DNA of 64,000 nt, taken from assembly GCA_043228905.1 (NCBI GenBank), contig JBHGNT010000008.1, forward strand, positions 7,626,001 to 7,690,000. The letters are read 5' to 3'. Below, one piece after another: positions 1-64,000 of the stretch. Source of the DNA: Azolla caroliniana. Its lineage: Eukaryota > Plantae > Polypodiophyta. Positions within the stretch are counted from its first letter, which is position 1, and each line of letters opens with the position of its first letter. A model generated the notes under the pieces. The model saw nothing but the letters and a program-made list of their open reading frames with translations, was not told where the DNA came from and did not search any database. A program made the position numbers and the translations under genes.

Positions 1-177
1 AAACATATCGACGTTCGATATCACTTCGTTCGGGACTGCGTCATTTCAGGGAAAATCGGTCTAGAGAAAATATCCACAACCGACAATGTCGCAGATGGAA
101 TGACCAAGTGTCTTTCGGCAGACCGCTTTCGGTCCCTTCGGCATCAGATGGGCGTAACGACAAACCAGTCCGGTTAG
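1..177 (+). pseudogene. C-terminal end of a Ty1/copia pol (RNase H); element continues left of the window
   Basis: Frame +1 reads KHIDVRYHFVRDCVISGKIGLEKISTTDNVADGMTK..., the copia RNase H KHID...ADxxTK signature, ending at TAG 175-177. Confidence 0.9.
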
Positions 178-373
178 AGCCGGACACAGCACAGGATGGT
201 TTCCGACAACCGACATCAGTTCCTTAATGATCGGCTTCAACACTTCCGACCCGACCAGTTCGGTCTTCTGCCTTCGGACCCTGCCGACTCGAACAAAAAA
301 ACTGATATGTCCGAGAACCTAGGTTTATACCTGTAATCTTAGATAACCCATGTATACGCCCATTACGGGGGAG

Positions 374-557
374 TGTCGAATACAAGTGTATAATGGACGT
401 ATTCACACTATCCCTTTCTATAGCCCATCTTTGGGGCATTTGTGTAATTAGCATAAAGGGTAGTTGCCCTAAGTCGGTCACTATATATAGTGACCTTGTA
501 ACCCTTTTGTAAGGTTGGTTGTGGTATTATTTGCTTTATGAAATAAAGAGTCTTGTG

Positions 558-600
<43 letters not shown>

Positions 601-685
601 AACGACCTAGAAACAGTCATACGCAGGTACTGAAGCAGAATCGAATGCTTCTTGATCTTCCGCATAGACGACTTTGTCTACAACA
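374..685 (+). repeat. 3' LTR of the copia element at the window start
   Basis: Preceded by PPT gggggag (367-373); TGTCG...CAACA termini; contains TATA-like sequence and a (CT)n tract at ~559-596; unrelated minus-strand integrase sequence follows directly. Confidence 0.8.
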
Positions 686-947
686 AGTCTTGCATGCGCT
701 AGCATACTCCGGACCCGCTCCATTATGGTCCGGTTCATCCTCTCGGCCAACCCGTTTAGTTCCGGTGTCTTTGGCACGGTAAATTCGAGCCAGATTCCCT
801 TCGAGCGGCAGTACTCCTTGAACTGCCCCCGGTATTCTCCTCCTTAGCATTTCCGGTCCGGGGTAAGATGGAACGATGCTCCGGAGTCCACCACCCAGGT
901 CATCTCGTCGCCGGCAAGGTTTATCTCACTCTCCTTGGTGATGAGCA

Positions 948-1871
948 TCAACTCTTCTTCACTTGCCGCGATTGTCGTCGTTCCCTTCCGGTCCGTCCCC
1001 TTCTAGTCTTTACCGTTCCGGTCCGGGGTCCGCTTCGAATTGGTACCGTCGGTTTCCTTGTCTTTACGGAAATGTCGACAGTTCTTTTGGAAGTGACCCG
1101 GCTTGCCACAATAGAAGCAAGTGGGCCTCCCCCTTGACTTTGACCGTGTCCTCGACTTCTCCCGGTTCTGGGACTACGGTTTCTATGTCTTCCGCGTTCC
1201 GATTCGGTAAGGAGCGCTTTGGAGTCGGAGCTCGTATCTTTATCTTTCCGACGCGCCTCCTCATCTAGCAAGCTCGACTTTACTCTTGCTAGGGATAACC
1301 GTTTTCCTTCCGGTCCGGCGTTGCCCAAAGTGACAACCAACGTCTCCCAGCTATCCGGAAGGGAACCAAGCAGGAGCAGCGCTAGTACCTCATCGGCGAG
1401 AGTTACTTCCAATGACGTTGCCTGGTGTATCAGCCCTTGGAAGGCATTCATATGCTCCGCCATGCTGGAGCCATCTTGGTACCGGAGTCTTACTAGCTTC
1501 CGGAATACCGAAACCTGATTAACAACATTTTTGTTTTGAAACATTATGCCGATCTTCTCCCAGAGCTCATGAGCCTTGCTCTCTTCATTGAAGTTGTTGT
1601 ACAGGCTCATGTCGATGAAGCACCGTATGTACACCGTTGTCTTCATGTGCATCACCTCCCATATCGCGGCGTCGATTTTGTCCGGTCTCTTGTCCCCGAA
1701 CTGAACCGGCAGCCAGAGGTCTTTAACCACGAGCATGTCCCTCATCTTCGACTTCCACACTAAATAGTTGGAGCCGGTGAGCTTGAACATGCCGCCAAAC
1801 GATTCGTCCATTTTCTGTGTCGATTTCGCTCTGATACCACTTGTCGGGAACTCAAGGCTCCTTATGTCCAA
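948..1871 (-). pseudogene. copia gag (UBN2-like), frameshifted before the zinc knuckle
   Basis: LTGSNYLVWKSKMRDML...LLLGSLPDSWETLV; homologous to the gag at 15071. Confidence 0.85.
1828..1839 (-). promoter_or_regulatory. Primer binding site, tRNA-iMet
   Basis: Reverse complement TGGTATCAGAGC, 2 nt from the LTR end at 1842. Confidence 0.9.
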
Positions 1872-2565
1872 CGCTCGGCCACAACCGAGATTCTTTTCTT
1901 ACACAGAAAACAGGAAACGGAAGAAAAACAAGCGACACAAGAGGAGAGAAGAGGTACACAGGAGATTTACGTGGAAAACCCCAAACTAAGGGAAAAAACC
2001 ACGGCAGCCCACAGGCTGCAAACTGTCACTATGTAAGAATATACAACCGTGAGTTCACTAAGGCACCGACCTCGTGCTCACAGATCTTCGCCATAGGCGG
2101 CGGTTACAACAGAGGCAACAACCTCTTTCTCTCTCTCTCTCTCTCTCATATAGTTACACACGCTGTCGTGAAGATCCGTCACTACGCGCGGATCGTGAGG
2201 CGGAACCGCCGGGGTTCTGGACCGGAAGGATTTAGAGTCGATACAAGCTTTGGCGAGAAAGTACTTAAGATAGATTGGGAAAGAGAGAAGTTGAGATTAC
2301 ACAATTGATTTGATAACGAATTTCTTCCTCTTAATTTTCATAAAAAAAAAACCGTGTTTTTCTCCTCCCCCTTCCCTCTTTTATAGATGCTCTCATGCAT
2401 ATGATGCATGTGAGGGTACAAGACATGCATAAATTGCATGTTTGCCATTTGGCGCTTAAGTATTACATGTGGTGCATGCTAACCATGTCACTCATTTTAG
2501 CACTCATGGATGAGAATTTACATGTAAAAGTACAATGATAGAAATATAATTTCAACTAAATACTA

Positions 2566-2619
2566 TGGCTTAATGGTAAGCCATTTGACTCCTAACTTGG
2601 AGGTGCAAGGTTTGAATCC
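2566..2619 (+). promoter_or_regulatory. tRNA-like Pol III A-box/B-box module inside the C2 LTR, antisense to the element
   Basis: A box TGGCTTAATGG 2566-2576, B box GGTTTGAATCC 2609-2619, 32-nt spacing as in tRNA genes. Confidence 0.6.
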
Positions 2620-3332
2620 ATACTTGCCCTCCTTGTATATGTATATATTTTTATATATTTATTTTATCTAGTCGCCGGTTCGCCGGATGCCGCCGCTGCC
2701 GCCGCCGGATTGCGGTCGGATGCCCGGCTCCATCGCCGGTCCGGTTTTGGTTGACCAAAACCCTTTTCGAGTAGCTAGCCACCTCCACTCTAAGTTCAAG
2801 TTACCTTGAACTCTCTATGCTCCACACATAGACACAAAGATAATATCTTTTGCTCCACCTTATATATGATGAGAGCTGTATTTGTCGTGCCTATGTGGGA
2901 TATCTCACAATTTTCTCTTTTCTTTTCACAAACTTTATACCCTCATATCTTGACATTTAGTTGTCCATTTCTCGTGTAATAAAGTGCATTCGAAACCTCC
3001 ATCATTTGTACTTAGATATTGAAAATGTTATCTTCACAATTATTGTATTACATGATTCATACTCGGTTTTGTACGTTTTATGGGATTTTCACACTATTGC
3101 CGAAAATCTTCACGACATCCACCCCCACCAAACCGCACGTCCTCCGGTACGTGCCAAGAAGAGAAGAAGTGAGATTTCGACTACGATGATCAATTAGATT
3201 CCTCCATGTCTTCATTTTCATCCGGCCTATTATGTTCATCGTTGAGGTAATCGAGGTCAGGATCCTTGTCTTGTCTTTTCTTGAAAAGCTTTACTCTTTT
3301 TCCCGCAATGGGTACGACCAACCTTGATCCGT

Positions 3333-4244
3333 CTAGTTTCGCAAGGTGGTAACCGCCTCTCGAAGGCTCGCACAATCCCTTCTCATGTGGTCCATGCTAT
3401 CGCACCACACGCATCTAAAGGGTTCTTTTCCTTTAGGGCCCCGACGATTCATGTTGGCTAGAGTGACCTTCTCGAACTTCTTCGCTAACTCTTCGATGAT
3501 ATCGTCATCAATCTTCTTTTCTTCCACGTTACTTTGTCTTGGTGGCTCAGCTACTTTCGGCGGTCTTGCTTTCTCCGTGGTAGTCGGTCCCGTCATGTCG
3601 GTGTCATCAACCCATTGGCAACGCTTGTCGAGCCTATTGCATGCTCGCTTCACCGCAATCCAGTCCGCTACGAGCCCATTTGCTTGGGTATCATCTTCGA
3701 GAAGAGTCCCCAACTCCCGTCTATCCTTTATGTCCACGGCCTTCAAGAAGTACAAAGTCTTGTCCTCTTCAAGCAATACTTGGTCCGTATTGGGGAGACG
3801 ACTAAACATCTGGTCGAATTCGTCGTACACCCTCGAGACGCTCATCTTCTTATTCTTCTTCTCTATCCACTTCATCAGGGCATGTCGAGTCATCCTCATT
3901 GAGTCTTCAGTCACGAACTCCGCTAGTATCGTTTTCTCAAACTCAGACCATGTTGTCTTTCCTTCTTGAAGCTCGATGACGCGTCTTTGGATGTTGTTGG
4001 CGACAACTCTCTTGAAGCTTGCGATTTGACGTGCCTCGGACACGTCCCTTTGATTCATCTCCCTCTTATATGCATCAAGGAACTTCGTAACGTTCCTTCC
4101 ATCGAATTGGCCCTCGAGCTCTACGACACGATCAACAGCCTTCTCCACGCTCGTGTCGTTGTCCCGAGATCTCATCATTTGCTCGACGATTAGCATCATC
4201 CTTTCGAGCTCTCCCGCTTGGTTGCTTGAGGACGCCATCTCCAA
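3333..4244 (-). CDS. gypsy gag with CCHC zinc knuckle (open 303-aa ORF)
   Basis: FDGRNVTKFL... and CVWCDSMDHMRRDC; homologous to 7111-7640. Confidence 0.8.
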   Translation of the reverse strand: MEMASSSNQAGELERMMLIVEQMMRSRDNDTSVEKAVDRVVELEGQFDGRNVTKFLDAYKREMNQRDVSEARQIASFKRVVANNIQRRVIELQEGKTTWSEFEKTILAEFVTEDSMRMTRHALMKWIEKKNKKMSVSRVYDEFDQMFSRLPNTDQVLLEEDKTLYFLKAVDIKDRRELGTLLEDDTQANGLVADWIAVKRACNRLDKRCQWVDDTDMTGPTTTEKARPPKVAEPPRQSNVEEKKIDDDIIEELAKKFEKVTLANMNRRGPKGKEPFRCVWCDSMDHMRRDCASLREAVTTLRN

Positions 4245-4917
4245 GTATTAATTATATATATGATGAGAGCCGTATTTGTCGTGCCTATGTGGGATATCTC
4301 ACAATTTTCTCTTTTCTTTTCACAAACTTTATACCCTCATATCTTGACATTTAGTTGTCCATTTCTCGTGTAATAAAGTGCATTCGAAACCTCCATCATT
4401 TGTACTTAGATATTGAAAATGTTATCTTCACAATTATTGTATTACATGATTCATACTCGGTTTTGTACGTTTTATGGGATTTTCACACTATTGCCGAAAA
4501 TCTTCACGACAACGCTCTCTCTTTTTCTTGCACCAACAAGAAAATGACAACCACAATCAACAATTTGCCCTAAGTCATATTTATACTAATATGACTTTTC
4601 GGCTATTTACAAATATAGTCTCGATGGACTTTCATAAACATATTTACGAATATGTCTCTTCATCCGGTTCATACCGGGTCTTTACCATCCGACTCTCCGT
4701 AGCCGGGTACTCCTCATCCGGTTCATACCGGGTCTGCACCATCCGGCTCTTCGTAGCCGGGTACTCCTCATCCGGTTCATACGGGGTCTGCACCATCCGG
4801 CTCTCCGTAGCCGGGTACTCCTCATACGGTTTCGGCCTCGGCTTATCGGCCTCGGCCGAGTTTGTTCATCGGCACTGTTCTTCTCCCTTCCCATCTGGAG
4901 GGACCTGTCTCCCAACA

Positions 4918-6460
4918 CAAGTCAAGATACGGACGCTGAAGAAGGCTTTGAACCGGACCTTCTCAATGAAAGACTTGGGTCTGGCAAGACAGATATTGGG
5001 GATGCATATCATCCGGGACTAGTCAAAGAAGCAATTGTGGCTGTCACAGGAGAAGTACGTGATAAAGGTGCTTCAACGGTTCAACATGTCAGATGCGAAA
5101 CCAGTCGGATCGACACTCCCGGCAAACTGCAGGTTATGCGGTAAGCAAAGCCCGAAGATGAAGACAGAAGGCGGATATGATGAAGATACCATATGCCTTT
5201 GCCGTCAGGAGCTTAATGTATGCAATGGTGTGTACTCGACCGGATATCGGATACGTAGTCGGAGTGGTGAGCCGGTTTATGAGCAATCCCGGCAAGGAAC
5301 ACTGGAACGCGGTAAAATGGAGACTCCGGTACTTGAAAGGCACATCGAGTATGTGCCTTCGATTCGGCTCTTGTAAACCCCAACTCAACGTTTTCATTGA
5401 TTCGGATATGTCGGCTGATATGGATACCAGCCGGTCCACATCTGGATATGTCATGACATACGCGGGGGGCGTTGTTTTGTGGCAGTCGAGGCTATAGAAG
5501 AAGGTTGCGCTGTCAACCACGAAAGCAGAGTACATGGCAGTTCTCGAAGTTGGCAAGGAAATACTGTGGATGAAGGACTTCATCGGAGAGCTAGGGATCC
5601 GGCAAGAGGAATACCGGCTCTATTGCGACAGTCAAAGTGCCATCCACCTTGCGAGGAACGCGACATATCATTCCAGGACGAAGCACATCCAACGTAGGTA
5701 CCACTGGATCCGGGAGCGAGTTGAAGATCAAGAATTTGTGTTGATGAAGATCCACACGGAGGAGAACAGGTCGGATATGCTGATCAAAGTGCTGACACTC
5801 GACAAGCTAGACGCATGTCGGAAAAGGATCGGATTGACCAGGCATCCCATGCCGGAGTGACAGGGGTGTTTGTTAGGATTTCGGTCCCTCCGGATGGGAT
5901 ATGAGTACTCGGCAAGGAAGACCCGGTGAGAACCAGATGGTGAGTACTCGGCAAGGAAGACCTGGTGAGAACTGGATGATGCAGGCCCGGTGAGAACCTC
6001 CCAGCAGATGAAGTGATATATAGGTAAATATGTTTCTAAGAGCCCATTGGGGCTATATTTGTAAATAGTCCTAATGACATATTAGTAAAAATATGACCTA
6101 GGGCAAACACTTATGTTTGTTGGTCATTCTTTGCGTTGTGGTTGTAATTGTTGTATATATATAGAGAGAGAGTGAGAGATACAAAGCGATTCTCTATTGT
6201 AACCGCCGCTAAGCGAAGAGTGTGAGCACGAGGTAGTTGCCTTTGTGCCCCTTGTTGTATTCTTTGACATAGTGATAGTTTGGAGTCTGTGGGATCTCAT
6301 GGTTTTTCCCTCTCAGGGTTTTTCCACGTTAACATCTCGTGTACTCTCTTGTTTACAGTGTGTGTGCATATACGTGTATTTACCCACCATTCCCATTCTC
6401 GGTGTTTCGACTCTAAACGACACGATCTGAGACTCGGTTGTGGCCGAGTAATATTCCACA
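4918..6460 (+). mobile_element. 3' part of Tnt1-like copia element A0 (RT/RNase H pseudogene 4918-5860, 3' LTR 5871-6460)
   Basis: MKDLG, PYAxAVxSLMYAMVCTRPDI, YCDSQSAIHLA, RTKHI motifs with stops and a frameshift; degenerate PPT 5856-5870; LTR TGTTAGG...CCACA. Confidence 0.88.
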
Positions 6461-7097
6461 TATTTCGCGACAATGTTGGCCTACGATATGTTTACATCAT
6501 GACATGATGTTATGACTATTTGTCTGACCTTATCCTATTTCTTTGCCAGAAATGATCATTCAATGGCTCATAATAACGACCCGATGTCATCCGTTCAAGC
6601 GGAAGGAACTCAAGGAAATCCTATTGGGCCAATATCCATTGAGTCATATTTCTTACAAATACAAAATTTCCTTAGTTCAACCGCACATCAAATGTCCGAA
6701 CTTTGGCAATATCATAGTGCTCTCAAGGCATGTGTCATTTAGTGTTGAGTGACAAGCTCAACATTGGGTGCGTAACACGGTACGTTGTCGTGAAGATTTT
6801 TGGCAACGGTGTGAAAATCGTGTGGAACAAACAAAATAGAGAAAGTGTAATGAGCACTCCAACATTTGTAAATAAAATAAGACTAAAGCCTAGTAGCCTT
6901 TGAGTCCATACAAAGGGGTGCAAGCAAGGCGTGAACCTTGCACCTCCATGGTGATGTACATCTTGTCTCGTAAAACTAAAGTGAAGGGTTCAATCTCTAT
7001 CTCAATCTCTCTCAATCTCTTCATCCATCTATTTATCTTCAATACTTTCTTGCTTATGCTATTATAAACATCGAATCCTTCCGGTCCAGGACCCCGA

Positions 7098-10000
7098 TGT
7101 CGAGTCACGGATGACTCGACATACGCTAATGACATGGATCGAGAAGAAAGGGAAGAATATGTGTGCGTCTGGAGTATATGCCGAATTCGACCAAAAGTAC
7201 AACCAACTTCCGAGTGTTGATCAACGAGTTCTCGATGGAGATAAAGTCCTACTATTCCTAAAGGCAGTGAATGTTAAAGATCGGCAAGAATTGTGCAACC
7301 TTTTGGAGGACGAAACACAACCAAATGGTTTGGTAGCGGACTGGGCGGCGATGAAGAAGGCTTGTAGCCGTCTTGATAAGCATCGACAATGGCAAGAGGA
7401 AAATGATATGGAGAATCCACAATCGTGGAGGAGGAAGGCGCCTATGACAATCGAGCCTAGCAAGCTGATCGACAATTTCGACAAGAAAGTGATGGAAGAA
7501 TCCATAATCGAAGAGCTCTCCAAGAAGTTTGAAGCGGTATTGTTGGCCAACTTAGGTCGATGCGGGCCCAAGGGAAAATAAGCGTATAGATGTTTGTGGT
7601 GCGACAGCTTCGAGCACTCACGAAGGGAGTGCACTGACTTGCAAAACGCGATTCACAAGAACGTCGTCTATTTGGACGGCAACATGATTCATTCGAGCGA
7701 GACCCGGAAGCCACTACGAGTGAACTTCGGAAGAGGCGGGCTGAAAAAGATCGTGGAAGAGGAAGATGCAAGGCATGTAGAAGCCATGCACTATGCCGCA
7801 TCGGCCGGGATACGAGTTGGAACAGAGAAACTAAAGACGATCAAGCCGGGAGTTGGGTTTTGGCCAATGGTATTTGAGTGCGAAAAGAAAGGCGAAATCG
7901 ATTTGAAGGATCTACAAGTTGCTGATCGGAATGTGCGACGAGTTACCGGATGGTCAGATCCAGTTGACGATAAGACAAGCTTTGTGGAGGTTGTGTGTGA
8001 CAACTATGAAGCTCTTATTGAAGAGAAGAGGAAAAGAACCGGTGAAGAAGATGGCACATCAAAGCATCACAATACGAGGAATGCAGGGAAAGAAGGACAA
8101 GCCCAACCTATGCCACGAAAAGAGATAGGAGAAACAAGCATGAAGCCCGGTGGATCGAGCCAACCTTCTCAGATAGAAGTCGATGAATCTGTGAAGAAAG
8201 GAAAAGAACGAGCGGCGCCGACTTAGAAGCTAAGGTCGGACATAGAACAAACAACCGATTTGCAGTAGGTCCTTGAGGAGAAGGTTTTAGACAATCATGT
8301 CGACTTTACTTTGAGAGACCTACTTGGGATCTCTAAGAAGGAGTTCCACGATACTATCATGGACTTGATTAAGTGGAAGAGGCAACAAGCGGATGAAGAG
8401 GAGGTGAAAACAAGTGCCATAACTATGGCAAGTTCGGAAGAGGAGAAAGAAGAAGAAGTGATGGTGGACAACCATTACTCTTGGCCTCATTGGGCAAGAG
8501 CAACAACGGAGACGCCGGTGAAGATCGGGGAGAAGAAAGAGACCGTGGTAGCTTTGATTGACCATGGTTCCGAGATTAACCTCATGTCGACTAAGGTCTA
8601 CAAAAAGGGAAGATGGCCGATTAATACAAACCACGAATGGAAGATTCGAGCGGCAACGAAGGCCACAGAGGACTTGTACGGAGCTTGTCCCAATGTTAAA
8701 GTCACGATTGGGGATGTGGAGATGGATCAACACTTCTTCATGCAATAATCGGTTTCGCATCCTGTCATCCTGGGTCAACCATATTTCACATCATCCAGGA
8801 TGGAGACCAAGGTGTTCGATAATGGAGCAGCCTTCGCGTGAATCAAGAGTCTTGACAATCAAAGATCCGTTCAATTCCTAACAGTGCGAGCTAATCATGA
8901 AAGAAATCAAGATAGTCTTGGAGGCGAATCCCCAGATTTTTAGAGTGGACTATTGAAGCATGGGGCACAAATAGTCCGAGCGATCGCAAGTCCCCACAAG
9001 GGAGTAGAGCGTGTGGATTGCGAGGAGAAGCAACATGTGTCACACCTAGTGGTGCATGTAAACTAGTACTACCCGACAAGAAGGACAAGCATCGGAGACA
9101 AGACTTCGAGAAGATATTGAAATCGAGGATGTCGTGGACTTGAGCTCCATCAACATGTACGCTATCATCGAAACATCTTGATGAAGGAAGCTGACATCAA
9201 CGCAAAATATAAAACGGTGGATAGGAAGATCAAGCTAGTTGTGGTTCCGCTACTGGAAGATAGCTTGCAAAAGATGAAGGAAGTCGCTAATGATCCAAGC
9301 TTAAGAGATCCAAAGACAATAGGTCATGTCTTCACCGAAGAGACGAAGGGGAAGTTACGAGTTGGTAGGGAGAATTTCCTCCTCCCTGAAGAGGAGCGAA
9401 TGTTTCGCGACATGCTTGAGAGACATGGGAAAACTTTCACATTTTTCCCACAAGAAATCGGTTGTGCTGATCCAAGGAAAATAGAGTCGATGGTAATCTT
9501 CACGGTGCCGCACGGGCCTTGGAATTTGAAACTGATATCGGTTCCAATAGCACACTTATCGAAGCTGATTGAGCTCTTAAAGGAGAAGGTGGATATGGGA
9601 ATTTTTGAACCATTAAATACTCCCTATTCTAATAGGTGGTTCACAATGCCGAAGAAGAATGGATCATTGTGATTCATCAAAGATCTTCAACCCGTCAACA
9701 AGGTGACAATTCAAAATGTTGGAATCGGTCCGAGCGTGGACGAATTTGCCGAGGCGTTTGCAGGCCGGTCCATCTACTCCATTGGCAATCTCTACTCCGG
9801 ATATGACCAATTCCAGTTGGCAATCGACAGTCGTGACATTACGACCATGAGGACTCGGATCGGGCTCGTGTGGATGTGTACCTTACCTCAAGGTGCAACG
9901 AACTCGGTGGCTCATATGGTGAATGCCATGAACAAGGTCTTGAAGGATTGCATCCCGGACATCATGATGCCATTCTTGGATGATATTCCGATAAAAGGAT

Positions 10001-13000
10001 GTTTGGATGAGGAGAAAGATGAATCGAAAGATAAGGAAGGGTGTAGGAAGTTCGTCGCGGATCATATGAAAGATTGCGAGAAGGTGCTTCAAAGGCTTGA
10101 AGATGCGAATTTGACATTTTCGGGAGAAAAATCCACATTCGGGCAATCAGAGATCTTGGTGGTAGGTCACTTGTGTGGAGCATACGACCGGAAGCCTTCG
10201 CCATCCAAGGTGAACGCGATCCAGGACATGAAAGAAGAATGAGTAAACCAAACGGAGGTTCGAAGGTTCCTTGGAGCATGCGTGTTTTATCATATTTGGA
10301 TTCCACACTGTGCTCATGTCGCCAAGCCTTTATATGGATTGCTAAAGAAAAGAATGAAGTTCAAATGGCAAGACGAGCACAAAAACACGATGCGAAGATT
10401 GAAGAAACTACTTCTTGAAGCTCCAGTACTAAGAAACGCCTACTATACTGAAGGGAAGCCAATTTATGTGACTGTAGATACGAGCCCAATTGGAATCGGG
10501 TGGGTCATCAATCAAGAAGGAGAAGATAATGCGTGGTATGCCATCCGGTTCGGAGAAAAGGTTCTCAACGAACGACAATGAGGATACGCCCAAGTCAAGC
10601 GGGAACTTTGGGGTATTGTGTCGGCAGTGAAGACGGACAGAGACTACTTGATCGGGTCAGAAGTGATAATTGAGATAGATTGTCTCCCAATCCTCAGGAT
10701 GATCTCAGGATGTGCGACACCATATCTAGCTATGCTAAGGTGGATCGCCTATATCAATTCTTTAAACCCAGAGATCTGCCATATTGCAGGGAAGAAGAAC
10801 GCCATGGCTGACTTGCTGTCGAGGGCAAGATTTGAGAATGAAGGTGACATGGTTTCGGAAGATGAAGACGTCACCCTCGACTTCTTCAAGATGGCTTGAC
10901 TATCGGAGGAAGACAAGGGCACGCTAACCCTCCATGCCTTCAACGAGGATGAGTACGAAGGGGAGTGGTTACTTATCGGCATATTCCTAAGAACAATGAC
11001 GACGGATGCTTCGTTGAAGAAGGAGGAAGCCCTACGAATCCGGAAGAAAGCTTACCAATACTTCTTGAAGGGAGGATTCCTTTGGCGACACCCAAAAAGA
11101 AGGACATGAATACCACGTCGAGTGGTGGTGAAGAAAGAAGAGCAAGTGACACTAATGACCGAATTCCACGAGAGTGCTTGGGCAGGTCATAGAGGAACAT
11201 GGGCGACGTTCGAGAAGTTGAACGAGAAGTACTAGTGGCCAAGCATGTACAAAGATGTACTCCATTTCATGTCTACATGCGAAACATGCCAAGTACATTC
11301 GAATATACATCATCATGATGAGCTACGACCGACATACCCGCTCACCATACACTTCAAATGGATGGTGGATTTGGTCTCAATGCCAATGGGAGTGGGACAA
11401 ATGAAGTACTTAGCTCTGGCAAGAGAAGACTTGACAAATCAAGTGGAAGGATGGGCCTTGACAAATAAGACGACGTTGGCTGTTTGCAAATTTCTACTCG
11501 GGTTGTCTGCAGATACAGATGTGTGGGACAGATAATCGCCGACTGAAGGGAGCTGGATGCACACGAAGCAACAGAGCTTTTCGAACGACTAGGCGTGAAG
11601 CTCTCCCTCACGACTGCCTACAATCCAGAAGTGAATGGGAAAATCGAGTGAGGGCATGCACCTATCATCAAAGCCATCGTACGAGCATGCAACGGTTGAG
11701 TCGAGAATTGGCCACGACTATTGCCCTATGCCTTGTGGGCTGACAGAAGGACACACAACTCGGTGACAGGGTATATGCCAATGGAGCTTATGTATGGACA
11801 AAAGCCGGTAATGTTCATCGAAAAGACAATCACCTCATGGGTAGCGATACCATGGGAGAACAAGATGAGCCAAGAAGAGTTATTTGCGGTACGGATAAGG
11901 CAACTTGAAAGAAGACATGAAGATCAAGAAAAAGCACGAAAGATGATGGAGGTAGCCCGAGTGAAGAACAAAATTCGGTTCGACAAGACGCATCGACTGC
12001 GTCCCAAGAAGATCGAAGAAGGAGATTGGGTATTGATCTGATGGGAACCCAACGCCCCTTATGCACAAAGCTCGGCCGCAACCGAGATTCTTTTCATACA
12101 CAGAAAACAGGAAACGAAATGCACGCGACACAAAGGAGAGAAAAGGGTACACAGAATGTTTACGTGGAAAACCCCAAACTAGGGGAAAAAACCACGGCAG
12201 CCCACAGGCTGCAAACTGTCACTATGTAGGAATATACAACAGTGAGTTCATTGAGGCACCGACCTCGTGCTCACAATGTTTACGTGGAAAACCCCAAACT
12301 AGGGGAAAAAACCACGGCAGCCCACAGGCTGCAAACTGTCACTATGTAGGAATATACAACAGTGAGTTCACTGAGGCACCGACCTCGTGCTCACAAATCT
12401 TCGCCACAGGCGGCAGTTACAACAGAGGCAACGACCTCATCTCTCTCTCTCTCTGTACAGTTACGCACTCTCTCTTCTTCTTGCACCAACAAGGAAGAAT
12501 GACAACTACGATAACTAAAAGTTTGCCCTAAGTCATATTTATACTAATATGACTTTTCGGCTATTTACAAATGTAGCCTCGATAGGCTCTCAGAAACATG
12601 TTTACGAATATGTCTCATCATCCGGTTCATACCGGGCTTGCACCATCCGGCTCTCCGTAGCTGGGTACTCCTCATCTGGTTCATACCGGGCCTGCACCAT
12701 CCGGCTCTCCGTAGCCGGGTCCTCCTCATACGGTTTCGGCCTCGGCCGAGTTCGTTCATCGGCACTGTTCTTCTCCCTTCCCATCCGGAGGGACCTGTTT
12801 CCCAACATGATCTATGACAACAGCCTTGACAATCAATACAGTACAATAAGAAAGTTCGCAAGAAGATGGTTCGGACCGTATGTGGTGACAAGTGCCAATG
12901 ATAATGCCACATACCACCTTGCGGAGCTAGACGGATCAAGGTTGGCCGTACCCATTGCGGGGAAAAGAGTAAAGATTTTCAAGAAAAGACAAGATGAGGA

Positions 13001-13073
13001 TCCTGAGCTCGATCACCTCGACGATGAAGATAATAGGACGGATGTGAATGAGGACGTGGAAGAATCTGATTGA
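7098..13073 (+). pseudogene. gag-PR-RT-RNaseH-IN of family C with many stops
   Basis: CxWCDSFEHSRREC, ALIDHGSEINL, LPQGATNS, PFLDDIPIKG, VTVDTSPIGIG, KWMVDLV, PYALWADR, RWFGPY. Confidence 0.88.
12039..12807 (-). repeat. Solo LTR of the Tnt1-like family with an internal 120-bp tandem duplication (~12155-12394)
   Basis: TG...CA termini, perfect TSD TGATC (12034-12038 / 12808-12812); interrupts C1 integrase at GDWVLI|YDNSL. Confidence 0.93.
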
Positions 13074-13145
13074 TCACCGTAACCGAAATCTCGCACTTTC
13101 TCTTCTTGGCACGTACCAGAGGACATGCGGTTTGTTGAGGGGGGA

Positions 13146-13765
13146 TGTCGTGAATATTTTCGACAACGGTGTGAAAATCATGTGGAACAAACAAAATCGA
13201 GAAAGTGTAATTAGCACTCAAACATTTGTAAATAAAATAAGACTAAAGCCTAGTAAACTTTGAGTCCATACAAAGGGGTGCAACCAAGGCTTGAACCTTG
13301 CACCTCCATGATAAGAGACGAATTAACTTACCACTAAAGCCACTACTAAGTGCTGTACATTTTGTATATTTTCTTTTCATATTCAATATTTTGTAGGAAG
13401 CAAACATATAAAAACCGTGGGCACAAAACCATGGTTTTAGCCCATGGTTTTAGCCCGTGGGTTTAGCCCATGGTTTTTGCATGGAGAAACCTATAAAAGC
13501 CTATAGTGGGGCTTGTGTAAGGGGGCAAGTGATGTAAGTAAAAAAAAGTTTAATCAAAGATCGAAGTTATCCTAATGGTGATGTATCTTGTCTCGTAAAA
13601 CTAAAGTGAAGGGTTCAATCTCTATCTCAATCTCTCTCTATCTCTTCATCCATCTATTTATCTTCAATACTTTCTCACTTACGTTGTTAAAAAAATCGAA
13701 TCCTTCCGGTCCAGGACCCCGGTGGTCCCGCTTCATTTCACGAACACGCGAGGATTTCCTTGACA
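13146..13765 (+). repeat. 3' LTR of C1, with an antisense A/B-box module (13287-13342) and ~13-bp repeats at 13411-13480
   Basis: Matches 6786-7097; TGTCGTGAA...TTGACA. Confidence 0.88.
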
Positions 13766-14344
13766 CCGTAACCCAGTGTGTAGACTGGGTGCGTAAAACA
13801 GTATGCATAACGTGGCCGTATTGGTGCGTAAACCGAAAGGCCGGAATAATTTTGGGAGTTAGTGTAGTAGGCTCATTTATGAGCAGTCAAGTACTGTCAG
13901 TACTTGTGTCAGCCCGATAGTCAGAGCTTGTATAAAAGGTGCTCACTGAGCACGAAGTATGTATAGAGTGTCATTATTTTGAAATAGAACTGAGTTGTCT
14001 GCTCTCTCTCCCTCTCTCTCTCTCTCCCTCTCCCTCTCCCTCTCCGTGTTTTCTGTGTTTTACCAAATTGTCATTCTCCGAACTGTGTACTCTGTGTTTC
14101 GCATACGCTTCCATACACGTATTCTTTTACATGGTATTAGAGCGCGAGGGTTGAAGTCCTCTGCAGCCGACAGAAAAGCTTGCGACAGAGACATAGTTGA
14201 GTTGGTATTCTTGGCTTTCGGAAAAGATAAGATAGCAACATGGAAAGAGGAATGGGAAGCTCGCTACCGACTCAGAAGCTCGATAGGAGCAACTACACAT
14301 CTTGGTCGTACAAGATGCACCAATACCTGCTTGGTCATGGCTAC

Positions 14345-14733
14345 TGTTGGGATTACGGTCCCTCCGGATGGGATGGTCGGATGTCCGGGAACCGGATGAT
14401 GAAGACCCCGGCTACGGAACCGGATGATGAAGACCCCGGCTACGGAGCCGGATGATGAAGACCCCGGTTACGAAGCTGGATGATGAAGACCCTGGCTACG
14501 GAGCCGGATGATGAAGACCCCGGCTACGGAGCCAGATGACGAATGTACTCGGAGAGAGATCCGGATGCGGGGACATATTTGTGAATATGTTTGCCAAGGG
14601 CCCTTGAGGCTATAGTTGTAAATATCCCGAAAGTCATATGTGTATAAATATGACTTAGGGCAAACTGTTTATTGTTGCTGTAAGTTGTTACTCTTTTTCT
14701 GGTTTTTCCACTTAGAGGGAGCTAAGTGAGCAG

Positions 14734-14766
<33 letters not shown>

Positions 14767-15039
14767 GAAGAGGTCGTTGCCTCGGTGTATCACCGCCGCC
14801 TGTGGCGAAGACAGTGAGCTCAAGGTTGTTGCCTTGTAGCTTCACGATTGTACATCTCTGTTTATAGTGATAGTTGGAGTTTGAGGACTCCCGTGGTTTT
14901 TTCCCATTTAGGGTTTTTCCACGTAAAACATCCTGTGTACTCCTCTCTCTCTATTGTCCTCGTGCATTTTTCTTTGTATTTCCCGTTTTTCTGTGAGTTG
15001 ATCCTATTCCTCGGTTGTGGCCGAGCACGGTGTTCAACA
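14345..15039 (+). repeat. 5' LTR of A, with five 28-bp U3 repeats (14388-14527) and (AG)14
   Basis: Unit ggaaccggatgatgaagaccccggctac; near-identical to 19155-19791. Confidence 0.95.
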
Positions 15040-15070
15040 AAGTGGTATAAGAGCGACGGTAACACAGAAA

Positions 15071-18000
15071 ATGGAAGGCGGCGGTAGTGGGCCTCCGGGC
15101 ATGATGGTGTTGAACTCACAGAACTACGCCGACTGGAAGATAAAGATGGAAGACCTTCTCATCGTCCGAGACCTGTACGAACCGATCGACAATGCCGAGA
15201 TACCCAAGGGGGTAATAGAGTCGGAGTGGAAGCTCCTGAACCGGAAAGCCGTAGCGACGATCCGGCAATATGTCGATGTGAGCGTTCTACAACATGTGGC
15301 GAACGACACCAACGCATATGAGATGTGGCGGAAGCTGTCGGGCCTCTACGAGAGGAAGAATGCGTTGAACCGGACCTCCCTGATGAGGAAGATAGTGAAC
15401 CTCAAGTACCGGGACGGCGAGAGTATGGTGGAACATGTAAGCACGTTCATGGGATTTGTGAACCAGCTTGCGGCGATCAAGTTCCCGTTGGAGGATGCAA
15501 TGCAAGCCATCATCCTGATGTGTACATTGCCGGAAAGCTGGGAGAACTTGGTGGTGACTCTCAGCACCTCCTGCACCGAAGATAACTTGTCCCTACAAAC
15601 GGTAAAGACAAGCATTTTGAAGGAAGAAGCGCGTCGGAGAGATAAAGAACCAGCCTCCGATCCGAAGATGCTGCTTACCGAATCGGATCGGGGAAGACAA
15701 CGGAACCGGAGTCCGCAAAGACGGGAGAAGTCGGGGACCCGGTCGCAGTCAAGAGGAAGGCCCACATGCTTCCACTGTGGGAAGCCGGGGCACTTCCGAA
15801 AGAATTGTCGGCATTACCGAAAAGACAACGGAGCCGACGACACCGATTCGAAGAAGTCTTCGGAACGGAACGGTGCTTACCGGGGAGCCATGGACCGGAA
15901 TGGTTCGGATCGGCGAGGGCAGGACCGAAAAGGAACGACGGCACTCGCGGCAAGTGAAGAGGAGATCATGCTCATCACCGAAGAAGGTGAACTAAACGTT
16001 GCCGGCGATGAGACTACCTGGGTGGTCGATTCCGGAGCGTCGTTCCACCTGACCCCGGAAAGAAGATACTTCTCATCCTACGCAGCCGGTGAGCATGGCT
16101 GTGTTCGGATGGGAAATGAAGGTACGTGCCGGATTGCCGGCATAGGAGACGTGTGGTTGACAACCTCGACCGGATGCAAAATGTTGCTGAAGGATGTCCG
16201 ACACGTTCCGGAAGTCCGATTGAACCTGATTTCGGCCGGGAGGCTAGACGATGAAGGCTACACGGGTAGCATCCGGAACGGTGTCATGAAGTTCAGCAAA
16301 GGGAGCCTGATAGTGGCTCGGGCCCGGAAGGTCAACACACTGTACCTGATGAATTCCCGGCTATGTCCGGAGGAGCTGAACGTGGCAGCTGACACTGCCG
16401 GTGAGCTGTGGCACAAGAGACTATGCCACATGAGCGAGAAGGGGATGAAGAGGCTTGCCGAAGACAACCTGATACCGGTAAAGCACGTACACTTGGGGAA
16501 GTGCACCGATTGCCTGGCCGGTAAGCAAAACCGGACCTCCTTCCGCTCAAGACCACCGATGAGACGTAGTGTACCATTGGAGTTGGTACACACTGATGTG
16601 TGTCAGGTAGAAACGAAGTCACATGGCGGTGCCCAGTACTTCGTAACATTCATAGATGACCATAGCCGAAAGCTGTGGACGGCACCGTTGAAGACAAAGG
16701 ACCAAGTATTGTCCGTCTGCAAAGAACTCCACGCGAGAATGGAAAGAGAATCCGGCAAGAAGCTGAAAGCACTACGAGCGGATAACGGAGGAGAATACCA
16801 AGGGCAATTTGAGGAGTATTGTCGTTCGATGGGAATCCGACTCGAGTTTATTGTGCCGAAGACGCCGGAACTGAATGGGCTAGCCGAGAGGATGAACCGG
16901 ACCATAATGGAGAGGGTCCGGAGTATGCTGGCGCATGCGAAATTACCCAAGGGGTTTTGGGCTGAGGCAATGTCGACGGCAACATACGTGATAAACAGAT
17001 CACCCTCAGTACCTTTGGACGGAGACACGCCGCAGAGAGTGTGGACCGGTAAGGAAGTATCCTACCGGCATCTGAAGGTGTTCGGGTGTCTCGCATATGT
17101 GCATGTGGCAAAGGACCGGAGAGGAAAGCTAGATCCAAAGACCCGGCCATGCATATTCCTCGGTTACGGCGATGACGAGTTCGGCTACCGAGTATGGGAC
17201 CCGGTCGACAAAAAGATATTTCGGAGTTGTGATATCATCTTCATGGAGGACAAAACACTCGCCGACCGGGAGTCGGAGAAGAAGATGAAAAGCTCCAAGT
17301 CGACCAGTGAGGATCAACTCTACGAAGAGCAGTCCCGACCGGCAAGGGACCGGTTAGCACTCGAGGATCCGGCCGAAGACGGTGAAGAAACAGAACCGGC
17401 CGAGGAAGATGAAACTGATACCGGAACCGGCCCTGATCCCGAAATGGATTCGGATGAAGAGGAAATGGAGGAGCCGGTTACCGAAGCTCCGGAACGGAGA
17501 TATCCTCTAAGAGAGAGAAGGGCCCCCCGGAGATTTCCGGAACCAGAGCACGTGCTGCTAACCGACGAGGGGGAGCCGGAGAGTTTTGAAGAAACAAAGC
17601 TTGACACCCATAGCCGCAGGTGGTTAAGTGCCATGCAGGAGGAGATGGATTCCCTGCACGAGAACCACACATATGAACTTGTGGAGTTGCCGAAAGGAAA
17701 GCGGGCACTTCGAAACAAGTGGGTGTTCAAGCTGAAACCGGGAGATGCCGGAAACCCCCCGAGATACAAAGCCAGGATCGTGGTGAAGGGGTTCCAGTAG
17801 AAGAAGGGCATCGACTTCGACGAGATATTTGCCCCGGTAGTGAAGATGACCTCCATCCGGACGGTGCTGAGCATAGCGGCAAGCATGGACCTCGAGGTAG
17901 AACAGATGGACGTGAAGACGGCATTCCTTCACGGTGACCTCGAAGAAGAAATCTACATGCAGCAACCGGAAGGATTCGAGAAGAAACGGAAGGAGCACCT

Positions 18001-19144
18001 GGTATGCCGGCTGAAGAAGAGCCTTTACGGACTGAAGCAGGCTCCCCGGCAATGGTACCGGAAGTTCGACTCTTTCATGACCGATGAAGGGTACCACAAA
18101 ACGCAGTCCGATCACTGCGTGTTTGTGAAGAAGTTCGAAGGAGGAGACTCTCTAATACTCCTCCTGTACGTGGACGACATGTTGATCGTCGGACGGGACC
18201 AGGTCAAGATACGGATGCTGAAGAAAGCGCTTCTCCGAACCTTCTCAATGAAAGACCTGGGTCCGGCAAGGCAAATACTAGGGATGCACATCATCTGGGA
18301 CCGGAAGAAGAAGCAGTTGTGGCTGTCACAGGAGAAGTACGTGACAAAGGTGCTTCACCGGTTCAACATGTCGGAAGCAAGACCGGTCGGGTCAACCCTC
18401 CCGGGTAACTGCAAGTTGTCCAGCAAGCAAAGCCCCAAGACAAAGGCTGAGAAGGAGGACATGATGAAAGTACCATATGCCTCCGCCGTCGGAAGCTTGA
18501 TGTACGCAATGGTGTGTACAAGACCGGACATAGGATATGCAGTCGGAGTGGTGAGCCGGTACATGAGCAATCCCGGCAAAGAGCACTGGAACGCGGTCAG
18601 GTGGATACTCCGGTACCTGAAGGGCACGGCAAACACGTGCCTCCGATTCGGCTCCGGTAAGCCCGAACTCGACGGCTTTACCGATTCGGATATGTCGGCT
18701 GATGCAGATACCAGCCGGTCCACATCCGGGTATGTGATGACGTATGCAGGGGGAGCTGTTTCGTGGCAGTCGAGGCTGCAGAAGACGGTTGCATTGTCAA
18801 CCACGGAGGCGGAGTACATGGCGGCTGTTGAAGCCGGCAAGGAAATGATATGGATGAAGGACTTCATTAGAGAGCTCGGTATCTGGCAGGAGGAGTATCG
18901 ACTCTACTGCGACAGTCAGAGTGCCATCCACCTTGCGAAGAACGCGGCCTATCACTCCCGGACGAAGCACATCCAGCGAAGATATCACTGGATCCGGGAA
19001 AGGATAGAAGACCAGGAGTTCGTGCTGACGAAGATCCACACGGACGAGAACGGGTCAGACATGCTGACCAAAGTGCTCACACCCGACAAGCTGGAAGCGT
19101 GCCGGAAGAGGGTCGGACTGGAAAGACATCCCATGCCGAAGTGA
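15071..19144 (+). pseudogene. copia gag-PR-IN-RT-RNaseH polyprotein with one in-frame TAG at 17798-17800
   Basis: ORFs 15017-17800 and 17840-19144 are in the same frame; CFHCGKPGHFRKNC, WVVDSGAS, DNGGEY, LLYVDD, TKHI. Confidence 0.93.
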
Positions 19145-19154
19145 AGGGGGAGTT

Positions 19155-19487
19155 TGTTGGGATTACGGTCCCTCCGGATGGGATGGTCGGATGTCCGGGA
19201 ACCGGATGATGAAGACCCCGGCTACGGAGCCGGATGATGAAGACCCCGGTTACGGAGCCGGATGATGAAGACCCCGGCTACAGAGCCGGATGACGAATGT
19301 ACCCGGAGAGAGATCCAGATGCGGGGACATATTTGTGAATATGTTTGCCAAGGGCCCTAGAGGCTATAGTTGTAAATATCCCAAAAGTCATATGTGTATA
19401 AATATGACTTAGGGCAAACTGTTTATTGTTGCTGTAAGTTGTTACTCTTTTTCTGGTTTTTCCACTTAGAGGGAGCTAAGTGAGCAG

Positions 19488-19518
<31 letters not shown>

Positions 19519-19791
19519 GAAGAGGTCGTTGCCTCGGTGTATCACCGCCGCCTGTGGCGAAGACAGTGAGCTCAAGGTTGTTGCCTTGTAGCTTCACGAT
19601 TGTACATCTCTGTTTATAGTGATAGTTGGAGTTTGAGGACTCCCGTGGTTTTTTCCCATTTAGGGTTTTTCCACGTAAAACATCCTGTGTACTCCTCTCT
19701 CTCTATTGTCCTCGTGCATTTTTCTTTGTATTTCCTGTTTTTCTGTGAGTTGATCCTATTCCTCGGTTGTGGCCGAGCACGGTGTTCAACA
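19155..19791 (+). repeat. 3' LTR of A, with three 28-bp repeats and (AG)13
   Basis: 58 bp shorter than the 5' LTR, which equals 2x28 + 2. Confidence 0.95.
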
Positions 19792-20131
19792 GCTACTGGA
19801 GTTATGTCGAAGGAGATAATGATACAACACCCGAATCGACACATAGGGATTTTTCTTCTTGGGAACAGGCGGCAAGTAGAGTTCTCTACTGCTTTGCGTC
19901 CTGTGTGAGCGACCAGCTATTGAGCTATATTCGGGATGCCAAGACGCCAAAGGATGCATAGGCGAATCTCAAGAAGATTTTCGCTGCTAGCACCATAGCC
20001 AGAAAGCTTCAACTCAAGCAGGAGTTGAGCAATGTTCGACAACGAGATATGTCGGTGGCTGATTACACCTCAAAGATCAAAGAAATATGCGACTCTCTCG
20101 CCTTCGTCAACGTGAACGTTGAGGAAGATGA

Positions 20132-21123
20132 TGACAGGAACTACACGCTCCGATGAACAACGCTCGGCCACAACCGAGTCTAAAATCAAACACAGAAAAC
20201 GGATAATGAATGCACGACACAAAGGAGAGAGGAGTACACAGGATGTTTAACGTGGAAAGCCCTGAGAGGGAAAAACCACGGGAGTTCACAGACTCCAAAC
20301 TATCACTATATCACAATGATTACAACAGTGAGCTCACGGAGGCAACGACCTCGTGCACACAATCTTCGCCATAGGCGGCGGTTACAACAGAGGCAACGAC
20401 CTCTTCCTCTCTCTCTCTCTCTCTGTACACTGTTACGCGCTCTCTAATCTAGCGCCAACAAGAATGACAACCACTCTCTAAGTTTGCCCTAAGTCATATT
20501 TATACTAATATGACTTTTCGGCTATTTACAAATATAGCCCCGATGGACTCTCAGAAACATATTTACGAATATGTCCCTTCATCCGGTGAGCAGTCCTCAC
20601 CGGGCTTGCATCATCCGGCGCTTGCCGGGTACTCGTCATCTGGTTCTCACCGGGTCTTCCGTTTTTGGGTACTCATCCGGTTCTCACCAGGTCTTCCGTA
20701 GCTGGGTACTCGTCATCCGGTTCTCACCGGGTCTTCCGTAGCCGGGTACTCGTCATCCGGTTCTCACCAGGTCTTCATCATCCAGCTCTTGCCGGGTACT
20801 CGTCATCCGGTTCTAACCAGGCCTTCCATAGCCGGGTACTCGTCATCCGGTTCTCACTTGGTCTTCATCATCCAACTCTTGCCGGGTACTCGTCATCCGG
20901 TTCTCACCGGGTCTTCCGTAGCCGGGTACTCGTCATCCTGTTCTCACTGGGTCTTCATCATCCAGCTCTTGCCGGGTACTCGTCATCCGGTTCTCACCAG
21001 GTCTTCCGTAGCCGGGTACTCATCATCCGGTTCTCACTGGGTCTTCATCATCCAACTCTTGCCGGGTACTCGTCATCCGGTTCTCACAGGGTCATCCCAT
21101 CCGGAGGGACCTGTTTCCTAGCA
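20132..21123 (-). repeat. Solo LTR of the Tnt1-like family with an expanded ~500-bp tandem array (20580-21090)
   Basis: TG...CA termini, perfect TSD GATGA; interrupts D gag at VNVEED|EMVQVCL. Confidence 0.92.
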
Positions 21124-24100
21124 GATGAGATGGTGCAGGTTTGTCTTGGTGGGTTAGTTTCAAAGTTCGGAGTGTTCCGAATGGCGGTCTGTACGAGGTA
21201 GAATACGACTACGTTCTTCAAGATTCAGTCAATGTTGCTCATGGAGGAAAATCAAGCAGGTGCATCAACGAGTACGCACGCCGACGTGGTGGACGAGGCG
21301 GCCGAAAAGAGCTGAATGGACAGCATAATCGAAATGTCGGGAATAATTTTGAACCCTTCGGAAGTAGGGGGAGTCATGGCAGCGCCGGAAGCCGTCAAGA
21401 TAAGGCCGCAACGGAATGCTGGTACTGTGGGAAGAAAGGCCACAGGGAGAGTGAGTGCAGTGCTGGAAGAAAAAAACTGATTCGGACAAAGCCGGACCAA
21501 ACGGGAGAGACGCAGGAAGGCGTCAAAAGTCGCACTACGTTAAGGACCCCGAACAATCTAGAAATGGATCGAGCCTTGCATTCGTAATGAAGCACAAGGC
21601 CAATTCAATGGCCGTGAACACCTCTAAATCGAGCGAGGTGTGGTATGTTGATTCGGGAGAGTCAAATCATATGACGAGTCACGAGGAATGGTTCTCGTAC
21701 TTGGAGAAGCCAGAAAAGCAAGGGGTAGTCGAAACGGGAGATGACACCCCGCATACCATCGAACATGTCGGTGAAGTTCCCCTCAGCCATGTCGGGCAAA
21801 AAGGGAAACTCATAAACGTACTACACGTCCCGACAACAACGAAGAACCTGGTGTCGGTCGGACAGATCGTCGACCAAGGGATGCAGGTTCGATTCACGCA
21901 TCTAGGGTGCTTCATAGAAGAGGAGGGCAAAGTAATCGCGCAAGGGCGCCGTGAAGGGAGGATGTTTATCCTCGAAACCAACAATGTGGGCACCACTATG
22001 TTTGCGAAAGGGCAGAAGGTCGAGTCGGACATCGACCTGTGGCATAAGCGGTTTGGCCATATTAACTTCCCGTGGCTTCGTGAAATGCAAACGAAGACCA
22101 TTGTGTTTGGCTTGCCAAAATTTCGAGGCCGGAATGGCCAAGTCTGTGAAGCATACCAGATGGGAAAACAACACTGACGTCCATTCCCCAATGAGCGTAA
22201 TCGTAGTCGAAATCCACTGCATTTGATCCATTAAGATGTGTTGGGTCCGGCACAGAACGCGAGTCTCGGTGGAAGCCGTTACTTTATAACCTTCATCGAC
22301 GACTTCACTCGGCACACGTGGGTATGCACGATCACGAAGAAGAGTGAAGTCTTCGCATGTTTTTTGAAGGTGAAGAGCCTTGTGGAAAGGGAAATAGGGT
22401 GTAAGATCAAATGCCTCGGGTCCGATGGCGGGAAGGAGTACTTCTCCAAGCAGTTCACAAGTTATCTACAGAAGGAGGGAATTCGACGCAAATTCTCGTG
22501 TAGATACACACCGTAGCAGAACGGCATGGCCGAGCGGAAGAATCGGACAATCGAAGAAGCGGCCAGGGCAATGCTTGCAGAGAAGCATATGTCGAAATTC
22601 TACTTGCAGAATCAGACTTCTGCTAATGGAGGAGTGTCGCCACATGAATTGTATTTCGGGAAGAAGCTGAACTTGGCACACTTGAGGATTTTCGGTAGCA
22701 TAGCATATGTGCATGTGCCGAAGGAAAAGAGGAGGAAATTGGATGCCAAAGCTGAAAAGTGCATCTTCGTCTGCTATCCAGATGAGCAGAAGGGGTATAA
22801 GTGTTATCACCCCCGAATAAAGGAAGTGCATGTAAGTTGAGATGTCGTGTTCGACGAGTCCACTTCGTGGTACTTGCCTTCCCCTCCAGTACCTCATGAA
22901 TCCATTTCAAATTCTGAAGAAGAAGTCAGCGAGGCTGAGATGCCTCCGCATGATGCGGACATCGGAGCTCTGAGAGAGAGTCTGATCTCATTTTGGCTGA
23001 GTGGGCCGAATGAGGGGTTGGACTGAAATGGCCAATCAAATGAAGAGACGGCGAGTAGTGAAGACTCAGTCGTGATGTCCCCACGTAAAGAACCGAGGAG
23101 ACGGTTTACGTACAAGGAGAAAGGGAAGAAAAAGATGTTGGATTACGATTTCAACAATGCCGAGTTAGATTGGAGCGAATCTGACTACGGGTAAAATGAA
23201 AAGGAACCTCCACGGAAGAGGTCGACATTAGCCGAAAAGGTTGTGACATCGGGTAATCACGAATTACGCCGATCTACCCACCTGAAGAACCCCGTAAAGA
23301 GATACAGGTATAATGAGTTCATGGCGCACCATTATGCGTACATGACACGAGTGGTGGGGAAGTGCGTGAGCCAGAGAGCTACGCAGAAGCGACGAAAGAC
23401 GCAAACTGGCGTGCCACGATGGAGGAAGAGATGCGCGCTTTGACTGATAATGAGACTTGGGACCTGGCTGACGCACCGAAGGGTGTAAAGCCGATCGGAT
23501 GTAGGTGGGTGTATAAAGTGAAATACAATACTGGCGGCTCAGTCAATCGATACAAGGCCCGTTTAGTTGCGAAAGGCTACGCACAGAAGCATGGTGTAGA
23601 CTACGATGAGACCTTCGTGCTTGCCACAAAGATGACTACCATGCGTGTTCTGCTAGCCGTAGCTACTGCAAAGGGGTGGCATTTACATCAGATGGATGTA
23701 AAGAACGCGTTCCTACAAGGTGATCTTGAGGAGAAGGTGTACATGGTACAACCCTCGGATTTCTATCTGAACGAAACACTTCAGTAATTTGCCGACTGAA
23801 GAAGTCACTCTACGGACTTAAGCAAGCCCCGCGAGCCTGGAACACGAAGATTATGCAACAGTTGCGTAGGATGGGGTTTACGACATCGAAATCGGACTCT
23901 TCACTATTTGTTCAGCAAGGTCAATATGGACCGGTTAGCCTTCTACTGTATGTTGATGATTTAGTCATCGCTGGTGCTGACCTGGATGAAATCCGTCGTG
24001 TAAAGTCTCAGTTTGCGGCATCATTCGAAATGAAGGATCTTGGAGACCTTCACTACTTTCTCGGGATCGAAGTGATCCGCGCCCCCGAAGGCATATTGAT

Positions 24101-25434
24101 CAGCCATCGTCATTACACGCTGAATATGCTCTTCAAGTTCGGGATGGCCAACTGTAAGCCCATCTCGACCCCTCTGGATAGAAACACAAAGCTTCGCCGT
24201 GATTCGGGAAACGCATGCGACCTGACATAGTTTCGACAGATTGTCGGAAGCCTGATATATTTGACAATCACTAGGTCGGACGTCAACTACCCGGTCGGAC
24301 TAATCAGTCAGTTTATGTCGAGGCCTATGGCCTAACACTTTCAGTGCGCGCAAAGGATATTGCGATATGTCAACGTCACGTAAGACATGGCGTTGCTGTA
24401 TTGGGCAGGCGTAGCCGAACAGATGGTTGGCTACACGGATGCTGATTTGGCCGGAAACACCAGTGATCGTTGATCCACATCCGCATACGACTTCTCATTA
24501 GGAAGTGTGACGATAGCGTGGAGTAGTAAGAAGTAGCTGACAATAGCATTGTCGAGCATAGAGACCGAATATTGAGGGGCGACTATCGCTACGTGCGAAG
24601 TCATTTGGCTGAAACAACTGTTACGGGATCTGCATGTGGAGGTGTTCGATTCGACGATGATCTATTGTGACAACCTTAGCTGTATCCACCTTGCGAAAAA
24701 CCTTGTATTCCACGCCCAGACCAAGCACATTGAGGTGCATTACCATTTTGTCCGCGAGCGGGTCCTTTCAGGTGACGTTGAACTAGCGTATGTTCTAACT
24801 GATCGACAAGTTGTTGACATTTTCACCAAGCCTCTTGGTCTCGACAAGTTATGGCATTTCTTGGGCAAGCTTGGGTTGCGTCACCTCGACACGCCGAACT
24901 TGAGGGGGAGACAGGAACAAGAGAGTGAAAGGAGCGGAGGTGATCATCACGGCGGAAGTGACCGTCATGCAAAGTCGGACGAAGAATTCGATTTCGGGCT
25001 GGCTGAAGAAGCCGATGAAGAGAGCAAGGGACGTAATTGTATGGAAGAGCCGAGGACAGCCGAATCAGGGAGAGGTAAGGCCAAGACCAACACGTGGTTT
25101 GACATTGTCAAAGGCCTAAAGACTGAAGACGAATTGGAGATAGCCAATTTGGATGTTAGTGGAATTGAATCGGAAAACCGATTCAATCGAAATGTTCGAT
25201 TTGGATATTACGAATCTACTGAGGGCCAAGCGGAGGAAAGGGCAACAGAAGAGGCACCAACACCGCAACAACAAGGGAGTTGAGAAGGGCCAAATGAGTA
25301 GACTAGCCAACCAGAAGGGTCGAGGAGCGCGGAATCGAACAGGTTGAGGAACGCGAGCAAGGTGTGAAGCCAGGAAAAGCCGGAGTGAAGATCTGGAGGA
25401 GCATGTGGAACTTCAAGTTGAGCTTGAGGGGGAG

Positions 25435-25857
25435 TGTTGAGTGACAAGCTCAACATTGGGTGCGTAACACGGTCCATAACCCAGTGCGTACACTGGGTGC
25501 GTAAAACAGTACGCATAATGTGGCCATATTGGTGCGTAAAAACCGAAAGGCCGTTAGTATGGTATTCCTTGTAAGGAATAATTTTGGGAGTTAGTGTAGT
25601 AGGCTCATTTACGAGGAGTCAAGTATTGGCAGTACTTGTGTCAACCCGATAGTCAGGGCTTGTATAAAAGGTGCTCATTGAGCACGAAGTATGTATAGAG
25701 TGTCATTATTTTGAAATAGAATTGAGTTGTCTACTCTCTCTCTCTCCCTCTCCCTCTCCCTCTCCCTCTCTGTGTTTTCTGTGTTTTACCAAATTGTCTT
25801 TCTCCGAATTGTATACTCTGTGTTTCGCATATGCTTCCGCACACGTATTCTTTTACA
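25435..25857 (+). repeat. 3' LTR of D
   Basis: Matches 6743-6785 + 13770-14131. Confidence 0.92.
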
Positions 25858-26113
25858 ATTAGTTTACAACATCATACTAATAGACCCGATGAGTATCAGG
25901 GTGAACCATCATTTGTCGTAAAGCCATTTATGACAGAAAAAAGGAAAGAACCGAAGAAGCAATCTGCAAGTGGCTGGGCCGATGGGAGTCTCATTTTGAG
26001 CTCTATCCCATGCTAGATAGTACGAAGATTGCAAATGTCGGTCGAGAACTAGGGGGTAAGGCCGCCGCTTGGTGGCGTGGGCTGTGAACTTTGGGGAAAT
26101 TTCCCGATACCTA

Positions 26114-29100
26114 TGTTAAGAAGCAAGCTCAACAAAGGTATGTGATACTTATTGCGAAATAAGCTATAGTAGATATTAACTAATTAGCTACTAGTGGACA
26201 TAAAGGTGAAACAACTATTTAGCTACAGACAGCTAATTAGCTATTGGCAGCTAATTAGCTGCATATATAAGTCACTTATGTACTTAGGTAAAAAGTAAGT
26301 GTAGTAAGTAGTAAAGAGAGTAAGAGTGTGTAGAGAGAAGTAAGAATGTAAGAACAGAAAACAGAAAAATAGACGAGAGTGAGTTGAGGTCTTCATGAAA
26401 TGGAATAAAAGCTTTTTGGTTTGCTACACAAAGGTAAGTCTCTTTCCCCTTCCCTTTTCTGTCTTGAACACTAAACAATCTAGCACATCACGATCCATTG
26501 TGCACACATAAGAGCCGTAGTGCCTTCGTAACATGGTATCAGAGCTGAGTTGCTCATAAAGAAGATTAGAACAGTATAGATCTGAGAAAGGTTGTCTCAC
26601 TGTTTGTTGATCTGAATCAAAGAGTTGTCAGTGAAGTTAATCATAACAAAAGCCCTAATTGAAAGAGAAAATGGCTACAGAAAGTGGAGGCCAAATAGTC
26701 ACAGAAAAGTTGGATAAAAACAATTTCCCGGCGTGGAAATTCAGAATGACAAATTTCCTGATGGGAAAAGGATACTGGGATTACATTGAAGGAGACCTAG
26801 AAGTGGCTCTAGAGATCCCTAAAGAAAATGCAACTGGTGCACATATTAAAGCTTTTAAGCAATGGAATCAAGGGGCAAGAAAGGTATTTCATTGGCTCTC
26901 ACTTAGCATCTCAGATTTGATGCTTGGACACATATAGGATGCTATGCTTCCAAAAGAAGCTTGGGACAGTTTAGTAAAACTGTTTGCAGTGAACACAAAG
27001 GCAAGAAACCTTCAGTTGAAAATTGAGCTAAATACCTTGGAAAAAGGTAAGATGTTAGTGAATGAGTATGCATTGAAAATAAAGAGCATATGTGAATCAC
27101 TTGGTTCTATTAATGTGAAGGTAGAAGATGATGATAAGGTGGAAATATGCTTAAGAGGTTTAGGACCTCTATTGAGAATCAAGCTCAACATAGCAAAATG
27201 TGTGAACACACCTTTTGAGAATCTATGATTACTCAAAGGTCAAGAGTCACACCACTACTCTCTACACATTAACTATGTGTCATGGAATCATATTCTATGA
27301 CACATAACTAATGAGTTACATATTCCCCATGACTATGAGTCTTCAAGTTCCCCAAGAGAGAGTGGTTGTTGTAAGTTAATGAAGAGAGAGATTGACTCTA
27401 TATAAAGCACCCTCCTCATACTTCATAAAAAGTTGGTTGTGACTCCTTGTAATGCTACATTTTCATTTATCATATTCTCCTTGTTAATATACATCTTCTT
27501 CTTGAGTACTTCATTTTGTCTCTTATCCATCTTATGTTTCTCTCCTCTCCTCTTTCCTCTCACACATACACATAACACACATCTCTTCCGCTACACAAGA
27601 ATCACCATTGATTCTTTACATGGTATCAGAGTGATTTGGTAGCTCGATCTAGCCCACTCGCTTCATCGTGATCGTGTGTTGTGCTCTACGCCGACGTTCA
27701 AGAAGAACCGGCTCATCGCTATCGTAGTGTGACTACATAGCACGTGTTCCAGAGAGAAGGAAAAGAAAAGAAGGAAGAAATCTATATCGACAATGAATAC
27801 TCAAATGGGGAGCGCTCTCCCTAGTGAGAAGTTGGATCGCAACAACTTTGCATCTTGGGAGTGCAAGATGCACCAATACCTTGTCGGCCTAGGCTATTGG
27901 AGCTACATCAAAGGAGCACAAGAAAATCGGCCCAAGCCGGAAGATGCCGACTATGCAACATGGGAGCAAGCGTCAAGCCGAGTGATGTATTGCTTGGTGA
28001 CATGTGTTCACGACCACATGCTCGGGTACATTCGAGAAGCCAAGACACCGAAGGAAGTGTGGGAGAATCTACGAAAGATTTTCGCCGCCAACACGACCGC
28101 GAGGAAGCTTCAACTCCGCCAAGAGTTGAACATCCAACAAAGGGATATGTCCATCACAAGCTACACCTTGAAGATCAAGGAGCTTTGTGATGCAATCGGC
28201 TCAATAAGCTTCAATGTGGAGGATGACAAAATGGTGCAAATATGCCTCGGCGGCCTTGCACCACGATTCTGCGCGATGCGGACAGCCGTACTAGCATGGG
28301 AGAATCCACCCTCCTTCTTTGATCTTCAACCTATGTTGTTGGTCGAAGAAAACCATGTTCGAACGAGGAGCAACACCTCAGAAGGCCACATGCTCTACAC
28401 ACATTCGGACGGAGGAAGAGGACATGGCCATGCAAGAAGAGGCCGATTCGGCCAAGGACGAGGCGGACGAGGCCCGACTTATGAAAACAACTTGCAATTT
28501 CGGCATCAAGACGGAAGCCATCGAGGAACCTTCAGAAGAAGGGGGAGCTTCCATTCCGGTCCGAACCGACAAAGCTCGGTCGAATGCGGATATTGCGGGA
28601 AAGTTGGCCAACACAAAGAAGAATTTCGTAAGAAGCTATGCGAGTCGGCTTCCACTAGCCGACAACTCACCAACTACGCCATCAACTCCGACTATGACGA
28701 TTGCGGGAGAATGTTCGTGATGAGACATAGAGTGAATTCTATGCCGGCCTCTACTTCTACTAATGCCTCCGGTCCGGAAGATGTATGGTTCGTCGATTCC
28801 GGTGCCTCGAACCATATGACGTCGCATCAAGAATGGTTCCGAGAACTTCGATAGCCGGACCGACCCGGCTATGTCGAAATTGGAGACGATACTACGCACT
28901 CGATTCGGCACATTGGCAATGTTCCATTCGGAGAAGAAGGTAAGCAAACTTATATTAAAAATTTCTTGCATGTACCAATTATCACAAAGAATTTGGTCTC
29001 CGTCGGCCAAATTGTAGAGCAAGGAATGCAAGTACGATTTAATCAAGGCGATTGCTTCATCGAAAAATAGGGCCAACTCATCGCACGCGGACGAAGAGAG

Positions 29101-31718
29101 GGCCGAATGTTCATTCTTGACACACACGAGATGAAATCGGCCATGTTCGCAAAGGGCATGAAAACCGATTCCGACATAGAGTTATGGCACTAGCGGATTG
29201 GCCATATAAACCTCCAAAAGCTCAAGGCAATGCAATCGAAAGGAGTCGTCATCGGGCTCATGACATTCATGGAGAAAGAGATTGAAGGCGTGTGTGCCAC
29301 TTGCCAATTCGGCAAGCAACATCGGCACCCATTTCCAAAGGACTGGAACGTGAGCAAAGGCGTACTGGATGTAATTCATTCTGATGTATGGGGTCCGGCT
29401 CAAACGACGACATTCAGCGGATGCTGATACTACGTGACCTTCATCGACAACTTCTCTAGGCACACTTGGATCTACCCGATGCGGCAAAAGAGCGAAGTGT
29501 TCAGACACTTCCAAAAATTCAAGAATGAAGCCGAGAAAGCCACGGGCCGACATGTACAATGTCTTTGGTCGGATGGAGGCAATGAGTACTCCTTCGACGA
29601 ATTTTCAGCGCTTCTACAGAAAGAAGGAATACAATGAGATTTTTCGTGTCGACATATACCACAACAAAATGGAGTGGCCGAACGCAAGAATTGGCACATC
29701 CTCGAAGTGGCATGGGCTATGCTTAACGAAAAGCACATGCCGAAATCGTATTGGGCGGAAGCAGCTAACACGGCTGTCTATCTCATGAATCGGTGTACGA
29801 CATCGGGTGTGCATGAACTTACTCCATATGATAAGTTCTTCGGAAAGAAGCCGGACCTATCGCATGTTCGAATATTTGGCTCCATTGCATACGTGCACAT
29901 CCCCAATGAGAAACGTCAAAATCTTGACCTGAAGTCGGAGAAATGTATCCTCGTAGGATACTCACTAGAGCAAAAGGGGTACAAGTGCTACAACCCCTCA
30001 ACTCGAAAATCTTGAGTAAGTCGAGACGTTGTTTTTGATGAGTCCGCATCTTGGTACGCACCAGAGACAACTTCGACTCCGATTCCGCTCGATCCGGAAT
30101 CCGCCGAACAAGAGATTGAGGATGAAGATCGCTTTACACACATGTTCGAAGGAAGTTCGATCACGAACCAACTGAGTGGACCACATGAGCCTCCGAGCGA
30201 TGAAAGCACATCTCGATCAAGTCCGAAGCTAGAGAAAGGGAAGGCCAAAATGCCGGAGTATGAAGACGATCACTTCGACGACAATGAATCGACTCACTCC
30301 CTCGATAGTGAGTTCGAAGGCCTTGAGATCCGGACAAATGGAGCAGAGAAAGGCATAGTATCCGCAAACGAGAAGCTCCGCCGATCCACCCGTGAAAAAA
30401 ACCCCTTGAGCCGATTCGGCTACAACGATTATATGGCGTACCATTACGCCTTTATGATGAAGGTAGCGACAATACGAGAACCAGAAACGTTTTCCGAAGC
30501 CACGAAGGACCCCAGATGGGTTGAAGCGATGAATGAGGAGATGCAACCACTCTTCAAGAACGAGATATGGGATCTTGTTCCCCACTCACCGCACAAGAAG
30601 GCGATTGGTTGTAGATGGATCTACAAGGTGAAGTATAACGCCGATGGCTCCATAAACCACTACAAAGCTCGACTCATAGCGAAAGGATACGCTCAGACGC
30701 ATGGTGTCGACTATGAAGAGACATTTGTCCCCGTGGCAAAGATGACGACGGTGTGGACCGTGATCGCACTTGCAGTGGAAAAAGGGTGGCACCTCCACCA
30801 AATGGACGTCAAGAACACCTTTCTTCAAGGCGAATTAGACGAGGAGGTGTACATGGTACAACCACCCGGCTTTGAATCACGCATTCATCCAAAAGCCGTA
30901 TGCCAACTCAAGAAGAGGTATGGATCAGAAGATTGTTTTCTGATTTGGGAGAATATATAGATGGTGCTGTCACAATTTGGTGTGACAATATGAGCAGCAT
31001 TCAGCTCGCAAAAAACCCAGTGTTCCATGCAAGAACGAAGCACATTGAAGTGCATTATCACTTTGTTAGAGAAAAAGTGATTGATGGAGAAGTGGATATG
31101 TTGTATGTAAGTACAAATCAGCAAGTGGCTGATATTCTTACGAAGGGATTGAGCATGGAAAAACATACACAATTTAGAGATAGGATGGGAGTTATAACCA
31201 TCGGCATGGTAGCTGAAAAGCATGAAGAAAAGAAGATTGAAGATGATCCCAAGAAAGGATAAGTTGATCTTGACGGGGAGTGTTGAGAAGCAAGCTCAAC
31301 AAAGGTATGTGATGCTTATTGAGAAATAAGCTACAGTAGCTATTAGCTAATTAGCTACTAGTGGACATAAAGGTGAAACAACTATTTAGCTATGCATAGT
31401 TGATTAGCTACTAACAGCTAATTAGCTACTGGCAGCTAAATAGTTGCATATATAAGTCACTTATGTACTTAGGTAAAAAGTAAGTGTAGTAAGTAGTATA
31501 GAGAGTAAGAGTGTGTAGAGAGAAATAAGAATGTAAGAACAAAAAACATAAAAATAGACGAGAGCGAGTTGAGCTCTGCATGAAATGGAATAGAAGCTTT
31601 TTGGTTTGCTACATAGAGGTAAGTCTCCTTCCCCTTCCCTTTTCTGTCTTGAACACTAAATGATCCAACACATCACGATCCGCTGTGCACACAGAAGAGC
31701 TGTAGTGCCTTCGTAACA
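26114..31718 (+). mobile_element. AT-rich copia element E (gag 26670-27169, RNase H tail 30916-31262) with its middle replaced by element F
   Basis: LTRs 26114-26533 and 31281-31718, PBS TGGTATCAGAGC 26534-26545, PPT 31272-31280, TSD ACCTA/ACCTG. Confidence 0.9.
27170..30915 (+). mobile_element. 3'-truncated copia element F (LTR 27170-27620, PBS 27621-27631, gag-pol pseudogene 27793-30915)
   Basis: LTR start TATTGAGA (TG>TA), end TTTACA then TGGTATCAGAG; gag-pol homologous to D and K; no second LTR. Confidence 0.85.
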
Positions 31719-33600
31719 ACCTGGACAGATTTTGTCACAATTTTCAAGGGCCAATTTCTGCAACCTCCCTCTCGAACTGAAGCAACACAAGCTTTAATGA
31801 ACCTCTTTGGTAGGAAGTTTTCCTCACTAGAAGACAATGTTCACCATGCTAGAACCCAAATCCAAAAATCGGGTGTAGAAGGGGACAATTGGTTGATAGC
31901 TTGTTTTGTCAATGGCATCCCCAATTCGGACTATCATTGGATAGTGCACGATAAGGATCCAAAATCCTTCGAAGAGGTTGTTGAAATAGCTCTTCGCTAT
32001 CAACGCACTTCGAAGGACCATAACAAACCCAACGAAGCACCCGGGACTTAGCAATCGCAATTCATTGGGAAACGCAAGACACCCAACGAATTCATGGATC
32101 GCGATTGTAAGCGACACCATCATGTTTGCGTATTCTGCAAAAAGAAGGGTCATACAAAAGAGCAATGTCGAAAGCTCCAACGGAAAGAGCATGACAAAAA
32201 AATGAAAGCTACAAACCATAAAGGTCAGATTTCTAATGTCCTTCAGGTGTATACACATCATTTAACAGAGATCCTGTCAGCATATATATACTAAGTCGTT
32301 TTCTTCCACTCTTTCAAACTGGTATCAGAGCTCAATTGGCAATGGAGATCCGACCGATTTCGACCAGTCGACACTCAAGTCGACTTTTCGGCCGACTCCC
32401 CCGCAAGGAGGGACGCCTTTACACAACAAACTCATTTTCTTCCACTCTTTCTCTTAACCAATGGTACCTTCTTTGAATGTGCTTTGTACGAGAGTGGTAG
32501 GTAGCATTTTTAGCTAGATGGATAGCACTTTGGTTGTCACAATGAAGTAAGTACTTGTCTTGCTTCATATATATCTCACACCCTCACATACGCTATGTAG
32601 GTTTTCCCCTTTTTCTCACTATTGTGAATGTTCTTTCCCTCACTATGTATTCGGACCCCATGATTTACTACGTGCAAACAGGTGTATCAATGGATCTCCC
32701 GTACAATTTTTGTTTGATTCAGGAAGCTCACACAACTTTGTGAATGATTGTTTGGTTCAGATATGGGGAATCCAACCCATCATAGGTGATCACACATATA
32801 CGGTGCACTTGGTTGATGGAAGAGTACATTACATCAACGGGGCGATTCATTCATTAGCACTTTCTATTGATACTTATATAGAGGAAGTAGACTTCCATGT
32901 AATGAATCTTTGTACCATTGATGTAATACTGGGTTATCCATGATTTTTTAATAAAAACTCATCTTTATCTATTGATTGGGTTCATCATTCAATTACTTTG
33001 GCACTGAACGATTGTACTCATTTTATTCAATGTGTTAAAAAACAATCTCTTTCGATTGTGTCCTCTCCATCAATATCCGAGTTGTCTTGTTCTGCTTTAT
33101 TTATTGTGTACTTGATCCAGACATTCACGTTTACAATATCGATAATGTCTCGATTCAATTATCATATTTTGAACAACAACTTGATGAAATCTTAAATGAT
33201 TTTCGTGATGTTTTTCCGAGTGAACTATGTTGTCTGCCTGGCCGGACTAGCCTCAACACAGGTGTCTATCCGACACTTCTCCAAAGGGGTGGTAAGGATT
33301 GGATGCTAGGTTACACGCGTAAGATGATTACACTAAGCACAGACGGTAAAACAATACAAAGATAAAGATAAACACGCAATAATTATATTTGTATTACTTC
33401 CGTAAAGCATTTACAAATCATCGGATCCTTTTATAGGCATCCAGCAAGGTTACAATCGGTGCGCTTAGGCAACCGGCATCCGAATCGGTCCGGATCCGGA
33501 TCGGTACAACTGTACCGGATCCGTCCCTCCGAATAATAATTATACTATTATTTACTTCCTATTATCCGATCCGACTCCGCCTTCCCACTTGTCCTTGCTC

Positions 33601-36600
33601 GAAACCGCAACTTTCCCGGCATGTTCCCCATCCGTGTCTGGAATAGTAGCACCGGTTTCCCGACTTCGAACTCCTTTTCGTTGCCACGCCGGTGTCGGTC
33701 CACGAAAGCTTTTCTCCTCCTTTGCTCCAGTTCGAGTTGTAGTAAGCTGGCTATCCGGTTTTCTTCTAATTCCAACAACGTCACCAGCCGGATTCGTTCG
33801 GACTCCTTCTCACTTAAGCGCTCCTTTACCTGGATCCGTAAGCTGGGGATTTGGAACTCTACCGGCATGACCGCTTCTAAACCGAATGCTAGTCGGAACG
33901 GGGTTGTCCGGATGCTGGTTTTGTACGCTGTTCGGTATGCCCATAGCGTGCTTTGCAATTTCGTATCCCAGTTGGTCTAGTTCTCGTTGACGATTTTTCG
34001 TAGGATGTTCTGCAGAGTTTTGTTCGTCGATTCCGCTAGTCCATTGGCTTGAGGGTAGTAGGGAGTACTCCTTTTATGTACCACCGCGTAAAATGACGTC
34101 AGGCTTTCTACTACCTGCCCGAGAAAGTGTCCTCCTTGGTCACTTATAAGCTCGATCGGGCATCCATACCGGCACCATATGCACTCGTACAGGAACTTTG
34201 CCGTGGACGCGGCCGTGTTGTCCCGTAAGGCCTTCGCTTCTACCCATTTGGTGCAATAGTCGGTCGCCACTATGACATACCGATTTCCGGTTTGCATTGC
34301 TGGTGGCTTGAAGGGACTGACAAAGTCCAAACCCCACTTTTGAAACGGTTCCAATGGCAAGACCGGGTGGTGTGGCATCCGGGCCTGCTCCGTGGGTTGG
34401 CCCAGTCGTTGACACAAATCGCATTCTCTGCTATACTTCACGGCATCTTTTAGGGTGGTGGGCCACCACAGTCCGCTCTGCCATATTTTCCGAGCGGTTG
34501 CGTCGCCGGCATAATGCCCGCCGGCAATTCCACAGTGGGCTTCCCTGAGGATTAGATCCTTCTCATCGCTCCGCACTGCTCGTCTCTAGATGCCATCTGC
34601 CCCCTTGTGATAGAGGGTGTCTCCAACCAAGCAGAAATGTCTGCTTCTAACTGCTACCCTTTTCCTTTCATCGCGGTCCATGTTCTCCCGGGGTACTTCG
34701 GTGCTCAGGAACTGATGCATCTCGGTTAGCCATTTGTCTTCATCGGCTACCGTTGCATCCGTTGCCGATTCCGTCGTGATCCGGAACAACTCGGCGTCGG
34801 GGAACTCATCCTGTACGCCGTCCCCTGCTTCTCTGGATTCGAGTCTGCTGAGGTGGTCCGCTACCGCATGCTTTGCCCCGGGTCGGTGGAAAATGTCGAA
34901 TTCAAATTCCTGTAACAGCAGTGTCCATCGTGCAATTTTTCCCGTCAGGGATGCCTTCGAGACCAGGTAGAGTAGTGCTGAATGGTCAACATGGAAGGAA
35001 AACTTCCTTCTGAGCAGATAGTGCCTGTACTTTGTGACACTATACACCATTCCTAGTGCCTCGCGTTCCGTCGTAGAGTAGTTCCGTTCGGCTTTTGAGA
35101 GTTTCCGGCTTGCGTAGTACACCGGCCGGTACCATTTCGGCTCCGTGAGTTGCATCAGAACGTTACCGATTGCTACGTCCGACGCGTCGACGAAGACGTG
35201 AAAGCTTTTACTCCAATCCGGCGGTTGCACCACCGGAGCTTGCGACAGCATAACCTTCAGCGCTTGGTAGGCTTTCTCCTCCGTCTCCGCCCATAGGAAG
35301 GGTACCCTGTGTACGGCGGCATGCAATGGTGTAGCGAAGTCTGCAAGGTGCCGTATCATCCGGCTATGCCACCTTATTTGGCCCAGGAACCGGCTTAGAG
35401 CCTTTGCGTTATTTGGTGCCGGTGCCTCGAGAATTGCCTTTACTTTATCCGGATCTACCGCGATTCCTTCCTTACTCACCACGTGCCCTAGTAAGTTGCC
35501 GCTTGCCACTCCAAAGACGCACTTGGCCGGGTTCAGACACAACCGGTACTCGCGGCACTTCTCTAAGCACAGCCGGAGGTGATCGAGATGCTCTCCGTGC
35601 CGGCTGTAGACCGCGAAATCGTCAAGGAAGATCTGCATAAAACCGGGGATATATTCCCCAAAAATTTCCATTATTATCCTTTGAAAGGTTGCTGCAGCCG
35701 TCTTTAGTCCGAACATCATCACGACCGCGACGAACACTCCCCATTCCGTAACGAACGCTGTCTTCTCCTGGTCAGCCGGGTTCATTCGTATTTGGTTGTA
35801 ACCGCTAAATCCATCCAGGAAGTTGTAAACTTCGTGGCCGGCTACCGCATCTAGCACCCCGTCCGTAAATGGTAGTGGAAACGCATCGGTCACCGTTGCG
35901 GCATTTAGTTTCCGGTAGTCCACGCATACCCGGATTTTGCCGTTCTTTTTCGGGACCACCACTATTGTGTTGGGAACTCGAAGTTCCTTATGTCCAACTC
36001 TCAGCCACAACCGAGATTCTTTACATACACAGAAAAACAGGTAATGTAACGCGACACAAAAGCAAGAGAGGAGAAATGGTACACAGGAGGTATACGTGGA
36101 AAAACCCCAAAATAGGGGAAAAAACCACGGCAGCCCACAAGCTGCAAACTGTCACTATGTAGAAATATACAACAGTGAGATCACCGAGGCAATGACCTCG
36201 TGCTCACACTCTCCGCAGTCGGGTACTCCTCATCCGGTTCATACCGGGCCTACACCATCCGACTCTCCGAAGTCGGGTTCTCCCCATCCGGTTCATACCG
36301 TTTCGGCTGAGGCCGACAGGCCTCGGCCGAGTTTGTTCGTCGGCACTGTTCTTCTCACTTCCCATCCGGAGGGACCTGTCTACCAACATATCGGACTCAG
36401 CCAGGTTGCCTGCTTGACCGGTCGGATAAATCCGACCTGGAGGAGCTTATCAATCTCCTCCTTCACCTTCGCCGCATAATTCGGATTCATCCGGTACCTG
36501 CGTTGAGCGATCGGTTTCGCGTCCGTACTTAGGTGAATTTGGTGCTGATAAAGCTGGGGGTCCAGCACTTGCATGTCTTCGTACGACCACGCGAACACAT

Positions 36601-39505
36601 CCTTGAAGTCTGTTAATAATGCTACCATTGCCTTCTTTTCTTCCTTTGGCAATTCCTTTGCGACATTTACCGGTCGGGGCTTGTCTGTTGTGCCGAGGTC
36701 CACCTCCTCTAGTTGGGATGCTTTTACCCTCTGGGATATCGTCATCTCCCTCTCTAGGGATTCCTGCGCTTGTCGCAGTTCCCGGATCGCCGTGATATCG
36801 ACCTCAAATAGTGGGATGATTCGTGGGTGTTCCTCGAGGTACCGATCGACTTCCTCGTCCGGTAATCCCTCCAACATGTTGATGCTTTCCGCATATAATG
36901 GAGTTGCTTCCTTACTGGCGATCACCTGTGGTTGCGTCGCTACTCGTACCTTTGTTTTCCCTCGTCAGAATGTGATCATGTTCTTTTGCCAGTTCTGCTT
37001 GATATGCGTCGTTTGCAGCCATGGTCGTCCTAGCAGCAGGGGGTACGCGCCTTGTACATTCAGCTGCAGCACCACGGCCGATATCTGGAATACGTGGCCT
37101 CCGATCGTTACTTCCAAATCCTGGATAAGCCCGGTCGGTCGGACTAAGCTGGTATCCGCCATGCGTAACTAGAAGGGGCATGGTTCCCATTCCCGGATGC
37201 CCATGTTGTCGCATGTCTGTCGGCTGATGACATTTACCCCGGAGCCTCCGTCAATAATTGTTCCGGCAATTTCCTTTCCTTTCACGATTGCCGTGATCGC
37301 CGGGCTACTTGTATCGACCACAACTGGTCCTTCCTCCGGGTTGGAGAAGAATGCCGGTGCTGGCGTCGGCTTCGGTTTGCCCACGGATGCCTGTAAGTCT
37401 GCCGTAAACCGTGGCACCAACTGTAGTAGCCATGCTAACGGTAGCACGATTTGACAGTCCTGGAGCGCTTGCCACGTCGGGTTTTCTCCTGGTTGTATGA
37501 TTTCTTCATCTTTTGGCATATTTTGGTCTCTTACTTCTGCCGCATTCTGTTCATTGGCCTCCTTGATCCATTGCGCCGCGTGTTTTCTGATTGCCTCCTG
37601 AGCTTCCCACTCGGCGGTCTTCCCCTTTGACCGGGTTGTGACCTGCTATACTTCCGTTATTTCGGTTGTAACCATGTTGACTGCCGGCTGCTTGTCATTG
37701 GTTTTGCTTGGGCATTGGTTACTATAATGGCCCTCCTTACGGCAATAATAACAGTACACCTTGTGACTGTTGCTCGCTTCTCATTTGTCCCCGGTTTGGG
37801 GGGTGGGTATACTTCGGCGGTCGTCTTCGGTTTTTCGGTTATCCGGTACCGATACTGGGTTGTCATTCCTTGCTGCCTCCCGACGTTCCTCTCTTTGGAA
37901 AAATCCACGCTTCTGATTCCGTCGGAAATTTCGATTCCCTTGTCGCCTCTCTTCTCTGCGTCGTTCGTATTCCGGGGATTCGTCTCGGTTGTACCGGTCC
38001 CGGGGGTAGCTATCTCTGCATTTCTCCTCTTGGTCATAGTTATCGCGTCTTCTATCAGCGTATCTGTTACCGCGTTCGCGTTGGTAGCGGTCGTCTCTCC
38101 GGAATCGATCCTCATCCGGGTCCTGATTGCGCGGTTCTATGTGTCGAACCGGTGCCGCCTGCCGATTTAACAGGTTATATTCGCATCGGTCCGTTGTATG
38201 GCCTCGACAGTTGCAGATCATACATTGTGTCCGCAGGTTGCAGTCTACCGTTGAGTGGCCCGAATTTAGGCATGTTGTGCATTGTAAGGCCTGTCGGAAC
38301 CTCAGGTCTTCCTCCTTCGGGAGTGCCCGGTGTAACATCCCCATCGACAAGAAGGAGCTAGTCTTGTCCATTTCCAAGACCCGATCCATAACTTGGTCCA
38401 TTGTGTTGGTGCGGAAATCAAGGACTCCGCACATCGTTCGAAGTGGCTCTTTTAGCACGGCCAAAAAGACTGCTTTAGCTTCGTCTTCGGGTGGTGCTCT
38501 CGTCAGTTGGCTGTGCAGGGTCTAAAACCGAATGATGAATTGTGGCACAGTCTCGTTCTCTTCCTGCCGGGTGGTATAGAACTGCCCGACCAATTCCCTT
38601 TGCTCAACTTGTCTGTGAAAAAGCCTGAGGAATTTGGCCTTCAAGGCATCGAATGTGGCAAAGCTGCCCGGTAAGTGCTTTGCGTGCCATCGGGCCGCCG
38701 GTCCTTCTAAGGTCATGCCGAATTCCGCGACTTTGGATCGTTCGGCTTCGGGCTCCGTCAGTCTTTGGGAGACATGGTTGGCTTCCCATGTTTGGAGGAA
38801 TGCGTACACGTGTGCCTCCGCGTCGGGCACATCCCGGTACTTTGGGTATGGGTACGGCATCGTGTCGTCCAACTGACTCTCCTGCTCTCTCCGCTCTCTG
38901 TCTGCTATTGGCGTTGGTGTGAGAACCTTCGGTTCCTCCGCAGTTGGTGCTGGTATCTGCTCCTTTGGTTCCTTCGCGGGTGTTGTCGGTATCCGCTCCT
39001 TCGGTTCCTTCGCGGGTGTTGTCGGTATCCGCTCCTTTGGTTCCTTCGCGGGTGTTGTCGGTATCCGGTCAGCCTCCCTCGGCGATTGCCGGTCACCGAA
39101 CTCCAAGGTTATTTCTTCCTCTGGCTCCGGTGTTACTGCGTCTTCCGACTCCTCTTCCCCCGGGTCGTTTGGTGTGTCGTGGCTGCTTTTATACCGGGAC
39201 GCAACGCTTCCGTCGCTTTCCGACTCCGCCTCGAGTGTTGCGAATGCTTCCGAGTCCCCGTCGCCACCGGCGAGCGTCTGCAGTATCGTTTCCGCCTCTT
39301 GCAGGCTTGTTATGCTACTGCCTTCGTCGGGGACTTGCAAAACCCGGAACTGCAGTGCTTCTTCTGCGACTCTCCGAAGAGTTCTGGAGAATGACCGATC
39401 TCGCCGGATCTCGTCGACGGCTTGCTGCAGGGCTTCCCGTCGTTGCTCTCGTTCGGTGTATCGTCTCCCTCGTTCGGTGATGTGGTCGTCGTTTGGTCTA
39501 GACAT
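33601..39505 (-). pseudogene. gag-PR-RT-RNaseH-IN of H
   Basis: TLEGPAARW and double zinc knuckle, IIDGGSGVN, MMFGLKTAAATFQR, IFLDD, FVDASD, KWGLDF, SDQGGHF, NGLAE; 36-bp repeat (RIPTTPAKEPKE) at ~38930-39065. Confidence 0.9.
35968..36388 (-). repeat. Internally deleted solo LTR of the Tnt1-like family inside the H RT
   Basis: TG...CA termini, TSD TATTG/TATCG; interrupts ATWLSP|IVVVPKK. Confidence 0.9.
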
Positions 39506-40411
39506 CCATCCCCCGGTTGTCCTCTGCACTTTGTAGGAATCGTGGTCGCCAAAATAGTGTTGTCTGCCTGGCCGGACTAGCCTCAACACAAGTGTCTATC
39601 CGACACTTCTCTAAAGGGGTGGTAAGGATTGGATGCTAGGTTACACGCGTAAGATGATTACACTAAGCACAGACGGTAAAACAATACAAAGATAAAGATA
39701 AACACGCAATAATTATATTTGTATTACTTCCGTAAAGCATTTACAAATCATCGGATCCTTTTATAGGCATCCGGCAAGGTTACAATCGGTGCGCTTAGGC
39801 AACTGGCATCCGAATCGGTCCGGATCCAGATCGGTACAACTCTACCGGATCCGTCCCTTCGAATAATAATTATACTATTATTTACTTCCTATTATCCAAT
39901 CCGACTCCGCCTTCCCACTTGTCCTTGCTCTTCTGACCGGCCAACAAACTACCACATGGGTTATTGTCAGGAATAGTACTAAAGCAGAGATGGAATTAGT
40001 ACTAAGAAGAGCAGTACTATTAGTACTAAGAGGACGGGACTGCGTAAGATTCCTGAGAGAGAGGAAGTGAGAAGAGGAGAGAGAGAGATAGGATGATGAC
40101 AACAACTCTTATATGATATGAAAGATAAGTACAAATCGGCTAAGAGGCTTAAGAATGGTGTTGAACCAATTTGGTTCAAAACAATGCCTTGTGCCTCCTT
40201 TTATAGTGTTTTTAGGAATAATCCTGAAGCTTCTAGAATGTTCTAGAGAGATCTGGAATATACATCAATTTTCTATGATAAAGCATAAATGAAAATAATA
40301 TTCTACAAATTACAATTTATAGTCTAATGGTAAGAACTCCACCCATGTAGCATAAGGTCATGGGTTCGAGTCTTGCCATATCATGACACATATTATGACA
40401 CTATCTCCCCC

Positions 40412-43400
40412 TTAAAGACGACGAGTGGAACGAGTCGGCGCTAATTGCGGACCGGGTTTGTCCGGATACTTTCGGTGGAAATCAGCAAGAAGATCCTGTG
40501 CATTGGCAACATGCTCGACGGGTTCCCAAGTACGTTCGCTCGGACTATAACTGAGCCAATCGACCAAGTAATAAAGTTTGTTGCGAACAAGTTTGGAATC
40601 GAGGATGGAAGCAACTTCATACTCCGGGCCGGCGTCCAACTCCAGCGGGGGCGGCGGTGGTGTCACACGATCGGGAATGGTGTTTGCTTTATAAGGTTCA
40701 AGAAGAGAACAATGGAAAACCGGATGTATCTGAAGCTGCAGAGGGACATCAAGGCGGAAGGTGACATCATTAATCTTACCCGTAATACGGAAGGGACTGA
40801 GTCGTCGATAATCCAACTTGTCGCACGGTCGAGTAGTCTTGATGTGACGACGTAAGAGCCATACTCGATCTCCGATGGCAAAAGAGGAGGGAATCCGATG
40901 ACGATCCCCATAAGTCTTCTATGTGTGTTGAGCATGACAAAGGTGAGTAGAGAGATCCATCTGGATCTTGCGTAGCCTCTCCAAATGATCCTCGGCACGA
41001 GGGTTGGTAGGTAGCTCCAGAGTGTCGATCACCGACCAACGAGGATGGAAACCGGTATAAGCGAAAAATGGGGAGACCTGAGTCAAGGAGTGAATAGCAT
41101 TATTATACGCAAACTCCGCAAAGTGGAGAATCTCGGCCCAATCGTCCTGTTGATAACTCAGGAAACACCGGAGTTATTGCTCCAGCGTTTGGTTTGTTCG
41201 TTCCGCCTGCCCGTCGGTCTGAGGATGGTAACCGGAGGAGAGATTGCAGGAGACCTTGAGCATCTTGAAGAGATGCTGCCAAACTTTGGAGACAAATTGC
41301 GGGCCTCGGTCACTGATAATACTGTCTGGGAGGCCATGATGCCAAAATACCTCATGCATAACAAGAGCGGCGGTTTCCTCGCTAGTGATGGCTTTAGTAC
41401 ACGACACAGAATGTGCCATCTTCGTGTATCGATCGACGACGGTTAGGATAACATCGAACCCCTTCGAGACCGGCAGATCTGTGATAAAATCAAGACAAAT
41501 AGACTGCCACGACTTACTTGGAATCGGTAAGGGTTCCAACAAGCCATATGGATGGTGTCGTGGCATCTTTGCTCGGCAGCAAGCATCACAGGTCCGAACG
41601 TAGTCGTCGACAAAACGGCGCATGTGGGGCCACCAAAAAGATCGCTGCACTAGCTCCAACGTCTTAGTACTACCGAAATGTCCCGCCGTATGGGTGTCAT
41701 GACAATGTTGGATGATTTGAAGGCGACAGGAGCAATCAAGGACATATACACGCTTTTTAAAGAATAACAAACCATCATGATATTCGAATTGTCGGTAGTC
41801 AATACCTGGTTGTTGAGACCGAGAACAGGATACCTGAGAAGTATCAATGTGCGCCAGGATGTCTTGAGCAAAACTATCCATCTTCAAGGTTGCACGTATG
41901 TCATCGGTAATCCGTGAATCCATCGGGATGTGAAAAATCCGCGTTGTGTGCAATCGTGTTGGTCCCAAGATTACTTGCTTTTGATTATCAAATGTTGCGT
42001 CACCAAGACGAGGTGCAAGATATGAACGCCGTGATAGTGCATCTGCTTTTCCTTGCTGCTTCCCCGGTCGATATGTGATTTTGAAGTCGAAACGCGTGAG
42101 GAATTGCGCCCACCGAGCTTGCCTTCGATTTAGTACGCGAGCGTTCTGAAAATAAGCAAGATTTTTATGATCGCTAAAGACAATGACCTGATGTGGAGAG
42201 CCCTCTAAGAAATGCCGCCATTGTACAAATGAATCCACGATGGCTAATAACTCCTTGTCATGTATTTCGTAGTTGATTTCTGCGACATCGAATTTGCGCG
42301 AATGGAAAGCCACCGGATGCAACTCTTCTTTATCGCCTTGTTGAGAAAGGATGCTACCAAGGGCGAAATCTGATGCATCGGCCTCCATGATGAATGGTTT
42401 GCTTGTATCCACATGAGCTAGAATCGGTGCTGATGTAAAGGCTTTCTTAAGATGCCGAAAAGCCATATCTGCTTCTATGGACCAAAGAAATGCTTGACCC
42501 TTCTTCGTAAGTTTATGTGAGAGGTAAAATAATCTTCGAGTAATCCTGTATAAACTTACAGTAGAAGTTAGCAAAACCTAGAAAACATTGTACATCTCGT
42601 ATTGACCGTGGAATTTGCCACTCTAGTACAGTTTGGATTCTAGCTGGATCCATGGCGATGCCTTTTGAGGAGATGACGTAGCCTAGAAATTCCACTTGCT
42701 TGCAGTCAAAGATACATTTTTCTAGCTTGGCATAAAGACCATTCTCACGGAGTCGCTTTAGTACTAATAGTACATGAGAATCGTGCTCTTCCTGGGTCTT
42801 CGAATAAATCAATAGATCATCCAGATAAATGATCAAACAGATATCCAAGAGATCTCTGAATATATCATTTGCCATGTGTTGGAAGATTACGGGTGCATTG
42901 GTTAGGCCAAACGGCATAACAGTATACTCGAAATGCCCATACTGCGTGCGAAAGGCGGTCTTCCACTCATCTCCCGGTCAGATCCGCACGAGGTTATACG
43001 CTCCTCGTAGGTCAATTTTAGTAAAAAACTTGGCACCATTAACTCGCTCTAAAAGACTTGATATAAGAGGAAGTGCATACCTATTCCGGATGGTGACTTT
43101 ATTCAATCCGCGGTAATCAACGACAAGACGAAGTGAGCCATCTTTCTTCTTGACAAAGAAGATGGGTGCACCGGCCGGAGATTTCGAATGGCGGATGAAC
43201 CCGCTTGCCAAGTTCTCCTCTATGTAGGCTCGAAGAACTTCTAACTCGGTGGGTGACAAGTTGTAAATTGGTCCCCATGGTGGCTCGGTTCCTGGTTGTA
43301 AATCGATGGGACAGTCATAGGGACAGTGATGAGGAAGGGTACCGGCTTTACCTTGTCAAATACATCGGCATAAGGATAATATTTTGCTGGAAGTTGTACT

Positions 43401-43990
43401 GAGGAGTCCTTCTTAATAGTGCTGGAAGGATGTACTGATATTGCAAATAGGAACATTGCCTCCTTGGGTCCTTCGCGTAGTTGATGGAGTGAAATGGTCG
43501 AAACTTGGTGAGTTGATTCTTGGGGTGGTCGATATCAGACTTCTCTTGTTCTCCAATCTATGGCTGGATTATGTAATTCAAACCAAGGTAATCCTAGGAC
43601 AATGGGATGCTCTGGATTACTAATTATATTAAATGATATTACACACACAAAACTACCTTGGACAACTTGAATGGGTTCTGATTCTTCTACAATATTCCCG
43701 GAAGCAATGGGACGACCATCAATGACTACTACAGATGCGGGACAAGGAAGTTTTCTTAAGGATATTTGAGAAGCTTGGGCAAAATTTCGATCCATGAAAC
43801 AGGAATTAGCTCCGGAATCTAAAAGTGCTAGGACGGGTACTGGGGGAGTACTTTTAGTACTAACAATGACTTGGGCTAGGAACACATTGCTAACTTGCTT
43901 GGAAGGAATGGAACCACTAATGAGTTGTACAGATCTAGGGCCGTTGTCCAACCAAACGGCTCCTATTTTGGCTGGACTCAATTGTTTAAC
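40412..43990 (-). pseudogene. pol PR-RT-RNaseH-IN-chromodomain of I
   Basis: LLDSGA, MPFGLTNAP, YLDD, EADASD, SDRGPQF, EYEVASILDSK...YLVDW; several stops and frameshifts. Confidence 0.92.
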
Positions 43991-45134
43991 TCTTCATCTA
44001 ATTGACTAAGGATTTCAAATTTATTTGAGGTACTTGGGCTATTAGTACTATGAATACTATCAAACACTCTATTAGTACTATTAATACTATCAGACACTCC
44101 TAAGGGAAGAATTGACTCGGGTTTAGTACAGGCTACAATTTGATTTACCTGTCTTCTTGGCCTATGGGGACAATTGATTGCGATATGCCCTGGTCCACCG
44201 CAATAAAGACATAATCGATTTGCACGTCGTCGTTGCTTTTCTTCTTCCGATAACGGGCCGCGTCGACGCATGGTATCGATCTCCATCGGTGTCGAAGTAT
44301 TTGCTTGAGGTATGTCTCGTGCAAACGGTCTAGCCGCGACTACGGCGTAAGTGGGCTCCGGCCTAGCGCGTGGTATCTGTAATTGACGTTCCGAACGCCG
44401 TTCGAAAAGGCGGTTGTCACATCGGACCGCTCGACTGATTGCCTCCGTAAGAGACTTTGGTTCTTCGGGGATGGTTAGAAGTAGATCTTTGACATCATTT
44501 CGCAGGCCATAGCGAAACTGCTCCATTAGTGCTTGATCATCCCAGGGTATGTCGGAAGCGAGTAGGCGGAAATCTGCCGCGTAGGCAGAGGCTGGACGAT
44601 CGCCTTGACGCAATCGCCGGATCTCGTTGATCTCCGTCCTGATGCTGTCGGTGTCTCCACAGCAGGATTTGAACTCACTAATAAAATCTTCAAAGTTATT
44701 AAACAAGGGCGATTGTTTTTCTAGAAGCGGAGCGAACCATGCTAAGGCTGAGCCGCTAAGCAATGTGCCTATTAAGCCGACTCGGGATGCATCAGTGGGG
44801 TATCGGGAAGGATGCATTTGGAGGACTAATCGTACCTGATTAAGGAATCCCCTGAATTGCGATTGCGTTCCATCAAATTTCACAGGAAGTCCAATCTTCG
44901 GCTCTTTATGAAATCCTTGGGGACTTGATCCTTGTTGTTGCAATGCCACTTCCAGTTGTTGCACCTGTAACGCTAACTCCCCATGTTGTTGCTGCGTTTG
45001 TTGCTTTTCTAGAGCGATTTGTTGCAGATCCCTATCAGCCGTTGGTTTTCTTGTTCCAGGGCAACAAACTTTTCTTTTAGGCACTGTAACTCGGAGAAAA
45101 CGGATTGATATTCTTGGGCGCTAACAGTAGCCAT
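43978..45134 (-). pseudogene. gag of I (1-nt frameshift near the N-terminus)
   Basis: MATVSAQEY..., PVKFDGT, PMEID, CLYCGGPGHIAINC. Confidence 0.9.
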
Positions 45135-46044
45135 AGTAGAGGGAAAAGGGTAGGAGGATGAGGGAGAACGACAAGTAGGCTGGAGGAAAGAGCAAAATTG
45201 GTTCAAACTGTCAGGAATAGTACTAAAGCAGAGATGGAATTAGTACTAAGAAGAGCAATACAATTAGTACTAAGAGGACGGGACTGTGTAAGATTCCCGA
45301 GAGAGAGGAAGTGAGAAGAGGAGAGAGAGAGATAGGATGATGACAACAGCTCTTATATGATATGAAAGATAAGTACAAATCGGCTAAGAGGCTTAAGACT
45401 GGTGTTGAACCAATTTGGTTCAAAACAATGCCTTGTGCCTCCTTTTATAGTGTTTTTAGGAATAATCCTGAAGCTTCTAGAATGTTCCAGAGAGATCTGG
45501 AATATACAGATTCAATTTTCTATGATAAAGCATAAATGAAAATAATATCCTACAAATTACAATTCATAGTCTAATGGTAAGAGCTCCACCCATGTAGCAT
45601 AAGGTCATGGGTTCAAGTCTTGCTATATCATGACACATATCATGACAGTTATCTCCTAAACGTAATATAGACCATCGTATAGATATTGTACCTGGTGTTG
45701 CACCAATAAGAATACCTCCGTATCACTTAAATCGATCCGAAGAGGATGAGATATCTAAGCAACTCAAGGACTATTTACGAATGGGTTATATACGTTATAG
45801 TAAATCTCCATGGGGTGCACCTGTTCTCTTGGTAAAAAAGAAAGAGGGCACATGGCGTATGTGTATTAATTACCGACGCCTGAATAAAGTGACGATCAAG
45901 AATTCATATCCATTGCCTCGGGCTAACGATCTAATTGACCGTCTTCGGGGAGCTCGATATTTTACGAAACTTGATCTCCGTATGTGCTACCATCAAATTC
46001 GTATAAGTGAGGAAGATGTTCCTAAAACAACATTTCGTATGCGC

Positions 46045-46590
46045 TATCGTGAAAATCCGTCATTATGAGCGGATCGTGAGGCGGAACCGCCGGGGTTATG
46101 GATTGGAAGGAATTAGTGCTCACCTGTACAACACAAGCAAGATTTAAACATAAGACAAGTAGGTGAGAGAAAACGTTCGTTTCTTGCAAAAGAAAATAGA
46201 TTATTTATAATTCTTGAATAATGTTACAATGGATTGGATATGAATATAAAAGATCATTCTTAAAAGAAAGGAGCCAACAACCATGTAAGAAGTGGTCCGA
46301 TATGAATATGAGAGATTATTCTTGAAAGGAAGGAGCCAACAACCTGTAAGGAGTGACCAGTACGAATATGAGAGATTATTCTTGAAAGGAAGGAGTCAAC
46401 AACCATGTAAGGAGTGGTCCGATATCAATATGAGAGATTATTTTTCTCCAAGGAATGGGAGTGAAAAGAAGAGAAAAAAAAGAGTGGAACATATACAGAG
46501 TTCTTTGTTGATCATAGCCTCCCATGTTCCTTTGCATGCGTCCACTTTTAGTTACATGGCCTCCATTTTTAGTTGCTTAGCCTTTACTTT
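46045..46590 (-). repeat. Family C-related LTR end interrupting the G0 RT, with a ~60-bp tandem repeat (~46239-46445); right boundary uncertain
   Basis: 46045-46110 aligns with 2164-2230 (ggatcgtgaggcggaaccgccgggg); TG>TA at the terminus. Confidence 0.65.
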
Positions 46591-48992
46591 TAGTTGCATG
46601 TGACTGTTCGTATAATTCGGCCACATGATCCACTTATCCATAAAGTTCAGCCCGTGCGTAATCCGTATGTGTGCCACAACCGAACGTGGTCCTCACGGTC
46701 TTTTTGTTACCGGAGCTCTTCTTTGAGGCGCTCAATCTCCACTTCCGCCGTCCTCCGAAGTTTCTCTTTTTCTTGAAGGAGTTTGTCTTTCTCTTCTTTT
46801 AGCCGGTCATACGCTTGATGACCTCTTCTCAAGATTTCTTCTGTTTGGCGGAGGATGTTGGCCGTTCTCCTTTGTTCCTCCTCCGCTGCTTTTTTCAATT
46901 CTCGTTCCCTGGCTCATAAGTCTTCTTGTGCTCCTCGGTCCTCCCTCAGTGTGGCGAGCTCCTGTGTTGACAATTCATGAGTATCTGGGCCTGCCGCCGT
47001 CACCGGGGTTTGATCGTTCTATCGAGTTACCGAGGCCACCGGTTTTGATTGCTAGGGTCCTTCTATGACCAACTTGGCCATTTCTATTCTGGCCTTCTCT
47101 ATGTCTTCTTCCATGCTCCGGATTATTGACCGGGCCATCTCTAATTCCTCGGCTGTGGCTAGCAACCAGGATTCCTACGCTTTCTCTTCTGCTTCTAACT
47201 AGTAGAAAACACCAGTCACTTGTTCTACCAACCATCGGAGCCATTGACTACCGGTGCCTTGTGGTCGTGGGATGGTGTTTTCACTGGTCACGAGCCTACT
47301 ATTGACGGTTACGTCAAACGGCCGCTCCGGTTCTGGCTGTTGCTGTTACGACGGTGATGCCGGCAATTCAATGACCGGTTCTTCATCCACTGGTACTGTC
47401 GTGTCCTGGGTTGTTGGTTCCACGATGTTCTGCTGCAACATTTGCTCCGTCCCCGATTCTTGTTGAGCCAGTTTTGTCGCCTTCCTCGGTTGCGGCTCCT
47501 CCGGGAGGGGTTCCCGTATCCTGCCCTTTGTTAGCCTTGATGTCCCCCCTTCATGGCCCTTTTCACTTGTCTAGCAATGCCGTAGCAACGTCTCGGTCGG
47601 CTCATCTTCTTGCTAGTCTTCTTCCAGGGTCTCGTTGTTGATTAACGCCACCAAGGGGTCTTGCCCCTGCATTTTCTCCGGTTGCTGTTCTGCTTGTTGT
47701 TCCAACATGCGCAACTTGATTTTCAACGGTCTCCCTGAGGTGTCCACCGATGCCTCCTTCTCTGCCAGCCGCTTCCGATTAGACCGTTCCTTCGCCTGGG
47801 TAGCCAAGAGTTGCTGCTGTTTTGAAGCTGTTTTGGGGGTCACTTCTGTCGGTCTTCCCCTCTTCCTTTGTGTAAAAAGAATAGCGTGTGGAAGCAAGTA
47901 GAAAACCAAACACCGAGAATATGCAGGTTTAATAGAGAGCTTGAAAATACACAGTACTTGGGAGTGACAGAGAGCTAAATTCAAAAATAATACTCAATCT
48001 GTACATAGGATGTGCTCAGTGAGCACTTTTATACAAGTCCATATGGACTGACAGAAGTATTGACACGTACTTCAATGCTCATAAGTGAGCTCTACACTAA
48101 CTTCCAAAATGTATTCCTACGCGAAATATCTTCCCAATAGCCTCGCGGTTTACACACCACTACGGCTTCTCGTTGCGTACTAGTCTACGCACCGGTCCGG
48201 CCTAACTGATCGATCCCAACCGATTCGGTTCTCGGCTTGCACAGCTGATCCGGCCAATGTTGAGCTTGTATCTCAACACTCCCCCTCAAGCTCCACTTGA
48301 GGTTCCATCCGCTCATCCGAATCTTTGCTCTGGTTCCTTCTAGCTTCACGCCTCACTCGCGCTCCTCGACCTGTTCGATTCCACGCGCCTCGACCCTTCC
48401 GGTCGGCTTGTCTGCTCACACGGCCCTTCTCAACTTCCTTGTTGTTGCGGTGTTGGTGCTTCTTCTGCTGCCTTCTCTTCCGCTTGGCCCTTGGTTGATT
48501 CAACGTATCCGAATCAAACATCCGAACTAACTCGTCTTCCTCCGATCGGTTTTCGCTCTGGTCTGAGTTGGTTGTCTAAAAATTGTCTTCAGTCTTCTCG
48601 TCCTTGGTTGGCTTCGGCTCTTTCTTTCGACTGCTCCCCTTATGTCCTCTTTTGGAATCTTCCACGGGTCCTCCCTCAGCTTCTTCAGCCGATCCGAAAT
48701 CGAATTCGTCATCCGACTCGGCGTCGCGGTCTTCCGAAACTTCTCTCCCCCTTCCGTGGTCATTTCGAGACGTCTCTCCCCCTCAAGTTCGGCACGTCGA
48801 GGTGGCGCAACCCAAGCACACCCGAGAATCGCCGCAACTTGTCCAAACCAAGAGGCTTGGTGAAGATGTCGGCGGTCTGCCGATCTGTCGAAACATACTG
48901 AAGTTCGACATCATCAGAGAGTACGCGCTCGCGGACAAAATGGTAGTGCACCTCAATGTGCTTAGTCCACTTTGCGAGATGGATGCTGCTGA

Positions 48993-51900
48993 TGTCAAGA
49001 TTCGAACTCTTGACACGACCATGTTATAATCTAGTATTATGAGTTAACCAAGATATCTAGTACATAGTTATATATGTAATTGGTCCTTATTATTTACACT
49101 TGGCACATGCATGCATACTGAAAAGAGAGATGATGATAGAAAAGAGAGAGAAGGAAGATATAGAAACCCAAATCTACAAAGATATATTAATAAGGAGTGA
49201 TGATCATAGAAACAAGAGAAAGAAGATACATAAATTCAAGCCTACAAGGATGAATTGATCACTAGAAAAACGCACTACATGAATAGGCAAGAAAAACACC
49301 ACAAGAAAAAAACTCTCCTCACCACCTCACTCTTCTTGCTTTGTATGAAGTTCTCCTCTAGTAGATAAGTTTCGCTTGCTTTCTTTTCCACGCTTTTTTT
49401 AGAGCTTTTCCATCTCCTATTCTTAGCTATGACACAACGATCTTTTAATCGTCATATCTCCCTCATCCATGCTCCAAATTTAGAGGTTTAAAAAGATACG
49501 GATAGCTCACGTCATAAGCTTACTAACCCATATTTACACGTGATATTTGGGTGTCAAACGAGAGAGTTATGAGCGTTTGTTTCTGACTGCTTTTTGGTGG
49601 TCTGCTTTTTCCTTCTTTTACTTTTCTCCATCTTTCTTGCTTTTAGTTTGACTTATACTTGAAACCTTAGCTCGTGCTTTTAGTTTGACTTATACTTGAA
49701 ACCTTAGCTCGTGTTCTTGGCCTTCGGGTGTGAATGCTCCATACCTTATATTTTTGTAGACTTCAATACCTTGAATTCTAAAAACACTTTCACACATACC
49801 TACATGCTCTATTGTAGATTCACATGCGTGCAACAAGTATGCATGCCATGTAGTATAAATAGAGGAGTTCACCTTGAAGGAATTCAAGGTGAGCAACTCC
49901 AGTTATGGAGTCTTTCCTTTAATACTATCTTCTTTCTTGTCCATTTTGTTATCTTCTTGCTTGTCTCTTGAGCTTATGATCCGTGACAGTTTGTTCACCT
50001 TCCCATCCTCATAGCTCTCCCTCTCATAAGCCATAGCTATGTCCGACTCAACTACTGAGTTAGGCCAAATAATGGTAGCCTTACGACAACTACAACTTGA
50101 AAATGAAGCTCTTTGAAATTCTTTACAAGAACTTCAAGTCGGTACCTCCCTATCCTCACAACCCCCGAACCCTAGTCTCCCACAACAACCTTGCCTAGAG
50201 CCCGATCTTCTACCCACATCTAGCCTAGCTTCGTCACAGTTTCTTGAGCCTAAGGTTAGCCTCCCAGAAAAATTTGATGGAACGAGGTCACATTTCCGAG
50301 GGTTCATCAACCAAGTTCGACATATCATTCGGCTACAACCTCAACGTTATGGAGATGGTCTTCGACAAGTCGGCCTTGTGGGCACCCTTCTCTTCGGTCC
50401 GGCCCAAGCTTGGTTTGCACCATTGGTAGAAACCTCGTCACCTCTATTGGAGGACTTTCCCGCCTTCCTCACCGAGTTAGAGACCACATTTGGAGAGACA
50501 GACCGACGACGTACAACTCTTAAGAAGATTTATGCACTCGAACAAGGTTCGCGTGTAGCTTCGGTCTATGCTTCAGAAATTCGACAACTAGCATGCGACG
50601 TCCCTTGGGATGATCAAGCTTTAACTGATCACTTTCGGCGCGGCCTTCGAAGCAATGTCAAGAATCTTCTCTTAAACTTTCCGAACCCCTCCAAGGCGAC
50701 CAAAAGGAAGGATCTTGACACCTTAACCATACAAGAGGGTTTTTTGTTCCAAGATCATCTCTTATACGTCCCAGAGGGCCCATGTCGCACCCGGGTGTTG
50801 CGGGAATGCCACGATGACCCACTTGCAGGTCATTTCGGGGTCGCAAAAACCCTTGAGCTAATCTCTCGGGGGTATTGATGGCGACAAACATGGAAGTTGG
50901 TCAAAGAATACATAAAGAGTTGTGAGGTTTTTGCTCGCTCCAAAGCCATTCATCATCGGCCATACGACTTACTACAGCTGCTTCCATGTCCTCGTCGTCC
51001 TTGGGCCTCTATCTCTATGGACCTTATAACTGATCTACCCTTGGTCAATAGCTATGACTCAGTGTTGGTCGTTGTCGATCGGTTTACGAAGATGGCTCAC
51101 TTCACTCCATGCTCCAAAACCATTTCTGGAGAAGGAATGGTGCATCTACTACTCAACAATGTGGTACGCTTGCATGGACTCCCCGATGATGTCATCTCGG
51201 ATCGCGGATCCCAGTTTGTCTCTCACTTCTGGCAGTGCCTGCTACAAACTTTAGGCATCTCTGTCAAGTTGTCCTCCGCTTATCACCCCCAAACTGACAG
51301 TAAAACGGAGCGTGTCAACCAAATCCTTGAGTAGTATCTTCGGTGCTCGATTAGTTACCAACAAGATGATTGGGTAAACTTACTTTCGCTCTCGGAATTT
51401 GCCTACAATAATTCTCTCCATGCATCGACTGGCGTCACTCCCTTCTTTGCCAACTATGGTTTACATCCTCGCTTCAACATTTCCCTTCCTACCACTTCCG
51501 TGAACCCTTCGGTGGAGGATCGTGCCCGCATTTTGGAAGAACTACATCATGATTTATCCTTGGAGCTTAGTCTTGCTAGTGAACGATACAAGAAGCAGGT
51601 TGATCGCCATCGATCTTCCACTCCACACTTTGTCATTGGAGACATGGTCTGGTTGTTACGTCGACACATCTCTACTACTCGTCCATGTGCGAAACTTGAT
51701 TACAAGAAGTTGGGACCATTCCGTATCATCGAGTGCATCAATCCCGTCGCCTTCCGGCTCGCCCTTCCATCCCACTTCCGGATTCACGATGTTTTTCATG
51801 TCTCCCTCCTCGAACCCCATTATGCTTCCCAACTCCCAAGACGTCAGGCCCTACCACCACCACCTGTGCAATTGACGACAGGGGAGGAATACGAGGTCGA

Positions 51901-52449
51901 CCAAATCCTTGACTCGCGTTGGCACCGTCGACACTTGCAATACCTCGTCCTATGGAGGGGTTACCCCATGTCTGAGGCCACGTAGGAGCCAGCGGCAAAT
52001 TTACAAAATGCCGCAGAGGTCGTCCAAGATTTTCATCACCGATATCCCCACAAACCAGCGGCCGATTTGGGAAGGTGGCGTAGGAGGGGGGATAATGTCA
52101 AGATTCGAACTCTTGACACGACCATGTTATAATCTAGTATTATGAGTTAACCAAGATATCTAGTCCATAGTTATGTATGTAATTGGTCCTTATTATTTTG
52201 CTAGCATCATGTGCATAGTTGCTCCCTTGTAGTATTTACACTTGGCACATGCATGCATACCTACATGCTCTATTGTAGATTCACATGCGTGCAACAAGTA
52301 TGCATGCCATGTAGTATAAATAGAGGAGTTCACCTTGAAGGAATTCAAGGTGAACAACAGCAGTTATGGAGTCTTTCCTTTAATACTATCTTCTTTCTTG
52401 TCCATTTTGTTATCTTCTTGCTTGTCTCTTGAGCTTATGATCCGTGACA
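48993..52449 (+). mobile_element. Non-autonomous chromovirus M: gag fused to IN-chromodomain, with PR-RT-RH deleted
   Basis: LTRs 48993-49988 and 52096-52449, PPT 52082-52095, perfect TSD GCTGA; PEKFDGT, CHDDPLAGHFG, SDRGSQF, EYEVDQILDSR. Confidence 0.92.
49119..49794. repeat. Solo LTR N of a family not otherwise present, inside the 5' LTR of M
   Basis: Absent from the M 3' LTR; TG...CA termini; TSD CATAC (49114-49118 / 49795-49799); ~38-bp tandem duplication at ~49639-49713. Confidence 0.8.
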
Positions 52450-55400
52450 GCTGAGGTTGTTGCAGTAGATTGTCGTTGGATTGGATACCTCCACTTGCAG
52501 ATCCTTAAGCAGCCGCTTCAACCAAATGGCTTCGCATGTCGCGACAACCGCTCCTCTATACTCGGCTTCGGTGCTCGACAACGCAACTGTTGGCTACTTC
52601 TTGCTACTCCACGCGATCGCGGCACTCCCAAGAGAGAACGTGAAACCGGACGTGGATCGGCGATTGCCGGCGTTTCTGGCCCAATCAGCATCAGTGTAAC
52701 CGACCAACTGCTCGGCAATATGAGCCCGATATAGTAGCCCCTAGTCCTTAGTGCCACTAATATACAAGAGTACGTGTTGTGTGCACTGAAGGTGCTCCTT
52801 GGCTGGTCGCGCCATGAACTGACTAATCACCCCGAACGGGTAGCTGAGATCTGGTCGATTGATGGTCAAGTAGATAAGGCTTCCTACGATTTGTCGGAAC
52901 CTCATCAGGTCGCATACCTTTCCGGAATCGGGGTGAAGCTTGACGGTTCTATCTAGAGGAGTCGAGACGGACTTACAGTTGGCCATCCCGAATTTGAAGA
53001 GCATATTTAGCGCATAATGACGTTGGCTAATCAATATGCCTTCAGAAGTATGAATCACTTCCATCCCGAGGAAGTAATGAAGGTCCCCCAGATCCTTCAT
53101 GTCGAATGATGCCACGAGCTGGAGCTTCACACGGTTAATTTCATCGAGGTCGGCGCCGGTGATGACCAAGTCATCAACATAAAGTAAAATGCTAACCGGC
53201 CGGAGTCGACCTTTCCGGATGAACAGTGAGGAGTCCAATTTCGACGTCCCAAAGCCCAACTGACACAATCGTTGCGTGATCTTCGCGTCCCAGGCACACG
53301 GGTCTTGCTTTAGTCTGTAAAGGGACTTCTTCAATCGGCACACCACCGAAGTGTTCGTTCCGGAGTGAAATCCGGGGGGTTGTACCATGTACACCTGTTC
53401 CTCAAGCTCACCTTGCAGGAACGCATTCTTTGCATCCATCTGATGTAAGTGCCACCCCTTTGCCGCAACTATCACGAGCAAGACACAGACTGTTGTCATC
53501 TTTGTGACTGGCACAAACGTCTCATCGTAGTCGATGCCGTGTTGCTGCGCGTAACCTTTCGCTACTAACCGGGCCTTGTAGCGGTTGACCAAGCCGTCAG
53601 TGTTGTACTTCGGCTTCACACCCTTCGGTGCGTCAACTAAGTCCCAGGTTTCATTCTCCGCTAATGCACACATCTCTTCCTCCATTGCGTCACGCCAATT
53701 CGCGTCCTTCGACGCTTCTGCGTAGCTCTCTAGCTCACGCACTTCCGCTACACGCGCCATGTACACATAGTGATGTGCCATGTACTTGTTGTAACCGAAC
53801 CACACAACAGGGTTCTTCATGCGGGTAGATCGGCGTAATTGCTCATTAGCCGAAGTTGAGGCCTTCTTAGCCGACGCGGTCTTTGCTCCCGAAGACCCGT
53901 CATCACTTTCCTCGGAGTCGGACTCATGTCGATCCAACTCGCCCTTATCCGTGCCGTACTCCAGCATTTTCTTGTTCCCTTTTTCCTTGTGCATAAGCTG
54001 TCTCCTCAGCTTCCTGCACGGGGAATGCACGACCGAGTCTCCACTACTCGCCGGCTCTTCATTGGACTGGTCGAAGCGACTCAGTCGTCCATTCGGTCCG
54101 CTTAACCGAAACAAAATCGGACTCTCTTCGCGGGTCTTGATTTCAGGCTCATCCGGAGGCATCTCGGCCTCGTTGACCTCATCGTCAGAACTCGGATGTG
54201 AGGTGAGGTCCAGAGTCAGAGGCAAGTACCAGGACACGGACTAGTCAAACACAACGTCACGGCTCACGCGCGCTTGTTTGGTGCGAGGGTTATAACACTT
54301 ATAACCCTTCTACTAGTCCGAATAGCCAACCAACATACACTTCTCGGCTTTCGCGTCTAGCTTCCTCCGTTTTTCCTTCGGCACATGCACATACGCAATG
54401 CTACCAAAAACTCTCAAGTGTCGTAGATTCGGCTTCCTTTCGAAATACTGCTCATGCGCCAACACTTTGTCTCCGATCCGATTCTGGATGTACACCGCGG
54501 TTCGTACCACCTCGGCCCAATAAAACTTGGGCAAGCTTTTCTCCTCCAGCATTGCCCGTGCCGCTTCTACAATTGACCGGTTCTTCCTCCTGGCCACGCC
54601 GTTTTGCTCCGGCGTGTATCTACAACTGAATTCGCGCCGAATTCCCATCTATTGTAGATAGCCGTTGAATTGACCGGAAAAGTATTCTTTTTCCGCCATC
54701 CAACCGCAGGCACTTGATCTTTCGTCTTGCTTCCGTTTCCACGAACCCTTTGAGGTCCCAGAAACAGTCGAAGACTTCACTCTTCTTCTTGATGAGATAG
54801 ATCCACATGTGCCACATATAGTCATCGATGAAGGAGACAAAATATCTACTCCCGCCAAGACTAACGTTCTGTGCGGGCCGGATGTTCTGGCTCCAGTTAC
54901 GCTCGTTAGGGAAAGGAAGTCAGTGTTGCTTCCCTAGCTGGCAGGCTTCACAAATTTGTGCCTTCCGGCCACAAAATTTGGGCAATCCGAACACCACCTA
55001 TTTCGATTGCAGGTCCTGAAGCCGTTGATAGTTGACGTGGCCTATCCGCTTGTCCCATAAGTCGATATCCAACTCGACTTTTTGTCCTTTTGCGAACATT
55101 ACGGTGCCACCGTCACTAGAGTCGAGGATAAACATCATCCCGTCTCTACGCCCTTGCGCAATAACTTGGCCTTCTTCCTCAATGAAGCACCCAAGATGCG
55201 CGAACCGAACTTGCATCCCCTGGTCGACGATCTATCCGACCGACACCAAGTTCTTTGTGATTTTCAGGACGTGTAACATGTTCATGAGTTTCCCTTTTTG
55301 CCCGACATGGCTCAAGGGAACTTCACCGACATTCGCGATCGGATGCGGAGTGTTGTCTCCTGTTGCGACTACTCCCGGTTGCATCGGTTTTTCCAGGTAC

Positions 55401-57033
55401 GAGAACCATTCCTTGTGGCACGTCATGTGGTTTGACGCGCCGGAGTCGACGTACCACACCTTATCCGACTCTGGGGTGATCTTCTTCATCGAGTTTGCTT
55501 CGTGTCTCGTCACGAAGATTGACCCTTTTTCGGCTCCTTCCTCGTAGTGCGATCGTTGCCGATTACCCTTCTTGGTCTGTTCGGAACCTGATCCAGACCC
55601 AATTCTCTCCGAATCGGCGCGTTTTTTCCAGCACTGGCTCTCCCTGTGGCCTTTCTTGCCACAGTACCATCATTCCGTGGCAGATTTCCCTTGCCGGTTC
55701 TCATCGCCTCGACTCCCCCTGTTTTCGAAGGGTTCGGAGTCGCTGTCGGCATCACTTCGGTGCCTTCTTCCTTGGTCCCGTCGGCCGCCTCCATTGCGCA
55801 CCGACTCGCCTCATCTGCCACGACCACGGGGCCTATCTCCGTCCGTGTATATCATCTTGTTGTCGGCATGCGTGCTCGTCGAGGCACCTGCGTGCTTTTC
55901 CTCTATAAGGAGCATCGATTGTAGGTTGAAAAACAACGACGTATTCTCCCGTGTACACACAACAATTCGGAATGCTCCGAACTTCGACGCCATTCCCCCG
56001 AGACAGATCTGCACCATCTGGCCTTCCTCGACGTTCACATTGATGGAGGCTAAGGAGTCACATATATCTTTGATCTTCGAGGTGTAATCGGTCACCGACA
56101 AGTCGCAATTTCGTAGGTTGCTCAGCTCCTGTCGGAGTTGAAGTTTCCTGGCTGTAGTGCTTAGAGCGAAAATCCTCGGCGTTTTCGCATCCCAAATGTA
56201 GCTTAGGAGTTGTTCGCCCACACAAGACGCGAAGCAGTACAGTACTCTGCTCGCCGACTGTTCCCATGCTAGGAAATCTCTGTGTGTCGATTCGGGTCCT
56301 ATGTCATTTGCTCCATCGACGTAGCTCCAGTAACCGTGCCCGAGCAGGTACTGGTGCATCTTGTAGGACCAAGATGCATAGTTGTTTCTGTTGAGCTTCT
56401 CCGTCGAAAGCAAGCTAGCCATGCCTCTATCCATCGGTTTTACCTGTTCTTCTTTGTTGGTTTTTCTTTTCAAGCTATGTCGGTTGTAGAGGTTCTCAAC
56501 CCTCACGCTCTGATACCATGTAAAAAGAATAGCGTGTGGAAGCAACTAGAAAACCGAACACCGAGAATATGCAGGTTTAATGGAGAGCTTGAAAATACAC
56601 AGTACGCGGGAAAGACAGAGAGCTAAATTCAAAAATAATACTCAATCTGTATATAGTATGTGCTCAACAAGCACTTTTATACAAGTCCATACGGACGGAC
56701 AGAAGTACTTCAATGCTCATAAGTGAGCTCTACACTAACTTCCAAAATGTATTCCTACGGGGAATATCTTCCCAACGGCCTCGCGGTTTACGCACCGCTA
56801 CAGCTTCTCGTTGCGTACCAGTCTGCACACCGGTTTACGCACCGGTTTGGCCTAACCGATCGATCCCAACTGATCTGGTTCTCGGCTTGCACAGCCGATC
56901 CGGCCAATGTTGAGCTTGTATCTCAACACTTTGTTTTGTGGGCTCCACCGACGGTGCTAACAGAGTGAGCCATTGCTCCACTGCTGTGTACATCTTTTTG
57001 CCATCTTTTATTGAGACGATGGCTGTCATAACT

Positions 57034-57087
57034 AGACTCGAACCCATAACCTTTTGTTACACGGGTCGAGACTTTACCATTAGGTTA
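57034..57087 (-). promoter_or_regulatory. tRNA-like A/B-box module at the U3 start of L (antisense)
   Basis: Minus strand TAACCTAATGG...32 nt...GGTTCGAGTCT. Confidence 0.55.
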
Positions 57088-57160
57088 TGAATTGTAATTT
57101 GAAGGATATTATTTTCATTTAGGTTTTATTGGGAAATTGATGTATATTCCAGATTTCTCT

Positions 57161-57180
57161 GGAACATTCTAGAAACTTCA
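57161..57180 (+). promoter_or_regulatory. Perfect four-unit heat-shock element
   Basis: gGAAc aTTCt aGAAa cTTCa, ~20 bp upstream of TATAAAA at 57200-57206. Confidence 0.75.
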
Positions 57181-57480
57181 GGAGTATTCCTGAAGACACT
57201 ATAAAAGGAGGCGCAAGGCATTAGTTCGAACCAAATCGGTTCAACGCCAGTCTTAAGCCTTCTAACTACTGTTGTATATCTTCCTTCATATAATACATAT
57301 ATCTTTCGCATCATCATTCTCTCTCTCTCTCTCTCTCTCTCACTCACTCATTCCTTCTCTCAAAGTTCGACACCTCTCATAGTACTAATCCTTCTTTGTC
57401 TTAGTACTATTCCCCAACAATAGTACTAATCCTTCTTTTAGTACTAATTCCTTCTCTGCCTTAATAGAGTTCCTGACAGT

Positions 57481-57492
57481 TTGAACCGATTT
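57481..57492 (+). promoter_or_regulatory. Non-tRNA primer binding site complementary to the predicted transcript 5' end
   Basis: TTGAACCGATTT is the reverse complement of AAATCGGTTCAA at 57233-57244; no TGG start. Confidence 0.8.
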
Positions 57493-57579
57493 CTAGGTGC
57501 CTGTCTGGTCTTTTCTCTCCCTCTTCCTTCTGTCTCCCTCCTTTCCTACTAGTCTCTTATTTCCCTTTTCCTTCATCCC

Positions 57580-58743
57580 ATGGCCACCGTTAGCGCTGAA
57601 GAGTATCAATCCGTTTTCTCGGAATTTCAATGCTTGAAAGAGAAGTTTCATGCTTTGGAACAAGAAAATCAACGCTTGTTGGGGGATCTTCAGCAAATTT
57701 CCTTAGAAAAGCAGCAAACGCAACAACAGCATGGGGAACTTGCGTTACGCGTACAACAACTCGAAGCAACCATCGTAGCAATGCAACAACAAGGGCACGG
57801 AGCACAAGGGATTCATAAAGAACCCAAGATTGGCCTTCCCACGAAGTTCGATGGAACGCGATCGCAGTTTAGAGGGTTTCTTAACCAGGTACGGTTAGTT
57901 ATTCAAATGCATCCGTCCCGATATCCCACCGATGCATCACGAGTGGGTTTAGTAGGCACGTTGTTAAATGGCTCAGCATTAGCATGGTTCGCTCCGCTAC
58001 TAGAAAAGGAATCTCCAGTACTAAATAATTTTGAAGAATTCATAAGTGAGTTTAAAGCATGTTTTGGAGATACTGACAGCATAAGGACTGCAATCAACAA
58101 AATCCGGCGATTACGCCAAGGTGACCGTCCAGCCTCCGCATATGCTGCAGATTTCCGTCTACTCGCCGCCGATATCCCCTGGGATGATCAAGCATTGATG
58201 GAGCAGTTCCGCTATGGTCTACGCAACGATGTCAAGGATTTACTCTTGACTTTCCCTGAAGAGCCAAAATCATTAACAGAAGCAATCAGTCGAGCGGTCA
58301 GATGTGACAACCGCCTCTTCGAGCGACGTTCGGAACGACAATTTCAGATGCCGAGGGCAAGATCCGAGCCTACCTATGCCTCAATGGTAGCGAAACCTTT
58401 TCAAAGGGAGTCACATAATGCGCCTCCAGTAAGTACTCCAACTCCAATGGAAATTGACACTACACGTCGTCGTGGGCCGCTATCGGAGGAGGAAAAGCGA
58501 CGACGCCGAACAAACCGATTATGCCTTTATTGCGGTGGACCAGGGCATATCGCGATAAACTGTCCCCATAGACCAAGAAGGCAGGTAAACCAAGTCGTTG
58601 TTAGTTCTGACTATACTAAACCCGAGTCTATTTCAGTAGGAATCTCTGATAGTCCTCATAGTCATAATAGTCCTAATAGTAGTCCGAATCTCGCAAACAA
58701 ATTTGATGTCCTTAGCCAATTAGAAGAAGAGTTAAACGACTAA
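57580..58743 (+). CDS. gag: Gag (coiled coil, Ty3/PEG10-like capsid, CCHC zinc knuckle), 387 aa
   Basis: PTKFDGTRSQFRGFLNQ, LRQGDRPASAYAADF, PMEID, CLYCGGPGHIAINC. Confidence 0.95.
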   Translation: MATVSAEEYQSVFSEFQCLKEKFHALEQENQRLLGDLQQISLEKQQTQQQHGELALRVQQLEATIVAMQQQGHGAQGIHKEPKIGLPTKFDGTRSQFRGFLNQVRLVIQMHPSRYPTDASRVGLVGTLLNGSALAWFAPLLEKESPVLNNFEEFISEFKACFGDTDSIRTAINKIRRLRQGDRPASAYAADFRLLAADIPWDDQALMEQFRYGLRNDVKDLLLTFPEEPKSLTEAISRAVRCDNRLFERRSERQFQMPRARSEPTYASMVAKPFQRESHNAPPVSTPTPMEIDTTRRRGPLSEEEKRRRRTNRLCLYCGGPGHIAINCPHRPRRQVNQVVVSSDYTKPESISVGISDSPHSHNSPNSSPNLANKFDVLSQLEEELND

Positions 58744-61700
58744 GTCCAGCCAAAATAGGAGCCGTTTGGTTGGACAGCCCTAGATCTGTGCAGCCCATTA
58801 GTGGTTCCATTCCCTCTAAGCAAGTTAGTGATGTGTTCGTAGCCCAAGTAGCAGTTAGTACTAAAAGTACCCCTCCAGTACATACCTTAGCCCTTCTAGA
58901 TTCCGGAGCTAATTCTTGCTTCATGGATAGGAATTTTGCCCGAGCTCATCAGATATCTCTCAGAAAGCTCCCATGTCCAGCCTCAGTAATAGTCATTGAT
59001 GGTCGTCCCATTGCTTCTGGTAATATCATAGAAGAGTCGGAACCCGTTAATATTGTCCTAGATAACTTAACATGTGTAGTATCATTTAATATTATTAGTA
59101 TTCCAGAACATCCCATAGTTTTAGGATTACCATGGTTCGAGTTACATAACCCAGACATAGATTGGAGGACAAGGGAAATCCGGTTGCGACAAACCCGAGG
59201 ATCTACCCAGAAGGTTGCAACCATTTCGCTACGTCAGTTGCGTGAGGAAGGGCGCAAGGAGGAAATGTTTCTCTTCGCAATATCAGTACAACCCTCCAGC
59301 ACCACCAAAGAGGAGTCCACCGTTCAACTTCCCGAGAAGTATCGTCAGTATGCTGATGTGTTCGATAAAGTACAAGCCAACACACTTCCTCATCATCGGC
59401 CGTACGATTGCGCCATCGACTTACAACCGGGAAAAGAGCCGCCATGGGGGCCGATCTACAATTTGTCACCAACCGAGCTAGAAGTCCTTCGAGCCTATAT
59501 AGAGGAGAATTTGGAGAACGGTTTCATTCGGCATTCGAAATCTCCAGCCGGCGCACCCATTTTCTTCGTCAAGAAAAAAGATGGCTCGCTTCGACTCGTT
59601 GTAGATTACCGTGGCTTGAATAAGGTCACAGTAAGAAATAGGTATGCTCTTCCCCTTATCTCAAGTCTTTTAGAACGGATCAACGGTGCCAGGTTCTTCA
59701 CGAAGATCGACTTACGAGGAGCCTATAACCTCGTACGGATCCGACCAGGAGATGAATGGAAGACCGCGTTTCGCACCAGATATGGGCACTTCGAGTATAC
59801 GGTCATGCCGTTCGGACTCACTAATGCGCCGGCAGTCTTCCAGCACATGGCGAATGATATATTTCGAGATCTCTTGGATGATTTTTTGATCATCTATTTG
59901 GATGATCTATTGGTTTATTCAAAGACCCAAGAAGAACATGATTCTCATGTACTATTAGTACTAAAACGACTTCGAGAACATGGTCTGTATGCAAAGTTAG
60001 AGAAATGTAGTTTCGGGTGCAACCAAGTGGAATTTCTCGGCTATGTCATCTCCTCAGAAGGCATATCCATGGACCTAGCCAAGGTCAAAACGGTGATAGA
60101 ATGGCACACTCCGCGTTCGGTGCGGGATGTGCAATGCTTCCTAGGCTTTGCAAATTTTTACCGGAAGTTCATACAAAATTACTCAAAAATTGTGCTGCCT
60201 CTCACACAGCTCACCAGGAAGGGACAATCATTCATTTGGTCTAAAGAGACGGACATGGCTTTCGAGAGTCTTAAGAAGGCGTTTACATCAGCTCCAATTT
60301 TAGGTCATGTGGATCCGGAAAAACCATTCATTATCGAAGCTGACGCATCGGATTTCGCATTGGGGAGCATTTTGTCACAACAGGGTAACGACGAGAAGCT
60401 ACATCCTGTGGCTTTCCACTCCCGTAAGTTTGATGCCGCCGAAATCAACTACGAAATTCATGATAAAGAGCTATTAGCAATAGTTGATTCTTTTATGCAA
60501 TGGAGGCATTTCCTGGAGGGATCTCCTCATCAGGTCACTGTATTCAGTGACCACAAGAACCTTGCCTACTTTCAAGATGCTCGTGTACTGAATCGACGTC
60601 AAGCTCGGTGGGCCCATTTCCCCACACGCTTCGACTTCAAAATTACATATCGTCCGGGGAAGCACCAAGGGAAGGCAGATGCATTATCACGACGTTCGTA
60701 TCTAACACCACGTCCCGGTGAGCCAGCCTTCGATAACCAGAAGCAAGTAATCTTGGGTCCAGCACGACTGCAAGCAGCACAGGTCTTTGACATGCCCGTG
60801 GATTCCGACATTACCAATACTATACGTGAGGACTTGAAGACTGACGCTTTCGCCCAAGCTATACTAGCACAAATTGACCCCTCTCGAGCGTCATGTTCAC
60901 AATCACAATCACCAGGTACGGATTATCGGCAATTCAAATACTGTGATGGATTACTCTTCTTTAAAGAACTTTTGTATGTTCCTAATGGTTCTTGCCGCCT
61001 TCGAGTAGTACAAAACTGCCATGACACATATACAGCAGGACATTTTGGTAGTACTAAAACATTAGATTTAGTACAACGATCATTCTGGTGGCCCCGTATG
61101 CGACAATTTGTCGAAGATTTTGTTCGGACTTGCGATACATGCTGCAGAGCGAAAATGCCAAGACATCATCCATATGGTTTATTAGAACCATTACCAATTC
61201 CAAGCAAGCCATGGCAATCCATTGCTCTTGACTTCATTACAGATCTTCCAGTCTCTAAGGGATTCAGTGCGATTCTCACAGTGGTGGATCGATATACGAA
61301 GATGGCTCATTTCTTACCATGTACTAAAGAAATATCTAGTGAAGACACCGCCGAAATTGTCATGCGGGAAGTATGTCGGCATCATGGACTCCCTGATAAT
61401 ATCATCAGCGATCGTGGACCCCAGTTTGTGTCAAAATTCTGGAAGCACCTTTTTAAAATGCTGAAGGTCACTTGTAACCTCTCCTCCGGCTACCACCCAC
61501 AAACCGACGGTCAAGCCGAACGAACAAATCAAACACTGGAGCAGTATCTGCGGTGCTTTCTCAACTATCATCAGAATGACTGGGCAGATATTCTTCAGTT
61601 CGCCGAATTTGCCTATAATAACGCTATCCACGCATCGACTAAAGTCACGCCATTCTACGCTTATACGGGATATCATCCCCGGTGGTGTGTCCTTGAAACC

Positions 61701-62327
61701 CCAGAAGTGTCCACAAATCCTTGCGCGGAGGATCGTTTGGAGCGGTTACGCAAGATACAAGCGGATTTATCTACTCAACTCCAACAAGCTCAACAATCAC
61801 ACAAGGACTACGCAGATCGTCATCGACTTCCATCCAGTTTTAACATTGGAGATCGGGTGTGGCTGCTACGACGACACATCAAGACTACTCGCCCATGTGA
61901 GAAGTTGGATTATCGGCGATTAGGTCCTTTCCGTATTATCGGGAAGATTAATGATGTCGCTTTTCGTCTCGAGCTACCTCCGCAACTTCGGATACATCCG
62001 GTGTTTCATAGTTCTCTCCTCGAACCCTATCACGAGAGCACTATCCCAGGACGTACTATACAACCACCACCTCCTATCGAGCTCGAAGATGGACCTGAGT
62101 ATGAGGTCGCTGCCATCCTCGATTCCAAGATTGTTCGCAACAAGCTCTACTATCTAGTCGATTGGCTAGGATATAGTCCCAGCGAGCGTACTTGGGAACC
62201 GATCGAGAATGTGACCAATGCTCGTGCTCTTCTAGAAGACTTCCATCGACGATACCCCGAGAAACCGGGTTCTCAATCCAAAACGACTCGTGGAACTCGT
62301 CGTTTTAAAGGGGGGATAGTGTCATAA
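58731..62327 (+). CDS. pol: Pol (protease, RT, RNase H, integrase, chromodomain) in the -1 frame relative to gag
   Basis: LLDSGA, GDEWKTAFRTRYG, YLDD, EADASD, HHCC zinc finger, LDF/SDRG/QAE catalytic triad, GPF, EYEVAAILDSK...TWEP; no internal stop. Confidence 0.95.
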   Translation, partial: VKRLSPAKIGAVWLDSPRSVQPISGSIPSKQVSDVFVAQVAVSTKSTPPVHTLALLDSGANSCFMDRNFARAHQISLRKLPCPASVIVIDGRPIASGNIIEESEPVNIVLDNLTCVVSFNIISIPEHPIVLGLPWFELHNPDIDWRTREIRLRQTRGSTQKVATISLRQLREEGRKEEMFLFAISVQPSSTTKEESTVQLPEKYRQYADVFDKVQANTLPHHRPYDCAIDLQPGKEPPWGPIYNLSPTELEVLRAYIEENLENGFIRHSKSPAGAPIFFVKKKDGSLRLVVDYRGLNKVTVRNRYALPLISSLLERINGARFFTKIDLRGAYNLVRIRPGDEWKTAFRTRYGHFEYTVMPFGLTNAPAVFQHMANDIFRDLLDDFLIIYLDDLLVYSKTQEEHDSHVLLVLKRLREHGLYAKLEKCSFGCNQVEFLGYVISSEGISMDLAKVKTVIEWHTPRSVRDVQCFLGFANFYRKFIQNYSKIVLPLTQLTRKGQSFIWSKETDMAFESLKKAFTSAPILGHVDPEKPFIIEADASDFALGSILSQQGNDEKLHPVAFHSRKFDAAEINYEIHDKELLAIVDSFMQWRHFLEGSPHQVTVFSDHKNLAYFQDARVLNRRQARWAHFPTRFDFKITYRPGKHQGKADALSRRSYLTPRPGEPAFDNQKQVILGPARLQAAQVFDMPVDSDITNTIREDLKTDAFAQAILAQIDPSRASCSQSQSPGTDYRQFKYCDGLLFFKELLYVPNGSCRLRVVQNCHDTYTAGHFGSTKTLDLVQRSFWWPRMRQFVEDFVRTCDTCCRAKMPRHHPYGLLEPLPIPSKPWQSIALDFITDLPVSKGFSAILTVVDRYTKMAHFLPCTKEISSEDTAEIVMREVCRHHGLPDNIISDRGPQFVSKFWKHLFKMLKVTCNLSSGYHPQTDGQAERTNQTLEQYLRCFLNYHQNDWADILQFAEFAYNNAIHASTKVTPFYAYTGYHPRWCVLETPEVSTNPCAEDRLERLRKIQADLSTQLQQAQQSHKDYADRHRLPSSFNIGDRVWLLRRHIKTTRPCEKLDYRRLGPFRIIGKINDVAFRLELPPQLRIHPVFHSSLLEPYHESTIPGRTIQPPPPIELEDGPEYEVAAILDSKIVRNKLYYLVDWLGYSPSERTWEPIENVTNARALLEDFHRRYPEKPGSQSKTTRGTRRFKGGIVS

Positions 62328-62779
62328 CTAGACTCGAACCCATAACCTTTTGTTACACGGGTCGAGACTTTACCATTAGGTTATGAATTGTAATTTGAAG
62401 GATATTATTTTCATTTAGGTTTTATTGGGAAATTGATGTATATTCCAGATTTCTCTGGAACATTCTAGAAACTTCAGGAGTATTCCTGAAGACACTATAA
62501 AAGGAGGCGCAAGGCATTAGTTCGAACCAAATCGGTTCAACGCCAGTCTTAAGCCTTCTAACTACTGTTGTATATCTTCCTTCATATAATACATATATCT
62601 TTCGCATCATCATTCTCTCTCTCTCTCTCTCTCTCTCACTCACTCATTCCTTCTCTCAAAGTTCGACACCTCTCATAGTACTAATCCTTCTCTGTCTTAG
62701 TACTATTCCCCAACAATAGTACTAATCCTTCTTTTAGTACTAATTCCTTCTCTGCCTTAATAGAGTTCCTGACAATGGC

Positions 62780-63391
62780 AGCGCTCAGGCCGTCGGCAAT
62801 CATTACCGGCCAATCCACATGTACTCCCTCGTAGGTGGCTATGATCAAACCAGCTCTATTCCTGGGCATCTCCAGTGGTCGAGGGTACACATGGCGATAC
62901 TCGTGGAGTACCCGAGCAATATCCCGAAACAAAAGGTCTTCACCGCCTTGCGTACGGTATGCCTTGCTGCCCAGGGAGTATTCCCCAAAATACCTTGTCA
63001 GCAGCTCTTGTGAAGGGTTGTCGATCGAGTGGATTCCCCCTTCCGGTAGGTTGGTCATGGCTCGGATGGTTTCCTCGGTGATGACCTCCGTGTCGATGTC
63101 TTTAACGACATTTTTCGCATCTCCGTGTGACGGTGCTTCGACTATTCGCAAGAATCCCTTTAGACTGTGTTGCTTCAGCCATTTCTTAGCCACTTCTGAG
63201 AGTACCATGCATTCCATGTTGTCTTCGGCATCGGTAGGTGGTGGTAAGATGGGTGCGTCTGCGTGCTCTCGCCTGATCACTCGTACTCGCCTATGCACGC
63301 TGAGATCTCTATGTTCGCGAAATGAAAGGGACTCTACGTGGCGACGGTTTCCTTTCTCCATGCGTGGCGCCTTTTCTTGATTCCCACGCAT
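62780..63391 (-). pseudogene. N-terminal part of the extra ORF of element J (continues at 56934-57023 and 46707-47870)
   Basis: Open frame downstream of integrase; joins in frame as DGLSAAI|VSIKDG...PTKQ|RKRGRP. Confidence 0.7.
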
Positions 63392-64000
63392 GCACGTCCT
63401 GTACTAACATAGCAGTCGGTTGACACGTGGTGCGCCTGTTTTTAAAGGCTTTAATTAACCACCCACCACACCTTTTCAAAGTGCACGTTTGCTCCTCGCC
63501 TCTGCATGATGACTTTTTGTTTTGTTTTCTTTTATTATTATTATTATTATTATTATTTACAGATTGTGTTTTAGTTAATCGGAAGCACCGGGTCCGTATC
63601 TCGGTTTTTCCCCATCTTCACGTTTCCAGGTAACGCCGGCTCTGCCTGCTTGTCGGGTAATTTTTTCCTGCTTCCTACTGTTGTATCAGCCTTCGTCTGC
63701 TTGAACGGATTTTGTGGCATCGGTCCACAATATGGTTTGAGTCGAAACCCATTGACCCATTTTCCCATTATGTCACCGGCGAGCATTCCCAGCTGGTATG
63801 AACCGTTAAATTCCCGTGTTATCCAATATGGTCCAGTCCACCGGAACCGTAGCTTTCCCAGCATCTGACCCATCCGGGTCTGGAACACCAGTACCGGCTT
63901 GGCGATCCCGAACATCTTCTCATTGCCCTTCCGGTGCTGATCAACAAACGTCTTCGTTCGTCGTTGTTCCCGTGATCACTAATATGTATCGGTTGCCCTG

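What the first reader, a model, noticed from the sequence alone, without database searches (positions are those of the whole stretch)
2566..57087. Antisense tRNA-like Pol III modules in the LTRs of unrelated gypsy families
Seen: A-box/B-box pairs with tRNA-like 32-33 nt spacing, always antisense to the element. They occur in C2 at 2566-2619 (TGGCTTAATGG/GGTTTGAATCC), C1 at 13287-13342 (TGGCTTTAGTGG/GGTTCAAGCCT), I at 40320-40373 and 45567-45620 (TAGTCTAATGG/GGTTCGAGTCT) and L at 57034-57087. M starts with a T-arm-like hairpin, TGTCAAGA-TTCGAAC-TCTTGACA (48993-49015). The boxes and the GGTAA after the A box are kept while the middle diverges. Established: A/B boxes recruit TFIIIC, tDNAs act as heterochromatin barriers, and Cassandra TRIMs carry 5S Pol III promoters in their LTRs. 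Inference: several lineages have captured a tRNA/SINE head as an insulator or outward-facing Pol III unit that keeps the LTR promoter open in heterochromatin. I know of no description of this in autonomous plant gypsy LTRs.
Basis: partly seen in the sequence, partly recalled or inferred. Interest (0 to 1): 0.78.

Follow-up and report, generated by a model that had tools for sequence, protein, structure and literature searches.

The report
Retrotransposon promoters carry tRNA-gene boxes
Two unrelated groups of protein-coding plant jumping genes keep the two promoter boxes of a tRNA gene, facing backwards beside their own promoter, and these boxes likely dock the tRNA-gene factor TFIIIC to keep that promoter open in silenced chromatin, a use not found in the papers searched.

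Summary
The modules are real: 6 A+B box pairs in the window against at most 2 in any of 200 shuffles. They belong to two lineages, not four or five: Tcn1-like chromoviruses (I, L, M) and a Phygy-like non-chromovirus (C1, C2). In 77 fetched relatives, 32 of 36 readable LTRs from one assembly set carry the antisense module at the start of U3, 4 carry an M-type remnant, and the 37 loci of another set carry none. Across 16 families the boxes are 61-89% identical, spacer and flanks 34-53%. There is no cloverleaf, no shared fold and no fixed terminator, so the DNA boxes, not an RNA, look selected. Two more modules turned up: a sense one in the C1 LTR and an in-frame one inside pol of relatives. Best reading: a TFIIIC docking site back-to-back with the Pol II promoter; binding, transcription and barrier activity are untested. 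Closest known: Helenus/Cassandra, which are non-autonomous and sense-oriented. This scan noted similar boxes before in fungal Gypsy elements (other genomes).

The parts
2566..2619 (+). A/B-box module in the 3' LTR of C2, antisense to the element; about 550 nt from the LTR start, 181 nt from the TATA box
13287..13342 (-). A/B-box module in the 3' LTR of C1, antisense; 150 nt from the TATA box at 13492
   Evidence: (28.5 bits)
6905..6997 (.). C1 5' LTR: B-box half of the antisense module joined by a deletion to a damaged sense module
40320..40373 (+). module in the 3' LTR of I, antisense
45567..45620 (+). module in the 5' LTR of I, antisense
57034..57087 (-). module in the 5' LTR of L, antisense
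62330..62383 (-). module in the 3' LTR of L, antisense; 113 nt from the TATA box at 62496
48997..49059 (-). degenerate module of M (B box inside the terminal hairpin, A-like box 39 nt away); second copy at about 52101-52163
57024..62774 (+). element L: Tcn1-like chromovirus, open gag (57553-58743) and pol (58716-62327) frames, LTRs 99.8% identical, 5-bp TSD, self-priming site 57481-57492 complementary to 57233-57244
39965..45647 (-). element I: relative of L (76%), broken frames, LTRs 96% identical, 5-bp TSD
48993..52450 (+). element M: internally deleted chromovirus of the same clade
6786..13765 (+). element C1: Phygy-like non-chromovirus gypsy, broken frames, RT 24% identical to L's
2164..4511 (-). 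element C2: gag-only relative of C1, 4-bp TSD of NCGN type

Best explanation
Two unrelated gypsy lineages keep a tRNA-type A box and B box, facing away from their own promoter, and these boxes likely dock TFIIIC so that the LTR's Pol II promoter would stay accessible in heterochromatin. Shown: the boxes, their tRNA spacing, their position 110-190 nt upstream of the TATA box in back-to-back orientation, and their conservation against spacer and flanks. Inferred: capture from a tRNA gene or tRNA-derived SINE; TFIIIC binding to the B box; placement of TFIIIB or of a nucleosome-poor gap in the AT-rich stretch between A box and TATA box; a barrier against silencing from the flank. Every new copy inherits the module in both LTRs, so a copy that escapes silencing would be favoured. 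A defined Pol III RNA is likely not the point.
For: Non-chance: 6 pairs vs at most 2 in 200 shuffles. Family-wide: 19 of 19 family representatives have an antisense B box in the first 75 nt; features not used for anchoring follow (RGTY at tRNA 45-48 in 16 of 19, TGG at 32-33 nt in 13 of 19; shuffle maxima 3 and 4; sense strand 0 and 0). Selection pattern: identity 0.77 B box, 0.73 A-box 3' half, 0.61 whole A box, 0.89 positions 44-48, against 0.41 anticodon arm, 0.53 positions 49-51, 0.34-0.43 flanks (16 families); G53, T54, T55, A58 invariant in 22 of 22 modules, position 59 free, as in the B-box consensus. DNA rather than RNA: no consensus fold, no covariation in three of four cloverleaf stems, T runs 11-350 nt downstream in 13 of 19 and none within 400 nt in 6. 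Tied to the Pol II promoter: TATA match 113-187 nt from the A box in the 12 of 19 where one was found; C2's module is 550 nt from the LTR start but 181 nt from TATA. Repeated gain: second lineage, sense module bracketing C1's promoter, in-frame module in pol whose B box is perfect in 4 of 4 variants while the amino acids around it change. TFIIIC/tDNA barriers are established in yeasts and animals (PMC9540200, PMC13578239, passages).
Against: No binding, chromatin or RNA data at all. [quoted passage not shown] C61, called critical for TFIIIC binding, is T in 4 of 16 families, and G10 is kept in only 5 of 16. The block at 44-48 is better conserved than the B box although it lies outside the classical box; unexplained. 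The T stem shows a weak pairing excess (p 0.07 in 16, 0.009 in 22 modules), a hint of RNA-level constraint. The module inside pol is not beside a promoter. 37 loci of related elements from other assemblies, and six other LTR groups in this window, manage without it. The Phygy-like side rests on two elements plus contig coverage. Related families share ancestry, so counts overstate independence.
Confidence: 0.5

Rival explanations
1. The module is a working Pol III gene: it makes antisense RNA that runs out of the 5' LTR and, from the 3' LTR, back over the polypurine tract into integrase, damping the element's own activity or feeding small RNAs.
For: Both boxes at tRNA spacing; upstream region 81% AT; in L a T4 run would end a 117-nt RNA across the PPT; the L/I subfamily folds into a strong hairpin (z -2.9 to -6.1); BLV carries Pol III genes inside a provirus (PMC12498455, passages).
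Against: Terminator position not conserved, absent within 400 nt in 6 of 19; CAA in 2 of 16, weak 5' half of the A box; hairpin not shared by other families and as strong on the sense strand.
Confidence: 0.17
2. The module serves integration: LTR-borne Pol III boxes act as landing pads for elements that target Pol III start sites (Ty3-like), or tether the element's cDNA to TFIIIC sites.
For: Lead from notes e1-10420520 and e1-10420559 on fungal chromovirus LTRs (unchecked). One solo LTR sits 53 nt upstream of M's degenerate module. One relative lies 115 nt upstream of a real tRNA-Thr gene (L017). In Tcn1 elements the module is within 75 nt of the cDNA end.
Against: None of C1, C2, I, L, M is inserted near a module; only 1 of 9 module-bearing LTR copies in the window has an insertion upstream, in a window full of nested insertions; in L017 an internal fragment, not an LTR end, faces the tRNA; C2's module is far from the LTR end.
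Confidence: 0.13
3. The element RNA, being the complement of a tRNA, pairs with a cellular tRNA during reverse transcription and bridges the RNA ends, as proposed for HIV-1 U3.
For: Antisense orientation and U3 position fit; HIV-1 precedent (PMC9757044, passage and reference listing); conserved 44-48 block is contiguous with the T arm.
Against: L is self-primed and needs no tRNA (PMC6317226). Changes that G-U pairing would tolerate are not favoured: G to A at 45, 46, 52, 53 in 4 of 64 cells and T to C at 47, 54, 55 in 0 of 48, against non-tolerated C to T at 48, 56, 61 in 8 of 48. A58 is invariant although methylated A58 cannot pair (recalled). The sense module of C1 could not pair.
Confidence: 0.1
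4. Functionless relic of SINE or tRNA insertions.
For: Degenerate in M and in some families; lost in one C1 LTR; Kojima proposes SINE insertion as the origin of tRNA-derived LTRs (PMC10886601).
Against: Boxes about twice as conserved as spacer and flanks over families whose integrase C-termini are 52-95% identical to L; same place in 36 of 36 readable LTRs of the set; stems decayed, so not recent separate captures.
Confidence: 0.06

Closest known systems
Helenus TRIMs / TRIMp3 (Kojima 2024, PMC10886601; text parts 1-4 of 6 and one supplement passage read)
   Same: tRNA-derived sequence in both LTRs, conservation centred on boxes A and B, no functional tRNA; one plant family (Selaginella).
   Different: Helenus is non-coding and 311-1263 bp, and in the families seen in the supplement passage the tRNA part is in sense; the paper argues that autonomous partners use Pol II and are unlikely to share LTR stretches. 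Here the carriers are 5.7-7 kb coding elements with a TATA box, and the module faces outward.
Cassandra TRIM (as described in PMC10886601)
   Same: Pol III promoter inside plant LTRs, kept over long times.
   Different: 5S-derived, non-autonomous, drives the genomic RNA; here tRNA-type and antisense.
Yeast tDNA/TFIIIC barriers and TFIIIC-only sites (passages in PMC9540200, PMC13578239; the label ETC is recalled)
   Same: B-box-centred element without a decoding tRNA, next to silenced chromatin.
   Different: Host loci, shown by experiment; not described in plants; here carried by a mobile element and untested.
Bovine leukaemia virus Pol III miRNA cluster (PMC12498455, passages)
   Same: Type 2 Pol III boxes inside an autonomous LTR element.
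   Different: Internal, makes defined hairpin RNAs with terminators; here in U3 with no shared RNA product.
tRNA-Lys3-like sequence in HIV-1 U3-R (passage and reference in PMC9757044; original paper not read)
   Same: tRNA complement in U3.
   Different: Matches the element's own primer; L is self-primed and only promoter-type positions are kept.
Tcn1 chromoviruses and Phygy elements (PMC6317226, PMC2864245; passages)
   Same: Self-priming chromovirus; compact non-chromovirus with NCGN target site.
   Different: The passages read mention no Pol III boxes in their LTRs; 'polymerase III' has 0 occurrences in PMC6317226.

Membership tests
Helenus / TRIMp3 | tRNA-derived sequence with boxes A and B in the LTRs | tested here: met
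Helenus / TRIMp3 | short, non-coding TRIM | tested here: not met
   gag, RT, RNase H, integrase, chromodomain
Helenus / TRIMp3 | Pol III boxes oriented to transcribe the element | tested here: not met
   antisense in U3; only C1's extra module is sense
Type 2 Pol III promoter | B box consensus | tested here: met
   19 of 19 within 1 mismatch of the anchor; C61 to T in 4 of 16
Type 2 Pol III promoter | A box 30-60 nt upstream | tested here: inconclusive
   A14 and TGG at 32-33 nt kept in 12 of 19, G10 in 5 of 16
Type 2 Pol III promoter | TFIIIC binding and Pol III transcription | not testable with these tools
   no chromatin data; no RNA holder listed
tRNA gene | cloverleaf with paired acceptor, D, anticodon and T stems | tested here: not met
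tRNA-derived SINE insertion | body, tail and own target-site duplication | tested here: inconclusive
   no shared sequence beyond position 62 (identity 0.34); no genome to search for a free SINE
Tcn1 chromovirus (I, L, M) | chromodomain and self-priming instead of a tRNA PBS | tested here: met
   chromodomain in I, L, M; 12-nt self-complement shown for L, not found by the script for I or M
Tcn1 chromovirus (I, L, M) | RT-RH-INT tree position with named Tcn1 references | not tested
   no named reference sequences in hand
Phygy (C1, C2) | compact non-chromovirus with NCGN target site | tested here: met
   4-bp NCGN-type TSD in C2, one mismatch in C1 (trait)
Phygy (C1, C2) | tree position with named Phygy references | not tested

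The most novel reading that the evidence does not exclude
Autonomous plant LTR retrotransposons have repeatedly (at least four gains: Tcn1 U3, Phygy-like U3, C1 sense module, pol linker) co-opted TFIIIC sites as portable heterochromatin barriers around their own Pol II promoter, giving the first case of a Pol III-type insulator in plants and a protein-free anti-silencing strategy spread over thousands of copies.
Probability: 0.35. Interest if true: 0.85.

Novelty: new variant of a known kind. Interest (0 to 1): 0.66.

Why it matters
[quoted passage not shown] A 55-nt module, kept by selection in coding elements and absent from close relatives, offers a natural with/without comparison and a direct reporter test of whether TFIIIC sites resist silencing in plants. 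It would also add many TFIIIC sites to the host genome.

Tried and rejected
No whole genome is held, so copy numbers, free SINEs and insertion-site statistics could not be examined. ARAGORN and Rfam: no tRNA call on any module. A shared hairpin pairing tRNA positions 27-35 with the T arm: strong only in the L/I subfamily, mean z -1.0 antisense and -1.2 sense over 32 modules; RNAalifold found no pairs. The cloverleaf count looked positive (5 of 500 shuffles) but included two real tRNAs and a gap offset; redone without them. Expression: no RNA holder listed; run X23 laid nothing and X17 is probably DNA; no evidence either way. Variant tables show 40 of 57 and 40 of 122 rows; none shown falls in a B box, but hidden rows and contig depth make this weak. 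Viral collection: nothing. Prokaryote genomes: 3 chance matches, not followed. Protein searches gave no named plant host. A tree of 42 of 79 integrase-chromodomain rows (near-copies left out) needs 2 changes of the label and does not exclude 1, so the number of origins within Tcn1 is open. Ten paper searches found no description in autonomous plant LTR elements; subscription papers, Repbase notes and preprint supplements were not seen, and Kojima remarks that 'not a few' Repbase LTRs hold tRNA-like parts.

Full report
Setting. The window is a nest of LTR retrotransposons without host genes among the frames tested. No genome is held. The element types point to a non-seed land plant (PMC6317226, passages); notes of this scan say fern or moss (unchecked).

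Observation. The listed boxes are present. Using the published consensus (PMC12498455, passages) the window has 6 pairs with at most one mismatch; 200 shuffles give 0.3 on average, at most 2. A matrix trained on 13 modules from outside the window finds 8 hits of 12 bits or more: those 6, a sense module in C1's 3' LTR (28.5 bits) and its damaged copy (18.8 bits, within the shuffle range, maximum 19.3). Six other LTR groups in the window have none.

Carriers. I, L and M are chromoviruses. L has open gag and pol frames and 99.8% identical LTRs, and a 12-nt match between its primer site and the start of R, the self-priming trait of Tcn1. C1 and C2 are relatives of each other with 4-bp NCGN-type target sites, a Phygy trait; C1's RT is 24% identical to L's. 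So two lineages. Clade names rest on traits, not on a tree with named references.

Relatives. A scan with the integrase-chromodomain end gave 77 loci (the best 80 kept of 350 confirmed): 40 with one id prefix, 37 with another. Of the 40, four have no readable LTR (L019, L026, L040, L074); 32 of the other 36 have an antisense hit of 16 bits or more in an LTR, and 4 are M-type, with B box and a displaced A-like box. The 37 others have no antisense hit; 28 of them had an LTR start by rule, in 6 clusters, none with a B box within one mismatch. Carriers and non-carriers interleave on a tree of 42 of 79 rows (2 changes, 1 not excluded), so presence follows the assembly set as well as descent. Contigs of the 6 run-lays with data cover the L and C1 modules.

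Selection. Among 19 family representatives, all have the B box in the first 75 nt; two features not used for anchoring appear in 16 and 13 of 19, against shuffle maxima of 3 and 4 and none on the sense strand. In the 16 with 32-33 nt spacing (3 dropped: M, L022, L037) identity is 0.77 in the B box, 0.89 at tRNA positions 44-48, 0.73 in the 3' half of the A box and 0.61 over the whole A box, against 0.41 in the anticodon arm, 0.53 at 49-51 and 0.34-0.43 in the flanks. G53, T54, T55 and A58 never vary in 22 modules; position 59 takes all four bases. Two real plant tRNA genes from L017 align in register. B-box figures are partly circular because of anchoring; the 44-48 and A-box figures are less so.

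DNA or RNA. Acceptor, D and anticodon stems pair no better than shuffled columns; the T stem is borderline (p 0.07 and 0.009). RNAalifold finds nothing. A strong hairpin is limited to the L/I subfamily. T runs lie 11-350 nt downstream or are missing, and the plant CAA motif (PMC13578239) is in 2 of 16. A TATA match lies 113-187 nt from the A box in 12 of 19 (none found in 7, some truncated), 150 nt in C1 and 181 nt in C2, whose U3 is about 350 nt longer.

Further gains. Loci L008-L013 carry another antisense module as a 20-27 codon in-frame insertion between protease and RT, absent from L and I. Its B box is perfect in 4 of 4 variants while most encoded residues differ. C1's LTR has modules on both sides of its TATA box, both pointing away from it.

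Mechanism. Shown: sequence, position, conservation. Inferred: TFIIIC binds the B box; the complex keeps the AT-rich gap towards the TATA box open and blocks silencing from the flank, as in yeasts and animals (PMC9540200, PMC13578239, passages); copies that stay expressed spread the module. I give this 0.5; an antisense Pol III RNA 0.17; integration targeting 0.13; pairing with tRNA 0.10; relic 0.06. Against my reading: no experimental data, C61 changed in 4 of 16, a weak A box, the unexplained 44-48 block, a module inside pol far from any promoter, and many relatives without it.

Comparison. Nearest are Helenus and Cassandra (PMC10886601: parts 1-4 of 6, one supplement passage), which are non-coding and sense-oriented, so these elements are not members. 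PMC13570524 and PMC12859917 (passages) cite only those. PMC2864245 (passages) lists TATA and CAAT boxes in a lycophyte Tcn1 LTR and no Pol III boxes in the passages seen. Ten searches found no report for autonomous plant elements. This scan has unreviewed notes of tRNA-type boxes in fungal Gypsy elements, none for this sequence.

Verdict. Real, selected, family-wide, in two unrelated coding lineages; function inferred. New variant of a known kind; interest 0.66.

Noticed in passing
L008:1010-1069 and 6334-6386, L009:4958-5017, L010:517-576, L011:2653-2712, L012:3231-3290, L013:2953-3005: Antisense A/B module inserted in frame in the protease-RT linker of pol; B box kept while the amino acids change.
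   Followed up: partly
window 13568-13622: Sense module downstream of C1's TATA box; the deletion in C1's 5' LTR runs from one module to the other and removes the promoter between them.
   Followed up: partly
L017:552-906: Two real tRNA genes (Asn-GTT, Thr-AGT) next to a Tcn1 integrase fragment, 115 nt upstream of tRNA-Thr.
   Followed up: partly
window 49119-49794: Solo LTR with a 5-bp TSD inside M's 5' LTR, 53 nt upstream of the degenerate module.
   Followed up: partly
tRNA positions 44-48 of all modules: A five-base block before the B box is better conserved than the B box itself and is also in Helenus-1_SMo; possibly an extended TFIIIC site.
   Followed up: no
window 57034-57087, 40320-40373; L001-L006, L027: In the L/I subfamily the spacer has become an inverted repeat of the B-box region, giving a strong hairpin.
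   Followed up: partly
window 4255-4511 and 6786-7099: Both Phygy-like elements have a 5' LTR that lacks its 3' end and primer site.
   Followed up: no
L056:3190-3243: A module-like hit of 29.5 bits in flanking DNA of a locus from the set whose Tcn1 LTRs lack the module.
   Followed up: no
window 14345-14543, 20593-21150, 4638-4845: Tandem repeats of 27-90 nt at the end of several related copia LTRs.
   Followed up: no
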